This document shows, piece by piece, positions 1 to 64,000 of a stretch of 64,000 nt of DNA (the stretch's first letter is position 1; each line of letters begins with the position of its first letter). The DNA is from Candidatus Poribacteria bacterium (lineage in GTDB: Bacteria > Poribacteria > WGA-4E > JAJDTR01). The notes under the pieces were generated by a model. That model had not been told where the DNA came from, made no database searches, and saw only the letters and a list, made by a program, of their open reading frames with translations. The stretch covers positions 4,096,001 through 4,160,000 of the forward strand of contig CBDCTK010000002.1 in the NCBI GenBank assembly GCA_965222225.1. Direction: 5' to 3'. The translations under genes and the position numbers were made by a program.

Positions 1-520
1 TCTCAAAATCGGCGAGCAAGCGAATATAGGCCTGCGATATCTTGTGATTGCCATGATGCTGGCAGCAGTTGTGGCAATTCCAGTTTCCTTTTGGATTCTG
101 TTGCATTATTCTTACGAAGGCGGGGCGCCTTTTGCGTTCAGCGGCAGGGAAGGCTTCACAGCGATGTATAAAGGGTTGTCTCACCCATCAGGAACAAACT
201 ATCGTGCGGTTCTGACAATGGGGCTAGGGTTTGGTTTTACCTTGGCGCTGATGGCGATGCGCCACCGATTCCTCTGGTGGCCATTTCACCCGGCGGGCTA
301 TGCCTTCTCCATCAACTTTGGCACAGACTATATCTGGTTCTGCTTGGTGATCAGTTCCGCGGCAAAATGGGCAATCCTCAAATGTGGCGGGCTGAGAGCC
401 CATCGGAAAGCCATTCCATTCTTCCTGGGGCTAGTCCTCGGCGAATTTGTGGTGGGTAGTTTTTGGAGTGCGCTCGGCATCATTCTCCGCATCCCGCCCT
501 ATACCTTTTCAATTCACTAA
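1..520 (+). CDS. C-terminal part of a DUF6785/DUF6784-like polytopic membrane protein (putative transporter); gene begins before the window
   Basis: Multiple TM segments. Motifs RFLWWPFHPAGYA and PFFLGLVLGEFVVG match the C-terminus of the paralog at 22590..24557. Confidence 0.75.
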   Translation, partial: LKIGEQANIGLRYLVIAMMLAAVVAIPVSFWILLHYSYEGGAPFAFSGREGFTAMYKGLSHPSGTNYRAVLTMGLGFGFTLALMAMRHRFLWWPFHPAGYAFSINFGTDYIWFCLVISSAAKWAILKCGGLRAHRKAIPFFLGLVLGEFVVGSFWSALGIILRIPPYTFSIH

Positions 521-640
521 GAACCTGTTTGAAAATTCATTTCGGATACAGTCATTTGCCCTGAAACCAATCTTGATTATCAAATCAAGATGGGATCTTC
601 GTTTTCTCTCGAAAACTCAGTTTTTCGCTTGCACAATCCT

Positions 641-661
641 GTAGGGTGGGCATTGCCCACC
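641..661. repeat. GTAG-type REP-like hairpin
   Basis: GTAGGGTGGGCATTGCCCACC; near-identical copies at 58871..58891 and, inverted, at 31898..31918. Confidence 0.7.
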
Positions 662-737
662 AGCCTTTGCAAGCCCCGGAGGGGCGGAAGCTGTATAGAA
701 ACGCCGACACCTCAAGTCTTTAAAAGCCCCAGCGCGG

Positions 738-762
738 GATCAAACGAGTGAATAACGAATGC
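738..762 (+). repeat. Left part of the 35-bp GATC micro-element, followed by a GTAG hairpin repeat
   Basis: GATCAAACGAGTGAATAACGAATGC, preceded by the same AAGCCCCAGCGCGG flank as the copy at 34218. Confidence 0.6.
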
Positions 763-1069
763 CGTAGGTTGGGTTGAGTGATTAAATGCGAATCGCTATC
801 AAGCACAATGAGGTCCTGTTCTTCAATGAGGCAGACTTGAACCGAAATAGAACGAAACCCAACACCTCAATCCAACCCACGTGTTGATTATCAAGTTCGG
901 ATTCACTACACGTGGGAGTTTCCAGTTGTATTGAACCTCGAACGCCGTGTGAGTAATTTTTATGGCGTTGACGCCCTTCAACCTAACCTACATGGGACTG
1001 ATATAGCTACAAATTGTGGCAGACCCGCCCGAACGGTTACCCCTTATTCCTTCACAACCTACCGACATC

Positions 1070-1098
1070 TTGACATTGTCCCAAAGATTGAGTAGAAT
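1070..1098 (+). promoter_or_regulatory. Sigma70-type promoter pointing into IS1595 copy 1
   Basis: TTGACA-N17-TAGAAT. Confidence 0.55.
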
Positions 1099-1303
1099 CC
1101 CCAATGTTGGGAGTGTCCGCTGCAAAAAGCGCTGCCTCGCGACAAACTAACTTTCAATATTAGTCTACATTTATTATTAACTTTCGGAATTAGTAGCTTG
1201 TAGCTTTTAGACTGACGACAAACATAAAACTTGGTACCCTGTCGTAAATCTTTTCGTCACACGTAGATGTCCATAGTGACTATTCTTCTCGTAGGAGTTT
1301 GCT

Positions 1304-2158
1304 ATGGACATTTTGAATCTTATGAAAGAGTTTCCAAATCAAGAATCTTGTCTCAGATTTATAGAGGAAAAACGTTGGAAGGACGGTGTTTGCTGTATCC
1401 ACTGTGGCAGTGAAAAAGTTGGACGCAAGAACAAAAACGACATTACTACTGGTTGGAATTGCTACGATTGTGAATCTAGCTTTTCGGCTACAGCAGGAAC
1501 CATCTTCCATGGTACCAAGATACCTCTCCAGAAATGGTTTTTGGCTATCTCAATTCTTTCCAATGCCAAGAAAAGCATATCGAGTTGTCAGCTTGCTCGT
1601 GACTTGGACATGAATCAAAAGTCCGCTTGGTATATGGCAATGCGCCTCCGTGAGAAAATGAGTGATAGTGATGAATTGCTGAAAGGGATAGTTGAAGCGG
1701 ACGAAACCTATGTCGGCGGCAAACCCAGAGCAAAATCTAAGAGAGGTAGAGGCACAAATAAATCTCCCGTCATCGGCGTAGTCGAGAGAGGCGGTCGGGT
1801 GGTTGCTAAATTCATGAAGGTTCTATCTGGTGAAAATATCAGAGAATTCATCCTTAGCAATGTCTCACCCGATGAGTCTATTCTTATGACTGATGAATTT
1901 CGCTCTTACAATAGTCTGGACGAAGATATCGAAAGACATGTTATCCATCACCAAGAGAGATATGTTTCTGAGGACGGCGTAACTCACACCAACACCATCG
2001 AGTCGTTTTGGGCTTGTGTCAAGAGGTCATTCTACGGAACGCATCATCACTACAGCAAGAAGTGGCTGCCACTGTATATCATGGAGTCTTGCTGGAAATA
2101 TAATCGCAGAAAAGATGATGAGATTTTCATAAGATTTTTTGATGAATGCTTCACCTGA
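1304..2158 (+). CDS. IS1595-family DDE transposase
   Basis: N-terminal Zn ribbon (CIHC...CYDC), HTH region, catalytic motifs EADETY, MTDE, HTNTIES. Confidence 0.93.
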   Translation: MDILNLMKEFPNQESCLRFIEEKRWKDGVCCIHCGSEKVGRKNKNDITTGWNCYDCESSFSATAGTIFHGTKIPLQKWFLAISILSNAKKSISSCQLARDLDMNQKSAWYMAMRLREKMSDSDELLKGIVEADETYVGGKPRAKSKRGRGTNKSPVIGVVERGGRVVAKFMKVLSGENIREFILSNVSPDESILMTDEFRSYNSLDEDIERHVIHHQERYVSEDGVTHTNTIESFWACVKRSFYGTHHHYSKKWLPLYIMESCWKYNRRKDDEIFIRFFDECFT

Positions 2159-2176
2159 GCCACATGAATTGTTTGG

Positions 2177-2299
2177 CTATCGGTATATTCTGTCAACGAC
2201 AACATCATGGTGTGCTGAAAATCCCATAGTGTTGGAAATTAAAATCCCGCAGATAACCCGCAATGCTCCCGCGAGCATGTACAAACGCTTGGTCAACAT
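2177..2299 (-). CDS. Putative 40-aa passenger peptide inside IS1595
   Basis: ATG at 2299 with GGAGG 6 nt upstream; MLTKRLYMLAGALRVICGILISNTMGFSAHHDVVVDRIYR. Same ORF at 62262..62384. Confidence 0.3.
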   Translation of the reverse strand: MLTKRLYMLAGALRVICGILISNTMGFSAHHDVVVDRIYR

Positions 2300-2655
2300 G
2301 ATATGCCTCCATTTCTCTCTTATAGAGATGTATTTTAGTGTGAATCAAGATTCCGAACACTGTCTAAAATGATTGTACATTAAGAAGAGAAAAGCAAGCA
2401 AATCGACCAAAAAGCAGTTAACTACTAAGTCCCTATAAATTTGGAATTCCGCCGTGGATTGTAAGAGTATTTTGGGTGTTAATGATGTTTCCGTTGTCAG
2501 GAACCCCGATTATCGCATATGTTACTTTGTGAGCATTGATGCCTAAAGAGTATGAATTCCCAGAAAATTTCGATAGTCGAACCGACAGTCATTGACGCTA
2601 TCAATAGTTGTTGGAAACCGTGCCGTTTTTTTCCGTCAGTTAGACCTCGTGCTTG

Positions 2656-2850
2656 TTAGAGCATCCAATTCTTTAGATCTTTCCACAGCAGTGAACTCGG
2701 TCTGAGATATTCTCCTCCCAACTTTTCGTAAAATCGCCGATACGGATTTCTCGAATACATATTCACACCCATGCTATAGATCCCGTCTGTCCGAACCCAA
2801 TTCACCACCAGCTCAAACACATGATTGGTCGCAACTTTCTGCATGATACC
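2656..2850 (-). pseudogene. 3' remnant of a GNAT-like acetyltransferase
   Basis: NPYRRFYEKLGG resembles the GNAT C-terminal motif, and the segment resembles the end of the GNAT at 49229..49723. No N-terminal half. Confidence 0.4.
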
Positions 2851-4003
2851 CTCCCGTGTTGAAGAGCACAACTCGTTCCGATTTATCTACCTGTCCGGCT
2901 TCTACTAACTTCATCAGCCCTGCCACAGTCGCCGCGCCTTCGGGGCAGGCGAGGATACCCTCATTCGTCCCTAAGAGTTGCGCCGCATTCAGAATTTCTT
3001 CATCGGTGACGGAAACCGCCGAGCCGCCACTCTGCCGAATTGCGTCCAAGATTAGAAAGTCACCAACTGCCTGCGGCACACGCAATCCCGCCGCAATAGT
3101 ATGAGCGCCGATCCACGGATCCGCTTCCGCGTTACCCGCTTCCCACGCTTTGACAATTGGGGCACAGCCCCCAGCTTGCACCGAAATCATACGTGGACGT
3201 TTGTCATCAATCCAGCCAATCGCTTCCAATTCTTGGAATCCCTTCCACATCCCCACAATCCCGGTTCCTCCACCCGTCGGATAGATGACGGCGTCCGGGA
3301 GCTGCCAATCAAATTGCTCCGCAAGCTCAAGTCCCATGGTCTTTTTTCCTTCGACGCGGTACGGTTCTTTGAGCGTGGAGACATCAAACCAGTTTTCTTC
3401 TGCCTTCCGCTCCGCGACAATCTTGCCGGCATCTGTAATCAACCCGTCGACAAGCGTGACCGATGCCCCAGCCATACGGCAGGTATTTCGGTTGAACGCC
3501 GGGGTGTCTTGCGGCATGAAGATATTCGCTTCCATCCCGGCTCTTGCCGCGTAGATTGCCAAAGCCGTTGCCGCATTGCCGGCGGACGGAATAGCTAACT
3601 TCGTTAATCCAAGTTCCTTTGCTTTGGAAACAGCCATTGCCAGACCACGCGCCTTGAAACTACCGCCGGGAAGAGGCGATTCATCCTTGACCCAAAGTGC
3701 TTCTAACCCCAACAACTTGCCTAGACGCTGCGTCCTGATAAGCGGTGTCATTATTTCGCCAAGTGAAACCGTGTGAGCGGGGTCAATTAACGGGAGCAGT
3801 TCCGTGTACCGCCAAAACGAGGCAACACGCTCCAAGAGTGCAGACTTGCCCCATGCTTGGGCAATTTTATCTAAGTCGTAGCGTGCAAACAGCGGTTTTC
3901 CACAGGATGTGCACTGATTCTGTGGTTGTTCATGGTTGTAGGTTTGAGCACACTTACTGCATTCGAGGTGAGTCAAGTAATTCACGGGATTTTTCATTCG
4001 CAT
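2813..4003 (-). CDS. thrC: Threonine synthase (PLP fold II, N-terminal Zn ribbon); C-terminus atypical
   Basis: CSKC/CTSC ribbon, GSFKARG PLP lysine, SAGNA, EGKKT, PTGGGTG and PEGAA motifs. Confidence 0.85.
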   Translation of the reverse strand: MRMKNPVNYLTHLECSKCAQTYNHEQPQNQCTSCGKPLFARYDLDKIAQAWGKSALLERVASFWRYTELLPLIDPAHTVSLGEIMTPLIRTQRLGKLLGLEALWVKDESPLPGGSFKARGLAMAVSKAKELGLTKLAIPSAGNAATALAIYAARAGMEANIFMPQDTPAFNRNTCRMAGASVTLVDGLITDAGKIVAERKAEENWFDVSTLKEPYRVEGKKTMGLELAEQFDWQLPDAVIYPTGGGTGIVGMWKGFQELEAIGWIDDKRPRMISVQAGGCAPIVKAWEAGNAEADPWIGAHTIAAGLRVPQAVGDFLILDAIRQSGGSAVSVTDEEILNAAQLLGTNEGILACPEGAATVAGLMKLVEAGQVDKSERVVLFNTGGYHAESCDQSCV

Positions 4004-4360
4004 ATCTCACAGTGCTGCTATACTCGTGGTACCGTCGTCACTATACCCATGCCGCGCCATTGACACTGGAGGGAACAAGCTTAAAAGTTCTGTTTTTCTC
4101 AAGGCTCACACATGCCGATTATAACATACCAAGATCCAATTATCAATTTACCTAAAATCGAACCGACGAGCTGACACATCTTCAGTTTCTCAATCGCGTA
4201 GCGCTGGTCTTTCACCGTCACCGAGGATGCCGCGGACGAAGGCGGAGTTGCTCATATTCACAATGCTTTGAGGTCGTCGTGAATGTGAACACAATCCGTT
4301 GGCAATACGGTATCTCTGTAGGTATAATATAAATACGACTTACTCAGTAACAGGGGGCCG

Positions 4361-4395
4361 GATCTCTATCGTGCACCTTATTCACTCGCATAATC
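4361..4395 (-). repeat. 35-bp GATC micro-element
   Basis: GATCTCTATCGTGCACCTTATTCACTCGCATAATC, inside a hairpin remnant. Confidence 0.6.
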
Positions 4396-4585
4396 GCTCC
4401 TGCAAGGATTATAGCGCAGCAGCGGACAATAAACTGCCGTGCGGTGAACCTTTTATGTGTTCAACTGCGTAAGTCCTAATAAACAATCACGTCACTTGCC
4501 AGCCTTCGATTGATAACGCGGGTGATTTTGAAAGTTACTATAGGCTTGATGGCTGAACGCCGAAGATTATAAGGAGGGACGAGTT

Positions 4586-5719
4586 TTGAAGAGTATCTTC
4601 CTCAAGGACATGGCATACCGTCGGACACGAGTCGTGTTGACGGCAATCGGAATTACCGTCCTGATACTGCTGATTCTGTTCCTCGGTGGAATCATGAACG
4701 GGATGCGCATTCAAGCCACACAGTACGTCGAATCAACCGGCGCCGATATTTGGATTTCCGCTGAAGGTTCCGGAGGCGCATTTATCGGGTTTTCGATGCT
4801 GATTGAGGAGTACATGGCTTCGCTTAGCGTGGCTCCTGGTTTGGAACCACACTCGGCCTCCCCACTTGTTTTTGCGCAGGCGCGTCCTATCATTCGAGGT
4901 AAACCGAGCAAAGCGATTGTCGTTGGTTATCAGCCCGGGAAACTTGGGGGGCCGGCTCAGGTGCTCGAAGGAATAATGTTTTCCAAGAGCAAGTTCACCA
5001 ATTACAGCCCGGAGGCTACGCCAGATCTACACGTGGTTGTCGATGAGAAAATGGGGCTTGAAATCGGTGAGCGAATTGTTATTGGCGGTAAAGAACTCAA
5101 AGTCGTTGGTAAAGTCAAGAGCCTTATGTTTGTGCTGGATACCCCCCTACTATTCATGAACGTACGAACCGCCCAAAACGTGCTGCTTGGGAACTATCCT
5201 CGGGTGAATATGATGATTGCAAAGAGCGGAAAGGGGTTTACCCCGGAGCAAGTTGTTAAACAGTTTGAGTATTCCCCGTTGAAAATCGAAGTACGTACGC
5301 TTCAGCAGACAATCGGTGACATTATCGACTACTACGTTGTTAGCCCAATGAGAGCGGTTACATTTCTTCGCGTGATGCTCTGGTTGGCAGCGGGAATTCT
5401 CGTCGGGATGATTACGTATGTAACAACCCTCGAAAAAACACAGGAGATTGGTGTACTGAAAGCGATCGGAGCATCCAATATGTACGTGATGCAATTAATC
5501 CTCAAGCAGGTAGTTTTAATATCCATCGTCGGCGTTTTGTGCGGACTAATCTTGGCATTCATCTTCGCCGCGGCTGCTCCAATTTTTGTTTCAATCCATT
5601 TGCTTGAATCCATCATCGTAGCAGGGATCAGTTTTATAGTGTGTTGCTTTAGCGGGTATCTTGCGGCGCGAAAGGCGGTCACGGTTGACCCGATGCTCGC
5701 ATTCAGAGGCGAGATTTGA
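4586..5719 (+). CDS. ABC transporter permease, MacB/FtsX type
   Basis: N-terminal TM, periplasmic domain, EKTQEIGVLKAIGAS motif, three C-terminal TMs, VDPMLAFR end. Confidence 0.9.
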   Translation: MKSIFLKDMAYRRTRVVLTAIGITVLILLILFLGGIMNGMRIQATQYVESTGADIWISAEGSGGAFIGFSMLIEEYMASLSVAPGLEPHSASPLVFAQARPIIRGKPSKAIVVGYQPGKLGGPAQVLEGIMFSKSKFTNYSPEATPDLHVVVDEKMGLEIGERIVIGGKELKVVGKVKSLMFVLDTPLLFMNVRTAQNVLLGNYPRVNMMIAKSGKGFTPEQVVKQFEYSPLKIEVRTLQQTIGDIIDYYVVSPMRAVTFLRVMLWLAAGILVGMITYVTTLEKTQEIGVLKAIGASNMYVMQLILKQVVLISIVGVLCGLILAFIFAAAAPIFVSIHLLESIIVAGISFIVCCFSGYLAARKAVTVDPMLAFRGEI

Positions 5720-5732
5720 GGGGAGAATTCAG

Positions 5733-6407
5733 ATGGGAATTGTGGTCGAAGGAAAAGGTTTAACCAAACGCTTTGGCGAAGGCGAGGCGGGCGTGGTCGC
5801 TGTTGACAGTGTTGACATCACCATTCAAGAAAGCGAGTTGGTGATGTTGATGGGAGACAGTGGTTGCGGTAAAACGACCCTAATCAGCCTGCTAGGTTGC
5901 ATCCTCACCCCCAGCGAAGGCGAATTGTGGATTGATGGCAAACAGATTAACCATCCCGATCAGGACCTTTCCGTCATCCGACGAGAGAAAATTGGTTTCG
6001 TCTTTCAGCTCTTTCATCTCCTTCCATATTTGACCGCACTTGAGAACGTTATAGTCGCCATGGATCTTGCGGGCAAAAAGAGCGATCAAGCCGAGAATCG
6101 CGCCAAGGAGTTGCTGGCGCAGGTAGGATTGGGAGATCGTTTAGGGCACCGTCCCTCACAGCTTTCCGGAGGGGAAAAACAGCGTGTCTCTTTCGCGCGC
6201 GCACTCGCCAACAACCCGAAGATAGTTTTCGCCGATGAACCCACCGCTAATTTGGATAGCCGCCAAAGCGAAAACCTTATGGGCCTCGTCCGAGAGCTGA
6301 GACAAGAGCACCGTACAACAATTGCAATCGTCACACACCACGAAGGATTGAAAAAAGATGCCGACCGAATCGTCCAGATGAAAGACGGCCGGATTGTGTC
6401 GGAATAA
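5733..6407 (+). CDS. ABC transporter ATP-binding protein, LolD/MacB type
   Basis: Walker A GDSGCGKT, LSGGEKQR signature, FADEPT. Probable start is ATG 5733 after GGGGAG. Confidence 0.93.
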   Translation: MGIVVEGKGLTKRFGEGEAGVVAVDSVDITIQESELVMLMGDSGCGKTTLISLLGCILTPSEGELWIDGKQINHPDQDLSVIRREKIGFVFQLFHLLPYLTALENVIVAMDLAGKKSDQAENRAKELLAQVGLGDRLGHRPSQLSGGEKQRVSFARALANNPKIVFADEPTANLDSRQSENLMGLVRELRQEHRTTIAIVTHHEGLKKDADRIVQMKDGRIVSE

Positions 6408-6413
6408 AAGGAA

Positions 6414-7901
6414 TTGGAAACGAGTATCGGGGTCGCAGGAAACGCATACCTTAGACATGGACAAATATTGAAATGGAGAAACAGTGAATCGAGGCATCGT
6501 CACACGGCTTGGATGAGTATTTTGTTAATCCTTTTCACCTTACTCGTCCATGGACGAGCATTTGCTGAATTATACGAAGGTCCCCCGGATCTTGAGGAAT
6601 TGGCAATGGGGCAGGGAGGGCTAACCGGAGGTGGTTTGTCATTCATTGACGGCGATCCGTTCGTTCGTTTCCAAGTTCAGCCGGATATCGGAATCGGTAA
6701 GGTCGGATTTGGGCTGGGTTTCGTGCTGCTCTATAATCCGGATGCGCAGGAGGGAGAGGATCAGATACTTGCTGAAGATGCGGAAATGTGGGATAATCCC
6801 GGCACGATGCTGCGCGCCATTCGTTACATACGTTATGCGCAGCCACGCGACCCGTTCTATGCACGTCTCGGTGAATTGGGTTTCGTGACGATCGGGCATG
6901 GGTTAATCATGTCCGGGTATTCTAACTACGTCCGCCGCGGCATTAGAGCCAATCTCAGAACCGAATCACGTAGAATTGGAGCCGAATCGGTAATCAATGA
7001 CCTCGTAAATCCGAGGATATTTGGAGGTCGTTTATTCATCCGACCGCTACAGGGAATTAATACGGCATCAATGCTCGGCGGATTGGAACTCGGTGCGACT
7101 TACCTGACCGACATCACGCCGGATATCATTCCCGATGACGAGACACCCGGCAAAGAGAATACAATCGATGAAGTTCCATTGATAGCATTGAGCGTCGATG
7201 TTGGATTCCCTCTTATTGAGAACGAGCTGTTCCGGTTGGATTTATACGATGAGTTCGCGTTCCTCAACACGCAATCAAGCATCAAGGATTTAGCAGAATC
7301 TGAACCTCCGTCCGGGAACGCGATAGGGATCGGGTTGACATTCCCTAGTTCGCTCTTCAAAGTCGAGTACCGTACCTTTACCGCGGGTTTTATCCCGACG
7401 GTATTTGATTATTCCTACCAAGCTTCCGCCGTTGATTCCGTTCCCGTGTTCCTCGGACTAGGGCCAGACGTAGATAAAGGAAAGGCGAGGTACGGGTATT
7501 TCTCCATGTTTGCTTGGCAACCGATCCCGATGCTCCATATACTGGGGGCATTTGAGGACTACAATATCAGCTATCCGAAGTTGTACGCTGGTATTACTGA
7601 ATCCGGTATAGTTCAAAAAATATCGTTCCGGGCGTTCTATACCAAGCGAGACCTTGGTGAACCCGATATCGGATACCCCGACACCGAAGGCAGCGAGGAC
7701 CCAAGCCTCCTCAAAGATTTGTTCCACCTTGATGAAAAATCCGCACTAATTGTTCGCGTCGAATACGAGCTATATAAGCCCGTCGTAGTAGCAGTCGTCC
7801 GTGAGTTTCGTTTTCGTCAGAGGGAAGACGCGGATGGTTTGACCGATTTTGAAACCATCCAAAAAACCACAGTCGAAGTCGGTCTTAATCTTCAGTTTTG
7901 A
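6414..7901 (+). CDS. Secreted, probably outer-membrane beta-barrel protein (start may be near 6512)
   Basis: Signal-like segment MSILLILFTLLVHGRAFA, amphipathic strands, C-terminal VGLNLQF ending in Phe. Confidence 0.55.
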   Translation: METSIGVAGNAYLRHGQILKWRNSESRHRHTAWMSILLILFTLLVHGRAFAELYEGPPDLEELAMGQGGLTGGGLSFIDGDPFVRFQVQPDIGIGKVGFGLGFVLLYNPDAQEGEDQILAEDAEMWDNPGTMLRAIRYIRYAQPRDPFYARLGELGFVTIGHGLIMSGYSNYVRRGIRANLRTESRRIGAESVINDLVNPRIFGGRLFIRPLQGINTASMLGGLELGATYLTDITPDIIPDDETPGKENTIDEVPLIALSVDVGFPLIENELFRLDLYDEFAFLNTQSSIKDLAESEPPSGNAIGIGLTFPSSLFKVEYRTFTAGFIPTVFDYSYQASAVDSVPVFLGLGPDVDKGKARYGYFSMFAWQPIPMLHILGAFEDYNISYPKLYAGITESGIVQKISFRAFYTKRDLGEPDIGYPDTEGSEDPSLLKDLFHLDEKSALIVRVEYELYKPVVVAVVREFRFRQREDADGLTDFETIQKTTVEVGLNLQF

Positions 7902-8060
7902 AAAATTACGAGAAGTTCCAACCGTCTTAATGGTACAAGATAGTTAGGAGATTACTTGGGCATGAGACGGTGTGCACCTGTTCTGAATCCTCGGCCTCCG
8001 GGACTTTACCATCCACCTCGCAATCACTATCGTATCCGAGTCATGATATAAGGACCAACC

Positions 8061-9080
8061 TTGCTCACCTACATCTTTAAGCGCTTACTTTCGATGTTCC
8101 TTTCTCTTTTTGGTGTGTCGCTACTCGTGTTCTTCATGATTCACCTCATCCCCGGGGATGCAGCGCTTGCGATTTTGGGCGAGCGAGCAACGGAAGAGGC
8201 GTTGACGGAACTTCGGCAAGAGATGGGCCTTGATAAACCCCTTTACCACCAATATGGTGCATTCCTGTGGAATCTTGCCCATCTTGACCTAGGCAGATCG
8301 TTTAAGACGAGGCAGCCGGTCGTTGATGAAATTAAACGTTATTTTCCCGCTACGGTCGAATTGACAATGGCAGCCATGGCGTTTGCGATTCTGTTCGGAA
8401 TGGCTGCCGGAATCATTGCTGCCGCTAATCGCGGCAAATTCTGGGATTACGCCACGATGTTCGGCTCACTTGCCGGTGTCTCAATGCCGATTTTCTGGCT
8501 TGGATTGATGCTAATTCTCCTGTTCGCGTATACCTTTCCGATTCTCCCAAGCTCGCAACGACTGGACGCGGTTTTAGATCTTGGTGTTCAGCACCGGACC
8601 CACTTCTACTTGATTGATACACTCCTCTCCGGAAATTTAACCGCGTTTCGCAGCGCGCTTTCGCACCTTATACTACCCGCCATCACACTTGGCACCGTAC
8701 CACTTGCGATTATCGCACGCATGACGCGGTCGAGCCTGCTTGAGGTGCTAAACCAACCGTATATCATGACTGCCCGTGCAAAGGGACTTCCCGAGCGGGT
8801 CGTTGTTCTCAAACATGCATTAAAAAATAGTATGATTTCTGTGTTGACAATTATCGGTCTACAGTTTGGATATCTGATGAGCGGCGCCATTCTAACAGAA
8901 CATATCTTTTCATGGCCCGGTCTAGGATCATGGTTGCGAGCTTCTGTGGAAGCCCGCGATATTCGTCCCATTCAGGGAGGCGTACTCTTTGTGGCTGCCG
9001 TGTTTATGACCGTGAACTTGGTAGTAGACCTGCTCTACGTCTACTTTGACCCGCGAATCAGGGTGGGAGAAAACGCGTGA
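8061..9080 (+). CDS. dppB: Peptide/nickel ABC permease, DppB-like
   Basis: LIPGDAA, GLDKPLYHQY, EAA-loop YIMTARAKGL, DPRIR end. Confidence 0.88.
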   Translation: MLTYIFKRLLSMFLSLFGVSLLVFFMIHLIPGDAALAILGERATEEALTELRQEMGLDKPLYHQYGAFLWNLAHLDLGRSFKTRQPVVDEIKRYFPATVELTMAAMAFAILFGMAAGIIAAANRGKFWDYATMFGSLAGVSMPIFWLGLMLILLFAYTFPILPSSQRLDAVLDLGVQHRTHFYLIDTLLSGNLTAFRSALSHLILPAITLGTVPLAIIARMTRSSLLEVLNQPYIMTARAKGLPERVVVLKHALKNSMISVLTIIGLQFGYLMSGAILTEHIFSWPGLGSWLRASVEARDIRPIQGGVLFVAAVFMTVNLVVDLLYVYFDPRIRVGENA

Positions 9081-9919
9081 GCAATCGTGGTCGACGGATG
9101 ATAATAAGGTTGGTGAACCACAAATCGGCGGTGGCAGGAGCTTCCATACTACTCTTTTTCGTGATAATAGCAATTTTTGCTCCACTAATTGCCACACACG
9201 ATCCTCGCGAAGCCGATGTAACGACACGCCTTGCAGGCTGGTCTACGGATCACTACTTCGGAACAGATGGCGTTGGGAGAGATATATTTAGCCGCATAAT
9301 TTATGGATCCCAAATTTCGTTGAAAATCGGTTTGGTTGCCATGACGCTGTCTATCTCCGTCGGCGCGATGTTGGGAATTCTTGCGGGCTATTACGGTGGT
9401 TGGCTCGACAACGCCATCATGCGTGTGATGGATATGATGCTTCCACTGCCGAGCATCCTGCTGGCGATGGTAATCGTAGCAATTCTGGGCACAAGTCTCA
9501 CCAATGCGATAATCGCTGTTTCGATTGTGTATATTCCCCAGTACGCACGCATTTTACGCGCCTCCGTCCTCAAAATTCGCGAACAGGATTATGTAACTGC
9601 GGCACGGGTGGTCGGCGCGAGTGACTTTCGAATCCTATGGAACGCAATCCTACCCAACTGCGTAGCACCACTGATTGTCCAATCAACGCTCGGAATGGGT
9701 GAGGCAATTCTTGTCGCGGCTGGACTCAGCTTTTTGGGTCTCGGCGCTGAAGTCGGTGAACCCGAATGGGGGGCAATGTTGAATGAAAATCGCCAACTCA
9801 TCCGCCGTGCCCCTTGGACGGTGATGACACCGGGTATTGCCATATTCCTCACTGTTTTGGGGTTTAATTTACTCGGTGATGCCTTACGCGATGTTCTCGA
9901 CCCCCAGCTTAAGACATAA
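9077..9919 (+). CDS. dppC: Peptide/nickel ABC permease, DppC-like
   Basis: HYFGTDGVGRDIFSR, DYVTAARVVGAS, PEWGAML, GDALRDVLDP. GTGA overlap with dppB. Confidence 0.88.
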   Translation: MSNRGRRMIIRLVNHKSAVAGASILLFFVIIAIFAPLIATHDPREADVTTRLAGWSTDHYFGTDGVGRDIFSRIIYGSQISLKIGLVAMTLSISVGAMLGILAGYYGGWLDNAIMRVMDMMLPLPSILLAMVIVAILGTSLTNAIIAVSIVYIPQYARILRASVLKIREQDYVTAARVVGASDFRILWNAILPNCVAPLIVQSTLGMGEAILVAAGLSFLGLGAEVGEPEWGAMLNENRQLIRRAPWTVMTPGIAIFLTVLGFNLLGDALRDVLDPQLKT

Positions 9920-10040
9920 GGCGAAACAAAGTGGTTTTTATCCGAATGATTGATGAATCGCGCCACTATGAACAGACGCGCGTAATTCCCAATTGAAACT
10001 GGATGAAACGAGAGGGTTAAGAAATGGATAATTTGTACGG

Positions 10041-10934
10041 ATGAAAAACCCTGAAATTCCCAACGAGCAGCCGAATGCCAAGATGATTGCCTTCGCTTTG
10101 ATGCTTGCGGTGCTTTGGGGTGGAAATTCGGTATCGATTAAAATTGGGCTGCAAGGTGTACCACCGTTGGCACTCGCCGGGTTTCGGTTCCTGCTCGCGC
10201 TCGTGGCGGTCACAGCGTGGTCTATCAGCCAACGTGTAACCATCCGTCTGAGCCGCGGAGAACTGGTTCCACTTATCCTATTGGGGATAGCATTCGTCCT
10301 GCAAATTATCACCCTAAATGTCGGCACACGTTTCACGTCGGCAGCGCGCTCCACAATCATGATTAACTTTTTTCCGTTCTTCACAGCACTGTTTGCGCAT
10401 TATTGGGTGCCGGGCGACCGATTATCGTTTATAAAAATCATGGGAATCGGACTGGCATTTTGTGGTATTTTCATCACTTTCGCCCCAGCCCTCCAACTTG
10501 GCGCTCACTCTTATCCCGTCGGCGATTTGATTGTTTTGATAAGCGCAAGCCTTCTCGGATTTCGAACAGTTGTCACTAAGCGTCTGATACAGTCCATTCA
10601 CCCTTATCGCTTACTCATCTGGTTGATGATTTTTAGCTTACCCTGTTTCTTCGGATTAAGTCTGCTTCTAGAAGATCAGTCCAACTACGCATTCTCGCCC
10701 GCGGTGATCGCCGCCATCCTGTATCAAGGACTCATCGTCGCGGGCTTCTGTTTTGTTTGCTGGACCTCTATTCTGAAAAAGCATAGCCCAAGCAAATTGG
10801 TGGTTCTCTCTTTTGCGACACCGATCTCGGGAATAATTTTCAGCCACCTACTATTGGCTGACGAACTCGGTTTCAGTCTGATTGCCGGTGCCACACTTGT
10901 TGCCTTCGGCATCTATCTGGTCAACAGACGATGA
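10041..10934 (+). CDS. DMT/EamA-family transporter
   Basis: About 10 TMs in two repeats; LWGGN and PPLALAGFRF motifs. Confidence 0.88.
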   Translation: MKNPEIPNEQPNAKMIAFALMLAVLWGGNSVSIKIGLQGVPPLALAGFRFLLALVAVTAWSISQRVTIRLSRGELVPLILLGIAFVLQIITLNVGTRFTSAARSTIMINFFPFFTALFAHYWVPGDRLSFIKIMGIGLAFCGIFITFAPALQLGAHSYPVGDLIVLISASLLGFRTVVTKRLIQSIHPYRLLIWLMIFSLPCFFGLSLLLEDQSNYAFSPAVIAAILYQGLIVAGFCFVCWTSILKKHSPSKLVVLSFATPISGIIFSHLLLADELGFSLIAGATLVAFGIYLVNRR

Positions 10935-11050
10935 TAGTTGAAGTGCGGGCGTGTGGTGAAGAAAACGCTATTTGCTTGATTGGCTGCTTCCTCTCGCATA
11001 GGCGGGTTGTAAGATGAATTCTTGACGACGTCAACATCAATGAACACGGA

Positions 11051-11260
11051 GTGCGAATCGTGGAGGCGCTAAATTTTCATTGCAGAATTTGGAATACCGA
11101 ACGAGAAGCCTACGGTAAACCGTTCAATGTTTGCGATCGGCACTTACAACAGATTCGAGAATCGCTTTCGGAAAACTTTGCCCCTTGCTGGATTGAACAG
11201 CTTAAGCGGACCGATGAGGCGTGTGAGGATTGCATGGCGGAGGAAGAGGAAGGATATTAA
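11051..11260 (+). CDS. Small Cys/His-rich hypothetical protein or gene remnant
   Basis: ORF only; HC, CDRH and CEDC could bind a metal. Confidence 0.25.
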   Translation: MRIVEALNFHCRIWNTEREAYGKPFNVCDRHLQQIRESLSENFAPCWIEQLKRTDEACEDCMAEEEEGY

Positions 11261-11403
11261 AGGCTATTTTCGGCGGCGCTAAGAGGCAATAATTTATTGA
11301 CCGGACGCACAGAATGGAGAGGCCTATAGATTAGTAATACCATTTCTCTATATTTACAGTGCATTGGTAGCGTCAATCAAATCTTTCTAATGCGGGGCAA
11401 GGG

Positions 11404-11438
11404 GATTTCTATCGCACTCGCTATCCGCTCGCTTGATC
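11404..11438 (-). repeat. 35-bp GATC micro-element inside a GTAG hairpin
   Basis: GATTTCTATCGCACTCGCTATCCGCTCGCTTGATC flanked by GCGGGGCAAGGG and CCCGCCTAC. Confidence 0.75.
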
Positions 11439-11705
11439 CCCGCCTACCGGGCCTGGCGTGGAAGATAACGGTTGGTATCGGTTTTTTTATAGTTGTATAA
11501 TTGAAAGACATTATACGCAATATCATTCAAGCGAAGTGGTATAAGCGTCCAGAGTCGTCGGCGCGAAAAGTGGGATGGACAATTCACTCGGTTTTTGATA
11601 GAATGGAAATAGCAATCTGAGTCCGCGTCCGGGACCTCATCGTGTGATGTGTTAAACATAGTACAATGGGTGAGGCGAATCCCCGAATGGAGAGGTTGTG
11701 ATATT

Positions 11706-12556
11706 ATGACGCCAGTGCAACGATACCTGTTTTATACGACCAGTTCATCCACCTGAGATACGTTTTAAGCCCGGAGGAATTAGAAAGGGCACAAGAAGCT
11801 GCGGACCGTTACATCAATTCGCCGCCCGAAGAAATGCCGATTGGATTCGGCGAGTGCGATGTGCACGGCAATCATTGATGGTTTGCTCGCGGTTTTGCCT
11901 TTGGTAGGGCGCTGGAACACCTAACGATGCACCCGGCGGTCTGGCCCATTGTCAAAGAGATGACTGGAAACAAACCTTGCTTCTGTCGCGGCAACTTGAT
12001 GGTGGATACAGGCGAGCATACCCCTTTTCCGCTTCACGGTGGTGGAGTCGGACACACCATGGTTTTGGGAAACAATGCCGATGGAATAAACAGTCTGCGC
12101 GGCATCGGAAATCCAGGCAACCTTTACTGTGAACTATTTGACGCTTTCTGGTATTTGACCGACGTTAATCCCGGCGATGGCGGTTTCATAGTGGTGGTCG
12201 GATTACACAAAGCTGAATTCGAGTTGCCTTATGAGCAGAAGACGTATGCGTCTGCCGAAGATCTTTCAGACGGAGTGGTGAACATTACGCGCAACGCTGG
12301 AGATTGAATCATTTCTCCCGAATCGGTCTTTCACGGCTCCCTGCAATGGGAACCCAAGGATGGAGATCATTGGTTTATTGTTAGGCGATACGCGTCTCAG
12401 TATCAACAAGCATTTCACCTTGAGGAGGATTGGCCCGAAAATCTGGCGCCGAAGTTTCTTGAGTGACTGCCTCCCGAAACACGAGACTTGCTAAAGGTCG
12501 CGTGGCGTCCGCACGACTATCATATTACCAAACGCGATGAAATCCGTTTGAAATAG
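11706..12556 (+). pseudogene. Phytanoyl-CoA dioxygenase (PhyH)-family pseudogene
   Basis: MTPVQRYLF start; fragments HPAVWPIVKE, LHGG, WYLTDVNPGDGGF..HKA, HGSLQW. Several frameshifts and stops. Confidence 0.75.
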
Positions 12557-12639
12557 ATGTGATTTCTGTACAAGGGGCCTCGGTAAGGGGGCGCGAGGCA
12601 CTTCTCGCTCGAATTGGATTTCAAATCCCGATTTCCTAA

Positions 12640-13815
12640 ATGAAGATAAAACAGCTACGCACCGTATCCGTCAAGATTCCCACACCCTCTCCCAAATCGA
12701 CGGCGCGGCGTCCCAGTTGGAACGAACGCGCCCCTCGCGCATTCCCGATTAACAAATACCCGGAGTTTTCCGGATTTCACACAACTACGCCCGGCTCCAA
12801 ACTCAACACCCCTGTTTGGGTTCAGGTGACTGCGGACGATGGAACGTGGGGGTTAGGACGATGCGGTTTTGGAGAACCTGTTGCCGCGTTGATTGACTCG
12901 CACTTTGCACCGTTGATCGAAGGTCGAGACCCAATGGCGTTGGAATACTTGAACGACCTTATGTGGCGTTCCACGCAACTCTTCGGGGCAAGCGGAATTT
13001 CGGCTGTGGCTCAGTCCGGCATCGACTTGGCTTTGTGGGATTTGAAAGGGAAGATACTCAATCAGCCGGTGTATAAGCTACTCGGCGGTCCTTCGCGAGA
13101 AAAAGTGGCGCTCTACTGCACATCGGATGACCTTGATTGGTCGAAAGAGTTGGGATTCAGGGCGTTCAAAATCAGCAATCCCGTGAATTATGAGATGGGA
13201 GTTGAAGGCTTGGATCTCTTGGAGGAAAAAATCGCGAAAGCACGGGAGGAGGTTGGACCAAGCGCCGAGTTAATGTTTAATCCGGTGATGTCCTTCAATG
13301 TCGAATTTACGCTTCGGTTGGCTGAGCGGTTGAGACCATACGGGTTGCGCTGGCTGGAGGAGCCTTTAATTCCGAGCGATCTGGAAGGTCATATCGAGTT
13401 AAAACGTGCAATTACGTGGATACCTCTCGCCACAGGAGAGCACCATCACAGGCGTCAAACGTTCCGACAGTTGGTTGAGAACCGAGCGGTAGACATCGTC
13501 CAGCCCGATATTGCCTGGTGTGGAGGGTTGTCCGAAGCTATCAAGATTTACACCATCGCGGAAGCCGCGGGTATTAGTACAATCCCGCATACGGGAGCCG
13601 GCACGCCTTGGGGACAGCACTTCGGAATTGCCATGCCCGAATCGCCGATGGCAGAGTTCTGGATGGGTTCGGATCCTGGTGTTCCGCTCGACGAAGTGTG
13701 CCCGATTCCGGGGGTGCCGATGCCCGTGAATGGCGATGTGATTCCGTCGGATGCCCCGGGCTTTGGCATGGAAATCGCCGCGGATTGGATTGAGCCTTAT
13801 CGAGCCAATTCTTAA
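12640..13815 (+). CDS. Mandelate racemase/enolase superfamily, L-rhamnonate dehydratase-like
   Basis: SGIDLALWDLKGK, WLEEPL, ATGEH, DIVQPDIAWCGGLSE, PGFG. Confidence 0.88.
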   Translation: MKIKQLRTVSVKIPTPSPKSTARRPSWNERAPRAFPINKYPEFSGFHTTTPGSKLNTPVWVQVTADDGTWGLGRCGFGEPVAALIDSHFAPLIEGRDPMALEYLNDLMWRSTQLFGASGISAVAQSGIDLALWDLKGKILNQPVYKLLGGPSREKVALYCTSDDLDWSKELGFRAFKISNPVNYEMGVEGLDLLEEKIAKAREEVGPSAELMFNPVMSFNVEFTLRLAERLRPYGLRWLEEPLIPSDLEGHIELKRAITWIPLATGEHHHRRQTFRQLVENRAVDIVQPDIAWCGGLSEAIKIYTIAEAAGISTIPHTGAGTPWGQHFGIAMPESPMAEFWMGSDPGVPLDEVCPIPGVPMPVNGDVIPSDAPGFGMEIAADWIEPYRANS

Positions 13816-13950
13816 AACCGAATCCATAGGATTGACGGTACCTCTAACGTTGGAATGCCTCATAGGCTTGGTGTATAGCGGAATCGAACCGGAGACATCT
13901 TTCGTGTTTCACGCCCCAAATCTCAATCTTTAACACAAAGGAAGTAATCA

Positions 13951-15501
13951 ATGCAATTTGACTACATCATCCAAGGCGGGAACGTTGTAGACGGTACCGG
14001 CAAACGTGACCCGTTCCCAGCGGATGTCGGAGTCGTTCAGAACGAAATTGCCGCTATCGGGAAACTTGATGCCGCACAGGCGAGACGTATAATTTATGCA
14101 CAGGGCAAAGTTGTCAGTCCGGGGTTTATCGACGTTCACATTCATTCCGAGATTGCTCTATTGGGTGGAAGGGACCAAATGGGGAGTGTCCGTCAGGGGG
14201 TAACGACGCAACTTAGCGCACCCGACGGTTTTGGATGGGCACCTCTTCCCCCAAAACAGATAAGAGAGCTATGGCATTACACCCAGTTTGCTTACGGGGA
14301 TGCAGAACTTTCGTTCGATTGGAAGTGTGCCAAGGATTACCTGGGTATTTTTCCGGGGAACATTCCCGCGAACCTCTATCCACAAGTGCCGCATTGTGCC
14401 GTACGCTTGGAAGCGATGGGGTGGGATCCGCGACCTGCGACCGACGCAGATTTAACGCGCATGGAGGAAACTACCCGCGAATGGTTGGAGGCGGGGGCAG
14501 GTTGTCTCTGTCTGGGGCTTGACTATCAGCCTAGCGCGAACGCGGACCTTAGGGAACTTGTGACGCTGTCAAAACTTGCCGCCTCCTATGGCGCGATATA
14601 TGCCGCGCATATCCGTTACCAGCAGATTGGTCGAAAGAGAGCCTGGGAAGAGACTATCGAGTTGGCTAAGCAATCCGGGATTCCCGTTCATATTTCGCAT
14701 GAGCGCGTGGATGCAGAGTCTGCGGAGTTGTTGGATCGCGTGGATAGCGAAGACATCGACCTGACCTTTGAATCCTACCTTTATCCGGCGGGAATGACGC
14801 ACCTCTCGATGATGTTGCCGCTGAGATTTCAGGTGGGAAACATGGAAGCACGGATGGAAGTTTTGAAGCAGCCGGAGACGCGACAAGAATCCCTCCCCCA
14901 CCTCCAAGAAAGCCTAGGAGAGCGTGGCGATCAGATTATCGGTTATACGGCTTCCGGTCGTTATATCGGCATGACGCTCGCCGAAGCAGCGGAGAGCGAG
15001 AATAAGCCGTGGGTAGAGTTTGCTTACGATCTTACGATTGAAGAAAACGGAGTAGAGACATTAATCTTCCCGTGGCAGACACCACGTGAAGAATTTCAGT
15101 CAACCCTGGATCAGACGGCGGTACATCCTCGAATGATGATTGCGAGTGATGGGGTTTATAACATACCTCACCCTCATCCCCGTGGTTACGGTTGTTTTGT
15201 GCAATATCTCGGGCGCTATGTACGTGAACGGAAGCTAGTCTCGTTGGAGGAAGCCGTATACAAAATGAGCGGATTTCCGGCAGAACGTTTCGGAATAAAG
15301 GACCGTGGGAGGATTGCCAAGGGGTTGGCGGCGGATGTGGTTGTCTTCGATCCGGAAACCGTTTCAGACCGTTCGACTTGGAAGAACCCGATAGAACCAC
15401 CCGTCGGCGTTGACTGGGTGTTGGTCAACGGCGTGCCGGTTGTGGAGGAGGGCAGTCTGACAGGAGCCTTGCCGGGACGTGTCCTGAGACACGAGTTTTG
15501 A
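13951..15501 (+). CDS. N-acyl-D-amino-acid deacylase-like amidohydrolase
   Basis: PGFIDVHIHSE, QGVTT, AHIR, HISH, ASDG, HPRGYG, GLAADVVVFDP. Confidence 0.88.
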   Translation: MQFDYIIQGGNVVDGTGKRDPFPADVGVVQNEIAAIGKLDAAQARRIIYAQGKVVSPGFIDVHIHSEIALLGGRDQMGSVRQGVTTQLSAPDGFGWAPLPPKQIRELWHYTQFAYGDAELSFDWKCAKDYLGIFPGNIPANLYPQVPHCAVRLEAMGWDPRPATDADLTRMEETTREWLEAGAGCLCLGLDYQPSANADLRELVTLSKLAASYGAIYAAHIRYQQIGRKRAWEETIELAKQSGIPVHISHERVDAESAELLDRVDSEDIDLTFESYLYPAGMTHLSMMLPLRFQVGNMEARMEVLKQPETRQESLPHLQESLGERGDQIIGYTASGRYIGMTLAEAAESENKPWVEFAYDLTIEENGVETLIFPWQTPREEFQSTLDQTAVHPRMMIASDGVYNIPHPHPRGYGCFVQYLGRYVRERKLVSLEEAVYKMSGFPAERFGIKDRGRIAKGLAADVVVFDPETVSDRSTWKNPIEPPVGVDWVLVNGVPVVEEGSLTGALPGRVLRHEF

Positions 15502-15510
15502 ACTGCGCAA

Positions 15511-16317
15511 ATGGTTATTGAAGAGATGTTGGGGTGTCTGCGAATTGACGGATGGTGTGTGGTACCGGATGTCATTCCTCAAGTTCAAATCGCCCCCATA
15601 CGCAAAAACGTTGAGGAAACGACATACGCGCACGGCATCAAGACTAGGGCAGATGGAGTGGCAGCCTGCAAGGGACTGTTGGCTTTTGACCAGTCGTTTG
15701 CTCCCTGTCTTGCCGACGAGCGTATCTTGGGGATAGCAGCGGCATTGTTCGGGCCACACGTACGAATCTCCTTTACGACTACCCACATCAACCTTCCCGG
15801 TAATGCGCGCGGCGGTTGGCACGCAGATTGGCCGTTCAATCAAAATAATGCGGGCCATATCCCTGCGCCCTATCCCGACGTCGTCATGCACCTGACTGAC
15901 GATATGGATGCTCTCGCCATTCACTACCGAGACGGGAGCTAACTTAATCGTGCCCGGCAGCCACCGAGCAAACAACAATCCCACCGGAAACAACGGAGTC
16001 GATCCCCTCGAACAGTATCCGGCGGAGACGCAGGCTATCGGAAATGCTGGGAGTGTGTGATGTTCGAGGGCCGGATGTGGCACGCCGCAGCAGTGAATCA
16101 CAGTGACAAACCGAGGGTCGGACTAGTCGTGCGATACGCGCCATGGTGGCTGAACTTGGACGTCTTGGACGTATTGAGGCCCGGTTCGGTGGAGCGAAGA
16201 CGCATGGTGGACGAAACAGGGCGACAAGATAATGAAGTCCTGCCGGTTCCCCTTCGTGTCTACGAGGCGCTCCCGGCAAACGTCCAGCCACTCTTCCGGC
16301 ACTGGGTGGAACATTAG
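15511..16317 (+). pseudogene. PhyH-family dioxygenase pseudogene
   Basis: WHADWP, then a frameshift at ~15897 (CTGACTGACGATA) into IWMLSPF...VPGSHR, a second frameshift at ~16057, then MWHAA..N..RVG. Short duplication LDVLDVL. Confidence 0.8.
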
Positions 16318-16385
16318 TTAAGTTTTTCGGCGCTTTCGCCACCTGTTACGATACAAAGATTGACAATTCGGGAAGGACAGAACCG

Positions 16386-17819
16386 ATGGCACAACCCAAT
16401 GTACTGCTTATCTGCACCGATCATTGGCCAGGACCGTTGTTGGGGACTATGGGACACGATCGGATTCTGACGCCAACGCTCAACGAACTTGCGAACAATG
16501 GCGTATGCTTTACGCGAGCCTATACCGCGACGCCAACGTGTATCCCGGCCCGGCGCGCCTTGATGACGGGCACTACCGCCCAAACACACGGAGATCGGGT
16601 TTTCAATGAATACCTCCCAATGGACCCCAAGCTGCCAACGATGCCGCAGACCTTCCGAAACGCGGGTTATCAAGCGTACGCAGTGGGTAAACTCCACGTA
16701 TACCCGCAACGCAATCGCATCGGTTTTGACGAAGTAATTCTCTGCGAGGAGGGGAGGCATCAATTCGGCGGGGTGGTAGACGATTTCGAGCGTTTTCTTG
16801 AACGGGAGGGCTACGCAGGATACGAATTTACCCACGCGATGGGCAGCAACGAATACTGTACGCGTCCGTGGCACTTGCCGGAGCATTGCCACCCAACCAA
16901 TTGGACCACGCGAGAAATGTGTTACACCATCCATCGCCGCGATCCCACCCGCTCAGCTTTCTGGTACTGCTCCTACACGGCACCGCATCCGCCGATAACT
17001 CCGCCGCGCGACTATTTCGACATGTATCAACGCCCCGGTGTAGACGAACCTGTTGTCGGCGATTGGGCAAAAAATTTCGATAAGCTGCCCTATGCGCTCA
17101 AGATGCATATTGAGAGAATCTCTGCCCCGAATCCTACCGAGACGATTCTGGCTCGGATGGGATTCTATGCGCAGTGCACCTATATTGACCACCAGATTCG
17201 ACTCTTGATTGGAACACTGCGCGAAGAGGGGGTATTGGACAACACAATCGTTATGTTGGTTTCGGATCATGGCGACATGCTTGGCAACCACAATCTGTGG
17301 GCGAAACCACCAATGTTTGAGTGGTCTGCGAGAATCCCAATGGTTCTTATGCCAACAGCCGATTGTGATCGTATCGGACACCACCGGAGAGATGATCGTC
17401 TAGCGGAGTTACGAGATGTGATGCCCACGCTGTTGGATCTGTGTGACATCCCGATACCGGGGACGGTGGAGGGGTATTCGTTGGCGTCGAACGAGCAGCG
17501 CGATCATCTTTACTGCGAACACTATGAAGACGAGAGAGCCATGCGAATGATTCGATCCGAGCAGTACAAACTCATCTGGTATCCAACCGGCAATCGAGTT
17601 CAACTCTTCGACCTCGAAAAGGATCCGCAGGAGATGTACAACCTCTCCGATTTCCCCAAATATGCGGATGTACGCGAGCGCTTAACAGATCTGCTAATTC
17701 AGAACCTCTATGGCCGCGATCTAGAGTGGGTAAAAGATGGACGGCTGGTGGGAGAGCCGGACAAACTGTTCGTGTCTTCACCAAATCGTGATTTGGCTGG
17801 GCAGCGCGGCTGGCGGTGA
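16386..17819 (+). CDS. Cys-type sulfatase (arylsulfatase/choline sulfatase-like)
   Basis: PNVLLICTDH, CIPARRALMTG formylglycine motif, GKLH, SDHGDMLG, LFDLEKDPQE. Confidence 0.92.
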   Translation: MAQPNVLLICTDHWPGPLLGTMGHDRILTPTLNELANNGVCFTRAYTATPTCIPARRALMTGTTAQTHGDRVFNEYLPMDPKLPTMPQTFRNAGYQAYAVGKLHVYPQRNRIGFDEVILCEEGRHQFGGVVDDFERFLEREGYAGYEFTHAMGSNEYCTRPWHLPEHCHPTNWTTREMCYTIHRRDPTRSAFWYCSYTAPHPPITPPRDYFDMYQRPGVDEPVVGDWAKNFDKLPYALKMHIERISAPNPTETILARMGFYAQCTYIDHQIRLLIGTLREEGVLDNTIVMLVSDHGDMLGNHNLWAKPPMFEWSARIPMVLMPTADCDRIGHHRRDDRLAELRDVMPTLLDLCDIPIPGTVEGYSLASNEQRDHLYCEHYEDERAMRMIRSEQYKLIWYPTGNRVQLFDLEKDPQEMYNLSDFPKYADVRERLTDLLIQNLYGRDLEWVKDGRLVGEPDKLFVSSPNRDLAGQRGWR

Positions 17820-17861
17820 ATCAGGTTTTGTAGTGAAATCAATAACTGTTAATACACTGTG

Positions 17862-17886
17862 GTAGGTTCGGTTTCCTAACCGAACC
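17862..17886. repeat. GTAG-type REP-like hairpin
   Basis: GTAGGTTCGGTTTCCTAACCGAACC. Confidence 0.6.
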
Positions 17887-17921
17887 GGTATTTATCCAGT
17901 CTCGTAGAGCGGTTGGAAAGA

Positions 17922-17956
17922 GATCTCTGTCGCCCTTGCTGTTCACTCGGTTGATT
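17922..17956 (-). repeat. 35-bp GATC micro-element
   Basis: GATCTCTGTCGCCCTTGCTGTTCACTCGGTTGATT between GCGGTTGGAAAGA and GCCTACC. Confidence 0.7.
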
Positions 17957-18059
17957 GCCTACCGAAATATGTGTAAATATGAATGGAATTGACTATAATC
18001 GGGAACGTGAATTGAAGGTGTGTCGTTTTGAAATGGTAAAGGTAGGGCTTACTTGATGC

Positions 18060-19071
18060 TTACTGCGCTGATTTGATGTCGTAGTCAACCAATTCTGCGA
18101 TCCCGTTAGGAGTTTCGATTTTGACAGGGCCGACACTTGGGGCGAGCCACATCGTTTGCAAATTCAGGTTTTGCATTAGACTCGGAAGGAGTTTTGTTAG
18201 TTCGCTGTTAAGCTCATCTTCCAAATGCTCAAGGAGCGCCTTGTTTTGGTCTTTAGTATAATCGCGGGCATTCCACGCGCCTATTTCATACACCAGCGTT
18301 TCGACAGGCGTTGCCTCTGCGCTATATTCAAGTTTCAGACAGTTCTCGAATCTGCCTGTGGACGTCGTTACCGCGGGCTCAAAAGACGTAGTTCCCCATA
18401 TACGTATGTCAACTTCAAAATCGTGGATGTAATTTCTAGGGATAAAGTTGTAGTACCCAGTTATCGTCATATGAATTACTTTTCTTTTTTGGGGGTAATC
18501 GGGTGGGAAATGCAGCAAAGTAAAATCACTGTGCTCAATGACCTTTATTTTGGAGTAAAACAGGAAGACTAAGACGCTGTCGTGTGCTTTTGGTGTGGTC
18601 CACACTCCGTTAATGTATACATGATGGCGTCTTCCAAAGCCCGAGGAATCGTCTTCGCTCTGCAGGACAGTTTGCCAAATAGCGTCGTTTATGTCGTTTT
18701 TCTTGTTTAGGAGGAAAATGCCGTCTGAGGCAACCACATTAGGTAGGTGATTTGATAAAATCGGGATGCTTGTCTGCGAGAGGCGGATTATAGGTGAAAG
18801 AATAGTAGGAATCGTGCTCAATAATTTCCGACTGGGCGACCTCGCGCGACCATTCGGAGCCGTCGGGATTTCGGTAAACCCAGCGGTTACCGAGAGACAT
18901 GGGAAAATAAATGGTGGACGCGTCGGCACTACTTTCCCCGCCCAAGGTTGTACCTCTGATGTTGTCGATTGGTTCGTCACCACAGCCAAAAGACAATAGG
19001 ATAACGGCAAAGGCAACAACTAGCGTAAAACAGCGAGGAACTGTAGGTGTAAACGGGGTGCGATGGAGCAT
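18060..19071 (-). pseudogene. Frameshifted tandem duplicate of the adjacent lipoprotein gene
   Basis: ORFs 18739..19071 and 18060..19019 together align with 19078..20091. One extra base at ~18740 (ACATTAGG versus ACATAGG in the paralog). Confidence 0.85.
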
Positions 19072-19077
19072 CTCACT

Positions 19078-20073
19078 CTAGGGTGCTATCTGGTAGTCAA
19101 TCAATTCGGCGATGCCGTTAGGAGTTTCGATTTTTACGGGACCGACGTCCGGGGCGAGCCACATGGTTTGCAAATTGAGGTTTTGCATTAGACTCGTAAG
19201 AAGCTTTGTTAGTTCGCTGTTAAGCTCATCTTCTAAATGCTCAAGAAGCGACTTGTGTTTGCCTTCATCCCAGCGGGCATTCCGCCCGCCTATTTCATAC
19301 AGCAGCGTTTCGACAGGCGTTGCCTCCACGCTGTATTCAAGTTTCAGACAGTTCTCGAATCTGCCTATGGACGTCGTTACCACGGGCTCAAAAGATGTGG
19401 TATTCCATATACGCACTTTAGCTTCAAAACCGTGGACGTAACTCCTAGGGTCGTGGTCGTCGTCGTTGTTCCCACTTATCGTCATACGGATTACTTTACT
19501 CGTTTGGGTGTAATGGGTGTAATCGGACGGGAAATGCAGCAAAGCAAAATCACTGTGCTCAGTAACCTTTATTCTGGAGTAACCCAGGAAGACTAACATG
19601 TCTTCGTGCTCTCGTCGTGTGGTCCACACTCCTTTACTGTATTTCTGCGAAAATCCCCAGCCCGTGCCCAGGCTCTGCAGGACAGTTTGCCAAACAGCGT
19701 CGTTTATGTCGTTTTTCTTGTTTAGGAGGAAAATGCCGTCTGGTGCAACGACATAGGTAGGCGATTTGATAAAATCGGGATGCTTGTCTGCGAGTGGCGG
19801 ATTGTAGGTGAAAGAATGGTAGGAATTGTGCTCAATAATTTCCGACTGGACCTGGACGATCTCGCGCGACCATTCGGAGCCGTCGGGGGTTCGGTAAACC
19901 CAGCGGTTACCGGTAGACATGGGGAAGTAAATCGTGGAGGGTGGGTCGTCACTACTTTCCTCGTCCGAGGTTCTGGTGTTGTCGATTGGTTCGTCGCTGC
20001 ATCCAAAAGACAGTAGGATAACAGCAAAGGCAACAACTAGCGTAAAATAGCGAGGGGTTGTAGGTGTAAACAT
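19078..20073 (-). CDS. Putative lipoprotein of unknown function
   Basis: Lipobox LLSFGC; YFPMSTGNRWVY, VTTSIGRFENCLK and WLAPDVGPVK motifs. GGAGG precedes ATG 20073. Confidence 0.75.
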   Translation of the reverse strand: MFTPTTPRYFTLVVAFAVILLSFGCSDEPIDNTRTSDEESSDDPPSTIYFPMSTGNRWVYRTPDGSEWSREIVQVQSEIIEHNSYHSFTYNPPLADKHPDFIKSPTYVVAPDGIFLLNKKNDINDAVWQTVLQSLGTGWGFSQKYSKGVWTTRREHEDMLVFLGYSRIKVTEHSDFALLHFPSDYTHYTQTSKVIRMTISGNNDDDHDPRSYVHGFEAKVRIWNTTSFEPVVTTSIGRFENCLKLEYSVEATPVETLLYEIGGRNARWDEGKHKSLLEHLEDELNSELTKLLTSLMQNLNLQTMWLAPDVGPVKIETPNGIAELIDYQIAP

Positions 20074-20090
20074 TATTGCCTCCAAGGCCA

Positions 20091-20128
20091 TCTAGTAAAC
20101 GCCTCGGTACGCCAAGGCGTTTACTAGA
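20091..20128. other. Intercistronic 14-bp perfect stem-loop
   Basis: TCTAGTAAACGCCT-N10-AGGCGTTTACTAGA, no U-tract. Confidence 0.6.
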
Positions 20129-20148
20129 CACCAAGTTATGCCCCATCT

Positions 20149-20543
20149 TTAGGGAAAATGATTCTCACACGCATTGGCCTCCTCCTCTATTTCTTCTCTT
20201 GTACCGTCGGGGTGTTGAATGGTGCGCCATCCATCGACGTGAGATGACGCATGAGCGTCGGTGTTTACGTGCTTCTTATGTTTATGGGCAGTAATGGTGC
20301 CGCCGCCATTAGCATAGTTCCAACCCTCCTTGTCCTTGTCCTTGTCGGTACCAACTCTTGCATACACCTCCCAAAATCCATTGTTAAGCCCATAATTAGA
20401 CGCATAAGCGTCTGCATAAGTCCTAGGCGCACTACCGCTGTTTGTGATCCTGCACCTTGGTAAATACTCCATGAATATGCGATTTTGACGATTGTGAAGG
20501 CCAGGAATAAGGCTGGAATAGCGAACATAATGAGTTTCTTCAT
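20149..20543 (-). pseudogene. Small secreted protein gene, apparently frameshifted near 20440
   Basis: Signal peptide MKKLIMFAIPALFLAFTIVKIAYS lies in one frame and a plausible mature region (TYADAYASNYG...ACENHFP) in another. Confidence 0.55.
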
Positions 20544-20569
20544 AGTATTTTTCCTTCTGTTAAAAGATG

Positions 20570-21478
20570 TTAATCTTCCTCAGCGAGAAAGGTGTCGGGG
20601 TAATACCCGGCATCTGCATAATCAACAAATTTCACACCCGGGTATTTGTTCTTCCACTCTCCCGTGATGAAATCGTCAGTGTCGAATGGCCTAGCCTGCG
20701 ATCCTAATGAAGATACAATCATCCTGAATGTGACGACATTTCCATCTCCATTATCAATAATCTCGTCTGCCCATTGGACATACAGTACATCAGGGTAGAT
20801 AGGATAGACTTTGCCATCGTTGTGTCCGAAAGCGCCATCTATAAAACCGCGTTCTCCCTGATTCCAGAGTTTTATCAAGACACGGCATATCAACTCGTGT
20901 TCGGGCATGTCTCCCTTTTTGTAGCCGGGCATGCCTAACCAGACGGGTATGAGGTGTGAGGGAAAACCTTCGGGAACGGGTGGGAAATCGCTGTTTTCCT
21001 CGGCGGCTTCCTCATCAAGCGCCAGCAACACGGCTTCAAAATCTGTATCATCAAAGTCGTTGTCTTGGCTTAACGACTCTGTGCTGGCGAATTCGAGACT
21101 GGCGGTGGTTGTACTATCCGTTGTAGATTCATCACCGGACGCCTTCGGTGCATAGGCGCGCTTTGGTGGCTGCAAAGCACGCTTGAGGATCTCGGCACGC
21201 TCCGGATTAGGCTTAGGCAAGGCATAAACCGTCTTGGGTTCGACAGGTTGGCTCGCACGCCATACCAAGAATGTACCTAGCGCGACACAAAGCAACACAA
21301 CTAGAACGCCGGCATATAGGCAGTACTTCTTAACGAAAACCATATTAGCTATCGCCCTCCCTATTCGGTCGGTTGATCCTTTCTCACTGAGTGGAATTGA
21401 AGCACCGAGATCCATTAATGACAAATCAACGATTCTCCGCAAAGCAAAGAATCCGGTTTGAGATAACCATCCGTTCAT
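20570..21478 (-). CDS. Hypothetical membrane-anchored protein (real start probably MVFVKKY)
   Basis: Single N-terminal TM, acidic low-complexity linker, globular C-terminal domain (FPPVPEGFP, LIKLWNQG). Confidence 0.6.
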   Translation of the reverse strand: MNGWLSQTGFFALRRIVDLSLMDLGASIPLSEKGSTDRIGRAIANMVFVKKYCLYAGVLVVLLCVALGTFLVWRASQPVEPKTVYALPKPNPERAEILKRALQPPKRAYAPKASGDESTTDSTTTASLEFASTESLSQDNDFDDTDFEAVLLALDEEAAEENSDFPPVPEGFPSHLIPVWLGMPGYKKGDMPEHELICRVLIKLWNQGERGFIDGAFGHNDGKVYPIYPDVLYVQWADEIIDNGDGNVVTFRMIVSSLGSQARPFDTDDFITGEWKNKYPGVKFVDYADAGYYPDTFLAEED

Positions 21479-21518
21479 GCGGAACGGCTATCGACTCACG
21501 TTTCGTTAATGTATTACC

Positions 21519-21534
21519 GCAAACCCTATGCCAA
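21519..21534 (-). promoter_or_regulatory. Sigma54 (-24/-12) promoter
   Basis: TTGGCATAGGGTTTGC on the minus strand, exact GG-N10-GC spacing, just downstream of a sigma54-activator remnant. Confidence 0.65.
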
Positions 21535-21844
21535 AACCGAAAACAGACACGAATTTGACGCCGGTGAAGCCGTTGCGTCTAGGCATGGTGCGGGTTCAGG
21601 AACTTTTCAGGCGAGGGAGACGGAATCCTACGGCAAGGCAGAAAGGGGTGGGATGTTTTGTCGAGTCAGTTCGGGAAAATGGGCTTAAGAGGTGTTTCAA
21701 CTCTTGCCAGCAAAGGATTTCAAGCAAAATCAGACAAAATGTCCCCAAAAGCCACATTGTCACACCCTTTTGAGACGAGTGGTCGCGCGGCAGGAATGAA
21801 TGCGTATAGAACAGCAAGTGAAGTTGGGAAAAGCAAACACCTCC

Positions 21845-22385
21845 TCAGGCTTTGCCTTCAGACTTTCGCATGCGGTTTACGCGCTTGGTTAACGCCTCTC
21901 TTGAAATACTCAAGAGTCGAGCCGCAATGGTCTGCTTTCCATCGGCGCGCTTAAGCGCCTCCTCAATCACGAGTGGTTCTACTTCTTTCAACGAGGGCAG
22001 GTTTCGCGCGCGAGCTAATGTCTCGGTAAACCCGACCTCCCTCGCTCCGGTCACGGTGTCCTTGTGCAAAGCAGAAGTTTGTTCGTCAATCGCTTCCCGA
22101 AAAGGTTCTGTGGACAGTACGCCGCCTTTGTGCTGACTCACGGCGTCGTGCACCATCGCCTCAAGCTCTCTGATGTTTCCGGGGAAGTGGTAGGTCCCAA
22201 GCAGCGTAAAGAGCTCCGGTGGAGGCGTAGGCGTTTTTTGCCAAGCGCATTGCCGGATTGTTTGAGGAAATGGGATACGAGCAAAGGAATGTTCCCCTTG
22301 CGCTCACGCAGCGGAGGCAAAAGTACAGGTCTTCGCGGAAAGTTCCGCCCGCTGTCAGAAATTCAATCGTCCGATCCGTCGTCAC
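21845..22385 (-). pseudogene. 3' remnant of a sigma54-dependent (NtrC/Fis-type) activator
   Basis: GTFREDLYF, PPLRERKGNIPLLVSHFL, YHFPGNIREL and Fis HTH (QTIAARLLSISREAL) spread over several frames. No GAFTGA or Walker A part. Confidence 0.8.
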
Positions 22386-22589
22386 AACCGTTGGCGGCGC
22401 TCAATAATTAGCCGATTGATGCAGCCGCTTCTGGTCAAAAAATCGCCGTAGTCTCTCAATTGACGAGAAGCTAGGTTCAACCAAGTCATAATCGTTAAGA
22501 TTAACCTCCTCATGCTTGACACTACTCCAAATCTATCCAGCCGAGGTACCACTGTCTGCTTTTCGGCGTAAGGCCTGGTTCTCTCCCCG

Positions 22590-24557
22590 TTACCACCACG
22601 CGGTGAAGTTGTAGGTCTGGGTTTTAAACACAATTCCAAAAAGCGCCCAGAAACCCCCCACCGCAAATTCGCCCAAAATCATGCCGAAGAATAGGGGCAG
22701 CACTTGTCGATGCAACTTCAATCCGCCGTGTCTTAAAACCAGCCACTTAATCAGCCACGCCAGGAAGAACATCGACCAAAGATCCCGCATTCCGTATGTA
22801 CTGGATACTGCGTACCCCGCCGGGTGAAAGGGCCACCAGAGGAATTGCCACCGCATAACCATCAGGAAGATTCCGAACAACAGACCGTATGCAAAGAATC
22901 CCATGCCCATAAAATCTGTTGATGTCGGATAGGTCAACCATCCCTGTAAACGCTTGAACGGTTCTAGCCCGGCCCAAGTCATGGTAACGCCACTGTGTTG
23001 ATACGCCGAATCCAATACCGCCCAAAAGGCGACCACCGTGCCAAGCACCGTGGCAATCAGCATAGCGAGAAGGACACGACGGTTGTTCATCCGCGATTGA
23101 TCGGCAAGCTTGAATCCCTCAAGTTGATGCGGCATGACATCGCTGTAGTGGGCACGGGTGAGGAACCAGAAGAAAGATAGAACAGACAGGTTACCCGGGC
23201 CTAATTTTCGTGTGCCCATTGCACCTACCATGAGGTATTCCGGTCCTGCGAAGTGTAGGTCGTGGATAGGGGAGCCTACCTCGGCACGGATCCGGGTAAT
23301 GCCGATTTCCGTCATCAAGTACAGTGCGAAAAAGATTCCCGCTGCCCACATGGACATGCCCGCCTTCCAGCAGAACACCACTAGAAAAGCAAAGCCAAAT
23401 ATCAACCCAAGCACGGCGGTTCGATAACGAAGCGGCTCCGCAGCCCCAGCATCTCTGTGTTCTCGCGCACCAAGATGCAGTATCGATCTGAATAGTCGTG
23501 CCAAATGCCCTCGACCGATCCACAAGGCGATGACGAAAAGCGCGATGTACGCTCCCGTGCTCTGCTCCGGAAATTCCGGACGCTGGCGAAAGCCCATCGC
23601 GCTGCCCAAGACTAACTGTGCTTTCCAAAAGAAGAAAAAGAACCAGCAGGAGAAAGCTATGTCGAGCGGAATGAGAAAGATGAGCCCCAACATAAACGGA
23701 CGGAAGGTCAGCGCCATATGACCTATGGCATCCCACGGCTTTGTTGTAAATAGAGTGCCTAGATTAATCGGTTTGAACCGAAGGTATGGAATCGAGGGAA
23801 AGAAGAAGTGAAACCCGTTAATCATTCCGATTAGGCTTACCACGCAGAAACTAATCAAAAACAGCCTATTCGTGAACAGTTTGGATGCGGGGTTCGTCAT
23901 CTGGAAGGGGAGTTGAACAATCGGGAATGACAATCGCTCCCGATCCGACCACTGCTTGCGAATGATTATATTGACACAGATCATCACAAACATCAATACA
24001 CATATAAAGGCAGACCATATGAGTACCGGCGCTAGCCACGCTTCGATGTGTCGTGCGGTATAAAGGGACGATTCCGTTTTTACCCCTGTGATGTACCCAT
24101 CCAGAGTCCACTGGTCGGTGATGGCAAGCCATTTGGGAATGTAGCGGCCGAAGAGTTCGCTCCATTCGTTCTCCGGGGTGGCCAAGCCAAACGGGGCAGC
24201 CATAGTCGGCGGCAGGATTTGAATCATGCTGTGACCGACCAGCGCTGCCGACTGGCTCAGCATAATGTAGAGCGTGACCAGTTCGCCCTGGCGAAAAACC
24301 AGTTTGGGAGAGATTTTTCGCAGCGGGATGTTAAGAACGATTAGGATGAGTAGGTTGAAGACGACGTTGAAAAAGAGCGCAACGAGTGTCGAGTGGGCGG
24401 AATAGTAGATCGCTTCCATCTGCATGATCCAGTATGAGTTTAGCGGGATCAGCAGAATGGCGATCAGTATTGCGCGCCACGTCACAGCAGTGTCCTGATT
24501 TGGTTTGTCAAGGGTCATGTTCTGCGATTTTCCTCCGGCGTTCCGATAATCATCCAT
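22590..24557 (-). CDS. DUF6785/DUF6784-like polytopic membrane protein (putative transporter)
   Basis: Many TMs; RKQWSDRERLSFPIVQLP, TRIRAEVG, WWPFHPAGYA. Confidence 0.75.
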   Translation of the reverse strand: MDDYRNAGGKSQNMTLDKPNQDTAVTWRAILIAILLIPLNSYWIMQMEAIYYSAHSTLVALFFNVVFNLLILIVLNIPLRKISPKLVFRQGELVTLYIMLSQSAALVGHSMIQILPPTMAAPFGLATPENEWSELFGRYIPKWLAITDQWTLDGYITGVKTESSLYTARHIEAWLAPVLIWSAFICVLMFVMICVNIIIRKQWSDRERLSFPIVQLPFQMTNPASKLFTNRLFLISFCVVSLIGMINGFHFFFPSIPYLRFKPINLGTLFTTKPWDAIGHMALTFRPFMLGLIFLIPLDIAFSCWFFFFFWKAQLVLGSAMGFRQRPEFPEQSTGAYIALFVIALWIGRGHLARLFRSILHLGAREHRDAGAAEPLRYRTAVLGLIFGFAFLVVFCWKAGMSMWAAGIFFALYLMTEIGITRIRAEVGSPIHDLHFAGPEYLMVGAMGTRKLGPGNLSVLSFFWFLTRAHYSDVMPHQLEGFKLADQSRMNNRRVLLAMLIATVLGTVVAFWAVLDSAYQHSGVTMTWAGLEPFKRLQGWLTYPTSTDFMGMGFFAYGLLFGIFLMVMRWQFLWWPFHPAGYAVSSTYGMRDLWSMFFLAWLIKWLVLRHGGLKLHRQVLPLFFGMILGEFAVGGFWALFGIVFKTQTYNFTAWW

Positions 24558-24565
24558 TCTGAAAG

Positions 24566-24600
24566 GATCTCTATCGCCTTCGCTATCCGATCAGTTGATT
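24566..24600 (-). repeat. 35-bp GATC micro-element overlapping a stop codon
   Basis: GATCTCTATCGCCTTCGCTATCCGATCAGTTGATT; contains the TGA of 24591..25553. Confidence 0.75.
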
Positions 24601-25553
24601 TGATTTACCGGACTGCGGGGTTTCTGACCTTGCAGAACACGCACTACCTCTTCCGCTCCTCTCGTTCGCATATCTTCCATCGATTCTTCCGAATACCAGG
24701 CGCTGTGCGGCGTAATCCACACCCGTTCTTCGTGCAGAAGTGGATGGTCAACCGGTGGAGGTTCAGCCGACAGCACGTCAAGCGCTGCTCCTGCAATCTG
24801 TCCGGACCTTACGGCTTCAAGCAACGCATCCTCGTCAATCAATGCACCGCGAGCGGTGTTGATTAGGAAGGCTGTGGGTTTCATCAATGAAAGCGATTTG
24901 GAATTGATGATGTGCCGCGTTCCCTCTGTTAGCGGCACGTGTAGAGAGATATAATCCGATGTGCGCAGCAGCGTCTCCCAATCAACCAACTGAGCGTCGG
25001 AGGATTCAGGGGGCAACGAATCCAGGTAGGGATCGTGAACAACCACTTCTAGACCGAGACCGCGAGCCTTACTGCCTACTGCTCGACCAATACGCCCGAA
25101 ACCCAACAAACCGAGCGTTTGTCCTTGAAGTCGGCGAATGGGCGCAACGACCTTGTTTCCCCATTCACCTCTACGAGTCGATTCGAGCAGACGTGGGAAA
25201 CCGCGTGCGTGAGCCAATAGGGACGCGATGGCGTGAGTCGAAACCTCATCAACTGCGTAGTCGGGGACGTAGGTCACCCAAATACCGTGTTTGGTGGCTG
25301 CATCGATATCAATGGCATCAAGTCCGGTTCCCACCCTGCTGATAATCCGGCAACGCTCCATGGTGGCTATTAGCTCGGCAGGAACGGGTTGAAGGGTGAC
25401 CATCAGTGCGTCAGCCTGTGCTACGACTTCACGTGAGGCAGGTGTGTCGAGACTACCTAGATGTGACACATTTGCGTCAATCGTACTTAACATTTCCTCC
25501 TCTATCCGGATGTCGCCGAATCCGGGATATGCAATTACAACAGTTGGTGCCAT
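24591..25553 (-). CDS. D-isomer-specific 2-hydroxyacid dehydrogenase (CtBP/SerA-like)
   Basis: GLLGFGRIG, SLHVPLT, INTARG, ALDV..EPP, TPHSAWYS. Confidence 0.92.
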   Translation of the reverse strand: MAPTVVIAYPGFGDIRIEEEMLSTIDANVSHLGSLDTPASREVVAQADALMVTLQPVPAELIATMERCRIISRVGTGLDAIDIDAATKHGIWVTYVPDYAVDEVSTHAIASLLAHARGFPRLLESTRRGEWGNKVVAPIRRLQGQTLGLLGFGRIGRAVGSKARGLGLEVVVHDPYLDSLPPESSDAQLVDWETLLRTSDYISLHVPLTEGTRHIINSKSLSLMKPTAFLINTARGALIDEDALLEAVRSGQIAGAALDVLSAEPPPVDHPLLHEERVWITPHSAWYSEESMEDMRTRGAEEVVRVLQGQKPRSPVNQIN

Positions 25554-25666
25554 TTGCTATATGCTCCTTCTTTATGGATTGTTTGGTAGTAACTCCCTGC
25601 GGTAGTTATTCGATTCTCCGCGTAATGGGGGCGATTGTCCGAAATTACTCCTGTCGTTCTCTACAA

Positions 25667-27646
25667 TTAAATTTGCGCATAAGTAATCAACAGCGAGCCT
25701 GGCGCTTTGTTGATTGTCACCTCAATCCCGTCGCTGAGAGCACTGCCTGTGACCGTTTCCACATCGCGCGAATCTTCGGATTTGAGTTCGTACCGTGCTT
25801 TTGGATCAAGCCCCCTTAAACTCAGTCGAGCTGAAAGGTAAGGGCTCTGCGGACGGCGAAATGCCAAGACCATGCCCTGTTTCAAGTCTTCACGGTGGAA
25901 CTGGAACGCCATCCAAACGTCATCATTGGTCGAGTACGATGTCAGTGGATAGTAGTCTCCGTAAAAGAAGGGACGGATTCGTTTATATTCGGCTGCCGTC
26001 TTTTGAGCAATCTCGACCGGGAAGTTCGGGGAATGGACATCCCAGCCAAGAACGAATCCACTGTTCATCGCGCTACGTGATTCATAGGAATTTGGGTTGT
26101 TGCTACCGGTGCCGCTGCATGGCAGATAGTAGTGCAATCCATACGTGTGGCACTGGTATCCGTTCGGTTCATAGTAGTCGTAATCAGTGCGCCAGAGCGG
26201 CACGCTTCTGGAGGTGGTTTCAAGATCAATGCGCCGTCCGCCGCTGGCACAATTGTCGATGATTAACCCAGGATGTCGATTCAGCAGTTCATCCCAGAAC
26301 GCATATAAACCTTCAATATGTCGGATTTCCGTCATTCCCTGGCGGTCCGGAGCGTCTGCCGTGCGCCAATGACGAAGCGGATCCATATTGAAATCCTGAC
26401 GGTAGACGCTAATTCCCTGTCCTGTAATCATCCCGGAGATGTGCTCTATGAGCCAACGCCTCGCCTCAAGGTTCCCTAGATTTAACAATCCGTTTGGGTT
26501 GTCAGGAATCCTAAGAACCCAGTCGGGGTGTTCCCGGTCGAGCCACGATTCTTGATATACGCGCTCCGGTTCAAACCAGAGAAGGAATTTCATCTCAGCG
26601 TTCTTGGCGGCATCCGAAAGCGGCTTAAGCCGGTTGGGAAAATGATCTTCTCTAATGGTCCAATTCCCAACGCCGCTAGGCCAGCCGCCATCAAACCACC
26701 CCGCGTCGAGCCACCAATTCTCGACATTCAATCCCAGCTCATGGTAACGTTGGGTAAATGCAATCTGATTGGACTCGGTCGATTCGTTTAGGGGAGAGCC
26801 ACTGGCTGAAAAAGGCGTCGTCACGGGCTTACCGTCCTTTTGAGGGGTGTGGTGAGCCAAGATGAAACGCCTCAGCAGGTTGTGGCCTCGCATTCGATCT
26901 TCACCCTCCCAGAACAGCAAAAGTATCCGGGGTGTGCGAATTTCTTCGCCGGGATAAAGCTTCAGATGGGTCAATTCCATCCCGGATAGAATCCTCAGAC
27001 TCTCCGCGTCGTCTCTGAGAAAGCTAATCGACCACTGCCCCGACCAGCCAATCCCCAGCATCACGCCTCCGCCGGGCGTTTCAGTGTTGAAAAACGGAAG
27101 TGCTCGCGTATTGGAGGATCGTCCGCCTACCGGCGCAAGTTCAATCTTCGTGTTGGCGTGCAATACGTCTGTAATGGGGGCGAAATCGTTTCGGGAGGCC
27201 GAACTGCCCAAGGCACGATGGAGAACAAATTCGCCTTCCCCGTTGCGAGTGAAGACGGTATCTAGTGCCTGCACGTCCTCAAGGATGGGTGTGTGCGTAG
27301 CGCCCTCGTTCCTGAACTTAACAACCCACTCCACCGCCGGGAAGTCCGAGAAGATTTCCCATTCGCACTGGATAACAAGACCGGATTTGCTGTCTCTATA
27401 AGTCAGCAAGCCCGCTGTTTTCACGTCGTCATGGTGCGTCGTTTCCTTGCTGGATTCCCAGGTCTTGAGCAGGTTAGCGGAGGGTGTGCCACCATAAGTG
27501 AATGAAAATGGTGGAAGGGTCTCTGTCGACAGGTGAGAATTTATCCACGATTGGACTTTGTTTTTTTCTTCTGTAGATTGCAGAAGCGACAAACTGCCCT
27601 CCTTGAGAATTCCTTCTGTGATGTCCTTCACTGGCGTGCGCGCCAT
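25667..27646 (-). CDS. GH36 alpha-galactosidase-like glycoside hydrolase (start may be TTG 27592)
   Basis: WLDAGW, WFEPE, YRQDFN, DNCASGGRRID, LWRTD. Confidence 0.88.
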   Translation of the reverse strand: MARTPVKDITEGILKEGSLSLLQSTEEKNKVQSWINSHLSTETLPPFSFTYGGTPSANLLKTWESSKETTHHDDVKTAGLLTYRDSKSGLVIQCEWEIFSDFPAVEWVVKFRNEGATHTPILEDVQALDTVFTRNGEGEFVLHRALGSSASRNDFAPITDVLHANTKIELAPVGGRSSNTRALPFFNTETPGGGVMLGIGWSGQWSISFLRDDAESLRILSGMELTHLKLYPGEEIRTPRILLLFWEGEDRMRGHNLLRRFILAHHTPQKDGKPVTTPFSASGSPLNESTESNQIAFTQRYHELGLNVENWWLDAGWFDGGWPSGVGNWTIREDHFPNRLKPLSDAAKNAEMKFLLWFEPERVYQESWLDREHPDWVLRIPDNPNGLLNLGNLEARRWLIEHISGMITGQGISVYRQDFNMDPLRHWRTADAPDRQGMTEIRHIEGLYAFWDELLNRHPGLIIDNCASGGRRIDLETTSRSVPLWRTDYDYYEPNGYQCHTYGLHYYLPCSGTGSNNPNSYESRSAMNSGFVLGWDVHSPNFPVEIAQKTAAEYKRIRPFFYGDYYPLTSYSTNDDVWMAFQFHREDLKQGMVLAFRRPQSPYLSARLSLRGLDPKARYELKSEDSRDVETVTGSALSDGIEVTINKAPGSLLITYAQI

Positions 27647-27710
27647 CTATACGCTTTGGGAAGAGTCTTATTACACGCCAAGAACTCAGTCGGGAAATAC
27701 AATCGACGTG

Positions 27711-29636
27711 TCATTGACGTCCTCGATATGTCACGAGAAGACTTGCTCGCGGTACGGGTTTGTCGATCGACAACCCTTCGGTCATTTCCGCCCCACTGAT
27801 TTGCCGATTGGTCCGGTTTCGAGATTCATCGCTCAAGGTGAGAAAATAATTTCCATCTGGGTTGAGTCTTCGCGGCAACACCTGAAGCGTGGAGGCGGAG
27901 CACTGTTCCCGTCGGAAGGCTAGGATGATTCCCTCGTCCAGATCCTGCCGATGCAACTGAAACGCGAGCCAGTCCTCGGGAGCAGATGAAGGTTTCGTTA
28001 GCGGGTAGAAATCGCGCAACCAGTAGGGGCGATTGACTCTCAATTCAGCCGTCGCTTCTCGCGCCAATTCAAATGGGAAATCGGCGTCCAACAACTGCCA
28101 CTGTGAAACGCCTCCGATGGTTGCGGAACTGCGGCAGTGATAAGTCTCGTGGCTATGCGTGCAGGCGAGATGCAACACAATGTAGGAACTCAATCCTATC
28201 GTCTGCACTTGGCGCCAGTCTGAATGATCGGAACCGCAACTCGTATCGCTCCGCCACATAGGAATGGCGCGCATACAGGTCTCAAGATCGATTCGTCTAC
28301 CGCCGCTCGCGCAATTGTCAATTATTAAGTTCGGGCGCGCACCGAGAAGGTCGTCCCAAAACTGATAGAAACCCGCAACCCACATCATCTCGGTCATCCC
28401 CTGCCGGTCCGCTGTATCCTTAGAACGCCAATAACCCAGCGGGTCAATGTTGAAATCTTCGCGGTAGATGTCTATTCCAAATTCGTCAATCAACCCTCCG
28501 ATTCGTTCTGTCATCCATTGCCGGGCTTCGGGAATCCCAAAATTAAAAACACCGTGAGATTGATCCCACAACCTAAGCACTCATTGCGGGTGCTCCCCCC
28601 AAACCTCGGTTCCCTCATGGACACGCCCCGGCTCAAACCGCACGAGGAATCGCATCCCGTTCTCATGAACGGCATCTGCAATCGGTTTTAGCCCATGTGG
28701 AAATTCCCGAGGTTTGGCGAACCAATTACCGACGCCGTGCGGAAAATCTCCTTCGAACCAAGCCGCGTCCAGCCAATAGGTATCTATTCCACACTGCGCA
28801 ACCTTATCGATGAAATCAAGTTGGCCAGCCTCCGTGGGCCAGGTCGGGTGGCTGTGATAAACATCGAAGTTGTTCTCCGCAATCGGGACATCGGGCAACT
28901 CACCGCCTACCCTCGGGACATAATGCGCAAACATCAGTCGGCGAAATTGATTATGTGCTGCCGCCAATCCATCAGACCAAGGCATTAGAAGAATCCTAGG
29001 CGTTCTGATCTTCTCTCCGGGATGAAGCCGCAAGTGGGTGTGTGCCATCCCGGCTTGCAGATTCAGGCTTCCCGGTTGCGTTCGCGATAGCGAAACTTTC
29101 CATTGACCCGTCCAGCCGATTGCGACGATTAGTCCCTCACCCCGATGTTCCGTAGTGAAATACGGAAATACGTTGTTAGACGATCGTCCACCCGTAGGTT
29201 GAAACGCGACTTTCTGACCGGCGTCCAATCGTGTTTCAAACGGGAGAAAACTCTGCTCGTTGCACGCATCACCATGAATTTGATGGAGCTTCACCGGTTC
29301 ATCGGATTCTGTTGACAGGGCAATATCCAGTGGCAGAATCGTTTCTAGAATGGGCGTATCTTCTTCGCCTACGTTTTCGAAGTAAACAACCAACTCTACG
29401 GCAGTGAAGCCGCGATGTACCTTAACTTGCAACGTCACCACAAGATCGGTATCGGGTTCTTTGAGGGATTTCACAATCTGAAATTGGTCGCCGTCCGCTG
29501 CTTCTTCTTTGGTGCCTTCGGACGTGTGCGGCAACGCCTTGAAACGGGCATCCCCGTACCTGAATGAGAGCGGAATACTAGAGCACATTTCCGTCACATC
29601 TCCCTCAAGCATGGTTCTGAATTCGCCCATCCACAT
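27711..29636 (-). pseudogene. GH36 paralog with an in-frame stop
   Basis: EHPQ*VLRL versus EHPDWVLRI in the paralog (TGA at 28581..28583). WFEPE is also degraded to RFEPG. Confidence 0.85.
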
Positions 29637-29652
29637 ATTGCCTTTTTCCCTT

Positions 29653-31689
29653 CTATTCGACCCGTTTATAGGTGATTATCGCAGCGTGCGGTTTCTCGGC
29701 GATCCGGGTAACCAAGCCCTCTTCCATCAGTTCACGCCCAGTCATCTCGCGTGAGGTATCGGCGTCCATGTCCTCTAAGAGGTAACGCGCGTCTGCAACC
29801 AATTCGTGTAAGTGCAGCCGGGCGGATTCGTAGATGCTCTCTTCGCGTCGAAACGCTTGTACCATTCCTTCGCCATCCTCGGGCAGGTTGAATTGCCACG
29901 CCATCCAAACACCTTTATCTTGGCTGTACGATGTCAAAGGATAATAATCGCCGTAATAAAACTTGCGAATGTCGAGGTACTGCTCTAGCAGACATCTCGC
30001 CTCCTCGCCCTGATCGCCGTCGGCCTCCTCCCACAATTGAGTCATCAATCCTGCGGTCATGACGCTACGAAATTCGTATTCATTTCCCTTTTTCAAAACG
30101 GCGCCACGTGCAGCCATGTGCAGCGGCACCCACTGAAAGAGGCCGTAGCTGTGGCATTGGGCGTGGATGCTGTCATGAGCCCAGTCTGTTCGATGCAGTG
30201 CGGTGCTGCGACCAATTGATTCGAGGTCGATGCGCCTCCCCCCGCTCGCGCAGTTATCTATCATCAGATGGGGGTGTCGTTGTATCAGGTTGTCCCAGAA
30301 GGCATAAAGCCCTTCAATATAGCGAATCTCCGTTATGCCCTGTCGGTCGGGCGCGTCGGCATGTCGCCAATATTCCAACGGCGCAATATTGGCATCTTCA
30401 CGATACCAATCAAGTCCAAATTCAACGATTCGGTCAGAGATAAAATCGGTCAAGAACGCTTGCGCATTGGGGTTGCCCATGTTGAACATCAGTTCGTCGG
30501 CGCTCATCTGGCTGCGCCGGCTCTCATAGACTATCCACCTGGGGTCGTCGTGGGGGATGGGCCAGCCGTTTGTTTTCCACTGTTTGTAGTTGTCCTCTCC
30601 GTTTCCAAGTTCCAGCAGCCAGTTAGGGCGCGCCTTGAACGAAGACCAAGGGGTATCTTTGCAAACGCGGTGCGGTTCAAACCAGAGCAGAAATTGACCA
30701 CCGGATTGATGCAACATATCGGAGATTGGTCGGAAACCTTGGGGATAGAGGTCACTTTTCACCTCCCAATTTCCGGGCATGCTCCACCATGAACCTTTGC
30801 CGAACCATTCCGCATCAATCCAATAGCACGTAATGGGTAGTTCGTGCTTGACGACTCGTTGGAGGTTCGTCAGATGTTCGGCGGCTGGCGTTCCTCCCCA
30901 GCTACCGAGGATGACGGGCAAGGTGAGAGGTTCGCCGTTAGGTTGGGGTCGGTGGTGGGCAAGAATAAACCGACGGAGCAAGTTGTTTCCCCTGATGCGT
31001 GCGCCGTGCCAGAATAACATCAGAATGCTCGGTGTTCGGATAGTTTCTTCCGGATGCAACTTCAGATGCGTTAAAGCCATGCCCGCACCAAGCCGCAGCG
31101 CGTTTTCTCCTTCCCGGCAGAAAGTAGCTTCCCACTCACCCGTCCAGCCGATTCCCGTAACAAATCCATTCGATCCTGACTCAACGTTAAAAAACGGCAG
31201 TATTTCGCTGGACGATCTGCCTCCGCCGGGTTGGAGGTGTACCTGTTCTCCCGGTTCAAGCGGTTTTTCTACCGGCGCGAAATCATCAATGCAGCAAAGG
31301 GCGCCTTTGGAATAGTGCAAGACGGCTGACTCTTCGGCAAGCGGCAGGTTCGCATCAAGCGGAAGGATTTGCTCCAAGATTGGAGTATCGGTTGCGCCTC
31401 CATTCTTGAAATTCAGAACCCATTCGATGGCGGGAAAATGACGATAACTGATTGCCTCTACGTTTACTTCGAGGCGTGTATCGGGATCTGTGAAGGTGAG
31501 GGTGTGTGCGGTACGTTCCTCATCAAGCGTTTCTCTGCTATATACGGTCTCCCAACTCTTGATGAAATCTTCGGAGGAATGCCCGTCGTAGACAAAAGAG
31601 AATGCTCGTCGCGTTGCCTCGGGACAGAAACATTCCGCAATCCATGAATCTACCGCCGTCATTTCTTCCGATGCTGGCTCTACGGACAT
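29653..31689 (-). CDS. GH36 alpha-galactosidase-like glycoside hydrolase
   Basis: WIDAEW, WFEPH, YREDAN, DNCASGGRRID, HRTD. Confidence 0.88.
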   Translation of the reverse strand: MSVEPASEEMTAVDSWIAECFCPEATRRAFSFVYDGHSSEDFIKSWETVYSRETLDEERTAHTLTFTDPDTRLEVNVEAISYRHFPAIEWVLNFKNGGATDTPILEQILPLDANLPLAEESAVLHYSKGALCCIDDFAPVEKPLEPGEQVHLQPGGGRSSSEILPFFNVESGSNGFVTGIGWTGEWEATFCREGENALRLGAGMALTHLKLHPEETIRTPSILMLFWHGARIRGNNLLRRFILAHHRPQPNGEPLTLPVILGSWGGTPAAEHLTNLQRVVKHELPITCYWIDAEWFGKGSWWSMPGNWEVKSDLYPQGFRPISDMLHQSGGQFLLWFEPHRVCKDTPWSSFKARPNWLLELGNGEDNYKQWKTNGWPIPHDDPRWIVYESRRSQMSADELMFNMGNPNAQAFLTDFISDRIVEFGLDWYREDANIAPLEYWRHADAPDRQGITEIRYIEGLYAFWDNLIQRHPHLMIDNCASGGRRIDLESIGRSTALHRTDWAHDSIHAQCHSYGLFQWVPLHMAARGAVLKKGNEYEFRSVMTAGLMTQLWEEADGDQGEEARCLLEQYLDIRKFYYGDYYPLTSYSQDKGVWMAWQFNLPEDGEGMVQAFRREESIYESARLHLHELVADARYLLEDMDADTSREMTGRELMEEGLVTRIAEKPHAAIITYKRVE

Positions 31690-31988
31690 GATATTTCCCT
31701 TCTGGATAACTCAGCAAAATCCATTTTATGTGTTCAGTGACTAGTGGTTAGTGCAAACCCGACAGACACTGATGGGCAACGCATGAGGATTCAATCTACG
31801 ATCTGATGATTGAAGATTTCAACTACGAATCAATCGGCGGCGGAATCGGAATGGAGGTTTAAATTTGATGCGCGGTAGAGGCAACGCGTTTTGAGATGGT
31901 GGGCAATGTCCACCCTACAATAACTGGGTTCTACGAACATGATATTTCCTTCTGGAGAACTCGAATCTAGAACTGTGGACGGATCGAG

Positions 31989-33989
31989 TTAGTCAACCCT
32001 CTTGTACCTTACTACTGCCGCGCCCGGGCAATCCTTGATAGGAATCGTAAAACCGTTTTCCATCAATTCCCTCCCGCTCATGACCGCTTCTCCAGCAACA
32101 TCAAAAGTGTTTAGTTTGTAGTCGGACTCCGGTACTAATCCATGAAGGGTGAAGATGCAAGTGTCGGTCTCATTCTCGGGTCGGCGGAACGCCTGCACCA
32201 TCCCCTCACCCGACTCCGGCATGTTGAACTGCCAGGCTATCCAGACGTTGTTCTCCAGGCTGTAGGGGGTAAGCGGATAAAAATCACCGTAATAGTAATC
32301 CACAATCTCCCGCCGCTGCCGGTGCAACTTTCGCAGCGCTTCGTAGTCAATCTCTTTGACACGTATGTCAATTGCACTGTTAATGCTCGGATAGCAGGTG
32401 CTCCAGAATGCGTACGATTCTACTGATGTATGGCCTGCTCCGCCGTAGTCGGCGCTCGCATCGGCGACGTTGCCGCCACCGTGGTAGGGAATCCAAAAAG
32501 AGATGCCGTAGGTCTGACACTGCTCTCCCACGGGTTCGTATTGATAGTCGGTCCGCCAAAGCGGCACGGCGCGGCGAAGGGTCTCAAGATCGTTCCGCCG
32601 TCCGCCGGAGGCGCAGGTGTCAATGAGCATATTTGGGCGGCGGCGGATCAACTCGTCCCAATATGCCAAATACCCGGTCACATGCTTGATTTCGGTGATG
32701 CCTTGCCTGTTTTCCGCGTCGTTTCCCCGCCAGTAATCTAGGGGATCCATATTGAAATCCTGCCGATAGACATCAATGCCCTGCAGGGTCAGGAGTTCAT
32801 CAACGTGATTGGTTAACCAGTTCAAGGCGTCCGGATTTCCGAGGTCGAGCAGTCCGCCATCCGCGCCGCCCAACACCCATTCGGGATGATTCTCGGTGAG
32901 CCAGGTATTAGCGGAAACCCGCTCCGGCTCAAACCAAACCATCGTCTTGATGTCCTTGGAATGAGCGTAGTCGCTAATGGCACGCAATCCTCTCGGGAAA
33001 CGCTCGGTGTCCACCTCCCATGTACCCACGTTTCCCCAGCCACCATCACAGGGATACCAGCCGGCATCCATCCACCAATATTGGAGTTTCAGGTTCTCCT
33101 CAATATAGCGATTGATAAACATGATTTGGTTCTCTTCGGTTGCGTTTACCATCTCGCCGTATACGCGGTAACTGGAACCGAGAACACGGGGTTCGGGAAG
33201 TTGCCCGTAGGGTTTGGGCATATTGTGATCCATCATCCACCGCCGCCAGACATTCTGCGAATCGATCCAGTCCCTGTTCTTCCAGAACAGAAGCGCAATC
33301 AACGGCGTGCGAACTTCTTCTTGGGGATGCAGCGTAAAGTGGGTAAGTTCCTGACCGGCGGTGACGTGCATTGTCTTATCCGAACTGCAACTGAAGTCGG
33401 CAGACCATTGACCGGGCCACCCAACAACCACAATAACGCCTTCATCTTTTCTACCTTCAAGGTTGAAGTAGGACATGTCCGTATTCGTCGGACGTCCCCC
33501 GGCACCGCTAAAGCGCTTGTTTGTGCCGGGTTGCATCACCGCTTGGAAGGGCCTGTAAGCGCTCGGTTCGGCGAATCCGCCCGCAAAGTGGTGCAGCACG
33601 ACTCTGTCCTCGTTTTCCTCTGCCCCGAAATTCAAACCTATGTCCAAGGCTTGAATGTCTGAAAGAATGGGGATATCCGAGGTCCCGGTATTCTTGAAGT
33701 AGAGCGTCCACTCGACCACTGGAAAATCGTCGTATTCAACCGCCACGCATCGCACTTGCAAGCCCGTGTGTGAATCCGTGTATGTGAGTGTCCGCCTAGT
33801 GCGGCATTCGTCCAATTCCTCGGAAGCGTCTTCGGTGTCGCAATCTTTGAGAAAATCGGATGATGTCCTATCGCCGTACTTGAAGGAGAAAGGCGGAACA
33901 GACGCATCTCGTCCTAGATTTAAGGCGATCCACTCTCTCCCCGATGCCATCTCTTCAGCGGTTGGTTTTGCTGTGTTTTCAGCGCTCAT
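31989..33989 (-). CDS. GH36 alpha-galactosidase-like glycoside hydrolase
   Basis: WMDAGW, WFEPE, YRQDFN, DTCASGGRRND, LWRTD. Confidence 0.88.
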   Translation of the reverse strand: MSAENTAKPTAEEMASGREWIALNLGRDASVPPFSFKYGDRTSSDFLKDCDTEDASEELDECRTRRTLTYTDSHTGLQVRCVAVEYDDFPVVEWTLYFKNTGTSDIPILSDIQALDIGLNFGAEENEDRVVLHHFAGGFAEPSAYRPFQAVMQPGTNKRFSGAGGRPTNTDMSYFNLEGRKDEGVIVVVGWPGQWSADFSCSSDKTMHVTAGQELTHFTLHPQEEVRTPLIALLFWKNRDWIDSQNVWRRWMMDHNMPKPYGQLPEPRVLGSSYRVYGEMVNATEENQIMFINRYIEENLKLQYWWMDAGWYPCDGGWGNVGTWEVDTERFPRGLRAISDYAHSKDIKTMVWFEPERVSANTWLTENHPEWVLGGADGGLLDLGNPDALNWLTNHVDELLTLQGIDVYRQDFNMDPLDYWRGNDAENRQGITEIKHVTGYLAYWDELIRRRPNMLIDTCASGGRRNDLETLRRAVPLWRTDYQYEPVGEQCQTYGISFWIPYHGGGNVADASADYGGAGHTSVESYAFWSTCYPSINSAIDIRVKEIDYEALRKLHRQRREIVDYYYGDFYPLTPYSLENNVWIAWQFNMPESGEGMVQAFRRPENETDTCIFTLHGLVPESDYKLNTFDVAGEAVMSGRELMENGFTIPIKDCPGAAVVRYKRVD

Positions 33990-34130
33990 GATGGTTTTCT
34001 CCCGTTACACAATTTATGTTAAGTGCGATGCAGGCAATACAGTTTGAACTGTTCAAGACTTACGCAAAAGCAGAAGTGCTAATTTCTGTGACAATCTCAT
34101 ATTGCAGGGCTTTTGTGGGGAATAACGAGG

Positions 34131-34253
34131 GATCAAGGGAACGAATAGTGACTGCGATAGAGATCCATGAAGGTATATAGAAACACCAAAACCCCGTGCA
34201 CATAAGCCCCAGCGCGGGATCAAACGAACGAATAGTGAGTGCGATAGAGATTC
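34131..34253 (+). repeat. Two nearby copies of the 35-bp GATC micro-element (34131..34165, 34218..34253)
   Basis: GATCAAGGGAACGAATAGTGACTGCGATAGAGATC and GATCAAACGAACGAATAGTGAGTGCGATAGAGATTC. Confidence 0.8.
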
Positions 34254-34442
34254 CGGCAGGTTGCAAGGTATCAGGAACCGCTTGAGACTTTTTCAATGGT
34301 CAACCAAAAAGACCAAATGTCTAAAATCTCCCCCGCTTTTCTTCAACGCTTGATTGACACCGTTTGTTGTCTCGCTCAAATGTACAAAGTCGATCTAAGT
34401 CCGATTGTAACTTAATCAGGAATTGCGCGATTCGGTTTTATC

Positions 34443-35303
34443 TTAAGCTATCGTGGGGCCGTCGCCAACCAGTGTGGTACGGTGCAAGATACGTGCGTAT
34501 TTGTTTCCATCCCATGGTCGAGCGCGGTGCAGGCAGCACATATTGTCATATACGACGAGATCATTCGCGCGCCATTTGTGGCTGTAGACGAACTGTGGTT
34601 GGGTAGACCAGTCCAGCAATTCCTTCAGCAACGCTTTGCCCTTTTCAAGGGGCAAACCGATAATGTGCGTTGCATAGGAACCCACCAGCAGCGCCTTTTT
34701 TCCCGTTTCCGGAATTGTCCGCACCAAGACTTGGTTCTGAGACGGTGTCTCCTCCAGAAAGGCTTTGCTCATCAAGTTCGGCGCAATCTGATCACGTGAG
34801 TGTGCCAAGCTGTGTTCTGCGACCAACCCCTCAAGGCTCGCCTTCTTTTCCTCGGACAAGGTGGCGTAGGCGGCGCACAAGCTGGCGAATTCGGTCCCCC
34901 CGCCGTCCGGAGGAACGACCTTTGCCGCTAACAGTGATCCTCGCAACGGTACGCGCTTGAACGAGCCGTCGGAATGCCAAAGTCCGTTGCCCCGGTGATA
35001 GACCATCCGGGGGTCCTCTGGCGGAATGAGTTCCTCATTTTCATCGAGGTTCGTAAGAACACCGACGGGGCCGCCGTCGCCGATGGGATCATTCCGCATC
35101 GTCATTTCTATCTTGCCCAAGCCTTCCGTGAACGTGACATGCTGTTCGTCCGTGATTTCTTGATCGTGGAAGATCAGAACCGCGTGTTCAGCAAGCGTGG
35201 TGCGAAGTTGCGCGAACGTTTCTTGGCTAATTGGCGAAGTAAGGTCAATACCCTGTACCTCGGCTCCGATGTTTTCTGTCAGTTTACGAACGGTGAATGC
35301 CAT
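34443..35303 (-). CDS. TauD/TfdA-family Fe(II)/2-oxoglutarate dioxygenase
   Basis: WHSDGSF, GGGTEFA, HKWRANDLVVYDN...HRARPW, LHRTT. Confidence 0.92.
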   Translation of the reverse strand: MAFTVRKLTENIGAEVQGIDLTSPISQETFAQLRTTLAEHAVLIFHDQEITDEQHVTFTEGLGKIEMTMRNDPIGDGGPVGVLTNLDENEELIPPEDPRMVYHRGNGLWHSDGSFKRVPLRGSLLAAKVVPPDGGGTEFASLCAAYATLSEEKKASLEGLVAEHSLAHSRDQIAPNLMSKAFLEETPSQNQVLVRTIPETGKKALLVGSYATHIIGLPLEKGKALLKELLDWSTQPQFVYSHKWRANDLVVYDNMCCLHRARPWDGNKYARILHRTTLVGDGPTIA

Positions 35304-36033
35304 TGTCTCGTCTCATCAATCTTATCAACGCAGCCACGGGAAAACCCCTAGCGAGTCAGGTGTCAACTATATATTATCGGTGGGAAAAAAGCAATAGAAA
35401 AATATGTGCTGTAGTGAGTAGCAAAGCAATCCTCCGGTTGTAGTGGATGTAGAAGTGTGTTATGGCTGCGACGAAATCTATTGGTAAGTCCACTTCCGTC
35501 CGGGATTCAGTTGTAGGAGCATTCATGGCTGCGTTGCGGGACTTGAGAGCAACCCTCGGGACGCCTACGGTTTCTTGTGGATCGACTATCATGAACTATG
35601 GTATAATTACAGCGTTTCCGCACAGTAGTCATGTCCTTGAATCGTTAATCATGGAACAGAGCAATCGCTGATTCCTTTCCACTGCTCTTCGAAGTCACAG
35701 TCCATAATGTCCTCGAATCGGTTGGTATTGCCAAGAAATCTACCTGAATTCGCGGCGGATCGAAATGCTTCAAACCAGACTGACGATTTAACCCTCCAAT
35801 GCACCACGCTTTCAGTCACGCTCGATTTGTAAGAAGCCGGATCGATACCCGTCGCTGATTCTCCTCTGCTCAGAAATTAACAAATCAAAGTACCGGGTAA
35901 TGAGGTGCCGTCTTTGTGCACAGTCCCTCCCGTTTCTGAAGCCACGTTTATCTTTCCGGGGTAACTCGGCAGATTAGCATCCGGCTAGCGGTGACCTTTA
36001 CAAGTGATTGCCCCATTTTCGATAGGAGGAATC

Positions 36034-37026
36034 ATGCCGTTAAAATCGAACTACAGACTGCTGTTTTTCGCAGGACTTTTTGCCATTCTATTGACTGAGG
36101 CGATGGTCGCGAGAAACGCGCTCGCCTTCAACACAAGTCGGATTGTTTTTGCATCCCTGAGAGATGGCAACAAGGAAATCTATGTAATGGATGCCGATGG
36201 AGGAAACCAAGAAAACCTGACAAACAATCCAGCGTATGACGGCCAGCCGGATTGGTCCCCTGACGGGACGAAGATTGCATTCGTTTCCCGCCGAGACGGC
36301 GTTTCTCAAATCTACGTAATGAACGCCGATGGAAAGAACCCGATTAGACTGACAGATGGACCGCGGTGGAAGCGGGATCCAGACTGGTCTCCCGATGGGG
36401 GTAAGATTGCATTCACCGTCAACGCAGATTGGAAAAAAGAAGAGTGGTTAGATCATATCGCCGTGATGGATGCTGATGGAAATAATCGTGTGAAGCATGA
36501 AGACCACGCGATGCAGCCATCATGGTCTCCTGATGGGGGTGAGATTGCATTCACATCCTGGAGAGATGATTGGAACTGGGATATTTACGTGATAGGCGCT
36601 GACAGACGGGGGCTTAAAAGGGTGACGCACGATTTAGCGCCTAAATTCAGACCAGCGTTTTCTCCCGACGGGGGACGGATTGCATACATGTCCGAGCACG
36701 AAGGATTCAATCACATCTATGTGGTGGGGGCGGATGGTAGAAATCGGGTGAGGCTTACGCACAATCAAGAGAATCATTTGGACCCCGCATGGTCTACCGA
36801 TGGACAGGCGATTGCATATTATCTCTCGGAGGGCATCTGGCCCGGGAACTTTCGCAGCACGATGCACTTGATGGCCTCCAATGGAAGGTATATTAGGCAA
36901 CTTAGCGATGGCCGTAATGCGCGCGATCTCTACCCCGACATTAGCCCGCTAGGATTTGCTGTGTCCCCAGCCGCGAAGTTTGTCACCATCTGGGGCAAGA
37001 TCAAAATGCTAACATTGGGTCGTTGA
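36034..37026 (+). CDS. Secreted TolB-like PD40-repeat beta-propeller protein 1
   Basis: Signal peptide, repeated PxWSPDGxxIAF, C-terminal VTIWGKIK. GGAGG before ATG 36034. Confidence 0.88.
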   Translation: MPLKSNYRLLFFAGLFAILLTEAMVARNALAFNTSRIVFASLRDGNKEIYVMDADGGNQENLTNNPAYDGQPDWSPDGTKIAFVSRRDGVSQIYVMNADGKNPIRLTDGPRWKRDPDWSPDGGKIAFTVNADWKKEEWLDHIAVMDADGNNRVKHEDHAMQPSWSPDGGEIAFTSWRDDWNWDIYVIGADRRGLKRVTHDLAPKFRPAFSPDGGRIAYMSEHEGFNHIYVVGADGRNRVRLTHNQENHLDPAWSTDGQAIAYYLSEGIWPGNFRSTMHLMASNGRYIRQLSDGRNARDLYPDISPLGFAVSPAAKFVTIWGKIKMLTLGR

Positions 37027-37080
37027 TGATGTGTGCGACGCGGTTGACACATCCGCTTATTTTCAAAATAGGAGGAACAG

Positions 37081-38058
37081 ATGTCATTCACAGCTAGACG
37101 ATTCTTGACTACAATGCTTGTCGTCTCCGTGTTAATCCAGATGCAGTTTGCTAAAAGCGGTTACGCCGCTCAGAGACCCAAGATTGCCTTCAGCTCTACG
37201 AGAGATGGAAACAGCGAAATCTACGTCATGGATATTGACGGACGTAATCATGTAAGACTAACGTATGATCCGGCGATTGACTATGATCCGTCGTGGTCTC
37301 CGAATGGCGATAGGATTGCGTTTGTCTCCAACAGAGACAATGGAGTTGAACAAATCTACGTCTTGGATTCTGACGGACGGAATTTGATGAGACTGACAAA
37401 CGAAGCGGTAAATCGGGAGCCGACGTGGTCTCCCACCGGAGAAAAGATTGCGTACACTCGCAGCAGAGGAGGACGTCAGGTTTGGGTAATGGACGACGAC
37501 GGACAAAACCAGACACGTTTGACTCAAATAGGCAAGAACCTTCACCCAGCCTGGTCGCCTGATGGGGTACGAATTGCCTTCGTATCCGTTAGGGACGGAA
37601 GGACCGGTATATACGCAATGGATAAGAACGGTAATAATCAGGAAAGAATCACCCTACACATGGTGATTCCGGGCCATCCATCGTGGTCTCCCGACGGTAA
37701 ATGGATTGCGTATGAATCTCTTGACGAAGAAAGCAAATTTCAAATCTTTCTCGTGAAAACCGATGGCAGCGGTCTTTCGAAAAGGCTAACACACAATCCA
37801 CCGAATAAATGGCGTCCTGCATGGTCCCCCGATGGCGACACGATTGCCTACGTGTCAGTAGAGCCCTTTCCCTTCCAAAATATGACGATTCACTTGATGA
37901 CTGCCCGTGGAAATCATCTTAAACAACTCAGTGAGGAGCACAATGGTTCGGATAACGATCCCGATTGGTATGCTCCGGTAGGATGGTCGGTGTCTCCCGC
38001 CGCAAACTTCATTACCATGTGGGGCGAGATTAAAAAGCCAACATCGGCTCTCCGTTGA
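37081..38058 (+). CDS. Secreted TolB-like PD40-repeat protein 2
   Basis: WSPDG repeats, C-terminal ITMWGEIK. Confidence 0.88.
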   Translation: MSFTARRFLTTMLVVSVLIQMQFAKSGYAAQRPKIAFSSTRDGNSEIYVMDIDGRNHVRLTYDPAIDYDPSWSPNGDRIAFVSNRDNGVEQIYVLDSDGRNLMRLTNEAVNREPTWSPTGEKIAYTRSRGGRQVWVMDDDGQNQTRLTQIGKNLHPAWSPDGVRIAFVSVRDGRTGIYAMDKNGNNQERITLHMVIPGHPSWSPDGKWIAYESLDEESKFQIFLVKTDGSGLSKRLTHNPPNKWRPAWSPDGDTIAYVSVEPFPFQNMTIHLMTARGNHLKQLSEEHNGSDNDPDWYAPVGWSVSPAANFITMWGEIKKPTSALR

Positions 38059-38108
38059 TGTGTACGGCGCGCTTGAAACTGCAGCTTTTTTTAAAAAAGG
38101 AGGAACAG

Positions 38109-39085
38109 ATGTCATTCAAAGCTAGACAACTGACGGGGACAGCGCTTGTCATCTCCCTGCTAATCCAGATGCACATTGCAGCAAGCAGTTACGCCTCTCG
38201 CAGAACCAAGATAGCCTTCACCTCTACGCGTGACGGGAATACTGAAATTTATGTCATGGATGGTGACGGGAGTAACCAGAGAAGAGTAACGGTAAATCCA
38301 GCAAGTGATGAATATCCGGCATGGTCTCCCGACGGCAAAAAGATTGCCTTTGTTTCCAATAGAAACAACGTAAACAAAGATCACAAGCAAATCTGGGTGA
38401 TCGACGCCGACGGGTAGAACCCGATTAGACTGACGGACGGGTTGGTGGACTCTTATCCGGATTGGTCGCCAGACGGCACGAAAATTGTGTACGACGCCCA
38501 TCTTCATCCAGAGGAACATCATGTAGCCCCCGCCGGGATTACTGTAATGGATGCGGATGGGAACAACAAGAGACTACTTACGGGTGAAGGCGCACATGCG
38601 TCGTGGTCGCCCGATGGAAAACGAATAGCATTTGTCTCCGGTAGAAATGAAAAAGTCAGTCACATTTTCGTAATGGATGCCGACGGACAGAATCAGATAG
38701 AGTTAACGCATGACTTCGTGCATAAACGTCTGCCATCATGGTCACCCGACGGGAAGCGCATCGCGTATGTGGGCGATAACGTGATTTGGGTGGTGGATAG
38801 CGACGGAGCGAACCAGAGGCAACTCACCAATATAATTACGGAAGAACACCCTACATGGTCACCGGACAGTGAATCCATTGCTTTTCACTCTTTTACAAGG
38901 GATCGTGGAACTGGGATTTACATGGTGGATGTAACTAACGGCGCTGTCGACGTTTTGCAAGTTGATCCCGCGTTCTTTAATCTCGACCCGATTGGCTCTA
39001 TCCCGGAGGACTCTCCGTTTCGCCGGAAGGTAGCCGGATTACAATTTGGGGCAGGATGAAGAGTACCGCGCTCAGCCTCCGGTGA
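38109..39085 (+). pseudogene. TolB-like PD40-repeat protein 3, pseudogene; close paralog of 39471..40457
   Basis: TAG at 38415..38417 where the paralog has AAG, and a one-base deletion at ~38990 (CCGATTGG versus CCGGATTGG). Confidence 0.88.
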
Positions 39086-39248
39086 GGGGTGCGCTTGGTC
39101 GGTGGCAGTTAACGTTGTCTGAACTGTGATTCATGAGAATACGGGATTACCTTGATTGTACGTGATTAGTTGCGAGTCATGAGGCGACTATTCCGCATCT
39201 TGCAGCCACTAGGAATTAGGGAAAAAACCTAGTCTATAAGAAAAAAGG

Positions 39249-39391
39249 GATGAACGGAGTGAACAGCGAGTGGGATGGACTATCGCACGGGATTTGCTAT
39301 CGATCAAGTGAGCGAAAAGCGAACGCGATAGCCAGTCTTGCTCCTTATTCAGTCGCTTGATCGATATTCACTCACTTGACCGATAGAGGTC
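39249..39391. repeat. Four-level nest of the 35-bp micro-element in mixed orientations
   Basis: Innermost forward copy 39302..39337, enclosed by two split reverse copies and one split forward copy. Confidence 0.65.
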
Positions 39392-39470
39392 CCTTGCGCT
39401 AAAAACTGTCGGTTGATGTCTAGAATATTGTAATTCGCATATTAATTTTGCTCTGACTAAGGAGGAAAAA

Positions 39471-40457
39471 ATGACATTCAAAGCTAGACGCTTGTCCGTG
39501 GCAGCGCGTGTCATGTCTCTGTTAATACAGATGCACATTGCAGAAAACGGTTACGCCTCTCGCAGAACCAAGATCGCCTTCTCCTCTATGCGTGACGGGA
39601 ATTTGGAAATTTATGTCATGGATGGCGACGGGAGAAACCAGAGAAGAGTAGCGGTAAATCCGGCAAGGGACGAATATCCGGCATGGTCTCCCGACGGGAA
39701 AAAGATTGCGTTTGAATCCAATCGAAACAATGTAAACAAAGATCACAGGCAAATTTGGGTGATCGACGCCGACGGGAAGAACCCGATTCGACTGACGGAC
39801 GGGTTGGTGGACACTCATCCGGATTGGTCGCCAGACGGCACGAAAATTGTGTACGACGCCTATCTTGTTCCAGAGGACCATAATTTAGCACCCGGTGGGA
39901 TTGCTGTAATGGATGCGGATGGGAACAACAAGAGGTTAGTTAAGAATGCAAGAGGCTCACAATCGTCCTGGTCGCCCGATGGAAAACGAATAGCATTTAT
40001 CGCCGGTAAAAATCCTGGTGACGACTCTCAAATTTACGTAATGGATGTCGACGGACGAAATCGGTTGCAGTTAACGCATGACTTTGTGCACAAACGTTTG
40101 CCATCATGGTCACACGACGGGAAGCGCATCGCGTATGGTGGCGACAACGTGATTTGGGTGGTGGATAGCGACGGAGAGAATCCGAGGCAACTCACGTGGC
40201 ATGTTACGGAAGAACACCCTACATGGTCACCGGACAGCGAATCCATCGCGTTTCACTCTTTTGGAAGGGATCCTGGAATTGTTGGGATTTACACGGTGGA
40301 TGTAACTATCGGCGCTGTCGACCCTTTGCCAAGTGATCCCGGCTTCCAGAATTACTATCCGGATTGGCTCTATCCCGGAGGACTCTCCGTTTCGCCGGAA
40401 GGTAGCCAGAATACAATTTGGGGCAGGATAAAGCAATTGGCGGTCAACCTGCGGTAG
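39471..40457 (+). CDS. Secreted TolB-like PD40-repeat protein 4
   Basis: WSPDG repeats, C-terminal NTIWGRIK; AAGGAGG RBS. Confidence 0.88.
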   Translation: MTFKARRLSVAARVMSLLIQMHIAENGYASRRTKIAFSSMRDGNLEIYVMDGDGRNQRRVAVNPARDEYPAWSPDGKKIAFESNRNNVNKDHRQIWVIDADGKNPIRLTDGLVDTHPDWSPDGTKIVYDAYLVPEDHNLAPGGIAVMDADGNNKRLVKNARGSQSSWSPDGKRIAFIAGKNPGDDSQIYVMDVDGRNRLQLTHDFVHKRLPSWSHDGKRIAYGGDNVIWVVDSDGENPRQLTWHVTEEHPTWSPDSESIAFHSFGRDPGIVGIYTVDVTIGAVDPLPSDPGFQNYYPDWLYPGGLSVSPEGSQNTIWGRIKQLAVNLR

Positions 40458-40592
40458 TTTGCACACCGAATCGGTGAAATCGAAGGGATTGCGGCGTGCC
40501 GCTCCGCTACCTAGTTCATTGGTGGTACATCCGTGCGGCAAGCTTACCACATTAAAGGAGGGAGAACATGCGAATCAAGTCGATAAATAAAC

Positions 40593-41392
40593 GAGAGTAT
40601 TCACACAAAGATAGATAAGGCAATCTTCTGATACCGACGGAAGACCTCTGGGTTGGTCAAAGCAGTCCATAACTTCATGGCATTGTCCACCATCTCAAGT
40701 TTCTTGGATACTATTTTGGTGCGGCGTGTGAATCGTCCAAGATGATGGCGTGTATTGCTGTTATCACGTTCGACTGTTGCTGTCCCTGATTTCCCGATGT
40801 GATGACGCTCCGCAGGAAGTACCTTGGCAAACGCTTCCCAATTGTCAGTGTAATACTGGCAATCACTTAAGTGTTTCACTTTGTCGAATAGCCGTCTGAA
40901 GGTATCAGCATCACGACCACCGATAACCCAGGCAACGGTTTTGCCTGTTTCACGAGAAACTGCTTTGTGAATCCATCTTTTGTTTTTTTTGACCCGATAA
41001 AATGCCACATCTCATCAAATTCCAATTCACGGGTATTGATTGGAATCTCAGGCTCCGACAACAGGGCTGCTTCCTTTGCAGGCCATTTTTGAACAGTACT
41101 TGGCGATACATTAAACAAGTTGGCAATAGTGCCGTAAGACGCTTTTGCAAGCGAGTAGAGAATTACTGCAAAAGCACGCTTGATGGTGGTTTGAGGGTTG
41201 GTTCTCTCGTCTCCCTCAACGAAATTATAACCGCACGTTTTACAACGGTATCGCTGTTTGGAACGAACGAATCCGTTTTTCGTGACTTCCGAACTTTGAC
41301 AGTTCTTACAGTTTGACATAATATCTCCTTCCTGACCTTTCTGGTTAGTTAGAAGAATTATATCATAAATCTATCTATATGGCAATACTCTC
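40593..41392 (-). mobile_element. IS1-family insertion sequence (800 bp) in codon 9 of PD40 gene 5
   Basis: Terminal IR GAGAGTATT at both ends; 8-bp TSD AAATAAAC / AAGTAAAC with one mismatch. Confidence 0.88.
40601..41319 (-). CDS. IS1-family transposase (InsA-like 40876..41319 + InsB-like 40601..41008) joined by a programmed -1 frameshift
   Basis: Zn finger CKNC...QRYRCKTC, EFDEMWHF, A8C slippery run at 40982..40990, YTDNW, ERDNSNTRH. Confidence 0.88.
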
Positions 41393-42362
41393 AAGTAAAC
41401 TTCTGTTTTTCATGGGACTATGCACATCCTTGGTGAGTGGGGAGCTATTGGTGGGAACCGGATTTACCTCGCACCACAAACCACAGATTGCATTCACTTC
41501 TATAAAAGATAGGAATGCTGAAATCTATGTGATGGATGCCGATGGAGAAAACCAAATCAGGTTAACAAAACATGTGGCGAGTGACCGTCATCCCTCGTGG
41601 TCTCCCGATGGGGAGCGGATTGCATTCACTTCCAATAGAATTAGTATTGGCGGTGAAATGTACGTGATGGATAGCGATGGAAAGAATCTGATTAGGTTAA
41701 CAAATGGAGAATGGGACACAAATCCAGCGTGGTCTCCTGACGGAAAAAAGATCGCCTTCGAGTCCTCTCCAGCGAAAGGTAATTCTGAGATATACGTGAT
41801 GGATGCCGATGGAAGAAATCAGACCCGACTAACAGATAGTCCGAGGTATGACGGACACCCGTCATGGTCGCCCGACGGTCAAAGGATTGCATTCGTATCG
41901 CAAAGGGGTGGTTTCAGGATTCAAATCTACGTGATGGACAGCAACGGCGAGAATCAGACGAGATTAACACACGATGGCGGGAATAAGCGTGAGCCCTCAT
42001 GGTCTCCTGACGGGCAAAGCATCGCTTTCATGCTCAACAATTTTGCCTCGATTCAAATCTACGTGATGGATAGCGACGGCAAGAATCGGACAAGGTTAAC
42101 AGACGGAAGGCACGACTGGAGTCCAGCTTGGTCGCCGGACGGCGAGATGATTGCATACGAGTCGTGGATAGGGGAAGACTTCCTTAGCAAAATCCACTTG
42201 ATGACTGCCGACGGAATGTACCTCAAACAACTCAGCGACTTGCACGAACGTGGAGATTACGATCCTGACTGGTTTGATCCTGCATCGCTTGGTGTGACTT
42301 CCGTAGGCATCACAATTACAATCTGGGGCAGGATCAAGAGATTAGCGTTGAACCTCCAGTAA
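41379..42362 (+). CDS. TolB-like PD40-repeat protein 5; original start at 40568 cut off by IS1
   Basis: Removing the IS and one TSD gives MRIKSINKLLFFMGL... in frame. The present ATG 41379 lies inside the IS end. C-terminal ITIWGRIK. Confidence 0.8.
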   Translation: MAILSSKLLFFMGLCTSLVSGELLVGTGFTSHHKPQIAFTSIKDRNAEIYVMDADGENQIRLTKHVASDRHPSWSPDGERIAFTSNRISIGGEMYVMDSDGKNLIRLTNGEWDTNPAWSPDGKKIAFESSPAKGNSEIYVMDADGRNQTRLTDSPRYDGHPSWSPDGQRIAFVSQRGGFRIQIYVMDSNGENQTRLTHDGGNKREPSWSPDGQSIAFMLNNFASIQIYVMDSDGKNRTRLTDGRHDWSPAWSPDGEMIAYESWIGEDFLSKIHLMTADGMYLKQLSDLHERGDYDPDWFDPASLGVTSVGITITIWGRIKRLALNLQ

Positions 42363-42542
42363 ATCGCACATTTACTCGACGTATTGCATTGTTTGAAACT
42401 GATTTAATTCAAATGAAAAATGTGCTCATGCGGATTAGAACCGATTGGCTGCCAGATTTATAGCCATTTTACCATCATATTTACACATATTAAAGAGAGA
42501 AATTGTCGATTTGAAGATTGTTACGACAAGCCTACTGTAGGG

Positions 42543-42577
42543 GATCAAAGGAGCGGATAGCGACTGCGATAGAGATC
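42543..42577 (+). repeat. 35-bp GATC micro-element
   Basis: GATCAAAGGAGCGGATAGCGACTGCGATAGAGATC directly after GTAGGG. Confidence 0.8.
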
Positions 42578-42713
42578 TTCTCCAGGCCGAGACTTCATAT
42601 CGCGAGCAGAACTCGCTCCTACAGAAGACGCGCAGTAAATTGCACTACTACAAACTGACCAACGTAAATCCTATATGTAAAATTCTTAGTTATAGCGACT
42701 ATAGTCGAAACCC

Positions 42714-43934
42714 CTAAACCGCTTTGCTTTCGAGCCAGTCCTTTGTCACCTCGATTCCGAATCCGGGCGCGTCGCTCGGCGTAAGGTAACCCCCTTTTAT
42801 GACGGGTGTCCCCGGTAAAACGACCTGTTCTTCGAGTGGCACTCCCGGCGGTGACACACCCTCCGAGCGCTCACCCCACTGTATGGCGGGCATTGCGTAC
42901 GAAACATGCTGCCCGTAAGGGTAATTCATGCCGGCATGGCTGATGACACTCAGACCGTGCGCTTCGGCGATGTGGCAAATCCGTACCAGCGCCGTGACGC
43001 CGCCGACCCACTGAATATCCGGCTGCAATATGTCGACCAATCCTTTCCCCGCCGCCAATGCGAATGGGTGAATAGTGTACCAATGTTCGCCGGTGGCGAG
43101 AATCTGCGACGGCACCCGCTCTCGCACTTTGAAGTAGCTGTCCAAATCTTCCGGCAGCAGGTAGTCTTCGAGCCACTTCAGGCGGTATGGTTTCAACGCT
43201 TCGACGAGCCTCACGACGTATTCCACATTAAACGACATCCACGCATCCAGCATGAGTTCAACATCATCGCCTATCTGCTCCCGAGTCCTTGCAACCAACT
43301 CTTCCGTCGCTCGGATTCCTTCGATTCCCGATTCAGGCCCATGTCGCGCGAAAAGTTTGACGGCTTTAAATCCCAGTTCCAAGAACCACGCGATACTATT
43401 CTCCGTACCGTATGATATATCCGTATTGCTGGCGTAGCAGAATATTTTGTCCTTTTGGGGTCCGCCGAGAAGTTCGTAGACAGGGCGCTTGAGTAATTTG
43501 CCTTTCAGGTCCCATAAGGCGTTGTCCACGGCGCTGATAGCGTAGCTAGCCAACCCCGCGCTATGGTACGGCGCAGAACCTCGACGCATCAAATCCCATA
43601 TTTTCTCGGTGGCAACACAGTTTTGGCCGGTAAGCAAAGGAGCAAGTTGGTCGTTTATGATGCTGAGTACCGGGCCGCTATTCGTTGTCATTCCCAGTCC
43701 CCAGGTTCCGTCCTCGGCAGTCACAACGCAGGCGAGGCGCGTCCAATCGGCTGTCCAATCACTTCTCTTGAATTCGGAGTATCGCGCCATCGGACTGGTG
43801 AACCCGTCGGTCTCAACGCGGGGAACACGAGGTTCGGTCTTGGACTCGGGGGTAAGGTTAACTGCAACAGCACGAATATCTTTTATCTTCACTTCTGTTG
43901 CTCCTTTATGAATGGAGAATGGCAACGTTAGCAA
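42714..43934 (-). CDS. L-rhamnonate dehydratase-like enolase-superfamily enzyme (start probably GTG ~43891)
   Basis: SAVDNALWDLKGK, LMLDAWM, WLED, ATGEH, LQPDIQWVGG; paralog of 12640..13815. Confidence 0.88.
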   Translation of the reverse strand: MLTLPFSIHKGATEVKIKDIRAVAVNLTPESKTEPRVPRVETDGFTSPMARYSEFKRSDWTADWTRLACVVTAEDGTWGLGMTTNSGPVLSIINDQLAPLLTGQNCVATEKIWDLMRRGSAPYHSAGLASYAISAVDNALWDLKGKLLKRPVYELLGGPQKDKIFCYASNTDISYGTENSIAWFLELGFKAVKLFARHGPESGIEGIRATEELVARTREQIGDDVELMLDAWMSFNVEYVVRLVEALKPYRLKWLEDYLLPEDLDSYFKVRERVPSQILATGEHWYTIHPFALAAGKGLVDILQPDIQWVGGVTALVRICHIAEAHGLSVISHAGMNYPYGQHVSYAMPAIQWGERSEGVSPPGVPLEEQVVLPGTPVIKGGYLTPSDAPGFGIEVTKDWLESKAV

Positions 43935-44167
43935 TCGCCGGTCTGCAAATCGATTGTCACAAGGTATCTCCCTTGCGCCTAGAATCTATACGCGCATTGG
44001 ATGCGGAAAATCATTATAACACGTCGTTGGACCAGAATCCAACACCGAACCTTTGGTCCCTGAAAGTTGCACCTAGTTTCGGAGAAGTAAGAGTTAATAC
44101 CATCTGGTACTGACCAAAGTGACAAAGAACTAAGCGATAATGCCGGTGGCTGTGCCGTTTTTTGCTG

Positions 44168-44195
44168 TTGACACCCCTAAGCAAATTGGTATAAT
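44168..44195 (+). promoter_or_regulatory. Sigma70-type promoter
   Basis: TTGACA-N16-TATAAT with extended -10 TG. Confidence 0.6.
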
Positions 44196-44207
44196 TGGAT
44201 TGACGAT

Positions 44208-45353
44208 TTGTTAGTTCCCAATTCCCCAGAACCGCGTAATAAGAGTATGCCAATGGAAATGAAATTTAACGTCGGAATTGTCGGAGCCCGTCGAGGCACT
44301 GGGCACATTCTACCGTTTAGCACGATTACTGAAACGGAGGTGGCTGCGCTCTGTGATTTGAATGAGGAAACACTTCACACCGTCGCGACAGCGCACGGCA
44401 TAGCCAAACAATTCACGGACTATGAGAAGCTACTTGAGGACGACGATATACAGATTGTGGTGTTGGCGACTCCCGAAAATCTCCACGTCCCACAGACCAT
44501 CGCGGCGTTAAACGCGGGAAAGCATGTAATCAGTGAAGTAACGGCAGCGGTATCGCTCGATCAGTGTGCGGAATTGGTTCGGGCGGTCAGACAGAGCCGC
44601 ACGAAATATATGATGGCTGAGAATTACTGCTACCTCAAATCAAATGTGTTGATTGGCAACATGGTGCGGCAGGGGATGTTCGGGGAAATATATTTTGGCG
44701 AAGGGGAATACCTCCATAGTATCAAATCGCTTCATCACGATAGCGAAGGCAATCCAACGTGGCGCTACTACTGGCAAGTGGGCGTGAATCGTTGTAACTA
44801 CGCGACACACCACCTCGGTCCTGTGCTGCAATGGTTTAACGAACGGGTCGTAAGCGTTTGTTGCTTGGGAACCGGTGTGCACACCGACCCTGAACACACA
44901 ATGGAAGATACAGTGATGATGCTATGCAAGACGGATAGCGGCGCACTCATTAAGATCCGAGTAGATATGTTATCCAACCGTCCTGCCAACTCGTACTACA
45001 GTCTTCAAGGCACAAAAGGCTGTTATGAAGGCACACGGGGCCTTGGAGATCAGCCGAAAATTTGGTTAGAAGAGTCAGGTCGTGGTGATGAGTGGATGCC
45101 GCTTTCAGCGGTTGAGGAAGAATTCCTGCCCGAGCGATGGAAAAACCCGCCTCAAGAAGCCGCACATCTAACCGATGGACTCGGCGATTACTTCGAGCTA
45201 CGGGACTTTGTGGATTGCATCCTCAAGGACACTGAACCGCCGCTGGATGTCTATACGGCGCTGGATTTTACGGTTCCGGGCTTGGTCTCTGAGCAGTCGA
45301 TTGCCAATGGTGGCGCTCCGGTTGAAGTTCCTGACTTCCGAAACATGGACTGA
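44208..45353 (+). CDS. Gfo/Idh/MocA oxidoreductase (GH109-like); start probably ~44260
   Basis: VGIVGARRG, ATPENLH, AGKHVISEV, MMAENYCY, GEGEYLH, YATH. Confidence 0.88.
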   Translation: MLVPNSPEPRNKSMPMEMKFNVGIVGARRGTGHILPFSTITETEVAALCDLNEETLHTVATAHGIAKQFTDYEKLLEDDDIQIVVLATPENLHVPQTIAALNAGKHVISEVTAAVSLDQCAELVRAVRQSRTKYMMAENYCYLKSNVLIGNMVRQGMFGEIYFGEGEYLHSIKSLHHDSEGNPTWRYYWQVGVNRCNYATHHLGPVLQWFNERVVSVCCLGTGVHTDPEHTMEDTVMMLCKTDSGALIKIRVDMLSNRPANSYYSLQGTKGCYEGTRGLGDQPKIWLEESGRGDEWMPLSAVEEEFLPERWKNPPQEAAHLTDGLGDYFELRDFVDCILKDTEPPLDVYTALDFTVPGLVSEQSIANGGAPVEVPDFRNMD

Positions 45354-45520
45354 CTTCAGCCGGAGCCCATTCATGGTAGTCGTATTTGATATTCAGAGTT
45401 CCTACCCATAAAGGTGGCCTATCGCCCACCATGTCTATTAAGGCACGCTTCAGACGGCAAAACACACGGATTTAAACCAGGAATCCGAGACAACAAAACC
45501 GTTTGTTCACTGACGAAAGT

Positions 45521-46510
45521 ATGGAAATGAATCTCCACGAAATGAAATGCAAAGCCCTGCGGGAAGAAATGAAAAGGCGTGGACTGAAGGGATATTAATC
45601 GTTAAATAAAGCCCAACTCATCCAATATATTTCAACCGGCGTGCACCCGATTCGGCACGTTGCCGAATCTAGTGTGCGGTCGAATAAAAAGGTACAGACA
45701 GTTATTCCAAGAGTTGAGAATCATTCACCTATATCTCCGGCAGCCACGCAGAATGGTTTTCCCATAAACCAAATCTTAGCCGGTGATTGTCTAAATGTAC
45801 TTCCTTCCCTTGCTAGCAATGTTTTTGATTGTTGTATCGCCGATCCCCCGTTCAATATGTCACAAAAAAAAGGATTGGGCTGGGCGTTCAGTTCCCATAT
45901 TACGATGCAGGAAGGGTGGGATATCTTCTCAAAAGACGAATATTCCCAGTTCACACTCGATTGGGTCTCCGAGGTTCTGAGAGTCGTCAAGCCGAACGGG
46001 AATATCTTTGTTTTCGGATCGTTTCACAGTATTTTTACGTTAGGATTTATCCTTCAGAACATATTTGATCGGCGCATTATCACCCAGATTGTATGGTATA
46101 AGCCGAATGCACAGCCCAATATCACCTGTCGCATGTTTACGGAATCAACTGAATTCATTATTTGGGCAGTTAACAATGAGCGTAAAAAGGCAAAAAACTG
46201 GACATTCAATTATCATGAGATGAAGGCGATGAATAATAACAAACAGATGCGAAACATGTGGGAAATCCCGCTGACGAAGCCGTCTGAACGAAAATACGGA
46301 AAACATCCTTCACAGAAACCGCTAGCAGTGGTTGAACGGCTAATTTTGGCGGGCACGAACGAAGACGACCTGATTCTAGATCCGTTTTCCGGAACCGGAA
46401 CAACCGGAATTGGTGCACAAAAGAACAATCGAAAATGGGTGATGATTGAGAAAGAAGAATTCTATAATCAGATTGCTCGACGGCGACTTGAAGAGTTAGC
46501 CGGCGAATAA
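45521..46510 (+). CDS. Beta-class amino-DNA methyltransferase (DpnA/M2.DpnII-like). An N-terminal Rho_N/HeH-like domain is cut off by an in-frame TAA at 45596; the MTase ORF 45641..46510 is intact
   Basis: Motif IV ADPPF precedes motif I DPFSGTGTTG. WYKPNAQPNITCRMFTESTEFIIWA and KQMRNMW...GKHPSQKP resemble DpnA. Confidence 0.88.
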
Positions 46511-46537
46511 TGAGTGTTCATTATAGAGGAGTTTGAC

Positions 46538-47149
46538 ATGCAAAGGCAGGAAGCACTCTCGAAACTGTCAGAGCTTATCAACCAAGACCTGCGTTTTCTT
46601 GCGAATCAATATGAAGTAACGGTTTTCAAGGGAGACAAACCAAATAAGGGTTGGGCATGGCACGTTCTTGAGCGTCATCTTAACTTACCAATCAACTCTG
46701 CTCAAGCACCAAACTTTGGTTCTTGGGAATTGAAGGTAGTTCCTCCGAAGTATCTAAAAAGTGGAAAGTTGACAATCAAGGAAACAATGGCAATTACGAT
46801 GATTGATGCCTACAATGTTGAACATACCGATTTCCAAGATAGCCATCTGTTCACCAAACTCAGGAAACTAATAGTTGCTGCCAGAATCTGGGAGAGTCAG
46901 CAGGAAGAACGATCTGTGCTTCATATTGTGACAACCTTTGACCTTGACAATCCCAAGATATACAGTCAAATTAAAGCGGATTATGATTTAGTCAGAGAGA
47001 CAATCCGCACGAAAGGTTTTTCGGCTTTGACCGGAAAAATGGGGGTATATATTCAACCAAGGACAAAGGGGCCTGGACATGGTAGTATGTCACGAGCGTT
47101 TTACGCAAGAACCACCTTCCTTAAGCAGTTCATTTTTCCGTCGCTTTGA
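46538..47149 (+). CDS. MutH/Sau3AI-family endonuclease
   Basis: NKGWAxHVLE, PNF...ELK, ETMAIT, YIQPRTKG and RAFY follow the MutH pattern. GAGGAG precedes ATG 46538. Confidence 0.8.
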   Translation: MQRQEALSKLSELINQDLRFLANQYEVTVFKGDKPNKGWAWHVLERHLNLPINSAQAPNFGSWELKVVPPKYLKSGKLTIKETMAITMIDAYNVEHTDFQDSHLFTKLRKLIVAARIWESQQEERSVLHIVTTFDLDNPKIYSQIKADYDLVRETIRTKGFSALTGKMGVYIQPRTKGPGHGSMSRAFYARTTFLKQFIFPSL

Positions 47150-47263
47150 AGACATAAAATCCGCGCAAAAACAGATGCGTTGAATTGACAATTAGAACAT
47201 ATTCCGTTTTGAATCACGAGGAATCGCCAACCCTACCAACAGACCGGCGACAAACACTGTACG

Positions 47264-49222
47264 ATGGACACAAAACCAACCTTCCAGACCATTACCCAGA
47301 GTAAAACTTCAACTCCAGTAGATCCTGTAGTAGCGGCGGAGGTTGGTCTAGAGAGGGGCAAAATCGGCAAACTGCATCTGGAGCGGAATGGCGCAGCCAT
47401 CCCACCCTTGTCAACACCGATTTTGTACCCCGTAGTTTCATTCATGACCGGTTCGACGCCGCGCGGCGGGGGTTTGTGGAAGTACCTACTTCGAGATTTC
47501 ATGAAGAACGATGTGCCGATGTTGTCGCAAGTCCTGCACTTTCTGGATTTCCCTATCAACGGTAAGAGTTTGGCGAAATGGCGAAGTAAAACCGTTCGTG
47601 AGTGGTATCGTGAGGTCAATGGACCATACGAAGCGCCGCTCCTGCTCGATTCCGGCGGATTCAAACTGCTTTATAACACGGGGCTAGATCTCTCTGAGTT
47701 CGGCATTAACGCAGAAACGGAAGCGGATGATATACTCGCACTCCAGGACGACATGGGTGGGGACATGATTGCTTCTCTGGACTACCCGCTTCCACCGGGG
47801 CTGGATCGATCGGAAGCCGAAAGGCGGATGAACCGCAGCCTGAAAAATGCCTTTAGGGTAGCGGAATGCATCGCCGATCGCCGTAACCCGCCATATCTGT
47901 ACATCTGTTGTCATGGACAATCCCGGGTTGACATTGAAGAGTACGTCCAGAAGGTTTTTGACAGGCTTCTGGGAGTCTTACCATCGTTTGGACTTGCGGT
48001 TGGCTCTCTCGTACCGCTGCGAGGAAAAAAGGATTCGGAAGTATTGGAGCGGATATTGGGAGTGGTAAACGGAATACCGGAATCGGAGCGACATCGGACG
48101 CCGATTCACGCCTTCGGCGTTTCAGGTGAACTTGCCCCCATACTCGCTTACATGGGAATTGATAGCTTTGACAGCACAAGTTACATTCAAGCTGCTCGCG
48201 GCCTCAACTATTCCCATCCCGAAACGCGGCGGAAGCAGAAAATTATGGAGTTAGACGAAACGGTGTGCACTTGCCGCATCTGCCGCGAGGTGTCGCTTGA
48301 TGAAATGCACCTTGCCCTGTCGGATGCAGTAAGTTATAGGAAGACTTCAACCGGGAAGTACAAGAGCGAATACTATGCCGCCATCGCTTTGCACAACTTT
48401 GAGATGGAAGCGGGGTTACTTTCCCGTATGAAAGAAGCTATTGAGAGCGAAGACTCGCTTGAAGAGTTGGTTCGTCACGCGCAGGTAGGACGAGGCATCA
48501 ATAGAGCAGTAGGCTGGCTGCTTGAGAATGATGAGATTTTTGCCAGTAAGATGGCGAAAACTGTCTTTGAGGCCACCGATTCACGGGGCAAATCCGCCCT
48601 TCCAATTGGGCGGAATCCGTATCAACTCGAACTCTTCACGGGATCCTTGACAGCGGAAGGAAATGGCGAGGAATCGCGATCAATCTCGCTCAATTATACA
48701 CCTGATTCCTTTTCCATTCCCGATGATTATGCTCCCCCTAAGGACAAAGACGTACTGCTGGTTATTCCGTGTGCCGGGAAAAAGCCGTATTCACTGTCGC
48801 GCACACACGCTATTGTCAATACCAAACTTCAGACGGCCTTCGGTGAAGCGGGAACTTCCATCCACAGAATTACCCTTTCGGGACTTTACGGACCCGTGCC
48901 GGAGGAATATGAATCTGAAGAAGCTGTCCTCCGATACGATTTTCAGTTGTCACCGAGAAATACCGCGAAAATACAGCTCGGTGCGGATCGGCTCTGCGCC
49001 TATCTGGAGAAGTATGCCAATCACTACAAGCTGATTGTCGGATACGCGACAAGCCAAGCTTATCGCAAAGTGTTTGAACTCACCCGATCCAGACGGTCAG
49101 ACTTTGTTTTGCTGCCGACGAAACCGAAACAGAATCGACTCACCGAGTTTTTCCGGCACGTTCACCTTGATGAACTCGTTGAGGTTTTGTCAACTGTAGC
49201 GCAACCACTGAGCAAAGAATAA
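47264..49222 (+). CDS. TGT/DpdA-like guanine transglycosylase fused to an ArcS/DUF5591-like C-terminal domain
   Basis: TPILYPV, LDSGGF, SLDYP, HAFG, GIDSFDS, Zn site CTCRIC...LHN. C-terminal VIPCAGKKPYSLSRTH and LSGLYGPVPEEYE...YDF. Confidence 0.85.
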   Translation: MDTKPTFQTITQSKTSTPVDPVVAAEVGLERGKIGKLHLERNGAAIPPLSTPILYPVVSFMTGSTPRGGGLWKYLLRDFMKNDVPMLSQVLHFLDFPINGKSLAKWRSKTVREWYREVNGPYEAPLLLDSGGFKLLYNTGLDLSEFGINAETEADDILALQDDMGGDMIASLDYPLPPGLDRSEAERRMNRSLKNAFRVAECIADRRNPPYLYICCHGQSRVDIEEYVQKVFDRLLGVLPSFGLAVGSLVPLRGKKDSEVLERILGVVNGIPESERHRTPIHAFGVSGELAPILAYMGIDSFDSTSYIQAARGLNYSHPETRRKQKIMELDETVCTCRICREVSLDEMHLALSDAVSYRKTSTGKYKSEYYAAIALHNFEMEAGLLSRMKEAIESEDSLEELVRHAQVGRGINRAVGWLLENDEIFASKMAKTVFEATDSRGKSALPIGRNPYQLELFTGSLTAEGNGEESRSISLNYTPDSFSIPDDYAPPKDKDVLLVIPCAGKKPYSLSRTHAIVNTKLQTAFGEAGTSIHRITLSGLYGPVPEEYESEEAVLRYDFQLSPRNTAKIQLGADRLCAYLEKYANHYKLIVGYATSQAYRKVFELTRSRRSDFVLLPTKPKQNRLTEFFRHVHLDELVEVLSTVAQPLSKE

Positions 49223-49228
49223 GTTGAT

Positions 49229-49723
49229 ATGTACCAATATCGAATGGCGAAAACAGACGATTTGAAGCGAATTGTGGAAATCGAGATGCGATCGGAGATC
49301 CAATCCAATCCATCTTGTCGAGAGAAGCATCAGATTGGCTTCGATACTCGCTACCGTTGGTGGACCGATTATTTTAATCGCACCAGCCACACCGAAACGA
49401 TCAGTGTTCATCGGACGATATACGTTGCTATGATTAAGCTGAATATTGTCGGATACATCGCCGGACATCTGACCTCTCAACCCGATCCGCAAGGCGAGAT
49501 TCAGTCGATGAACGTCCTGAAACCGCAGTGGGGAAAAGGAGCGGGAGTAAACCTGCTTAGGAATCTGGCAAGGTGGTTCAAGAAGCAAGGCGTCGCGTCC
49601 GTCTGTGTGCATGTGCCAGAGCATAGCCCATATAAGGAATTCTATGCCCAACACGGTGCTACGGCTGTGAATGACTCCCTTTGTCGGTGGGATAACATCG
49701 GCGAGGTGACAGAAGAATCGTAA
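49229..49723 (+). CDS. GNAT-family N-acetyltransferase
   Basis: VLKPQWGKGAGVNLL acetyl-CoA motif and EFYAQHG; 6 nt after the TGT gene. Confidence 0.82.
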   Translation: MYQYRMAKTDDLKRIVEIEMRSEIQSNPSCREKHQIGFDTRYRWWTDYFNRTSHTETISVHRTIYVAMIKLNIVGYIAGHLTSQPDPQGEIQSMNVLKPQWGKGAGVNLLRNLARWFKKQGVASVCVHVPEHSPYKEFYAQHGATAVNDSLCRWDNIGEVTEES

Positions 49724-49739
49724 CACCCATAACGAGATA

Positions 49740-50798
49740 ATGAGTAGCCCTTGGTTAATCTCTCAAAAAGCCGATCTAAGCTTTTTTTTCTTGCCCCTAA
49801 TCGTTATTTGGGTGGTAATATTCCTGTTGCCGTCTTCCGTCCTTGACCACGATTTGCCCTTGTGGGCATGGGCAGTATTCATCCTGGGATTTGATGTAAG
49901 CCATGTTTGGAGCACGTTGTTCCGAACCTACATCGACAAGGATGAAACCGAGAGGTTGGGACGAAAGGCGTGGTCGATCCCGCTCCTCTCTTTTCTTGCC
50001 GTTTTCGTCGTATGCTCATTGTCGATTGACGTGTTTTGGCGATTATTGGCATATCTCGCTGTTTCTCATTTCGCGAAACAGCAGTTCGGTTTTCTCGCTC
50101 TTTACCGAATCAGACAGGGAAGAATTAGCAAACGTATTCCGGACAAACTAGCAATTTACCTAGCGGTTCTTTATCCTGTCGTCTACTGGCATTTGGCTCA
50201 AGACAGGTCATTTGAATGGTTTGTGTCGGGCGATTTCGTGTTTCTTAAGCACTTCCAACTACCGCATCAAAAACTAATCATTACCAATGTATTGTACTGG
50301 ACGATCTTGGCAGGTTGGTTAATAGAGGAATGCATTACTTCTGTCAAACAGGTCGGCAAGATAGCTTATGGCAAAATCGCTTGGGTATTGGTCACCGCGT
50401 TCAACTGGTATTTCGGGATTGTACACTTCAACTCCGACATTGTTTTCTCCGTTACCAACGTAGTTGCGCACGGTCTACCGTATATGACATTGGTTGTTTG
50501 GTATAACATAAGGAAAAACGCGAGTTTGAATCAATCTGTGCCGATATTCCAAATGATTTTCACCGTTGTATTTGGAGCTATATTGTTGGCATATATTGAG
50601 GAGTTTGGCTGGGATATGCTGCTATTTAGAGAGAGAGGCGAGTTATTTCCGGCTTATTTCATCGGTCTCTTTGAAGGTTCACTGGCGATTGCTTTTGCGT
50701 ATGCGCTACTGGCTTTGCCACAAATCACTCATTACATTCTTGATGGAATCATCTGGAAAAACAGCGCATCAAATCCTCACGTGAAACAGATGCTGTAG
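49740..50798 (+). CDS. Polytopic membrane protein with conserved His motifs
   Basis: DVSHVWSTLFRTY, HFAKQQFGF, NVVAHGLPY, THYILDGIIW. Confidence 0.65.
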   Translation: MSSPWLISQKADLSFFFLPLIVIWVVIFLLPSSVLDHDLPLWAWAVFILGFDVSHVWSTLFRTYIDKDETERLGRKAWSIPLLSFLAVFVVCSLSIDVFWRLLAYLAVSHFAKQQFGFLALYRIRQGRISKRIPDKLAIYLAVLYPVVYWHLAQDRSFEWFVSGDFVFLKHFQLPHQKLIITNVLYWTILAGWLIEECITSVKQVGKIAYGKIAWVLVTAFNWYFGIVHFNSDIVFSVTNVVAHGLPYMTLVVWYNIRKNASLNQSVPIFQMIFTVVFGAILLAYIEEFGWDMLLFRERGELFPAYFIGLFEGSLAIAFAYALLALPQITHYILDGIIWKNSASNPHVKQML

Positions 50799-50826
50799 GC
50801 CGGTGCGAAGGAGAAAGAAGCACATT

Positions 50827-51549
50827 ATGGAGTTGTACCCGATTCGCCACGGTCAGTCGACCAACAACCGTGGAGATGCGCGTGTCTCTGATCCATCGCT
50901 GACGGAGCTCGGGAGGCAGCAAGCGACCAGAGCAGGACTGGCGCTGAGAAACCTGGGTATCACGCGCCTTTAATGTAGTGCGATGCTTCGTGCGGTGCAA
51001 ACCGCCACAATTGTTGGAGAACACTTGGGACATGCCCCGCATGTTTTCGTGGGAATTCACGAGTGGGGCGGCGTTTGGGAAGATCGGGTTGATGGTGGTA
51101 TGGATCAACTGCCGGGACTAACACGATCGCAGTTGCGCGATGCCTGTCCGACAGCCGTGTTGCCAGATGATGTAACGGACGAAGGTTGGTGCATTCAAGC
51201 ATTCGACGCCCACGAACTAGCGTACGGAGGGAACGATGAACAAATGCTGGGCTTGGCACACGAAAATTGCCTTCGATTCATCGCCCACTTGGACCACCAC
51301 CACCACGCAAGAGAACATGAAAAGGTCGGGGCAATTTTGCACGGTGGATCCGGATCAATGCTGCTCGGTGCATTTTTTGGTTTGCTACCAAATGAAACTC
51401 AAAATCGCTTCCCGCACAACAACGCCGGAATCACGAAAATTATTAGAACTCCGAAGTATACCCAGTTGCTTTATCAAAACCAGACCAGCCATCTATTGAA
51501 AGAGAGTGAATTCGACCTAGAAGCCAGTTCTCCCATGGTAATTTGGTGA
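50827..51549 (+). pseudogene. Histidine phosphatase paralog with a nonsense codon
   Basis: RHGQS motif; TAA at 50971..50973 where the paralog has TAT; the rest stays in frame. Confidence 0.88.
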
Positions 51550-51703
51550 AACGAGTACTGAATGACCAACACCGCCTAGACGGAATTATTTGAAAAAACA
51601 GTGCATCGAATCCCCACCTGAAACAGATGCTAAAATCCGATACCGTGATAAAGCAGTGCATGATTGCCGGAACCGTTTTCAAGCTGAAAGGAAATAACAG
51701 ATT

Positions 51704-52426
51704 ATGGAATTGTACCTAATTCGCCACGGTCAGTCGACCAACAACCGTGGAGATGCGCGTGTTCCTGAGACACCGCTGACAGAGATCGGAAAGCAGCAAG
51801 CGGACAGATCGGGACGGGCGTTGAAGAACTTGGGTGTCACGCGCCTTTATTTCAGCGCGATGCTCCGTGCGGTGCAAACCGCCACAATTGTTGGAGAACA
51901 CTTGGGACATGCCCCGCATGTATTCGTGGGAATTCACGAGTGGGGCGGCCTTTGGGAAGATCGGGTTGATGGTGGTATGGATCAGCTACCGGGACTAACA
52001 CGATCGCAGTTGCGCGATCTCTGTCCAAAAGTGGTGTTACCAAATGATGTGACAGACAACGGTTGGTGGTTTCCATCGTCTGTCAATGATAAACCGGTAT
52101 CGGCATGGGACTATGCGCAGATGCTCCAATTGATTCACAGAAACTGCCGTGGGTTCATCGCGCATTTGGAGCAACACCACGGTGGGGAAGCTGAGAAGAT
52201 CGGAGCAATTATACACGGAGGCTCCGGCTCAATCCTAATCGGAGCCCTGCTAGGGATGCCACTGCCAAACGAATTTCCAGAGCGCTTCCCACACAATAAC
52301 ACCGGCATCACGAAAATTCGAAGAACCCACGAGCACACACAGTTACTGTATCATAACCAAACCGGTCATCTACTGAAGAATTGTGAGTTCAGTCAAGAAG
52401 CTAGCTCCCCATTACTAACATGGTGA
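51704..52426 (+). CDS. Histidine phosphatase (phosphoglycerate mutase-like)
   Basis: LIRHGQS, SAMLRAVQTA, IIHGG, HNNTGIT. Confidence 0.9.
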   Translation: MELYLIRHGQSTNNRGDARVPETPLTEIGKQQADRSGRALKNLGVTRLYFSAMLRAVQTATIVGEHLGHAPHVFVGIHEWGGLWEDRVDGGMDQLPGLTRSQLRDLCPKVVLPNDVTDNGWWFPSSVNDKPVSAWDYAQMLQLIHRNCRGFIAHLEQHHGGEAEKIGAIIHGGSGSILIGALLGMPLPNEFPERFPHNNTGITKIRRTHEHTQLLYHNQTGHLLKNCEFSQEASSPLLTW

Positions 52427-52559
52427 GACATTCGATTGACTCAATATTTAGGCGGTATCGCATTATTCAATCGGCTCTTGGCCGTACAATTAGGGTCGGA
52501 ATATGCACCCGTACAAATCACTACTCCGTTCTTATCCGTGAGGGAAGGATACAGACGAA

Positions 52560-53258
52560 GTGAATCGCAATCGTATAATCACCGTGGGATATCTCATCAT
52601 CGTTGGAGGGATGTTTGCGCTTAAAGAATTCCTTAATGGAGATATATACCGCGCTGCGTTAACCGCCATGGCGTTTGTATTATTTGGAGTCCTAACGTTT
52701 TTCTACGACGATTTGCAACATTGGATTAAGCCTTTTGCCCTGACTTTACCGTTAATCGTCCTAGGGTCATCAGTTTATCGAGATTTCAGAGTGGGCGATG
52801 TCTCCTTAGCGATGCTAGGCGTAGCCATGATTGGGGGCGGTGCAATCATATTTTTCCAATCCCAACCGCTCGCAGCAATTAAGGCAATGTTTCTCATGAA
52901 TGTAGGAGGATTATTCGCTTATAGACAATCCTTTGACGGAAACATCGAAAACACAATTCGCATGGGCATCCTGTTTACCTTCTTCTTCGTTCTGTTCTTT
53001 TATGAGAGTGTACCGGCATGGATTAGACCTTTTGTGATGCTACTACCCATAAACCTCTTGGGGTTATCTGCCTATAGAGATTTCCGACTTGGAAATACGT
53101 CCTGCGTTATTTTAGATATAGTCTTGATTGCAGGGGGCGCTCTGATGTTGGTTCAAGACGCACCGTTCATAAAAGGGAAATTGCGGTCCTCTTTCAGTTT
53201 AATTCCGGTCATCGCATTTACCGTTTTCCTCCTCTGGGATATACTTCTGCTCTCCTGA
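52560..53258 (+). CDS. Hypothetical membrane protein with an internal two-fold repeat
   Basis: VGGMFA...WIKPF...YRDFRVG is repeated as VGGLFA...WIRPF...YRDFRLG. Confidence 0.7.
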   Translation: MNRNRIITVGYLIIVGGMFALKEFLNGDIYRAALTAMAFVLFGVLTFFYDDLQHWIKPFALTLPLIVLGSSVYRDFRVGDVSLAMLGVAMIGGGAIIFFQSQPLAAIKAMFLMNVGGLFAYRQSFDGNIENTIRMGILFTFFFVLFFYESVPAWIRPFVMLLPINLLGLSAYRDFRLGNTSCVILDIVLIAGGALMLVQDAPFIKGKLRSSFSLIPVIAFTVFLLWDILLLS

Positions 53259-53495
53259 AACAAAATCCTCTACACAGGGATGGGATGAAGTTCATTTAAG
53301 TTATCAAGAAACGTAGACGCATCTGGAACGAGCAGAATACGTGATGCGTTTTCCTCGTGTAGCACGGTATCCACAACATCTAACAAGGCCCCGTTCAATC
53401 GGCAACGCGTATATGAAGCAACACGTTGCATTGAGCTAATCCGAGAGATTATGGCGCACTACAAACAGCTAGAGCTTGATTACAATGGACCAGAA

Positions 53496-53914
53496 ATGGA
53501 GGAGACAAACTTAAAAGAAGAGGACTACATCGTTCTGAGTTTGTAACCGGAATCATACGAAGGAATCTTATCGAGTGAAAATACATACGAGTACCGTATC
53601 CAGTTTAGAAAAAGACCAACAATAGCCTTTGTCTATTTAATGTCACCGGTAAAATGTATCAGTGGCATCATTCGATTCGACACACCACTTATCGATTCGC
53701 CGGAAGAAGAGGAACAGAAGCTTGGCAACTGCAAGCCCGTAATTGAATACCTATCAAGATATAAGTTGGGATATGCTATTCCCATCGCAAGGTGACGGAA
53801 ATCACACCTGTGTCGTTGGCTAGTTTGCAATCGAAATACAATTTCACACCGCCTCAGGCGTTCCTGTATTTGAAGAACAACAGACCTCTCTTTGATTTCT
53901 TGGTTATCCAATGA
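53496..53914 (+). pseudogene. ASCH/PUA-like domain pseudogene
   Basis: YIVLSL*PESYEGILSSEK / TYEYRIQF...AFVYLMSPVKCISG ... FTPPQAFLYL across frames; absent from the ORF track. Confidence 0.65.
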
Positions 53915-54065
53915 AATTTGGAAACCTTAATCGCAGGGGAAATTCTCTCCCAGATTCTACCTCATTAGCTGCTTTTTTATGACCACTGTTTTCATCGGAA
54001 GGAATCCCCATAGAAATTTTGAGAGAATTGAAGTTTGACCGCGCGGTAGGGGAGCATTCTCGAAG

Positions 54066-54539
54066 ATGACCATGAAGAGACGAAAGACAGTATACCTTGC
54101 GAATCCCTACGGTTTCTCGGAGCAACAGCGGGAATACCTATTACCAGCCCTGATTCAGGCACTGGAAGCTATTGGCTTAGAGGTATGGGAGCCGTTTGAG
54201 CGAAACAACAATGAAGACATTTCGTTACCCGGCTGGGCATACCGAATTGGACAACGAGACAAGAATGATGTCGTTGAAGCGGACGCGATTTTTGCCGTCG
54301 TGAACGGTGTCCCGCCCGACGAAGGGGTTATGGTCGAATTAGGAATCGCGATTGCGCTCGGAAAGCCCACATTCCTATTCCGCGACGACTTTCGGGGTGC
54401 CGCCGATTCCGATGAATACCCACTCAACCTCATGGTCTTCACTGGCTTACCCCGCTGTGGATGGGAGCGGTACTACTTCAAATCGATAACTGAGATTTCA
54501 TCGCCCGACAAAGCATTGGCGCCTTGGGCAAAAATATAG
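54066..54539 (+). CDS. Nucleoside 2-deoxyribosyltransferase / nucleotide N-glycosidase family
   Basis: VYLANPYGFS, DVVEADAIFAV, DEGVMVELGIAIALGKP, NLM. Confidence 0.85.
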   Translation: MTMKRRKTVYLANPYGFSEQQREYLLPALIQALEAIGLEVWEPFERNNNEDISLPGWAYRIGQRDKNDVVEADAIFAVVNGVPPDEGVMVELGIAIALGKPTFLFRDDFRGAADSDEYPLNLMVFTGLPRCGWERYYFKSITEISSPDKALAPWAKI

Positions 54540-54582
54540 GCAAGATTTTATTTCACATATATGATTACGAACTGGAGGTCTT

Positions 54583-55788
54583 ATGAAACTGATCGGTGGC
54601 GGAATTACGGCTGTTCCCGGTATTCGGGCATCGGGCGCGCACGGCGGCTTAAAGTCGGATAACCAGAGAGATGTCGCGTTGATTGTTGCGGATTCGCCGG
54701 CAGTGGCAGCAGGGGTATTTACGCGAAATCGTGTATGTGCCGCAACAGTTCTGCTTTCCCGTGAACACCTGAAAGATCCGGTCGCCCAAGCAATAGTCGT
54801 CAACAGTGGCAATGCAAACGCCTGCACCGGGGAACAAGGACTCGACAATGCTCGAAAAATGGCAGCCTTGGTTGGGGAGCAGCTTAACTTGGAGTCGAAA
54901 AACGTATTGGTTTCTTCAACGGGTGTGATTGGTGTACAATTGCCGATGGATGCAATCAGAAAGGGCATTGAGCGTGCTGCCGATACGTTGCGCGAAGATG
55001 GCGGATACGATGCGGCACAAGCCATTATGACCACTGACACCGTGCCGAAAGAGATTGCAGTGGAGATTGAGGTTGGCGGAGAAAAGGTCAAGATTGGGGG
55101 AATGACAAAAGGCTCGGGCATGATTGCGCCGAACATGGCGACGATGCTTGCGTTTCTGGCGGCGGATGTGAATATTGCAGCTGCGCCGTTACAGGAAGCT
55201 CTCCGGAAATCGGTCAATAAATCATTCAACCGGGTAACGGTTGACACAGACAGAAGTACCAACGACACAGTACAAATCTTGGCGACCGGATCGGCACGCA
55301 ATTCTGAAATCACCGAAGCATCAGGCGACGATTTTGATGCCTTCTACACAGCACTTGAGTTTGTCTGCATTGAGTTGGCGAAGAAGATAGCGCGGGACGG
55401 AGAAGGAGCCACAAAGATGATTGAAGTGGTTGTCAAGAATGCGAAGACCGAGGCAGAAGCCGAATTAGCAGCGCGAGCTACCGCCGAATCCCCGCTTGTA
55501 AAAACTGCCGTTTTCGGGAAGGATGCCAACTGGGGACGTATAATGATGGCGGTTGGAAAATCTGAAGCGCAGTTCGATCCTTACCAAGTGGATGTTTGGC
55601 TGGGTGATTACCAACTGGTGAAGGCAGGCATGGACTCGGGTTTTGATGAGGAGAAGGCTACACAGCTTTTCTCTGAGGACACGGTTGTAATCACTATAGA
55701 TCTTGCCGCAGGTGATGCAGAGGCGACGATGTGGACGTGCGACTATTCCTACGACTATATCAAGATAAACGCAGATTATCGGACATAA
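54583..55788 (+). CDS. argJ: Ornithine acetyltransferase / N-acetylglutamate synthase
   Basis: NSGNANACTG, STGVIG, IMTTDT, KGSGMIAPNMATML, STND, DGEGATK, INADYRT. Confidence 0.96.
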   Translation: MKLIGGGITAVPGIRASGAHGGLKSDNQRDVALIVADSPAVAAGVFTRNRVCAATVLLSREHLKDPVAQAIVVNSGNANACTGEQGLDNARKMAALVGEQLNLESKNVLVSSTGVIGVQLPMDAIRKGIERAADTLREDGGYDAAQAIMTTDTVPKEIAVEIEVGGEKVKIGGMTKGSGMIAPNMATMLAFLAADVNIAAAPLQEALRKSVNKSFNRVTVDTDRSTNDTVQILATGSARNSEITEASGDDFDAFYTALEFVCIELAKKIARDGEGATKMIEVVVKNAKTEAEAELAARATAESPLVKTAVFGKDANWGRIMMAVGKSEAQFDPYQVDVWLGDYQLVKAGMDSGFDEEKATQLFSEDTVVITIDLAAGDAEATMWTCDYSYDYIKINADYRT

Positions 55789-55842
55789 AGACGCTCAACT
55801 AGATTCAGAAATATGCCTCTGCCCGTCATTGCCGAATCCGTC

Positions 55843-55874
55843 GAGACCGAGGTTTTTGCGAATAACTCGGTCTC
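55843..55874. terminator. Hairpin between convergent genes, possibly a bidirectional terminator
   Basis: GAGACCGAG...CTCGGTCTC inverted repeat. Confidence 0.4.
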
Positions 55875-55907
55875 TCTTGCGCAATTTCTTAACACGAGCC
55901 CTTTAGG

Positions 55908-56906
55908 TTAGTCTTCAAATGGCGCATCAAACGCAATGTCTGACGGTTCAAAGTCATACGCTTTGACCGCGGCGCATGATTCGCGCGCGCCGTGCTCGCG
56001 GTCCATGCCACTATCCTCCCACTCAATCGATAAGGGGCCATCGTGCCCAATGCGGTTGAGCGCTCGGATAATCTCCTCAAAGTTGATATTCCCGCGGCCG
56101 ATTGAACGGAAATCCCAGTATCGTTGACCATCTCCGAAATCGAGGTTTCCGCCGAAAACGCCGGAAAGACGCGGCGTGGATGACCACCAGACATCCTTCA
56201 TGTGGACATGGTAGATTCGGCTGCCGAGACGCTCGATAAACGCGACGTAATCAACCCCCTGATATCCAAGGTGGCTAGGATCGTAGTTGAAACCGAAGGT
56301 TTCACGACCGTCAAGCGCTTCGATTGCCCGCTCGGCGGTCACAATATCGAAAGCAATCTCGGTCGGGTGAACCTCAAGCCCAAACTGGACACCCACTTCA
56401 TCGAATACGTCAAGGATCGGATTCCAGCGGTTGGCGAAGTCCTCATATCCCGCATCAATCTGGGCGGGATCGTTCGGCGGGAAGGAATAAAGCAGATGCC
56501 AGATGCTGCTGCCTGTAAATCCGTTAACCACGCTTGCTCCCAGTTTTGCCGCCGCGCGTGCAGTTGCCTTCATTTCATCGGCGGCGCGTTGACGGACGCC
56601 TTCCGGATCGCCATCGCCCCAGATATTTGGAGCAAGAATGGCTTGATGTCGGCCGTCAATATTGTCGCAGACCGCCTGACCGACAAGGTGATTACTGATT
56701 GACCAGACTTTAAGTCCGTACTTCGCCAGAAGGTCGTGTTTTCCCTGACAGTAATCGGGATCTTCCAAAGCTTTGTCAACCTCGAAGTGATCGCCCCAGC
56801 AAGCTAGTTCCAAGCCGTCAAAACCCCAGTCGCTTGCTTTCTGCGCCAAATCTTCCAGTGTCAAATCCGCCCACTGGCCAGTGAACAGTGTAACAGGTCT
56901 CGCCAT
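55908..56906 (-). CDS. Sugar phosphate isomerase/epimerase (xylose-isomerase-like TIM barrel)
   Basis: [38 protein letters not shown]. Confidence 0.88.
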
Positions 56907-57036
56907 TTTGCTGCCTCCTTTGATTCTAATATTTTGATTCTAATATATGGTATTCTTTTTGGAAGGATCGCCTTCAGAAAATTGAACGGTCAACGCTATA
57001 TTGAAAAGTTGGTTTCCAAAAACACCAAATGTCGGA

Positions 57037-58209
57037 TTACGAAGGTGGTGTATAGCAAGCGTCGATCCAGGCGCGTTTTGTACCGCTTTCGACCGCTTTA
57101 TGTATGAAATGAACGCCGCGCGCCCCGTCCTGCACCGTCGGAAAGTCTGTATCGAATTCACCCGGCTGCTCGCCAGCAATTTTTGCCGCCATTGTGCGTG
57201 CTGCGTTGACGTAGATATTCGCGAAAGCCTCTATGAATCCTTCGGGGTGGCCAAACGGAATGCGGGAGTTGTGCTGCGCGATTTCGGCGACATAGCCGTT
57301 TCCTCGTTTGTAAACTTGCTCGGGGCCGTCCGGAAAACGAACGTAGAGGTAGTTCGGGTTCTCTTGATGCCAGTCTAACGAAGCGTCAGTACCGTAAACA
57401 CGGATGCGAAGGTTGTTTTCCTCTCCCACCGACACTTGAGATGCGTAGAGGATTCCTCTCGCGCCGTGTTCGAAACCCACCAAGACGTTTCCGTCGTCTT
57501 CCAATTTGCGTCCCGGCACAAACGTCGTCAGATCGGCGCAAATTTCTTCTATCCCCAAGCCGGTGATGTAGTGAGCGAGGTTTTCCGCGTGCGAACCAAT
57601 GTCGCCGATACAAGAAGAAACACCTGTTTGATTGGGGTCTGTGCGCCAGACAGCCTGTTTGGTACCTTCCGCTTCCAAGAGAGTTGACAGCCAGCCCTGC
57701 GGGTATTCGACCACAATTTTTCGAACCGTTCCAAGCTGTCCGCCTCGAACCAACTCGCGTGCCTGCTTGACCATCGGATAGCCGGTATAATTATGGGTAA
57801 GTGCGAAGACGGCATCGTGTTGCGTCACTAGCCGACATAATTCCTCCGCGTCCTCTACCGTCGTTGTCATTGGTTTGTCGCAAACGACGTGGAATCCCGC
57901 TTCGAGAAAAGTCTTCGCCGCATCAAAATGAATATTATTTGGTGTAACAATAGATACAAAATCGATTCGATCTCCTTCAGGTAGTTGGCTCTCCTTCTCT
58001 GCCATCTCCTTATACGAGCCGTACACTCGACTGGCGTCAAGTAGAAGCTCTTCGCCCTGTTGACGCGATTTGTCGGCGGATGAGGAGAACGCACCCGCGA
58101 CTAGCTCAATTTCGCCGTCAAGTGCCGCCGCCTGCCGATGGACGGCACCAATAAACGCGTCCGGACCACCTCCTACCATCCCGTAACGTATTTTTCTTCC
58201 GAGTGGCAT
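57037..58209 (-). CDS. Gfo/Idh/MocA oxidoreductase
   Basis: GMVGGG..AFIGAVH, VTPN..H, VCDKP, EYPQGWL, GDIGSH, GHPEGF. Confidence 0.9.
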
Positions 58210-58436
58210 ATTGGTATCTCCTTTGATGTTATGTATGCCAACAATCGTGTTGACCGAATCATTTTGAGACTGCTTTCGTAAGTCCTATCTATCTAGCAAA
58301 TTACTGCATCCAAAATATCGATCCAATATAGCACGGTGGTGGGTTGCTGTCAATCACATAAAAAACGTAAATCGGAGCAATTGTCTCTATTCATGTGTGG
58401 AAATCCGTTATCTTGCACTCCTAATTCTCCGTAGGG

Positions 58437-58505
58437 GATCAAGTGAGTGAATAGCGAATGATCAACTGAGCGAACAGCGAAGGCGATAGAGTTCCCATAG
58501 AGATC
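58437..58505 (+). repeat. Two-level nest of the 35-bp micro-element inside a GTAG hairpin
   Basis: Inner copy 58460..58494 splits the outer copy into 58437..58459 and 58495..58505. Confidence 0.75.
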
Positions 58506-58659
58506 CCTCCTCGCCCGCTCCCTTTCGGCAGAAATCCCTATATCCAACCACGCCCAGTCCATTGCGAACCACAATCCTGCGAGGCTATATGTAGGGTGCG
58601 CACCGCGCACCAGCCTTTTCGTCGTACTCGCGCGATAGAGTTCCTACCAGCCTTCCTAT

Positions 58660-58835
58660 GCACCCGTAGGAGCGGCCTCGCGGTCTCGCTTGCGCAAGCC
58701 GGAGCGTCTGTCGTGAATATGCAGGTTGCGGGGCGGTGGAAATCCCCTCGGATGCCGGCGCATTATGCCCGCGCCGAGTTGGCAGAGCAAGGAGCAATTG
58801 CACGCTTCAAATACGGGAAAGACGGTGGGGGGTAG
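58660..58835 (+). pseudogene. C-terminal remnant of a Cre-like tyrosine recombinase
   Basis: RSGLAVSLAQAGASVVNMQVAGRWKSPRMPAHYAR contains the box II R...GRW...Y pattern. Confidence 0.7.
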
Positions 58836-59435
58836 CGAACCGGGAAGGATAGTTGAGGGAAAGTACATATGTAGGGTGGGCACTGCCCACCATTTTTCTT
58901 AGGTGCGATTAACCGCCTGTTTAAGCCCGTGGGTTGGGATGAACGAAACCGAGAATTCCGGTGTCGACACACCAAACTTCCTCAAACTGGCTGACCCGTC
59001 GGATAGCATCAAGGAAAGAGTGAAACCCAACTTCACCCCCTACGTCATCGGACACCTCCCCGGCAAACGTTGGGTTTCACTAGGATCACCGAGAATTTAT
59101 TCCGAATAGCGTCCCACAATCGTCGTGTCATGCTTGGTGTTTTTGCTTGTTACCGTTCAACCCAACCTACGCGCTTCCCACCATCTCTTATGGGGTACGA
59201 TAGCCGATCCCGATAGAAATCCCTCAAGCAAACCAGATCGTGGGGGCGAGGTCTCCTCGCCCATTCTGTTGCGCACCCTAATCCCGTGCGGTAGAGCGTC
59301 CATTCCGCCAACCCCACACCTCCGCCACACCAATAAACGGCACATGCTCCTCCCACCGCCGACTCAACCCGCCGTTCCTAATCCACGTAATCCAATAATC
59401 CATCAAGCGAGTGAATAGATCGTGTGACCGAAAAG

Positions 59436-59589
59436 GATCAAGGGCGCGAATAGCGACCGCGATAGAGATCCGCCATGTCTGTCGCAAACCGATAGCCCCG
59501 TCTTGCACTCCAGCTGAGAACAAGCGACTGAATGAGGAGTGATCGAACCAATGGACACTGAATACGATAGGGAATCCTGATAGTATTTC
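59436..59589 (+). repeat. Micro-element copy (59436..59470) and a degenerate two-level nest (59518..59589)
   Basis: GATCAAGGGCGCGAATAGCGACCGCGATAGAGATC; inner degenerate copy 59541..59576. Confidence 0.65.
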
Positions 59590-59728
59590 CCACTGCGATG
59601 GAGTTCTTAAAATGAAGTTAAACGTCGCGCCTTGCACTCCAGCGGAGTGCGATGTCGATAGAACTGCAATGCGTACAATCTTCGCGCTCCAAAGGAGCGC
59701 AATGTCGGTAGGATGGCGATTCGATAAG

Positions 59729-59900
59729 GATCAAACGAGTGAACAGTGGTCTCCGTAGGGGCGCGATCAACTGACTAGATAAGGAAGGATCAAGTAAGTG
59801 AATAACGATCAACCGACTGATTAGGGAGGACGATAGTAGATTCTGCGCGATAGAATTCCTATAGAGATCCCCCCGCGCCCAATCCCGCGCGATAGATTTC
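59729..59900 (+). repeat. Four-level nest of the micro-element including a split GTAG hairpin
   Basis: Four GATCAA left ends (59729, 59765, 59788, 59807) followed by four right ends (ending 59843, 59858, 59869, 59900). Confidence 0.7.
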
Positions 59901-61269
59901 TCATAGCAATCACGACCGGGTTTCCATGACGGCCTGACTTCCAACAGCAAATCGAATCTTCCTCTTTATAGCCAAACGCCCTGCAGTAGTTCTATTTGCT
60001 TGTTCGCTTTCCTCGGTGCTATACTTGCCACGCTATTCTACTTCGGTACAATAGCTGTTGTCAAATAAGCGATAGAGCAATTTAGCGCCATCGTCGGTTT
60101 CACGAGGCGCGCTGCTGACAGAAATCGAACCCAATGTGTCTTATCATACGTTCTATCGACTAATCGACTCCCGCGGCAAAACCAATCCGTGAAGGAAAAA
60201 ACTTGAGAATTGAAAACGTCGACTTTCCCAAACCGTTGATAGAAGCCTTGCATGACAACGAACTCGTAGTGTTCGCTGGGGCTGGCGTTTCAATCGGTAA
60301 ACCTGCCCGTCTGCCCAGTTTCAGATCGTTGACCAATATTATCGCCGAAGGTACCGGGAAAACGGCGCGCGATGGCGAGACGCCTGAGCAATTCCTCGGA
60401 AGATTAAAAGACCAAGGCGTAAAAGTGCATGTGCGCGCTGCGCGACCGCTTTCTCAAGAAGGTTTGCAGGCTACGGCCCTTCATCAAGATCTTCTTAGAC
60501 TCTATCCTAAAACAGCGCCCGTTCGCCTCGTCACCACTAATTTCGATCCCCTGTTTGAGCAGGCAGCCTTTGAGCAGGCAGCCGAGGAAATATTCGACAG
60601 TTCGCCAGAAGTATTCCGGGCACCCGCGCTGCCTTTGGGACGTGAGTTCGACGGCATTGTTCATGTTCACGGTTCAGTCCGTCGCCCTAACGAGATGTTA
60701 CTTACGGATAGAGATTTTGCTCGCGCTTATCTGACCGATGGCTGGGCTCGACGCTTTCTCGTCGAACTTTTCAGTAATTTCCGAATCCTCTTTGTTGGCT
60801 ACAGTCATGACGACACGATTATGAATTATCTGGCCCGCGCGCTTCCTGCCGGTTCGGAATACCAACGTTTCATTTTGACCGGTTCCGAAGACAAGAAACC
60901 CTCTGATGATTGGCGTTCACTAGGGATTGAACCGATAGTCTACCCTCAGGCTAACGAAAATGACTATAGTGAACTCGACACAAGCATTCATGGCCTCGCC
61001 GAACTTGTACAGCGACGCGTTGTTGTTTGGAATGATGAAATAACCAATATAGCGCAAGTTCCGCCTCCCACTGACGAGAATAAGGCAGATCTCATTGAGT
61101 ACGCGCTAAGCGATGAAGTAAACACAAGGTTCTTTGCAAAAGCGGCTTCAGATCCTGATTGGATTGACTGGCTCGACGAGCGTGGACATTTGACCGCGCT
61201 ATTCCGCGACGATATACTCACCGCGCAAGCCAAAACCTTGTCTTGGTGGTTGGCAGATCGATTTCTTTT

Positions 61270-62518
61270 CGGAATTAGTAGCTTGTAGCTTTTAGACTGA
61301 CGACAAACATAAAACTTGGTACCCTGTCGTAAATCTTTTCGTCACACGTAGATGTCCATAGTGACTATTCTTCTCGTAGGAGTTTGCTATGGACATTTTG
61401 AATCTTATGAAAGAGTTTCCAAATCAAGAATCTTGTCTCAGATTTATAGAGGAAAAACGTTGGAAGGACGGTGTTTGCTGTATCCACTGTGGCAGTGAAA
61501 AAGTTGGACGCAAGAACAAAAACGACATTACTACTGGTTGGAATTGCTACGATTGTGAATCTAGCTTTTCGGCTACAGCAGGAACCATCTTCCATGGTAC
61601 CAAGATACCTCTCCAGAAATGGTTTTTGGCTATCTCAATTCTTTCCAATGCCAAGAAAAGCATATCGAGTTGTCAGCTTGCTCGTGACTTGGACATGAAT
61701 CAAAAGTCCGCTTGGTATATGGCAATGCGCCTCCGTGAGAAAATGAGTGATAGTGATGAATTGCTGAAAGGGATAGTTGAAGCGGACGAAACCTATGTCG
61801 GCGGCAAACCCAGAGCAAAATCTAAGAGAGGTAGAGGCACAAATAAATCTCCCGTCATCGGCGTAGTCGAGAGAGGCGGTCGGGTGGTTGCTAAATTCAT
61901 GAAGGTTCTATCTGGTGAAAATATCAGAGAATTCATCCTTAGCAATGTCTCACCCGATGAGTCTATTCTTATGACTGATGAATTTCGCTCTTACAATAGT
62001 CTGGACGAAGATATCGAAAGACATGTTATCCATCACCAAGAGAGATATGTTTCTGAGGACGGCGTAACTCACACCAACACCATCGAGTCGTTTTGGGCTT
62101 GTGTCAAGAGGTCATTCTACGGAACGCATCATCACTACAGCAAGAAGTGGCTGCCACTGTATATCATGGAGTCTTGCTGGAAATATAATCGCAGAAAAGA
62201 TGATGAGATTTTCATAAGATTTTTTGATGAATGCTTCACCTGAGCCACATGAATTGTTTGGCTATCGGTATATTCTGTCAACGACAACATCATGGTGTGC
62301 TGAAAATCCCATAGTGTTGGAAATTAAAATCCCGCAGATAACCCGCAATGCTCCCGCGAGCATGTACAAACGCTTGGTCAACATGATATGCCTCCATTTC
62401 TCTCTTATAGAGATGTATTTTAGTGTGAATCAAGATTCCGAACACTGTCTAAAATGATTGTACATTAAGAAGAGAAAAGCAAGCAAATCGACCAAAAAGC
62501 AGTTAACTACTAAGTCCC
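61270..62518 (+). mobile_element. IS1595-family insertion sequence, copy 2 (1249 bp)
   Basis: Perfect 8-bp TSD TTTCTTTT at 61262..61269 and 62519..62526. Confidence 0.95.
61389..62243 (+). CDS. IS1595-family DDE transposase
   Basis: Translation identical to 1304..2158. Confidence 0.93.
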   Translation: MDILNLMKEFPNQESCLRFIEEKRWKDGVCCIHCGSEKVGRKNKNDITTGWNCYDCESSFSATAGTIFHGTKIPLQKWFLAISILSNAKKSISSCQLARDLDMNQKSAWYMAMRLREKMSDSDELLKGIVEADETYVGGKPRAKSKRGRGTNKSPVIGVVERGGRVVAKFMKVLSGENIREFILSNVSPDESILMTDEFRSYNSLDEDIERHVIHHQERYVSEDGVTHTNTIESFWACVKRSFYGTHHHYSKKWLPLYIMESCWKYNRRKDDEIFIRFFDECFT

Positions 62519-64000
62519 TTTCTTTTCAACCATGCAAACAGACTTTTCCTGCTCATTGGTAAGCATAATATGCGCTTGCATCCGCAGCTCTGGCGCGATA
62601 TGGGTTGGAAACTTGCGAGGAATGGTGAAGTTTTTTCTGATAAAGACACGCTTCGCCGCTGGTTTTCACTGTTGCTTACCTCTCTTCGAGAGAAAATAAG
62701 CATGAACGATCTGATGCATGTCGACACGGACTATCTCCTGCCTCAGATGGGTGAACTTTGCATAGCAAACGAAATGCTGGATGATTTATTGCAGATATTC
62801 GATTGGATGATGGAAAGTCGCATTCGGATTAACAAAGGATACTCGTGGCCTTCTGCCGACGATGACAGGGAAATACCCTCTGTTGATGCTGAATTAATTC
62901 CAATTAGCGAACAACACGAATTGAATGAACTGTGGGAAGTGGGACTGAAGCCTAAGCTACCTCAAGTAGCCAAGCCGTTACTCGATCGGGTAATCAGGCG
63001 GCTAGAAGGACAATATCTCACACTGTGTACTTGGGGAAAGGTGCACGGCACATGGGATCCAATGAGCGAGGGACGTTCTGCCATTGAGCCTGAAGAAGGG
63101 GATGGTAATACCGAATCGATTGATGTGATGATCAATGCGGCCCGCGATTGCCTCTTATGGCTGGCTTCCAATCAGGTAGAAACAGCGACACAATGGTGTA
63201 ATCGGCATGTGCGTTCGGGAGTAACTCTGCTACGCAGACTTGCGGTACATGGGGTGTACAAACGCGAAGATTTAACAGCAGACGACAAAATTGATTGGTT
63301 ACAAACACACATAAATCAGATTGGGTTGTCGGTTGGCGCCGAAGTGTTCCCGTTACTACAGCAAGCCTATCCCGAAGCCTGCCCGGCACATCGAAGCTCG
63401 CTTATTGAAGCCATGTGGACTTACCGTTGGCCTAAGGAAACAGCTTCGGACGGAGATAAGCATGCGGCAAGGCAACAATTCGACTGGTTTAATTGCATCC
63501 ATCGATGTGTTCCTGACTGCCTCTTGGCTAAAGCAGCGTTGGATAAAGTGTTGGCGCGGTACCCAGAATTCAAGTCGATGGTACCTCAACCTCCGACACA
63601 AGGAGGCATATCAGGTCCAATCGCGCCGCAAAGTGCTCCGCCCCCTGAAGAACTACCGCCAACACCTTCCGCCGATCAACTACACGAGTTACTGTCAAAT
63701 CAAACTGCAGCGTGGGATGAAGCTAAACATAGTCAAGTATTCCAGAGGCTTGTCAGAATTGAGTTGTATCCAAAATATAGTCACGCGATTGCCAATGCGC
63801 TCTATGCACTGGTAGAGAACGGTGGTCCCTCCTATGCCTTAAAACTACTCCCGCAAGCCCAGCGAATCGCTTCGGCACTGTGGCCCCATCTTGACCGGAC
63901 CGCGCCAATCGATGCAAGAGGAGACTGGCTATTCGCCGCCATGAATCACCCGGCAGGGCTCCTGGCTTACTTCTGGATATCTGCACTCTCACTCTGGCGC

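Follow-up and report, generated by a model that had tools for sequence, protein, structure and literature searches.

For very small dispersed elements the closest precedent, and a clear conceptual one, is found in cyanobacteria. Elhai and co-workers reportedly described SDR4-6 of the Nostocaceae in 2008 as short dispersed non-coding repeats of 21-27 nt. These are said to lie in or near other repeats and each other, at positions that vary between relatives, and were reportedly taken as non-autonomous mobile DNA with an unsolved mechanism. According to part of one source, SDR5 inserts at the GATC-containing palindrome HIP1 (GCGATCGC), and SDR-like repeats are reported there only from Nostocaceae (PMC5861425).

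We analysed a 64-kb stretch of DNA (the window) from an uncultured Candidatus Poribacteria, a sponge symbiont, together with the rest of this genome and its relatives. The repeat investigated, about 35-38 nt long, is a mobile but non-autonomous micro-element. Like the SDRs it is very short, non-coding, dispersed, nested and positionally polymorphic. It is bounded by GATC and often replaces GCG, and SDR5 uses the GATC-containing HIP1. In contrast to the SDRs, with which it was compared by description and not by sequence, it is 35-38 nt long, belongs to another phylum and combines a covarying hairpin with a replication-strand bias and the exchange of cassettes in place. No description of it was found in the literature, in agreement with an earlier note on this DNA, which had not recognised a described family.

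IS200/IS605 elements carry subterminal hairpins at both ends and insert 3' of a fixed tetra- or pentanucleotide. IS200/IS605-derived PATEs and HUH rolling-circle elements (IS91, Helitrons) lack a terminal duplication and are recognised by a hairpin on one strand. The element also lacks a terminal duplication, inserts beside a short fixed sequence, is linked to replication, has a sharp 5' and a looser 3' end and folds on one strand. However, its hairpin is single and central, it is at least ten-fold smaller and it loses target bases. Unlike in IS200/IS605, only a G is fixed on its 5' side, and its strand bias is opposite to that of IS608 and ISDra2. Like DDE MITEs it is short, non-coding and present in many copies, with terminal inverted repeats (6 nt), but it makes no target-site duplication, is far shorter and is under structural selection on only one strand. 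CRISPR repeats differ by their regular spacing and spacers. No CRISPR-like arrays were detected, the spacing of the element was irregular, and its only array consists of 38-nt units head to tail without spacers.

REPs and REPINs resemble the element in length (about 35 nt), extragenic position, hundreds of copies, an imperfect hairpin with obligatory mismatches, conserved single-stranded flanks and one functional strand. Furthermore, the motif GCGA(Y)AG is shared with the REP of the local RAYT. Parts of a study on TnpA_REP describe that this enzyme requires ssDNA and a stem mismatch, cleaves at only dinucleotide specificity and transfers strands, and propose it as source of variants and tandems (PMC3333891). 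The variants, tandems and ragged junctions of the element resemble low-specificity cleavage products as described in these parts (PMC3333891). In contrast to REPs, the element has no conserved GT(A/G)G at the hairpin foot. REPIN doublets are lacking as well; neighbouring copies mostly share their strand, and no spacing is preferred between copies on opposite strands. It also differs from REPtrons, for no RAYT gene is natively flanked by it; it is a guest inside REPs and nests in itself.

Architecture and distribution of the element

The element consists of a (G)ATCAA head, a 17-nt hairpin cassette, GCGATAG and a variable end, usually AGATCC. In the cassette four base pairs are free but covary, three G.A oppositions are invariant and the loop reads G-R-A-T-A; with the G.A oppositions the stem has seven positions. 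Mutual information was highest for exactly the pairs 11-19, 8-22, 7-23 and 12-18. Among 737 distinct copies 94.2% of the stem cells were paired, compared with 59.4% in shuffles, a value reached by 0 of 500 shuffles. Copies from other genomes (74, of which 50 distinct) repeated this covariation (96.5% vs 64.8%, 0 of 500 shuffles), and all four stem pairs were changed on both sides among them. In 687 copies 232 stem haplotypes were counted, and 579 copies (84%) were fully paired. Mispairs in the 737 distinct copies were 355 G.T/T.G and 56 A.C/C.A, about six to one. Because G.T far exceeds A.C, one strand of the element folds or is selected to fold. Predicted fold energies of single copies were no better than those of shuffles (z -1.1 to +1.1).

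The earlier note had described variable middle positions in an element that is not a palindrome and has fixed ends. The variable positions turned out to be the four covarying base pairs, hence an internal hairpin exists, and the termini carry a 6-nt inverted repeat (GGGATC/GATCCC). Conservation holds through GCGATAG, which ends the conserved unit, but the last 5-9 nt vary even where the first 29 nt are identical.

For the genome-wide census an explicit mismatch scan over 26 fixed positions was used, with up to 6 mismatches. It gave 1,097 copies and none for the reversed pattern. At about 37 nt each, the copies account for about 0.7% of the genome. Long ORFs hold only 159 of them though covering 82% of the genome; 86% of the copies lie outside. 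Lacking any coding capacity, the element can fittingly be called non-autonomous. In Rfam 15 no match to a known RNA family was obtained at gathering score for the window, and none at E up to 1 for 34050-34450. Over-representation of GATC was rejected (19,093 sites in the genome, roughly 22,000 expected at 50% GC).

All nine genomes of one genus contain the element (386-922 copies per genome). It is sparse in three other genera, with 3 copies in the sister genus, 20-30 in genus g4 and copies in 2 of 20 genomes of genus g6. In the neighbouring family f2 no copy was found in 100 genomes, and viral contigs gave 0 matches. An adapter or assembly artefact, considered earlier, is excluded, because at least nine other Poribacteria assemblies share the element, among them long-read chromosomes and short-read MAGs.

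Copies in the window

About 20 full or split copies had been noted in the window. With up to 3 mismatches the consensus gave 7 matches and 0 in 100 shuffles, the 26-position scan (up to 6 mismatches) found 11 full copies, and a pattern of head plus hairpin, in which up to 2 of 14 fixed positions could differ, matched 19 times, its reversed form not at all. The earlier count is thus borne out. Every position named before holds a copy or fragment; the copy at 21344 is additional. The copies and fragments are:

738..762, plus strand: split copy, head and hairpin only (positions 1-25), directly behind the RAYT-type REP GCCCCAGCG at 726
4361..4395, minus strand: full, diverged copy; 4 of 26 fixed positions differ
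11404..11438, minus strand: full copy within a composite repeat of about 218 nt, which recurs elsewhere in the genome and in G005
17922..17956, minus strand: full, diverged copy (4 mismatches) within a repeat of about 175 nt also present in G005
21344..21378, minus strand: full copy with the variant tail GCGATAGCTAAT, not listed before
24566..24600, minus strand: full copy located at the 3' end of the gene for a 2-hydroxyacid dehydrogenase, which spans 24591-25553 on the minus strand as well
34131..34165, plus strand: full copy that follows the left arm of a GTGGGGAATAACGA repeat; at this position the hairpin GTAGGAATAATGATCGTTATTCCCTAC is intact in G002
34218..34252, plus strand: full copy within a RAYT-type REP, AAGCCCCAGCGCGG[element]CCGGCAGGT
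39249..39391, mixed strands: nest of four fragments; the head at 39249 is in sense, two further heads (39342-39362, 39361-39381) are antisense
39302..39336, plus strand: sense copy in this nest, inserted at the CTATCG^C step of an antisense copy
42543..42577, plus strand: full consensus copy directly behind GTAGGG
58437..58505, plus strand: nested pair in a GTAG REP, outer head 58437-58459 and complete inner copy 58460-58494
59436..59470, plus strand: full copy from the 26-position scan
59518..59538, plus strand: degenerate head and hairpin; 2 of 14 fixed positions differ
59729..59900, plus strand: multiply nested copies, with four heads stacked at 59729, 59765, 59788 and 59807 and three tails behind them at 59847, 59858 and 59889

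At 738 a GTAG-type repeat stands in place of the tail. Upstream of the copy at 11404, in sense orientation, a GTAGGC tag is present. In the nested pair at 58437 the inner copy is followed by CC, the outer tail ATAGAGATC to 58505 and the right arm of the REP, CCTCCTCGCCC.

Mobility, hosts and junctions

The element is mobile, for at orthologous sites some sister species have a copy and others lack it. This was already supposed in the earlier note and follows from the empty and filled alleles together with a high turnover. The site at 24566 is empty in three sister genomes (G002, G003, G004); in G005 it is doubly filled, and G006 and G007 retain a remnant. Here the copy supplies the stop codon of the dehydrogenase and changes its C-terminus from ..NQIQNG to ..NQIN. 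At the locus L045 a GTAG REP is intact in this genome and filled in another species. Copies of an IS are empty in this genome (24 of 24), in G003 (4 of 4) and in G009 (1 of 1), and filled in G005 (9 of 9). Of 27 intervals filled in other species, this genome has a copy in only 8 and none in 19. Contigs from four public runs were compared with positions 24000-43900 of the window, where repeats drew contigs from the whole genome; the only element-sized joints connected 39302 with 39340/39341, and with sides of 21-23 letters they probably stem from other copies.

A resident copy can receive another hairpin cassette while staying in place. The nine IS copies of G005 have identical junctions but carry two hairpins, which differ at 6 of 17 positions and are spread across sublineages of the IS.

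Insertions follow a G and lie within or next to hairpin-forming DNA. The element enters two REP families (the GTAG type and GCCCCAGNGGGGC), copies of itself, an IS and gene ends. The GTAG-type hairpins named as hosts before are thus not the only ones. Parasitism of REPs, also proposed there, is confirmed by the L045 pair, by 70 filled RAYT-type REPs in this genome against about 40-46 empty ones (over half occupied) and by a GTAG at fixed offset upstream of 205 copies (offsets -9, -8, -16, -4). This GTAG belongs to the host repeat; the head of the element is (G)ATCAA. Self-nesting comprises 285 insertions, 262 in sense and 23 in antisense copies, with breakpoints clustered before G at positions 10, 12, 17-19 and 23.

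At the left junction target and element start overlap by G (nested at 10, 17, 23), by GA (12, 19 and the IS) or by ATC (window 24566). Right junctions contain variable Y-rich filler (CC, CCC, CTC, CTTT, TTC), and 1-3 target bases are usually lost; filler and loss differ from site to site. No target-site duplication was found at the clean empty/filled pairs (24566, L045, IS).

A site selected by the host, such as a protein-binding or RNA-stability hairpin spread by duplication of larger repeats and gene conversion, would be compatible with pairing in 84% of the copies despite 232 haplotypes, with the many copies that ride in larger composite repeats and with the observed cassette conversion. 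We regard it as highly improbable. Positions differ between species (8 of 27), neither gene direction (352 vs 300) nor intergenic class is preferred, and a lone unit with clean junctions occurs in an IS, a gene end and a REP. The 285 self-nested insertions and the lack of an Rfam match also speak against it.

Strand bias and candidate enzymes

The orientation of the element follows the replication strand, not transcription. Where GC skew was positive, 192 plus and 322 minus copies were counted; at a skew of zero or below the numbers were 411 and 169 (Fisher p ~5e-29). Over 97 bins the correlation of orientation with skew was -0.51 (Spearman rho), for one genome whose skew changes sign at least six times. 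With respect to flanking genes 352 copies were co-directional and 300 opposed, and no bias for gene direction or intergenic class was detected. The fold-competent strand is mostly the C-rich one, which in the usual reading of skew is the leading-strand template.

With a probability that we place just below even, the active form is single-stranded DNA, cut and joined in trans by an HUH tyrosine nuclease (Y1/RAYT type) of the host. Five Y1_Tnp matches were found in the genome. The likeliest candidate would be the IS200-like RAYT common to all nine genomes of the genus; this 157-aa protein was found in 8 of 8 sister genomes. Its REP, AAGCCCCAGNGGGGCGA(C/A/T)AGGTG, is conserved across the phylum, and in this REP as in the element GCGA(Y)AG follows the hairpin. 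Low cleavage specificity, as for E. coli TnpA_REP, could produce ragged 3' ends and small target losses, and may likewise lead to tandem arrays and swapped cassettes. With named candidate nucleases, oligonucleotide biochemistry becomes directly possible.

In IS200/IS605 the active strand sits on the lagging-strand template, as stated in part of a source on these elements. The fold-competent strand of the element is mostly on the leading-strand template, opposite to IS200/IS605, which is at odds with an HUH/RAYT nuclease. The fold energies given above, no better than in shuffles, count against it as well. The ragged Y-rich right junctions and the left overlap of G, GA or GATC also fit copying by a polymerase.

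Such copy-in by template switching or target-primed synthesis would need no transposase. A nascent 3' end (G, GA or GATC) stalled at a hairpin would pair with a free antisense copy (RNA or ssDNA), about 37 nt would be copied, a few bases added, and the strand would re-enter a few bases downstream. Left junctions always lie where the next bases of the target equal the first bases of the element, right junctions show variable Y-rich filler and 1-3 lost target bases, and the targets are hairpins, at which polymerases pause. Enrichment of the sense strand on the discontinuously made strand and the replacement of a resident hairpin in place would also agree with this route. Nevertheless we judge it unlikely. 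A free template with fixed ends is required and no source was found; the sole RT-like gene occurs in 6 of 9 genus genomes, several with stops, and in two element-free g6 genomes. The G.T excess indicates selection on the sense strand, here the product and not the template, and a one-base G overlap is weak evidence of pairing.

Taken as a whole, the picture of a hairpin element of about 37 nt that spreads without a transposase of its own as hyperparasite of REPs, entering stalled or folded ssDNA at the replication fork and drawing on a pool of stem cassettes that overwrite each other in place, is rather doubtful. If true, no smaller active mobile DNA would be on record for bacteria other than cyanobacteria, and the route of copy-in, by hijack of a polymerase or nuclease, would be unlike every characterised transposition pathway. 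With about 37 bases and about a thousand copies the element is among the smallest mobile DNAs seen in bacteria, a size below the usual search range for transposition. Nine sister genomes, clean sites and covariation, together with the replication-strand bias and the cassette replacement, make the Poribacteria family a better-defined case than the cyanobacterial precedent of 2008. REPs, usually viewed as end-points of RAYTs, can in turn be occupied by further selfish DNA. In a sponge symbiont that is abundant but uncultured, the element alters intergenic regions and the C-terminus of at least one protein, and for annotation it accounts for much "unalignable" intergenic DNA between sister species.

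Mobilisation by a RAYT or a reverse transcriptase encoded elsewhere had been suggested, but no transposase, RAYT, RT or other gene regularly adjoins the element, and none of five candidate enzymes tested tracks it. The IS200-like RAYT is also present in 64 of 100 f2 genomes, none of which showed a copy, and was not found in two of four g4 genomes with 29-30 copies. An unrecognised dedicated enzyme specific to the genus, for instance a recombinase or nuclease acting on folded single strands like integron integrases on attC, would account for the sharply bounded distribution (386-922 copies in 9 of 9 genus genomes, 0 in 100 of f2), which none of the five candidates follows, the fifth having been searched within the genus only. 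This is an argument from absence of evidence, and no gene lies regularly beside the copies, nor did viral contigs match; such an enzyme appears improbable, and the host RAYT remains our tentative candidate.

The other roles considered were rejected. The 157-aa RAYT is not dedicated to the element: inverted copies surround its gene because they are inserted into its true REPs, and these REPs flank the gene in 24 of 24 homologous loci. Classical RAYT paralogues are uncorrelated with the element and not consistently flanked by it at 23 loci in the genus. Their 240-aa class (g1 4 of 8, g4 0 of 4, f2 41 of 100) is uncorrelated, too. The RVT_1-like ORF, 670 aa long and below the Pfam cut-off, has a distribution unlike that of the element; four of the six genus genomes with it have stops, and besides the two g6 genomes one of four g4 genomes contains it. 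A MutH-family endonuclease encoded in the window (46514-47149) was found in 2 of 8 g1 and 38 of 100 f2 genomes, uncorrelated with the element. Its gene adjoins that of an N6/N4 methylase (45641-46510).

Copies and folding of the element

The earlier note had described a mobile unit of about 35 bp bounded by GATC and listed about 20 copies. With its consensus (≤3 mismatches) seven matches were found in the window and none in 100 shuffles. A head-plus-hairpin pattern occurred at 19 places of the window, the reversed pattern at none, and a scan of 26 fixed positions gave 11 full copies. Each coordinate listed in that note holds a copy or a fragment of the element; a full copy at 21344 had been overlooked. 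The genome-wide count proposed there was carried out for G000, the window's own genome (5.70 Mb, two contigs; window at C2:4096001-4160000). A profile from seven window copies gave 767 hits (E<1e-3). A mismatch scan (≤6 mismatches) yielded 1,097 copies, 603 plus and 494 minus, and none of the reversed pattern. Long ORFs, taken from a crude map, cover 82% of G000 but contain just 159 of the 1,097 copies. The exact pattern was found in at least 111 stretches when one genome per prokaryotic species was searched, and those listed were all Candidatus Poribacteria MAGs, which makes the host an uncultured symbiont of sponges. An adapter or assembly artefact was ruled out, since the element is present in independent long-read and short-read assemblies. 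In Rfam, a search also suggested by the earlier note, no family matched the element.

The element consists of a head, (G)ATCAA, a 17-nt hairpin cassette, GCGATAG and a variable tail. For 524 ungapped copies, positions G1 A2 T3 C4 A5 A6, G9 A10, G13, A15 T16 A17, G20 A21 and G24-G30 (GCGATAG) were near-invariant; positions 7, 8, 11, 12, 18, 19, 22 and 23 were variable. The top four of all position pairs in mutual information were 11-19, 8-22, 7-23 and 12-18. Stem cells were standard-paired to 94.2% in 737 distinct copies, compared with 59.4% (sd 0.7) for shuffled sets (0/500 as high as observed); with slid partners 21-56% were paired. An independent set from other genomes (74 copies, 50 distinct) showed 96.5% pairing versus 64.8% (0/500), with changes on both sides in all four stem pairs. 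Among 687 copies 232 stem haplotypes were counted, and 579 copies were fully paired. Nearest-neighbour folding of single copies was no better than that of shuffles. The stem contains 355 G.T/T.G cells versus 56 A.C/C.A cells. Thus, the strand reading GATCAA... is the one selected to fold. Between and above the stem pairs the invariant G9 A10 faces G20 A21, and G13 faces A17. These oppositions stand mostly (73-79%) in Y-GA-R context, which favours sheared G.A pairs, and judged by sequence all three may be of this type.

The 3' end is loose. Behind 29 identical nucleotides the tails AGATC, AAATC, AAGATC, CAAATC, TAAATC, TCTTGTAG or CTATATGTAG follow. At C2:1578373-1578562 (C2 being the contig that contains the window) five units of 38 nt stand head-to-tail, each with a different hairpin. 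The tail in this array, which lies outside the window, is the variant GCGATAGTCTTGTAG, and the units seem to have been inserted serially, each behind the GTAG that ends a unit's tail.

Empty, filled and nested sites

At window 24566 an element copy and the stop codon of a 2-hydroxyacid dehydrogenase gene overlap. This site was aligned against nine sister species (G001-G009). It is empty in G002 and G004 (..AATCAAATA|CAGAATGGATGA) and in G003 (..AATCAGATC|CAAAATGGATGA). In G000 it is filled with 35 nt after ..ATC, the right junction has an extra CTTT, and the C-terminus of the dehydrogenase is altered from ..NQIQNG to ..NQIN. In G005 the inserted copy itself holds another copy, G006 and G007 retain a remnant, GATCAACT(G/A)A, and G001, G008 and G009 have other fillings. 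Reciprocally, 111 element loci of other species were compared with G000, and both flanks were found for 27. G000 has a copy in eight of these orthologous intervals and lacks it in 19. At the locus L045 a REP (extragenic palindromic repeat) of the GTAG class is intact in G000 (GTAGGTGC GG TTTCCAACCGCACC) and filled by the element in another species. Furthermore, the site TTTTGTGA|AT|AAGG of an IS-like repeat is empty in all repeat copies of G000 (24/24), G003 (4/4) and G009 (1/1); in G005 the element sits at one site in 9/9 copies. Empty and filled alleles, which the earlier note had proposed to look for, therefore exist at orthologous sites. That the element is a site selected by the host is considered very unlikely. 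No target duplication was detected at the 24566, L045 or IS junctions, and 1-3 target bases were lost. The element is a discrete unit with a sharp 5' end after G, a ragged 3' end, no duplication and small target losses.

The nine IS copies of G005 have identical junctions, with the hairpin CCGACTGAATAGGGAGG in seven and GGGAGCGAATAGCGAGT in two, differing at 6/17 positions. The two copies with the odd hairpin belong to sublineages 89.6% alike in their flanks, and each resembles a common-hairpin copy to 97.8-99.1%. Hence, at least one exchange of the cassette has occurred in place, through a short conversion tract or through overwriting of the old copy by a new one. In G000 the IS-like repeat occupies 24 places outside the window, one of them C2:3040520-3041116; its copies are near-identical and all ~94% like a G005 copy.

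GTAG was found upstream of element copies at distances of 9 nt (114 copies), 8 nt (46), 16 nt (45) and 4 nt (26). The element also inserts in itself: among 909 copies (≤4 mismatches), a truncated sense copy precedes 262 and a truncated antisense copy 23. The outer copy breaks before G at position 23 (119), 19 (36), 17 (35), 12 (35), 10 (14) or 18 (13). The complete inner copy is followed by 2-3 pyrimidines and then by the outer copy, resumed 2-4 nt further on. The antisense-nested copies used the G24-C25 step in 23/23 cases.

Replication strand and candidate enzymes

Orientation towards flanking genes was nearly balanced in G000 (352 co-directional, 300 opposed), and the shares in tandem, divergent and convergent spacers track spacer length. 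Where the local GC skew (50 kb) was >0, 192 copies were plus and 322 minus; where it was ≤0, 411 were plus and 169 minus (Fisher p ~5e-29 across both classes, for one genome with clustered copies). Over 97 bins of 50 kb, element strand and skew were correlated with a Spearman rho of -0.51 (p 7e-8). The bias was present separately in nested, GTAG-preceded, RAYT-REP and all other copies, and one GTAG REP family is biased the same way. In regions of positive skew most genes of G000 are plus (1,288 vs 791 minus), which is the usual polarity. Thus, the folding strand is enriched on the C-rich strand, that is the lagging nascent strand and leading-strand template. The orientation suggests a link with DNA replication and not with RNA. 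At least six sign changes of the skew occur along C2 (5.6 Mb); they reflect many rearrangements or else joins of the assembly, and limit any replichore map.

The element prefers foldable DNA, has its structure on one strand, is oriented with replication and can have its cassette replaced in place. We infer single-stranded DNA as its moving form. Five matches to PF01797 (Y1 transposase) were found in G000, the best of them in a 157-aa protein that has HIH and RYIxNQ motifs and whose gene is bracketed by inverted element copies:

C2:3080255-3080728, 157-aa IS200-like RAYT gene (REP-associated Y1/HUH tyrosine nuclease)

Its true repeat, determined from 24 homologous loci across the phylum, is AAGCCCCAG(A/C)GGGGCGA(C/A/T)AGGTGTATAG, in arrays upstream and inverted arrays downstream, also in genomes without the element. 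The protein is therefore a RAYT with its own REP, and native flanking by the element was rejected: in the window's genus the element merely sits inside this REP (...CAGCGGGG[ATCAA...ATCC]C(G)ACAGG). In G000, 70 RAYT REPs are filled and ~40-46 empty. Two broken classical RAYT genes were noticed outside the window, at C2:3560250-3560540 and 3088862-3089300; one lacks the N-terminal half, with an element copy abutting there, and the other has an internal stop.

The favoured, though still tentative, reading is that a host Y1/RAYT nuclease would handle the element in trans. GCGA(Y)AG behind a hairpin is common to the element and the REP of the local RAYT, and no Y1 gene other than that for the 157-aa RAYT was found in all nine genomes of the genus. 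For TnpA_REP of E. coli, published work describes a requirement for single-stranded DNA and a stem mismatch, cleavage specific for a dinucleotide only over hundreds of bases, and strand transfer, and proposes the enzyme as a source of variants and tandem units (PMC3333891). By analogy, such low specificity would fit the heterogeneity of the element. However, 64/100 genomes of the neighbouring family f2 have the same RAYT but no element, and in two carriers from g4, a genus of another family, this RAYT was not detected; moreover, the flanking of RAYTs by the element is not native and the strand rule is reversed. Copying-in by a polymerase from a free antisense template accounts for the left-junction overlap and filler, but for template and enzyme no candidate was identified, and the occurrence of an RT-like ORF does not match that of the element; we regard this route as unlikely. 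In the ORF (C2:4499560-4501572, outside the window, 670 aa) a reverse-transcriptase domain scores weakly (26.8 bits, under the Pfam cut-off); the ORF is intact in G000 and has stops in four sister genomes. Movement by a dedicated, unrecognised enzyme is likewise rather improbable. Five candidate enzymes were checked against the element distribution, four across the 151 genomes of the phylum survey and the fifth only in those of the window's genus.

Distribution and known systems

Copies of the element in the phylum survey (151 genomes, pattern with ≤2 mismatches, reversed-pattern control 0 everywhere)
Window's genus: 386-922 copies, 9/9 genomes
Sister genus of the window's genus: 3 copies
g4, genus of another family: 20-30 copies, 4/4 genomes
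g6, another genus: 18 and 1 copies, 2/20 genomes

No copy was detected in 100 genomes of f2, in the remaining families of the survey or in viral contigs.

In the accessible parts of the literature on small dispersed repeats, Poribacteria repeats and nested REP/RAYT elements the family was not found described. The nearest precedent are the SDR families of Nostocaceae. According to one study, HIP1 may serve SDR5 as an insertion site, and SDR-like repeats were not found outside Nostocaceae (PMC5861425). The element differs from REPs and REPINs by the lack of a GTAG head, doublets and a native REPtron, from MITEs by the lack of target duplication, and from IS200/IS605-type elements by its one hairpin and reversed strand rule. 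The strand preference described for IS608/ISDra2 is opposite to its bias (PMC3333891). CRISPR repeats are excluded by their defining test. We rate the element as a non-autonomous mobile repeat of bacteria, very small and here a guest of REPs.

Further features of the window were observed. At 45641-47149 an N6/N4 DNA methylase (PF01555) directly precedes a 211-aa MutH-family endonuclease (PF02976), probably a GATC-type restriction-modification pair. As the element's enzyme this pair was rejected, being patchy (g1, the window's genus, 2/8; f2 38/100) and uncorrelated with the element. It is followed at 47264-49222 by a 652-aa ORF with a tRNA-guanine transglycosylase domain and DUF5591. Two IS1595-family transposase genes (1304-2158 and 61389-62243) lie ~60 kb apart and share an identical 300-nt stretch at the start (1182-1481 = 61267-61566); a domain scan of the first gave PF12762 and a zinc ribbon. 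Five adjoining ORFs at 36004-42362 consist of coding repeats with ~126-147 nt spacing and 19-20 units, and include gene-sized duplications 71-89% alike.

Follow-up and report, generated by a model that had tools for sequence, protein, structure and literature searches.

Four closely spaced genes on the plus strand of a genome of Candidatus Poribacteria, a sponge-symbiont bacterium, encode a DNA methyltransferase (MTase), a MutH/Sau3AI-like nuclease, a TGT-like fusion protein and a GNAT acetyltransferase, and raise the question of whether they form one compact system, as a preliminary description had proposed, and of what the fusion protein does. The window analysed is the whole stretch of 64,000 nucleotides in which the genes lie, and all positions refer to it. 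TGTx is the name we gave to the 652-aa fusion of a TGT domain with ArcS C1 (DUF5591). The features are:

45521 to 46510, plus strand: beta-class N6/N4 MTase, CcrM/HinfI-like (Pfam N6_N4_Mtase, 170 bits), with the intact catalytic reading frame at 45641-46510 (289 aa).
46514 to 47149, plus strand: MutH/Sau3AI-fold protein, 211 aa, presumed restriction endonuclease (REase) partner of the MTase (Pfam MutH, 44.9 bits).
47264 to 49222, plus strand: TGTx, 652 aa, TGT-fold domain and ArcS C1 domain (Pfam TGT 59.6 bits, DUF5591 50.5 bits).
47360 to 48559, plus strand: TGT domain of TGTx, approximately residues 33-432 (motifs; secondary-structure elements over residues 35-431).
48569 to 48670, plus strand: disordered linker of TGTx, residues 436-469 (pLDDT below 50 in the AlphaFold2 model).
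48671 to 49219, plus strand: ArcS C1/DUF5591 domain of TGTx, with the motif PC-X3-KPY-X2-S-X2-H at residues 502-515 (Pfam DUF5591, residues 487-610).
49229 to 49723, plus strand: GNAT acetyltransferase, 164 aa (Pfam Acetyltransf_1, 39.8 bits).

The order and co-orientation of the four genes agreed with the preliminary description, with gaps of 3 nt between the MTase stop and the MutH-like start, 114 nt between the MutH-like gene and TGTx, and 6 nt between the TGTx stop and GNAT. The MTase start given as 45521 had to be corrected: an in-frame TAA at 45596-45598 interrupts the N-terminal extension and only the catalytic reading frame from the GTG at 45641 is open, while relatives have an intact extension of about 45 residues in forms of 328-384 aa. 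The assignment to the beta class stood, as DPPF precedes FSGTGTT in the translation. CcrM is the closest curated model (224 bits, far under its cut-off of 830) and also the closest solved chain in the PDB (6pbd, 165 bits), and the PADLOC MTase_II model scores the protein at 251 bits. The fold proposed for the MutH-like protein was likewise recovered with the Sau3AI family model (54.8 bits), PADLOC REase_II and Sau3AI in the PDB (E 1e-5). Orthologs of the MTase were found in 17 related genomes, eight of them without TGTx, and in six of these eight the MutH-like gene lies alongside; we therefore consider the two genes a unit of their own. Judged by sequence, they appear to be a self-standing, mobile and ordinary type II restriction-modification (RM) pair with a CcrM/HinfI-like adenine MTase. 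The MTase motifs and their order, the fold family of the nuclease, the coupling of the genes and the occurrence of the pair on its own all match such systems, whereas the truncated MTase N-terminus and an Asn at the first acidic catalytic position of MutH, found in nine of nine MutH-like orthologs in a weak alignment, set this locus apart.

A single integrated modification/defence system comprising all four products would fit the shared orientation and the short gaps. In 9 of the 17 MTase-bearing relatives the MTase directly precedes TGTx, this adjacency spans at least three chromosomal contexts (genus g1 of f1, genus g4 of f3, and G037), and the two genes are also near each other in Kuenenia, with 2 kb between them, and in an unclassified MAG (L068). 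RNA-library contigs spanning the MutH-like/TGTx and TGTx/GNAT junctions add weakly to this, because they do not show a single transcript. Nevertheless, each of the four genes proved separable among related genomes, which makes one system very unlikely. Besides the MTase without TGTx, there is also TGTx without the MTase: G002, G004, G006 and G021 have it at the same chromosomal positions. The REase slot varies, being filled by the MutH-like gene, filled by a DUF6996/6997 REase of opposite orientation, or empty, and a stop codon cuts into the N-terminus of this genome's MTase. GNAT is kept in place together with orf352 in two congeners that lack MTase, MutH-like gene and TGTx (G003 and G007), and TGTx loci outside genus g1 yielded no GNAT homolog. 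Because of its retention in these two congeners, GNAT is regarded as a backbone gene, an unrelated neighbour outside the TGTx unit. The best explanation of the region is two independent units, the RM pair and TGTx, with GNAT as a bystander. Of the earlier interpretation, the single four-gene module did not hold. Supported was the view that the TGT/ArcS-like protein is something other than a housekeeping TGT; it falls in an unclassified clade, and relatives of it in other phyla are repeatedly found beside defence and 7-deazaguanine genes.

All TGT hallmarks previously reported for the 652-aa protein (DSGG, FDS, CxCxxC...H) were found. Its TGT domain contains D129 (DSGG), D173, H217-G218, GSLVPL, D303 (FDS) and the Zn site C335/C337/C340/H377. 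Among 31 diverse TGTx members sharing 30-59% identity, D129, D173, D303, C337, C340 and H377 are invariant, and at least 90% of them retain C335, H217 and G218. The C1 motif, defined in PMC10516641 and PMC5699537, has P508 and Y509 invariant in the same 31 members and C503, K507 and S512 at least 90% conserved, with C, K, P, Y and S all invariant in 15 members. We count the conservation of both motif sets as a sign that TGTx is probably catalytically competent. Pfam returned TGT and DUF5591 only and hence no C2 or PUA domain; a canonical ArcS control matched PUA-type models. The AlphaFold2 model (mean pLDDT 88.3, pTM 0.88) has arcTGT 1j2b (E 1.4e-18) and bacterial TGT as its best Foldseek matches, the DUF5591 part matches AF0587 in the PDB (2q07, E 9e-4), and in BFVD the model matches both Vibrio phage nt-1 proteins, DpdA2 (E 7.5e-9) and the DUF5591 protein (E 8.9e-5). 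The linker is also the break point of tblastn matches to clade-B homologs.

The tree and HMM placement called for earlier put TGTx in an unclassified clade, below all curated cut-offs: 77 bits against 440 for ArcS (NF040592; haloarchaeal control 844), 76.9 against 350 for arcTGT (TIGR00432), 31 against 307 for Tgt (TIGR00430), and approximately 17 against 200 for DpdA, whose models give only 16-17 bits. In the TGT-domain tree (both trees calculated were quick ones), TGTx joins a 415-aa haloarchaeal TGT in a single group with SH-aLRT 95, separate from arcTGT, ArcS and bacterial TGT. A grouping of TGTx with phage DpdA is unreliable because it hangs on one very long branch (4.98). A motif table comparing TGTx with arcTGT, ArcS, bacterial TGT and phage 9g DpdA showed the pocket residues HG and "LV" to be common to TGTx and 9g DpdA, unlike arcTGT (Q, VV) or bacterial TGT. 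With ArcS, TGTx shares an N-terminal TGT-like domain followed by C1 with the catalytic motif, but it keeps DSGG, HG and GSLVPL, which are missing from the ArcS N-domain; haloarchaeal canonical ArcS lacks HG and GSLVP and has only "DES" in the DSG position. With arcTGT and Tgt it shares the TIM-barrel TGT fold, both Asp residues and the Zn site, but has a different C-terminal half.

Since a housekeeping tgt (549 bits) lies outside the window at G000:C2:426066, TGTx is set down as a second TGT and not the housekeeping enzyme. Similarly, the haloarchaea G042 and G043 each carry arcTGT, canonical ArcS, a 419-aa TGT and TGTx. The family ranges over Poribacteria, Cyanobacteria, Chloroflexota, haloarchaea and others. 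Within Poribacteria it is present in 18 of 41 relatives (own genome counted) at partly syntenic places and varies in presence among congeners. Some genomes carry two copies. None of 50,697 phage records gave a sequence match (tblastn, E<=1e-3), and IMG/VR gave no full-length homolog and only three weak partial matches. TGTx is an uncharacterised enzyme of an unclassified cellular clade, distinct from housekeeping TGT.

The gene neighbourhoods of TGTx were surveyed at 32 loci outside Poribacteria. At 5 of 7 Chloroflexota, 1 of 9 cyanobacterial and 3 of 13 haloarchaeal loci, a DpdJ-like helicase is encoded no more than 6 kb from TGTx; the helicase of L121 reaches 180 bits with PADLOC DpdJ, and its PLD neighbour 41.5 bits with DpdK. 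Three haloarchaeal loci have QueC/QueE/QueD directly upstream of TGTx and a fourth has QueC/QueE, and the haloarchaeal islands hold a separate 415-aa TGT besides TGTx. Two Chloroflexota loci have YhhQ, QueC and a nucleoside 2-deoxyribosyltransferase, and DUF262 (GmrSD_N/NsnA-like) and HEPN genes adjoin 8 of 9 cyanobacterial ones. Among Poribacteria, a QueD-like gene adjoins clade-B TGTx in at least two contexts. Linkage to defence genes, for which the preliminary description had asked, and to 7-deazaguanine genes thus recurs in other phyla. Here, as at the majority of loci in Poribacteria, metabolic genes flank TGTx and no DpdJ/K, DpdC or que gene is next to it. The defence context is consequently borrowed from distant relatives that are 30-45% identical. 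Searches of this genome gave no match to DpdC and no real match to DpdJ (best 37 bits). As noted before, the window lacks dpdC, folE and queCDE for the families searched; FolE, PTPS/QueD, a QueE-like gene, QueC and QueF, the preQ0 supply, all map elsewhere in the genome.

The reading that we favour, with about even confidence, is that TGTx is a bifunctional DNA 7-deazaguanine enzyme that would insert preQ0 and then convert it to a dG+-like base. Its N-terminal TGT domain would swap guanine in DNA for preQ0 supplied by the cell's own FolE/QueD/QueE/QueC pathway, and the ArcS-C1 domain would attack the nitrile of the inserted base, giving an amidine-type base (dG+ or an amine adduct). In phage nt-1, DpdA2 alone was reported to produce dPreQ0 in E. 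coli DNA and, with the C1-only ArcS2, dG+ (PMC10516641), so that this pair acts on DNA from dPreQ0 to dG+. Like TGTx, it combines a TGT-fold transglycosylase with C1/DUF5591, has PC-X3-KPY-X2-S-X2-H and lacks PUA, although it consists of two separate viral proteins and TGTx is one cellular polypeptide. TGTx may therefore be its fused, cellular counterpart and a functional analogue of DpdA+DpdC. We count for this reading that TGTx is additional to housekeeping tgt and has neither PUA nor C2, as well as the conserved active sites, the pocket residues in common with 9g DpdA, the neighbourhoods outside Poribacteria, the QueD-like gene beside clade-B TGTx and the preQ0 supply of this genome. Counted against it are the HMM scores, which place the TGT domain closer to arcTGT (76.9 bits) than to DpdA (17), the action of both arcTGT and ArcS on tRNA, the absence of full-length homologs from the viral collections scanned, and the requirement of bacterial DpdA for the ATPase DpdB (PMC10164549), a partner not seen here. 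Against dG+ as product speaks its reported yield with phage ArcS2 in E. coli of only 4-7 per 10^6 nt (PMC10516641).

Alternatively, TGTx could modify tRNA, as a compact bacterial arcTGT+ArcS route to archaeosine or a related base, which we regard as unlikely. Enzymes of tRNA, namely arcTGT (1iq8/1j2b) and bacterial TGT, match it best in sequence and fold, ArcS and arcTGT are its top NCBIfam matches, it is fairly widely kept in Poribacteria, it stands among metabolic genes, and bacterial TGT needs no PUA domain to bind tRNA. The lack of the C2 and PUA tRNA-binding domains argues against this. Moreover, complete tRNA machineries are already there (bacterial TGT in this genome, arcTGT and ArcS in haloarchaea), the distribution among congeners is patchy with duplicate copies, and in three other phyla and haloarchaea TGTx is near helicase/PLD, GmrSD_N/HEPN, RM or deoxyribosyltransferase genes.

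The GmrSD_N/HEPN neighbours also bear on a quite improbable role of TGTx as a defence effector, or as a mere reader or converter of bases that others insert. An effector would act on invading nucleic acid, for instance by taking out or exchanging the 7-deazaguanines of phage DNA or by swapping bases in the DNA or tRNA of the phage. The GmrSD_N-type protein beside cyanobacterial TGTx has a type IV-restriction-like domain, and Dag glycosylases are described as defence enzymes against 7-deazaguanine DNA (bioRxiv 10.1101/2025.10.29.685425). Furthermore, given the separate TGT of the haloarchaeal islands, the TGT domain of TGTx could be a docking or flipping module as in canonical ArcS, and haloarchaeal TGTx might only convert a base inserted by another enzyme. 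Both catalytic Asp residues are nonetheless invariant and the pocket as a whole is conserved, the co-located QueC/E/D and YhhQ genes point to preQ0 as a substrate for insertion, and at most loci in Poribacteria TGTx has no partner genes whatever.

Under the favoured reading of DNA modification, TGTx of Chloroflexota, one cyanobacterium and haloarchaea would be the modification arm of Dpd/BRIGADE-like systems with a DpdJ-like helicase and a DpdK-like PLD nuclease, and in the Poribacteria genome studied here it would be an orphan modifier without such a restriction arm. The Dpd system (DpdA/B/C and DpdD-K) and haloarchaeal BRIGADE share with TGTx relatives these neighbours, que genes and the proposed logic of preQ0 insertion followed by nitrile modification, but the nitrile-modifying domain of TGTx is of the ArcS type and not DpdC. 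The BRIGADE preprint (10.1101/2025.09.15.676423) nowhere uses the words TGT, ArcS, DpdA or QueC in its main text. While that preprint describes BRIGADE as confined to halophilic archaea, the same helicase cluster adjoins TGTx also in Chloroflexota and one cyanobacterium.

The ORF reading of the window confirmed four forward-strand genes where the preliminary description had placed them.

Genes of the block, with position in the window, strand and matches.
45641-46510, +, MTase, a beta-class N6/N4 amino-methyltransferase (Pfam N6_N4_Mtase, 170 bits)
46514-47149, +, MutH/Sau3AI-like gene, 211 aa (Pfam, NCBIfam, PADLOC and PDB matches)
47264-49222, +, TGTx, a 652-aa fusion of a TGT and an ArcS C1 (DUF5591) domain (Pfam TGT 59.6 bits, DUF5591 50.5 bits)
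49229-49723, +, GNAT (Pfam match), 6 nt downstream of TGTx

The block comprises a type II restriction-modification (RM) pair, a TGT-ArcS-C1 enzyme that is uncharacterised and belongs to a broad family of cellular proteins, and the GNAT as a bystander. The earlier interpretation is borne out in part. The MTase start formerly put at 45521 is in frame, but a TAA stop codon (45596-45598) follows it. This stop cuts an N-terminal extension of about 45 residues that is intact in eight relatives and matched no family in a Pfam search; the cut may be genuine or may come from an assembly error, and the catalytic ORF is intact. Contigs of four RNA libraries from two studies span the region (30 of 30 bins for X6, X9 and X17, 26 of 30 for X18), with the MutH/TGTx junction bridged by X6 record 18 and the TGTx/GNAT junction by X6 record 21 and X9 record 30. 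They give a weak hint of expression, showing neither a single transcript nor a strand and being open to DNA carry-over. A scan of 45300-51000 was of no help in delimiting transcription units: promoter-like sites numbered 10 (6.9±2.2 expected) and terminator-like sites three (5.8 expected). Closely related MAGs in the contig collection are titled Candidatus Poribacteria.

The nearest curated model of the MTase is CcrM (224 bits, far under the cut-off of 830), as is its nearest solved chain (6pbd), and in its translation DPPF precedes FSGTGTT. Adenine methylation (m6A) at a GANTC-like site would be expected of it. Only 3 nt separate its stop from the MutH-like start. Amino-methyltransferase motifs, an adjacent nuclease-fold gene and inheritance of the two as a unit identify a type II RM pair with a predicted nuclease. 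Of 41 genomes, 17 have an ortholog of the MTase (at least 459 bits), and in nine of the 17 the MTase abuts TGTx (the own genome G000, G001, G005, G008, G009, G012, G015, G027 and G037). The other eight, all of genus g3, are without any TGTx, and six of these have the MutH-like gene next after the MTase, in contexts that vary (G011, G014, G017, G026 with a split nuclease, G029 and G036). In G002, G004 and G006 of genus g1 and in G021 of genus g4, TGTx occupies the same chromosomal sites but the MTase is missing. The slot between MTase and TGTx holds the MutH-like gene in G000, G005, G009 and G037, a DUF6996/DUF6997 protein encoded on the opposite strand in G008 and G015 (PADLOC REase_II, 100.6 bits), a 37-residue MutH remnant in G001 and nothing in G012 and G027. 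Because the pair occurs without TGTx, TGTx occurs without the MTase and the content of the slot varies, the MTase and the predicted nuclease are best read, on gene content, as a normal, exchangeable type II RM cassette.

All nine MutH-like orthologs compared (the window, L054, L078, L081, L092, L152-L154 and L156) carry an Asn in 'PN[FA]GSWELK' that aligns, in a weak phmmer alignment (E 0.21), with the first acidic residue of H. influenzae MutH, while ELK is kept; the active site of the predicted nuclease may thus be atypical. In G026 (L155, 7989-10076) a 425-aa gene, present twice in the locus and probably an insertion sequence, interrupts the MutH-like gene.

The preliminary description had joined the four genes in one system. 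The cassette does lie directly upstream of TGTx in three different chromosomal contexts, is also adjacent to it in L068 and lies 2 kb off in Kuenenia; this recurrent position may reflect either a hotspot or defence-island effect or a functional tie. Among related genomes, the MTase/MutH-like pair, TGTx and the GNAT each occur apart, which contradicts the claim, and we regard a four-gene system as very improbable. The GNAT belongs rather to the backbone: the match of G003 and G007 to the window covers the enolase/GFO genes, breaks off, and resumes at the GNAT start, without MTase, MutH or TGTx, and a tblastn search of their GFO-GNAT gap with these three proteins found no remnant (best E 0.22). 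In the rearranged G008, TGTx and GNAT stay together and orf352, which in G003 and G007 is kept with the GNAT, has moved elsewhere. No GNAT of this type was seen at the TGTx loci listed outside this genus. A part for the GNAT in TGTx chemistry, for example in acetylating an amine adduct, was rejected as the main reading because the gene stays where TGTx is missing and is absent from TGTx loci elsewhere.

TGTx is not the housekeeping TGT, for contig C2 of the own genome has another tgt at 426066-427100 that matches Pfam TGT at 549 bits. The preQ0 genes also turned up elsewhere in this genome, all outside the window: FolE, PTPS genes, QueC, QueF and a QueE-like gene whose 82 bits fall short of the B. 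subtilis-type cut-off. TGTx scored under the cut-off of every family model examined: 31 bits on Tgt (TIGR00430, cut-off 306.75), 76.9 on arcTGT (TIGR00432, 350; a haloarchaeal arcTGT scored 617.9), 77.4 on ArcS (NF040592, 440; a haloarchaeal ArcS scored 843.8), 17.2 on DpdA (NF041059, 200) and 16.2 on the PADLOC DpdA model (PDLC02807). DpdA models do not cover all DpdA subfamilies, since DpdA of phage 9g itself matches no NCBIfam model.

The residues of an active TGT are in place. In 31 full-length members 30-59% identical to TGTx, D129 (DSGG), D173, D303 (FDS), C337, C340 and H377 show no variation and conservation of C335 is at least 90%, and the catalytic residues align to arcTGT 1iq8; the roles of the Asp residues and of the zinc site we take to be those of the TGT literature. 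The N-domain of canonical haloarchaeal ArcS differs in being without the HG and GSLVP motifs and in having only 'DES' at the place of DSG, and from the motifs kept in TGTx and missing there TGTx seems to be an active transglycosylase. The C1 motif PC-X3-KPY-X2-S-X2-H, as defined in the available text of PMC10516641 and PMC5699537, lies at residues 502-515; 15 members all keep C, K, P, Y and S, with the other P and the H conserved in at least 90%. TGTx ends about 40 residues after DUF5591, and a Pfam search found no C-terminal PUA or TGT_C2 domain; the control ArcS matches PUA-type models. An AlphaFold2 model (31 homologs, mean pLDDT 88.3, pTM 0.88) has two domains joined by a disordered linker (residues 436-469). 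In a structure search the N-domain is a TGT barrel, with arcTGT 1j2b/1iq8 and bacterial TGT as top PDB matches (TM 0.70-0.77 normalised to bacterial TGT targets). The C-domain matches AF0587 (2q07), a C1/C2/PUA piece, and the DUF5591 protein of Vibrio phage nt-1. TGTx thus looks like an active transglycosylase joined to the ArcS catalytic core, without the C2/PUA RNA-binding domains. Its nearest HMMs are those of tRNA enzymes, which counts for a tRNA role and against action on DNA; the RNA-binding domains are missing, and we consider a tRNA role unlikely.

For the tree placement that the preliminary description had proposed, TGT domains of 44 TGTx proteins, two arcTGT, two ArcS, three haloarchaeal TGTs of about 415 aa (T419), two Poribacteria TGTs of 402 aa (T402), the own bacterial TGT (bTGT) and phage 9g DpdA were compared in a quick tree. 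TGTx stood apart from arcTGT, ArcS and bTGT, forming one group with T419 and 9g DpdA (SH-aLRT 95), but the affinity to DpdA is insecure because the branch of 9g DpdA is very long (4.98). In a quick tree minus DpdA, TGTx remained one group (support 73), sister to T419 (support 95). TGTx, T419, T402 and 9g DpdA have a His where arcTGT and bTGT have Gln, and TGTx, T419 and 9g DpdA have the dipeptide LV where arcTGT has VV and bTGT LA, a position tied to the choice between preQ0 and preQ1 in the available text of PMC5699537. The gene context of relatives, the HG/LV pocket common with 9g DpdA and the long-branch tree grouping suggest, only indirectly, that TGTx may be a DNA-guanine transglycosylase.

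T402 is carried by genus-g3 Poribacteria without TGTx (L021 in G017, 1093-2301, minus strand; L022 in G036). It belongs to the TGT superfamily, has no CxCxxC zinc motif, scores 69 bits on arcTGT and 28 on DpdA, has a long branch of its own and may be another DNA-type transglycosylase.

A scan of 1.84 billion protein representatives gave 554 family members at E<=1e-3, fragments included, and 104 at E<=1e-30, many of them 560-700 aa long with both domains. Strong TGTx matches were present in 18 of 41 related genomes, the own included, some with two copies; two more genomes had only weak matches, to T402. The contig collection yielded 102 confirmed loci, and the best 80 of the 102, used for context, come mostly from Poribacteria and further from Cyanobacteriota, Chloroflexota, a Symbiobacteriaceae MAG, 13 haloarchaea, Thermodesulfovibrio and Kuenenia. 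Cultivable carriers are among them, such as Thermogemmatispora carboxidivorans PM5, Microseira wollei NIES-4236, Nostoc sp. MG11 and a Halorubrum strain. Full-length homologs also occur on two haloarchaeal plasmids, and the haloarchaea G042 and G043 have arcTGT, ArcS, T419 and TGTx together. A tblastn search of 50,697 phage records with TGTx gave no match, and a pattern scan of IMG/VR found no full-length homolog, only three weak partial matches to TGT-domain residues 116-307 (26-27% identity). The family is currently annotated as 'tRNA-guanine transglycosylase' or '7-cyano-7-deazaguanine tRNA-ribosyltransferase', a tRNA-type name that is probably misleading.

The main evidence for function is the context of TGTx elsewhere, for which 32 non-Poribacteria loci with usable flanks from the best 80 of 102 were surveyed; the counts are only descriptive because kin are not independent. 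Linkage to defence and 7-deazaguanine genes was found outside Poribacteria (helicase/PLD, GmrSD_N with HEPN, que genes). In five of the seven Chloroflexota loci listed, a helicase of about 1,300-1,460 aa lies next to TGTx and falls in one BLAST cluster with a haloarchaeal helicase scoring 180 bits on PADLOC DpdJ; four of the five also have a small PLD protein (in L121, 41.5 bits on DpdK), and two add a nucleoside 2-deoxyribosyltransferase, YhhQ/Vut_1 and QueC. The gene order in L114 and L115 (Anaerolineaceae and Aggregatilineales MAGs, about 10000-18300) is TGTx, DpdJ-like helicase, PLD, nucleoside 2-deoxyribosyltransferase, YhhQ(Vut_1) and QueC, by its predicted products a compact bacterial Dpd/BRIGADE-like cluster. 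Among the nine cyanobacterial loci listed, TGTx is followed in eight (L100-L103, L105, L108, L109 and L111) by a GmrSD_N/DUF262 protein (PADLOC NsnA, 207 bits) and then by a MAE_28990-type HEPN protein; Spirulina has a DpdJ-like helicase in addition. The DUF262 protein might act either as a helper like DpdB, which has a DGQQR ParB-like domain according to the available text of PMC10164549, or as a restriction component. The Symbiobacteriaceae locus carries QueC and a second TGTx.

Of the 13 haloarchaeal loci listed, 12 have within 6 kb at least one of the following: que genes, a triad with DUF6884, DpdJ-like/PLD or DruE-like helicases. Three loci have QueC-QueE-QueD directly upstream of TGTx; a fourth has QueC-QueE there. 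An annotated Haladaptatus plasmid has the order helicase, PLD, DUF6884, TGT, ATP-binding protein, AAA, TGTx, TGTx, with all three TGT-like genes named 'tRNA-guanine transglycosylase'. The triad DUF6884-T419-HATPase_c_3 stands beside TGTx in L120, L124, L126, L129-L131 and the plasmid locus L150. DUF6884 gave a weak hhalign match to the TGTx C1 domain (probability 13%, E 0.002, 112 columns) in which the motifs line up, and an Atlas cluster contains a 590-aa DUF6884+TGT fusion (score 0.82, a lead only); DUF6884 and T419 may be a second, split or differently fused pair of TGT and nitrile modifier. Such an extra TGT in the haloarchaeal islands could do the insertion, a point against DNA modification by TGTx itself.

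In Poribacteria the neighbours of TGTx at the loci listed are clade-specific: the MTase in 13 of 19 loci of clade A, the window counted, a QueD-like PTPS gene abutting TGTx in four of 12 loci of clade B, and an Fe-ADH gene downstream in clade C. The same PTPS gene abuts TGTx in L080 (unclassified MAG) and lies 1.5 kb upstream in L069. The own genome has a QueD-like ortholog of it (127 aa, PTPS, 81-86% identity) at G000:C2:4516250-4516558 (L162, 9203-9583, minus strand), in an L080-type context with upstream synteny as in G010 and no TGTx after it.

The features of Dpd/BRIGADE systems, namely a DpdJ-type YprA helicase, a PLD/DpdK nuclease and a que cluster in one locus, occur at distant relatives' loci only and not in the window. 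The own genome gave only generic helicase matches to DpdJ (best 37 bits) and no match to DpdC. No DpdB-like partner was recognised here and the relatives that supply the defence context are only 30-45% identical, both counting against a DNA reading. An effector or reader role of TGTx would suit the GmrSD_N and HEPN neighbours in cyanobacteria and the extra TGT of haloarchaeal islands; the preQ0 supply genes nearby and the invariant pocket residues speak against it, and we judge such a role improbable. For TGTx as a bifunctional DNA 7-deazaguanine enzyme we see an even chance. The cell's own pathway genes would supply preQ0, the TGT domain would put it in place of guanine in DNA, and the C1 domain would turn the nitrile into an amidine-type group, as the phage nt-1 pair of DpdA2 and ArcS2 does in E. 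coli; the target DNA, the base put in and the final product of this scheme are all inferred. In the available text of PMC10516641, nt-1 DpdA2 alone gave 926-1607 dPreQ0 per 10^6 nt in E. coli, and with ArcS2 4-7 dG+. The two-step scheme parallels that of the Dpd system, DpdA/DpdB and then DpdC, as outlined in the available text of PMC10164549.

DNA 7-deazaguanines have been described in the bacterial Dpd system (dPreQ0, dADG) and in phages (eight derivatives including dG+); the accessible portions of PMC10516641 and 10.64898/2026.04.15.718813 report dG+ for viral DNA only. DUF5591 appears in a single work of the literature searched, on phage C1-only ArcS2 (PMC10516641, available text). No description of a cellular TGT-C1 fusion was found in that literature, which left most subscription journals outside its scope; Supplementary Data S1 of PMC10516641 may list such genes. 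TGTx appears to be a variation on known DNA-modification machinery, a predicted enzyme that is fused, cellular, without PUA and apparently active in its transglycosylase domain. The BRIGADE preprint (10.1101/2025.09.15.676423) describes, in its available text, Dpd-like islands that include a 7-deazaguanine cluster and occur 'exclusively in halophilic archaea', whereas TGTx-helicase-PLD clusters are seen here in bacteria too; TGT, ArcS, QueC and DpdA are absent from its main text, and its Supplementary Tables S1/S2 and Figure S1 may list such genes. We tentatively propose, as a possibility we would not yet favour, that TGTx is a widespread single-polypeptide cellular route, by preQ0 insertion and conversion, to archaeosine-type (dG+ or amine-adduct) bases in bacterial and archaeal chromosomal DNA. 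It would be the modification arm of Dpd-like systems (DpdJ/DpdK, or DUF262 with HEPN) well beyond haloarchaea; in Poribacteria it would set an orphan mark, epigenetic or protective, and type II RM cassettes would repeatedly be drawn to its upstream side. The conserved fusion would offer a one-gene handle on whether cells put archaeosine-type bases in their own DNA, on the C1-domain product on DNA, unsettled even for phage ArcS2, and on the way in which these bases are read by Dpd-like restriction modules. It could further serve as a compact means of site-directed DNA labelling with deazaguanine.

Two further gene groups of the window vary among relatives. At 39471-42362 and in the relatives L024 and L027-L029, up to five tandem PD40/WD40-like beta-propeller genes of about 330 aa each sit upstream of the enolase-family gene, with copy number differing between congeners. 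At 50983-52426 two histidine-phosphatase-family ORFs adjoin, the first of which (188 aa) matches the C-terminal part of the profile only; as relatives have complete copies of 239-241 aa, one or two each, it may have arisen as a duplicate that was truncated.

Follow-up and report, generated by a model that had tools for sequence, protein, structure and literature searches.

To our knowledge, the 7-deazaguanine marks of cellular DNA are solely the dPreQ0 and dADG of the bacterial Dpd system, and we know of the archaeosine-type mark dG+ from viruses only. Bacterial DpdA requires DpdB (PMC10164549). In phage DNA, dG+ is made by DpdA2 together with ArcS2: the DpdA2 of Vibrio phage nt-1 alone yields dPreQ0 in plasmid DNA, and addition of ArcS2, a stand-alone DUF5591 protein, yields dG+ (PMC10516641). 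ArcS accepts substrates down to the preQ0 nucleoside, and its product stops back-exchange by ArcTGT (PMC11298593).

Here, a window of 64,000 nucleotides from a Candidatus Poribacteria genome (assembly GCA_965222225.1, contig CBDCTK010000002.1, positions 4,096,001 to 4,160,000) was found to encode a TGT domain and a DUF5591 domain in a single polypeptide (Table 1). The host bacterium is a sponge symbiont. The AlphaFold2 model of the whole protein (pLDDT 83.8, pTM 0.83) had confident secondary structure up to residue 432, followed by a linker of low confidence (residues 434-470, pLDDT <50) that differed in length and sequence among homologues; the protein ended about 40 residues past the Pfam DUF5591 match. 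An earlier note on this DNA had described, at 48680-49222 (residues 473-652 of the ORF at 47264-49222), a bacterial TGT carrying an ArcS-like C-terminal domain. The pairing of a TGT with an ArcS-like C-terminal domain is confirmed by the ORF coordinates, by Pfam and by the translated motif. The ArcS-core identity thus stands, but the notion of an added domain does not, the domain order being that of ArcS itself minus C2 and PUA. Literature searches returned no paper on the fusion family, and the ArcS alignments and networks supplementing PMC10516641 and PMC6884629 may include bacterial DUF5591 members.

Table 1. Features of the fusion gene and its immediate neighbours, numbered from the first nucleotide of the window
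Feature	Coordinates	Strand	Basis or remark
Beta-class N6/N4 DNA methyltransferase (CcrM-like)	45641..46510	+	Pfam N6_N4_Mtase 170 bits
MutH/Sau3AI-like type II restriction endonuclease	46514..47149	+	Pfam MutH 44.9 bits
TGT-DUF5591 fusion protein, whole ORF	47264..49222	+	652 aa; ORF list and Pfam
TGT catalytic domain, ~residues 30-432	47351..48559	+	Pfam, Foldseek; TIM barrel, zinc subdomain, helical cap
D129 in DSGGF, putative general acid/base	47648..47650	+	P. horikoshii arcTGT D95 equivalent
D173 in LDYP, putative base-recognition Asp	47780..47782	+	arcTGT D130 equivalent
D303 in FDSTSY, putative nucleophile	48170..48172	+	arcTGT D249 equivalent
Zinc site CxCxxC...H (C335, C337, C340, H377)	48266..48394	+	
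Linker, residues 434-470	48563..48673	+	variable, predicted disordered
DUF5591/ArcS C1-type domain, residues 471-652	48674..49219	+	single alpha/beta domain
ArcS signature motif PCAGKKPYSLSRTH, residues 502-515	48767..48808	+	C503 = presumed catalytic Cys
GNAT acetyltransferase	49229..49723	+	7 nt past fusion-gene stop; Pfam Acetyltransf_1 39.8 bits

We regard it as moderately probable that this protein is a one-polypeptide counterpart of the phage DpdA plus ArcS2 pair, placing dG+ or a preQ0 adduct in cellular DNA as a mark. The alternative that survives best, which we nevertheless think unlikely, is a bacterial arcTGT and ArcS in a single polypeptide, making an archaeosine-type base in tRNA or another RNA independently of the restriction-modification (RM) genes. 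The domain order, as in ArcS, agrees with an RNA substrate. The tRNA-binding domains PUA, C2 and C3 are absent, which argues against one: as the earlier note had claimed for PUA, Pfam gave no match to PUA, and likewise none to TGT_C2, in the 652-aa protein, and PUA was detected in just 1 of 51 distant representatives of the family. PUA is nonetheless dispensable for arcTGT according to the title of a paper cited in PMC11298593, so a PUA-less fusion is compatible with tRNA.

The N-terminal half met Pfam TGT (PF01702) over residues 123-405 with 59.6 bits (cut-off 26.3) and scored 66.1 bits with tgt_general (TIGR00449; cut-off 47.6), which places it in the TGT superfamily. Foldseek of the whole model returned arcTGT 1iq8 as the best match (E 2e-18), followed by bacterial TGTs (TM-score 0.74-0.79, normalised to target); this search was dominated by TGT structures and uninformative on the C-domain, which was therefore modelled separately. 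Alignment to 1iq8 (E 3.6e-11 by sequence) paired D173 with D130 and D303 with D249 by counting on the HMMER alignment, whereas the equivalence of D129 and D95 rests on the DSG[GS]F motif common to both in the alignment text; D95 and D249 are the residues named catalytic in arcTGT (PMC5699537). D129, D173 and D303 were identical in 24 of 24 homologues (drawn from Poribacteria, Cyanobacteriota, Chloroflexota, Planctomycetota and Acidobacteriota), and in 51, 51 and 50, respectively, of the 51 distant representatives. The zinc ligands C335, C337, C340 and H377 were likewise identical in all 24 homologues and kept in 50, 49, 49 and 51 of the distant representatives, C335 and C337 aligning with C279 and C281 of 1iq8. 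Position 250 is Val, matching in the alignment V198 of arcTGT, the preQ0-specific enzyme (PMC5699537). No equivalog assignment followed from the family models: TgtA (TIGR00432) gave 76.9 bits, under its cut-off of 350, the C-terminal C1-C3/PUA domains of that model being absent; bacterial queuosine Tgt (TIGR00430) gave 31 bits against 306.75; and DpdA (NF041059) gave 17.2 bits against the 200 required, with 16.2 bits for PADLOC PDLC02807. By HMM score the TGT domain thus lies nearer the tRNA enzymes than DpdA, and its closest matches by both sequence and fold are tRNA enzymes, which counts against a DNA substrate and in favour of RNA.

The C-terminal half proved to be a true DUF5591/ArcS-C1 member, with a Pfam DUF5591 match (PF17884) at residues 487-610 (50.5 bits, cut-off 26), the full motif and a conserved Cys. 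Among 14 control genomes, the DUF5591 model matched only the 3 euryarchaea. The best NCBIfam match of the protein was to ArcS alpha (NF040592; 77.4 bits, under the 440 equivalog cut-off), its best stretch running from residues 488-610 onto model positions 288-404. Two stretches had drawn attention at the outset, VIPCAGKKPYSLSRTH at residues 500-515 and LSGLYGPVPEEYE...YDF at residues 538-560; within the former, PCAGKKPYSLSRTH fits exactly the PC-X3-KPY-X2-S-X2-H motif as defined in PMC5699537 and PMC10516641. P502, C503, K507, P508, Y509 and S512 were identical in 24 of 24 homologues and H515 in 22 of 24; the Cys, whose conservation the earlier note had named as a check, was also kept in 45 of the 51 distant representatives and the His in 30. 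That note had further proposed comparing the domain with ArcS/DUF5591 on one side and YaaA-like folds on the other, and the outcome favoured the former, the domain assignments not being due to chance. The C-domain profile matched the ArcS-C1-like protein AF0587 (PDB 2q07) at E 7e-11, and the separate model (pLDDT 89.6) had 2q07 as its sole PDB match below E 1e-3 (E 9e-6) and also matched the DUF5591 protein of Vibrio phage nt-1 (E 1.2e-5, TM 0.66 normalised to query), sharing the Rossmann-like alpha/beta fold common to AF0587 and phage ArcS2. In contrast, DUF6884/YaaA-type proteins were weak fold matches (E ~1e-2, TM 0.42-0.51 normalised to query), and neither DUF6884 (PF21818) nor YaaA (PF03883) had a Pfam match in the fusion protein at E<=0.01.

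Since the catalytic Asp residues, the zinc site and the ArcS-core Cys are identical in 24 of 24 homologues, both halves look active, to judge from residue conservation. The suggestion that one protein could both insert a base and modify it is the natural reading, because the N-terminal TGT domain keeps every catalytic residue. If so, the arcTGT-like domain would form a covalent Asp303-sugar intermediate to release the target guanine, Asp129 acting as the acid/base, and would then insert preQ0 supplied by the host queuosine pathway. The tethered ArcS-C1 domain would use Cys503 to add an amine to the nitrile, giving either an amino-acid adduct, for example preQ0-lysine, or a formamidine of the archaeosine type (G+), and this modification would also block reverse exchange. 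The target would be the cell's own DNA, as the gene neighbourhood alone suggests, and the fusion would form the marking half of restriction-modification-like defence modules. The host genome also holds queC, PTPS/QueD-like genes and queF. It encodes in addition a separate canonical tgt (C2:426066-427100, 549 bits), which argues against an RNA substrate for the fusion.

In the window, the fusion gene stands directly after a type II methyltransferase (MTase) and restriction endonuclease (REase) pair within a small defence cluster; the endonuclease scored 54.8 bits with the NCBIfam Sau3AI-family model, under that model's cut-off. No radical-SAM gene adjoined the fusion ORF in the window. Of 15 genomes holding both the TGT gene and an orthologue of the MTase, 14 have the MTase <1 kb upstream; in a neighbour survey of 67 loci plus the window, the REase lay between the two in 4 other loci. 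Such adjacency counts overstate the support because kin are not independent. This RM pair is self-sufficient and could simply happen to lie next to the gene. Identity to the window copies was flat for the MTase (72-86%) and ranged from 64% to 92% for the TGT, a pattern that does not bear out simple vertical co-inheritance of an MTase-REase-TGT unit. A single seven-gene pathway of the RM pair, TGT, GNAT, a membrane protein and two phosphatases was likewise rejected: outside the window's clade just the MTase, with or without the REase, recurs, and the GNAT, membrane protein and phosphatases are limited to 6 closely related loci. A promoter and terminator scan of 45300-51200 gave counts at or below the shuffle expectation. 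RNA-seq libraries of three studies yielded contigs that match portions of the gene at >=95% likeness, one crossing the REase/TGT junction (46645-47515) and two the TGT/GNAT junction (48881-49591 and 48977-49479); such contigs are no proof of transcription, nor does a two-gene contig equal a single transcript, and we take them as a weak hint that suits an RNA enzyme as it would any expressed function.

Beyond the window, scoring of 8000 candidates gave 310 homologues at E<=1e-3. The family forms about 138 clusters at 50% identity (E<=1e-30), with members in five or more bacterial phyla and on haloarchaeal plasmids. Among 120 listed homologues, 116 had both precomputed domains, and the 4 with TGT only each covered <=82% of the query. 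Members are known from cultured Planktothrix PCC 9631, Microseira NIES-4236, Nostoc MG11, Thermogemmatispora PM5 and Thermosporothrix ATCC BAA-1881. An origin in phages was rejected: when IMG/VR was scanned with the family alignment, 44 pattern stretches matched but none was confirmed, and tblastn detected no similarity in 50,697 phage records. That no phage relative turned up in these searches weighs against the DNA reading. Present in 47 of 151 Poribacteria genomes sampled, and broken in several, the fusion gene is accessory in this phylum. Its distribution is patchy even inside genera (6 of 8 genomes in g1, 0 of 38 in g4, 16 of 20 in g5 and 12 of 57 in g6), contrary to what a tRNA enzyme would lead one to expect. 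On the side of an RNA function is its good conservation as a chromosomal gene, the copies in Poribacteria genomes sharing 56-92% identity with the window protein. The tree groups members by neighbour type over taxonomy, with those from Chloroflexota and Acidobacteriota pairing at 100/100 support, again arguing against an RNA function.

Elsewhere in the family, the neighbours recurrently include nucleases and helicases. In 10 of 16 cyanobacterial loci, a GmrSD_N/NsnA-like gene and a HEPN gene lie directly downstream. In Thermosporothrix and a Blastocatellia genome, NurA and HerA immediately precede the fusion gene on the same strand, the first two genes overlapping. Six loci have a DpdJ-like helicase nearby (up to 1463 aa; 195 bits with PADLOC DpdJ), and 2 have a PLD-SNF2 protein. 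Two haloarchaeal megaplasmids carry full-length PUA-less homologues inside Dpd-like islands with DEAD helicases, a PLD protein, a DUF6884/DpdC-like protein (a weak DpdC match, 24 bits), a short DpdA-like TGT, a GHKL ATPase and a GIY-YIG protein. In the window, in other phyla and on archaeal plasmids, then, the family is a PUA-less TGT paralogue clustered with DNA-metabolism or restriction genes, as in the DpdA functional class. The recurrence of such nuclease/helicase arrays in different phyla and on plasmids of archaea that already possess a G+ pathway is difficult to square with an RNA substrate. Conversely, many Poribacteria loci, among them those of a clade whose synteny is stable over 10 loci, have housekeeping neighbours and no defence genes, which speaks against DNA; one clade with housekeeping neighbours and an adjoining QueD-like gene would suit an RNA enzyme. 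Overall, the recurrent linkage to restriction and defence genes is the strongest contextual signal, one to which the earlier note gave little weight, and it points to DNA over tRNA.

The cyanobacterial neighbours raise a further alternative, since the GmrSD_N (DUF262) family is associated with modification-dependent restriction. The fusion might act as a type-IV-like effector or sensor that recognises dPreQ0 in phage DNA and either swaps it out or turns it into a bulky adduct that flags the DNA for partner nucleases such as GmrSD_N/HEPN. A precedent for such targeting exists in the bacterial Dag glycosylases, which are reported to target 7-deazaguanine-modified phages (bioRxiv 10.1101/2025.10.29.685425). 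We consider this very unlikely, as the full base-exchange site and the QueD-like gene directly upstream of the fusion gene in 5 other loci suit writing over erasing, and the family resembles modification modules in keeping its core while the nuclease partners vary. Least probable of all is an enzyme of free nucleosides, nucleotides or small molecules in 7-deazapurine synthesis or salvage, possibly with a GNAT and with no polymer as substrate: Thermococcus kodakarensis ArcS does take the preQ0 nucleoside and its 5'-monophosphate (PMC11298593), and two kinds of GNAT adjoin the gene in two Poribacteria clades, but enzymes of the TGT family exchange bases in polymers, the residue acting as covalent nucleophile is conserved, the GNATs are lineage-specific and the gene has no further conserved biosynthetic neighbours.

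Returning to the marking of cellular DNA, the product might itself be a new hypermodified base, as the earlier note had suggested. Euryarchaeal ArcS without RaSEA makes a preQ0-lysine-type adduct. More speculatively, and in our estimate quite improbably, an undescribed DNA base of this kind (a preQ0-amino-acid adduct such as 2'-deoxy-preQ0-lysine), perhaps N-acetylated by the GNAT in the window's clade, could be the self-mark of restriction-like defence systems across bacteria and archaea. Acylation of the product by the GNAT, raised in the earlier note, found no support beyond adjacency in one clade. This GNAT lay 3' of the fusion gene only in the window and 6 loci (L006-L010, L051) of the 67 surveyed, all close relatives, and it is for this reason probably outside the system rather than a core partner; a second kind, an Eis-like Acetyltransf_9 protein, adjoins the gene in L035 and L039, which belong to a Poribacteria clade other than that of the window. 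Were DNA marking by the fusion true, it would provide a compact single-gene cellular writer of an archaeosine-type DNA mark, bring new chemistry and new effectors into Dpd-type immunity, account for the occurrence of an "archaeal" domain in bacteria and offer a simple tool to install a charged or bulky 7-deazaguanine in DNA. The family partners with at least four different nuclease/helicase modules, and its cultured carriers make the question of a DNA mark directly testable.

Set against known systems, the fusion combines features that are otherwise found apart. AF0587 of Archaeoglobus fulgidus, an uncharacterised DUF5591 protein and the sole solved structure resembling the C-domain, has a PCx3KPYx2Sx2H stretch that aligns with the fusion, but it lacks a TGT domain and, at 306 aa, has an additional C-terminal part. 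The bacterial Dpd system (DpdA/DpdB/DpdC plus DpdD-K; Salmonella Montevideo; PMC10164549) likewise has a PUA-less TGT paralogue linked to helicase and nuclease genes and shares the expected two-step logic of preQ0 insertion into DNA followed by nitrile conversion. Its second step is hydration to the amide by DpdC, whereas that of the fusion would be amine addition by DUF5591; next to the gene, the window has just a type II RM pair and no dpdD-K, and the DpdB ATPase model (NF041060) matched neither the host genome nor any of the 14 control genomes. The DpdA2 and ArcS2 of Vibrio phage nt-1 (Cui et al., NAR 2023, PMC10516641) are alike in pairing a PUA-less TGT-family transglycosylase with a DUF5591 core and, by analogy, in the expected chemistry of preQ0 insertion and nitrile conversion. 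In the fusion, by comparison, a gene on a cellular chromosome encodes both would-be activities as a single polypeptide, the N-domain is arcTGT-like (17 bits on the DpdA model), and the ArcS motif is complete, while that of nt-1 is slightly degenerate according to that paper. With euryarchaeal ArcS (with RaSEA) the fusion shares a TGT-like domain followed by C1 with PC-X3-KPY-X2-S-X2-H, and with arcTGT the catalytic Asp residues and zinc site of its N-domain. It differs from both in scoring far under their equivalog cut-offs (77 versus 440 for ArcS, 77 versus 350 for TgtA), in lacking C2 and PUA, and in being bacterial and accessory; and one fusion protein would cover the work of both enzymes.

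By its Pfam and NCBIfam scores relative to their cut-offs, the product of the fusion gene is, at the sequence level, a member of both the TGT superfamily and DUF5591, and it belongs to no curated equivalog family. NCBIfam tgt_general was exceeded (66.1 bits against a cut-off of 47.6), and the scores for ArcS alpha (77.4 bits; cut-off 440), TgtA (76.9; 350), bacterial Tgt (31; 306.75), and DpdA (17.2; 200) all fell below threshold. The archaeosine-synthase-like region that the earlier note had placed at 48680-49222 corresponds to residues 473-652, where both of the strings it quoted were located, and a Pfam search of the ORF returned no PUA domain, as it had claimed.

Features of the TGT-DUF5591 locus (nucleotide positions in the window; domains in residues of the fusion protein)
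Feature	Position	Strand	Remark
CcrM-like MTase	45641-46510		upstream of fusion gene
MutH/Sau3AI-like REase	46514-47149		between MTase and fusion gene
Fusion ORF	47264-49222	+	652 aa
TGT domain	residues 123-405		Pfam 59.6 bits, above gathering cut-off
DUF5591 domain	residues 487-610		Pfam 50.5 bits, above gathering cut-off
GNAT	49229-49723		downstream of fusion gene
352-aa ORF	49740-50798	+	several long hydrophobic stretches
Histidine phosphatase	50827-51549	+	first of tandem genes
Histidine phosphatase paralogue	51704-52426		second of tandem genes

In the full-length AF2 model (pLDDT 83.8, pTM 0.83), a TGT barrel bearing a helical cap is joined to a compact alpha/beta C-domain through a disordered stretch at residues 434-470; the model's best Foldseek match was arcTGT (1iq8, E 2e-18), followed by bacterial TGTs. 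For the C-domain modelled separately (pLDDT 89.6), the single PDB match below E 1e-3 was AF0587 (2q07, E 9e-6), whose chain was also matched by the C-domain profile (E 7e-11). Among the viral models searched, a DUF5591 protein of Vibrio phage nt-1 resembled it (E 1.2e-5, TM 0.66), and DUF6884/YaaA proteins matched at ~E 1e-2 only. Because the fold thus matches DUF5591 proteins better, the possibility raised in the earlier note of a solely YaaA/DUF6884-type, non-catalytic fold does not apply. Stand-alone DUF6884 (DpdC/YaaA-like fold) ORFs do occur in the host genome, on its contigs C2 (3985828-3986160, minus strand; 1240834-1241166, plus strand) and C1 (13610-13969, plus strand); two of the three exceed the Pfam cut-off, and none lies near a TGT gene.

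Residue equivalences were counted along a HMMER alignment to P. horikoshii arcTGT, in which D130 and D249 correspond to D173 and D303 of the fusion protein and C279 and C281 to C335 and C337. D129 lies within a DSG[GS]F motif common to arcTGT, where it holds D95; D95 and D249 have been named catalytic (PMC5699537), and the three active-site aspartates are invariant among TGTs and DpdAs (PMC10164549). Across 24 aligned sequences from five phyla, which share 34-85% identity with the window protein, D129, D173, D303, C335, C337, C340, H377, P502, C503, K507, P508, Y509, and S512 were all unchanged, and H515 was replaced by F in both NurA/HerA-linked members. In a second alignment, of 51 long representatives drawn from a 50%-clustered library, D129 and D173 were retained in 51/51, D303 in 50/51, C503 in 45/51, and H515 in 30/51, some of the misses perhaps reflecting misalignment; the C-domain Cys is thus conserved among homologues, a point on which the earlier note had made its reading depend. 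Residue 250 aligns as Val with V198 of arcTGT, the site of a preQ0/preQ1 specificity switch (PMC5699537), a match that is suggestive only.

The 5.7-Mb Poribacteria host genome encodes a separate canonical tgt (549 bits), queC, PTPS/QueD-like genes, and queF, a gene content indicating that preQ0 is made inside the cell. DUF5591 occurs once in this genome and in 3 of 14 control genomes, all three euryarchaeal. The fusion gene was present in 47 of 151 sampled genomes of the phylum (43 of 131 high-quality ones), patchily by genus (g1, 6/8; g4, 0/38; g5, 16/20; g6, 12/57), with two or three matches in some genomes and stop codons in some copies. A pattern scan of GTDB, with one genome per species, recovered 67 loci (42 Poribacteria-type, 16 cyanobacterial, 7 Chloroflexota, 1 Kuenenia, and 1 Blastocatellia), and an exhaustive profile search yielded 138 clusters (50% identity) at E<=1e-30. 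With TGT in 50, DUF5591 in 49, and PUA in 1 of the 51 long representatives, these proteins form a coherent, PUA-less, accessory family. At several loci (L033, L058, L067, L068, L062, L063, and L052) and in genomes G061, G001, and G114, the gene occurs as two separate ORFs, as a truncated copy, or with a TAG in it, a pattern that resembles an accessory gene still decaying, although assembly errors may explain some broken copies. Paralogous pairs within single Poribacteria genomes (L011/L031, L022/L034, L023/L040, and L030/L033) comprise one RM-linked copy and another that is usually of a type with housekeeping genes on either side and, at some loci, a QueD-like gene immediately before it. A single cell may harbour two specificities.

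When ORFs were called at every locus and clustered, no neighbour was universal, and recurrent neighbours were mostly of restriction or defence type. In cyanobacteria, a GmrSD_N protein (PADLOC NsnA, 206 bits) and a HEPN protein lie directly downstream at 10/16 loci. A DpdJ-like DEAD/MZB helicase (PADLOC DpdJ, 195 bits) occurs at 6 loci, and at L067 all four genes are consecutive. NurA and HerA are directly upstream, in the same orientation and tightly spaced, in Thermosporothrix and one Blastocatellia genome. A PLD-SNF2 protein was found at 2 Poribacteria loci, a Uma2 nuclease at 1, and a QueD-like gene directly upstream at 5; a 10-locus Poribacteria clade has housekeeping neighbours only. By tblastn against plasmids, two haloarchaeal megaplasmids carry full-length homologues (33% identity, 94% coverage); the three megaplasmid proteins all have TGT and DUF5591 without PUA, and their islands also hold DEAD helicases, a PLD protein, a DUF6884/DpdC-like protein, a short DpdA-like TGT, a GHKL ATPase, a large AAA protein, and a GIY-YIG protein. 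Because a maximum-likelihood tree paired the NurA/HerA-linked Chloroflexota and Acidobacteriota members (100/100 support) and nested two other Chloroflexota sequences among cyanobacteria, the gene travels with its module rather than with the organism. In another Poribacteria clade (L035, 6259-7587; L039, 5872-7209), an Eis-like GNAT (Acetyltransf_9, ~442 aa), unrelated to that of the window, lies just upstream of the fusion gene, a second acetyltransferase adjacency.

Orthologues of the window MTase occur in 54/151 genomes, alone in 39 and with the fusion gene in 15; in 14 of these 15 the MTase lies 42-928 bp upstream, with or without the REase, and the adjacency recurs in at least four distinct outer synteny backgrounds. 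MTase identity to the window copy is flat at 72-86% and does not follow TGT identity (64%-92%). The RM pair is self-sufficient; we take the grouping to be a small defence cluster and do not regard it as proving that the genes share a mechanism. Within genus g6, MTase carriers (10) and TGT carriers (12) do not overlap. Downstream, the GNAT, the 352-aa protein, and the phosphatases accompany the fusion gene only in 6 close relatives. The 352-aa ORF, conserved behind the GNAT in the window's own clade only and without Pfam or NCBIfam matches, looks like a multi-pass membrane protein. The first histidine phosphatase gene has an in-frame TAA at 50971-50973 (…TRL*CSAMLRAV vs …TRLYFSAMLRAV in the intact paralogue, which has Tyr there) and is a probable pseudogene, because the listed 188-aa ORF is only its post-stop portion.

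From the conserved residues, the N-domain would insert preQ0 and the C-domain would then aminate its nitrile. Judged solely by gene context, the most likely substrate is the cell's own DNA; against this stand an N-domain that resembles tRNA enzymes more than it does DpdA, the failure to detect DpdB (with a model that likewise gave no match in any of 14 control genomes), the solitary copies flanked by housekeeping genes, and a report that PUA is dispensable for arcTGT. For a DNA target there is precedent in PMC10516641, the one paper in the searched literature to mention DUF5591: nt-1 DpdA2 alone yields dPreQ0 in plasmid DNA and, together with ArcS2 (a stand-alone DUF5591 protein), dG+. According to PMC11298593, T. 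kodakarensis ArcS transfers lysine onto preQ0, accepting even the nucleoside, and the adduct is no longer exchangeable by ArcTGT. This offers a reason for having writer and converter in one protein: once converted, the base would escape re-exchange, so that the first step is locked by the second. Supplementary alignments excepted, no description of a bacterial or cellular TGT-DUF5591 fusion was found in the literature searched.

What the first reader, a model, noticed from the sequence alone, without database searches (positions are those of the whole stretch)
59729..59900. Russian-doll nest: four left ends followed by four right ends
Seen: removing 59807..59843 rejoins GATCAAGTAAGTGAATAAC + TGCGCGATAGAATTC (34 bp). 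Removing that rejoins GATCAACTGACTAGATAAGGAAG + CTATAGAGATC (34 bp). Removing that rejoins a GTAGGGGCGC...CCCCCGCGCCC hairpin, which itself splits a fourth copy. Inference: successive insertions into earlier copies, which is strong evidence of mobility and gives a readable order of events. It also implies the GTAG hairpin inserts into the element and the element into the hairpin.
Basis: seen in the sequence. Interest (0 to 1): 0.75.

Follow-up and report, generated by a model that had tools for sequence, protein, structure and literature searches.

The report
Tiny self-nesting mobile hairpin in Poribacteria
This is a real stack of copies of a previously undescribed 36-37-base jumping DNA of Poribacteria bacteria, which folds into a conserved hairpin and often lands inside its own earlier copies and inside palindromic repeats; the enzyme that moves it is not yet known.

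Summary
The unit is 36 or 37 nt (starts ATCAA, ends NN(N)ATCYY); the leading G belongs to the target. It inserts without target duplication and deletes 1-3 target bases, so '34 bp' is the net gain. Three layers (59808-59844 in 59789-59860 in 59766-59871) score 45-48 bits against a shuffle maximum of 0.3, and sit in a GTAG REP whose empty form occurs in three other genomes. The fourth, outer copy split by the REP is plausible but weaker. GTDB hits were Poribacteria (114 of 121 loci, 11 MAGs). Peeling 1.37 Mb gave 534 units, 132 inside another unit, up to five deep. New here: four base pairs covary around invariant tandem G-A pairs, so one strand folds into a conserved hairpin, and rejoined halves restore the pairing (88 of 103 pairs; null 60.6). 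Insertion is strand-specific in REPs. Most likely a non-autonomous element moved as a single strand by a Y1/HUH transposase; an RNA/reverse-transcriptase route is a close rival. No mobiliser was identified. Closest known: cyanobacterial SDR repeats.

The parts
59730..59746 (+). Outer copy (layer 1), left part, positions 2-18 of the unit; G59729 is its target base
   Evidence: left-part score 26.3 bits
59747..59765 (+). 5' flank, GTAG (59755-59758) and 5' arm of a REP; G59765 is the target base for layer 2
   Evidence: intact form of this REP in three other Poribacteria genomes
59766..59788 (+). Layer 2, left part to position 24; G59788 is the target base for layer 3
   Evidence: rebuilt unit 44.9 bits, 4 of 4 stem pairs
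59789..59807 (+). Layer 3, left part to position 20; G59807 is the target base for layer 4
   Evidence: rebuilt unit 47.9 bits; pairs 7-23 and 8-22 restored across the junction
59808..59844 (+). Layer 4, innermost and youngest, intact 37-nt unit (long tail); deleted 1 host base
   Evidence: 44.6 bits; CM 35.7 bits, E 1e-7
59845..59860 (+). Layer 3, right part with short tail; this 36-nt unit deleted 2 bases of layer 2
59861..59871 (+). Layer 2, right remainder with short tail; this unit deleted 3 bases of the REP loop
59872..59888 (+). 3' arm and 3' flank of the REP
59889..59902 (+). Right end probably of layer 1 (positions 24-37); assignment less certain
   Evidence: 14.6 bits; one of two cross pairs mismatched
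59903..59913 (+). Possible fifth, orphan right remainder with no matching left part
   Evidence: 8.3 bits, weak
58438..58507 (+). Two-layer nest (inner 58461-58496 at host position 24) inside another GTAG REP
   Evidence: intact relative of that REP at about 59243
39250..39393 (.). Four-layer nest with alternating strands (39303-39339 +, 39289-39361 -, 39272-39380 -, 39250-39393 +)
11402..11437 (-). Single unit in a GTAG REP; an empty relative of the site lies in OZ240209.1 (81% over 159 nt)
34132..34167 (+). Single unit
34219..34254 (+). Single unit in an AAGCCCC-type palindrome
42544..42579 (+). Single unit just 3' of a GTAG
59437..59472 (+). Single unit preceded by orphan left parts (from 59402)
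24564..24599 (-). Single unit overlapping the 3' end of the 2-hydroxyacid dehydrogenase gene
21341..21377 (-). Single 37-nt unit whose tail runs into a probable start codon
17920..17955 (-). Single unit just 3' of a GTAG
4359..4394 (-). Degenerate single unit
   Evidence: 31.9 bits

Best explanation
A very small (36/37 nt) non-autonomous mobile element of Poribacteria. SHOWN: its purine-rich strand has a conserved rod hairpin (pairs 7-23, 8-22, 11-19 and 12-18 around invariant tandem G-A/G-A at 9-10/20-21, a G-R-A-Y-A loop, and an invariant possible base stem 2-4/26-28) followed by a short tail ending ATCYY. It inserts 3' of a target G without duplication, removing 1-3 bases, in a strand-specific way, with a strong preference for GTAG REPs, other palindromic repeats and its own copies; the nest is the record of three such insertions (outermost oldest), probably preceded by a REP unit landing in an older copy. 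INFERRED: the fold is conserved because an enzyme acting in trans recognises it on a single strand. Most likely that enzyme is one of the host's Y1/HUH transposases (a RAYT/TnpA-REP or a subclass-1.2-like TnpA), which cuts the unit out of single-stranded DNA and joins it into single-stranded hairpin DNA where such enzymes already sit: the unit is a parasite of the REP system. Confidence that it is mobile and nested about 0.95; the figure below is for the whole statement including the HUH step.
For: Covariation: Watson-Crick pairing 92%, 92%, 71% (+21% G-T) and 68% (+28% G-T) against 40, 46, 32, 45% expected in 354 unique copies, in every genome; 95.9% of cells paired against 76.5% shuffled, covariation 0.593 against 0.199, 0 of 500 shuffles, slid controls at most 0.111, on 97 of 168 distinct cores chosen with the paired columns masked. 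G-T is tolerated on the purine strand only, and the fold is not unusually stable (z -0.1 to -1.3), which fits recognition rather than stability. Filled/empty alleles: 75 unique clean comparisons from 366 intact copies, mostly 1-3 nt replaced; a same-genome pair 95% identical over about 180 nt. Target base G in 428 of 534; 36-nt units delete 2 nt in 53 of 71, 37-nt units delete 1 nt in 52 of 61. Strand specificity: 133 of 396 outermost units have GTAG upstream on the same strand, 14 have the complement downstream and 9 of those also have GTAG upstream; 20 vs 0, 9 vs 0 and 22 vs 0 (3 further degenerate cases) in three palindrome families; 8.8-fold enrichment within 8 nt of GTAG and 116 of 455 units in their own kind, which covers 5.1% of non-ORF DNA. 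TnpA-REP of E. coli recognises the single-stranded REP but not its complement and needs stem mismatches (PMC8266576, introduction read). Y1_Tnp genes of two types lie in the fetched loci, and units sit in the REPs flanking a RAYT (L088).
Against: The unit has no 5' GTAG guide, and its junctions are after G, not at the C|T or C|A sites reported for TnpA-REP (PMC8266576 passages). No Y1 gene is flanked by these units as its own ends; they are inserted in the enzyme's REPs. No leading/lagging strand bias by local GC skew (117 vs 130, p 0.45; weak test). ViennaRNA gives the covariation-derived fold with RNA parameters (2 of 3 copies) but not with DNA parameters (0 of 3), though the DNA set may under-rate G-A pairs. 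Non-REP targets are used too. Empty alleles are mostly paralogous repeats, not proven orthologous sites; intergenic DNA of the syntenic relative was too diverged.
Confidence: 0.45

Rival explanations
1. RNA route: the hairpin is processed out of read-through transcripts and copied back into DNA by a host reverse transcriptase (a bacterial SINE-like retroposon), with the tail and the 1-3 nt loss made during integration.
For: RNA parameters recover the exact fold, DNA parameters do not; G-T wobbles at the outer pairs; the loop resembles a GNRA-like pentaloop (recalled); slight sense bias between co-directional genes, 113 vs 79; the tail is unlinked to the hairpin core but tracks the target class, as if set at insertion.
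Against: No convincing RT motif among 1,201 ORFs from the fetched loci (these cover only about 1.3 Mb of 11 genomes); no Rfam match; both ends are precise; targeting next to GTAG on one strand is not explained; copies are not independent, so the sense bias is weak.
Confidence: 0.3
2. A different, uncharacterised enzyme or host repair pathway captures the folded oligonucleotide at nicks or breaks made in REP-like hairpins (for example by RAYT or a structure-specific nuclease), explaining small deletions and hairpin targets.
For: Small target deletions, no duplication; hairpin repeats as targets; the fixed sum of unit length and deletion (usually 38) suggests a geometric ruler not matched to a known transposase.
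Against: Plain repair would not give a fixed orientation, a target G and exact ends; no candidate gene was found.
Confidence: 0.2
3. Not mobile: the nest arises from local slippage, tandem duplication or gene conversion among repeats, or the unit is a host protein-binding site.
For: Slippage does act on nests: extra right ends occur (L029), 7 site-24 nests lack the host right end, and 0 of 38 inner tails equal the host tail against 5.0 expected. Some copies are multiplied with their REP arrays.
Against: Each layer of the focal nest has different stems; 55 of 55 site-24 pairs are distinct; opposite-strand insertions (22 of 132) cannot come from tandem duplication; halves re-pair across junctions, 88 of 103 against 60.6, maximum 78 in 2000 draws; clean empty alleles exist.
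Confidence: 0.03

Closest known systems
Cyanobacterial small dispersed repeats, SDR (Elhai et al. 2008, Genome Res 18:1484; paper not held; seen only through passages in PMC5861425, PMC4390886, PMC13756078, PMC3116915)
   Same: Very small, lineage-restricted dispersed mobile repeat with no known enzyme; SDR5 (21 nt) inserts precisely into a short palindromic site (HIP1). Conserved structure inferred from compensatory changes and absence of terminal repeats are recalled, not read.
   Different: 36/37 nt rather than 21 nt (SDR5); Poribacteria; targets are GTAG REPs, other palindromes and itself rather than HIP1; deletes 1-3 target bases; sequence comparison with SDR families was not possible.
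REP/REPIN elements with RAYT (TnpA-REP) (PMC8266576 abstract, introduction and passages; PMC6006769 abstract and sections 12, 15 part 1; PMC3733652 passages)
   Same: 20-50 nt, intergenic, high copy, single-strand hairpin with conserved mismatches, strand-specific; host carries RAYT genes.
   Different: No 5' GTAG/CGTC tag, no C|T junction, not arranged as inverted dimers, not flanking its own transposase; it parasitises REPs instead.
IS200/IS605 ends and their non-autonomous derivatives (PATEs; name recalled)
   Same: No target duplication; strand-specific; imperfect hairpin as the likely recognition signal.
   Different: One hairpin, not two ends; only a weak target motif (purine-rich, then G) instead of a fixed tetra/pentanucleotide; target bases are lost.
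Bacterial MITEs (PMC3184786 and PMC3733652 passages)
   Same: Non-coding, dispersed, mobilised in trans.
   Different: MITEs have 15-30 bp terminal inverted repeats, target duplications and are 70-300 bp; this unit has at most a 4-6 bp palindromic match that needs a target base, and no duplication.
Yeast mitochondrial GC42 cluster (PMC4478555 passages)
   Same: About 40 nt, structure under constraint, mechanism unresolved between DNA and RNA routes.
   Different: GC42 has target duplications, conserved stems with variable loops, and is organellar; here the stems vary in pairs and the mismatches are invariant.

Membership tests
REP (GTAG/CGTC-tagged) | Conserved GTAG or CGTC tetranucleotide 5' of the palindrome | tested here: not met
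   column frequencies of 531 copies show no such tag
REP (GTAG/CGTC-tagged) | Short hairpin, intergenic, high copy | tested here: met
REP (GTAG/CGTC-tagged) | Flanks its cognate RAYT gene (REPtron) | tested here: not met
   4 Y1 genes or fragments seen; units lie inside their REPs or palindromes, not as their ends; only about 1.3 Mb of 11 genomes examined
REP (GTAG/CGTC-tagged) | Cleavage by TnpA-REP at CT/CA | not testable with these tools
   junctions are after G (428 of 534), which does not match, but enzyme activity cannot be tested here
MITE | Terminal inverted repeats of 15-30 bp | tested here: not met
MITE | Target-site duplication | tested here: not met
   75 unique filled/empty comparisons show replacement of bases; the 6 apparent overlaps are insertions at the start of another copy
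IS200/IS605-type non-autonomous element | No target duplication, strand-specific | tested here: met
IS200/IS605-type non-autonomous element | Fixed tetra/pentanucleotide target and lossless insertion | tested here: not met
   weak purine-rich motif plus G; 1-3 nt lost
IS200/IS605-type non-autonomous element | Lagging-strand bias | tested here: inconclusive
   117 vs 130 by local GC skew, origins unknown
Cyanobacterial SDR | Very short dispersed mobile repeat with structure kept by compensatory change (partly recalled) | tested here: met
Cyanobacterial SDR | 21-27 nt (range recalled), Nostocaceae, SDR5 in HIP1 | tested here: not met
   36/37 nt, Poribacteria, other targets
Cyanobacterial SDR | Sequence or structure homology to an SDR family | not testable with these tools
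   primary paper not held
Known structured RNA | Match to an Rfam model | tested here: not met
   0 at gathering score in the window; only chance hits at E up to 5 in 58300-60000
CRISPR or TIGR array (features recalled) | Regularly spaced tandem repeats with spacers | tested here: not met
   copies are dispersed or nested, and the variable positions pair with each other

The most novel reading that the evidence does not exclude
The unit defines a new mode of transposition: a minimal 29-nt structured core (tandem G-A hairpin) is the heritable replicator, its 7-8 nt tail is written or reshaped at each integration, a molecular ruler couples insert length to the number of target bases removed (sum usually 38), and one position of the unit (27) helps choose the target base (A with G targets; G with C targets in the AGCAA variant). 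It would be among the smallest selfish elements known, a hyperparasite of REP/RAYT systems, possibly moving as RNA, and a lead to a compact, retargetable insertion chemistry.
Probability: 0.25. Interest if true: 0.9.

Novelty: new variant of a known kind. Interest (0 to 1): 0.72.

Why it matters
How repeats under 50 nt spread in bacterial genomes is an open question (REP dissemination is called poorly understood in PMC8266576; SDR5 function unknown in PMC13756078). Here the natural record is unusually complete: hundreds of copies, exact ends, a structure fixed by covariation, quantified junction rules, strand-specific targets and nests that order events in time. Two short candidate enzymes from the same genomes and a 36-nt substrate make the question directly testable in vitro. 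The unit also makes up about 5% of non-ORF DNA in the sampled (enriched) loci, so it reshapes Poribacteria intergenic regions, and nests can date REP and repeat expansions.

Tried and rejected
Orthologous empty sites in the syntenic relative CAXXCS010000004.1 (82-88% identity over window 13920-35420): intergenic DNA too diverged to call. Tail-target complementarity as a guide: not supported within site 24 (z at most 2.3 among many comparisons); the last two tail bases are not copied from the target. Movement of whole nests as composites: rejected for site 24 (55 of 55 distinct) and nearly so for the opposite-strand site (21 of 22 distinct). Replichore bias: none seen. Phages and plasmids: no match with one 61-nt query each (low sensitivity). 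Seven non-Poribacteria pattern hits: at most 17.1 bits on the PWM and one CM hit of 12 bits, E 0.46: chance. Motif screens for RT, Cas1, TnpB, Rpn and tyrosine recombinase among 1,201 ORFs found no convincing candidate; these ORFs were not scanned in bulk against Pfam (8 were). The cross-genome 'empty allele' totals (74 and 66) include self-hits and poor alignments and are not used as counts. The 78-fold enrichment for two palindrome families uses patterns written after seeing the data and is not relied on. Integron attC, K-turn and group II intron domain V were considered from recalled consensus features and dropped. Literature searches returned no description of this element; subscription papers are not covered, and no supplements were read.

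Full report
Observation. The sequence at 59729-59900 holds four left ends, a GTAG hairpin start, one intact unit, three right ends, the hairpin's other arm and a fourth right end. The same unit is dispersed through the window: 18 units after peeling, 11 intact copies with covariance-model E below 1e-6 (4 of these were in the training set).

Host and distribution. The window is syntenic, at 82-88% identity over about 21 kb, with Poribacteria contig CAXXCS010000004.1, so the host is inferred to be a Poribacteria. The 7 score at most 17.1 bits and are chance hits. Because the scan was truncated and exact, rare or divergent relatives elsewhere are not excluded. Merged, the Poribacteria loci give 1.31 Mb plus the window; they are centred on hits, so densities are inflated.

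True boundaries. Of 366 intact copies, 132 had a candidate empty allele, 81 with clean margins, 75 unique. They show that the unit begins at ATC, that the preceding G is a target base, and that it ends ATCYY after a 2- or 3-base spacer (36 or 37 nt). No target duplication is seen; 1-3 target bases are replaced. The 6 apparent overlaps are insertions at the very start of another copy. A same-genome pair is 95% identical over about 180 nt and differs by the unit against two bases. The empty alleles are mostly paralogous repeats. In 132 nested events, 36-nt units removed 2 bases in 53 of 71 and 37-nt units removed 1 base in 52 of 61; the target base is G in 428 of 534, A in 60, C in 40.

The nest. 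With a model trained without window copies, 59808-59844 (37 nt, 44.6 bits) sits after position 20 of 59789-59860 (47.9 bits, 1 base lost), which sits after position 24 of 59766-59871 (44.9 bits, 2 bases lost). Shuffles reach 0.3 bits. The third layer lies in a GTAG REP whose intact form occurs in three other genomes; 3 loop bases are lost. Each junction obeys the family rule, and each layer has different stems. The outer copy scores 42.5 bits when the REP unit is removed, but its 7-23 pair is mismatched. Of 13 orphan left-plus-right cases this is the only one with a REP hairpin inside; one more case with the same REP occurs in OZ244829.1 (two duplicated copies) and one doubtful case in CAXXCS. 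REP-into-unit is therefore possible but far rarer than unit-into-REP.

Nesting is general. Peeling gave 534 units, 132 inside another unit; depths 2, 3, 4, 5 occur 104, 24, 2 and 1 times; host positions are 24 (55), 18 (17), 20 (10), 2 (8), 19 (8), 11 (5), 13 (5), 22 (2) on the same strand and 25 (22) on the opposite strand. All 55 site-24 inner/host pairs differ, over 10 genomes. Stem pairs spanning a junction are restored in 88 of 103 cases in 45 hosts against 60.6 (maximum 78 in 2000 draws); the host score threshold does not use pairing. The window holds a second, four-layer nest with alternating strands at 39250-39393. Slippage edits nests afterwards: 0 of 38 site-24 inner tails equal the host tail against 5.0 expected (P about 0.003), and 7 such nests lack the host right end.

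Structure (new). In 354 unique copies the top covarying columns are 11-19, 8-22, 7-23 and 12-18, with two or three Watson-Crick pair types in nearly every genome. They flank invariant G-A at 9-10 and 20-21 (a tandem G-A motif; that such pairs are stable in a Y-GA-R context is recalled) and a G-R-A-Y-A loop. The formal count on 97 of 168 distinct cores gives 95.9% paired against 76.5%, covariation 0.593 against 0.199, 0 of 500 shuffles, slid controls at most 0.111; the base stem 2-4/26-28 is invariant and so untested. G-T pairs identify the purine-rich strand as the folding one. The fold is not more stable than shuffles. No Rfam family matches.

Targets. 133 of 396 outermost units have GTAG upstream on the same strand, mostly 1, 3, 5 or 6 bases away; 14 have its complement downstream, 9 of them also GTAG upstream. 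In three palindrome families only one strand is used (20 vs 0, 9 vs 0, 22 vs 0 with 3 degenerate cases); part of this may be simple preference for purines upstream. Enrichment is 8.8-fold near GTAG, and about 5-fold for its own copies (116 of 455 units; 5.1% of non-ORF DNA). Only 10 of 339 lay inside a long ORF, and several of those ORFs look spurious.

Mechanism. Shown: mobility by the comparative record, exact ends, strand-specific fold and targeting, no duplication, small deletion. Inferred: a single-stranded intermediate recognised by its fold. The best candidates are the Y1/HUH enzymes of these genomes: a RAYT with DHLH and YIHYNP motifs and GTAG REPs (L029, also L088) and two 73%-identical TnpA with the Y---Q--HH signature (L006, L029), matching subclasses 2.2 and 1.2 in PMC6006769 (table read). 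TnpA-REP acts on the GTAG strand only, cuts 5' or 3' of the hairpin and needs stem mismatches (PMC8266576). Against: no GTAG guide, junctions not at C|T, lost target bases, no Y1 gene bounded by the units, no replichore bias in a weak test. The RNA/RT rival is favoured by the folding parameters, the wobble pairs and a weak sense bias, but no RT was seen in the part of the genomes examined.

Unexplained. Unit length plus deletion is usually 38. The tail is almost unlinked to the hairpin core (among identical cores at different sites a long tail meets a long tail in 6 of 25 against 918 of 4307) yet follows the target class; identical cores are only four times commoner than independence predicts (99 vs 24.5), so this test is weak. 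At site 24 the A of the tail ATC is kept in 12 of 38 against 312 of 337 elsewhere. An AGCAA variant carries G at position 27 in all 8 copies where that position is visible and mostly follows a C; this may be one lineage.

Comparison and verdict. It works like a cyanobacterial SDR and uses REP-like recognition, but fails defining tests for REP, MITE, IS200/IS605 derivatives and SDR5. Elhai et al. 2008 could not be read; what I say of it comes from passages in four other papers or is recalled. Eight searches found no description of this element. Papers seen: PMC8266576 (abstract, introduction, passages), PMC6006769 (abstract, sections 12 and 15 part 1), PMC3733652, PMC3184786, PMC4478555, PMC5861425, PMC3116915, PMC4390886, PMC13756078 (passages only). 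Verdict: real, a new variant of very small mobile repeat with unusually well-defined rules and an unidentified mobiliser; interest 0.72.

Noticed in passing
L006:9241-9702 +, L029:17799-18278 -; window about 59503, 59632, 58413: Subclass-1.2-like TnpA genes (Y---Q--HH) are flanked by repeated CTCC-loop-GGAG palindromes that are dispersed genome-wide (87 intact copies counted), although PMC6006769 lists no REP-like repeats for subclass 1.2.
   Followed up: partly
window 39250-39393: Four-layer nest with alternating orientation, as deep as or deeper than the reported one.
   Followed up: yes
window 21341-21377 (-) and CAXXCS010000004.1 near 15.6 kb: Both species carry a unit after the same left flank but with different stems and tails (independent hits or replacement); in the window the tail runs into a probable start codon, so the unit may supply a ribosome-binding site.
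   Followed up: partly
window 24564-24599 (-): The unit's left end overlaps the last codons and stop of a dehydrogenase gene; the relative keeps a similar few bases without the rest of the unit.
   Followed up: partly
window 1182-2158 and 61267-62243: Two IS1595 (ISXO2-like) copies, identical over at least 300 nt; the second truncates a SIR2-like gene at 60203-61288.
   Followed up: no
window about 58720-58835 (+): Short remnant that looks like the C-terminus of a tyrosine recombinase (by eye; no Pfam hit).
   Followed up: partly
window 45641-49222: DNA methylase, MutH-like nuclease and a TGT-family gene with DUF5591 side by side, suggesting a restriction or DNA-modification island.
   Followed up: no
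window 36004-42362: Cluster of PD40 beta-propeller genes with a shared C-terminal motif; one copy near 38414 has an in-frame stop.
   Followed up: no
L088, L085-L090 (OZ244829.1 4,706,268-4,714,422): Hot spot of REP and palindrome arrays next to a RAYT gene, with many filled and empty copies side by side.
   Followed up: partly
Poribacteria loci: At least eight GTAG REP families coexist, often inside longer (150-200 nt) composite repeats that were not characterised.
   Followed up: no
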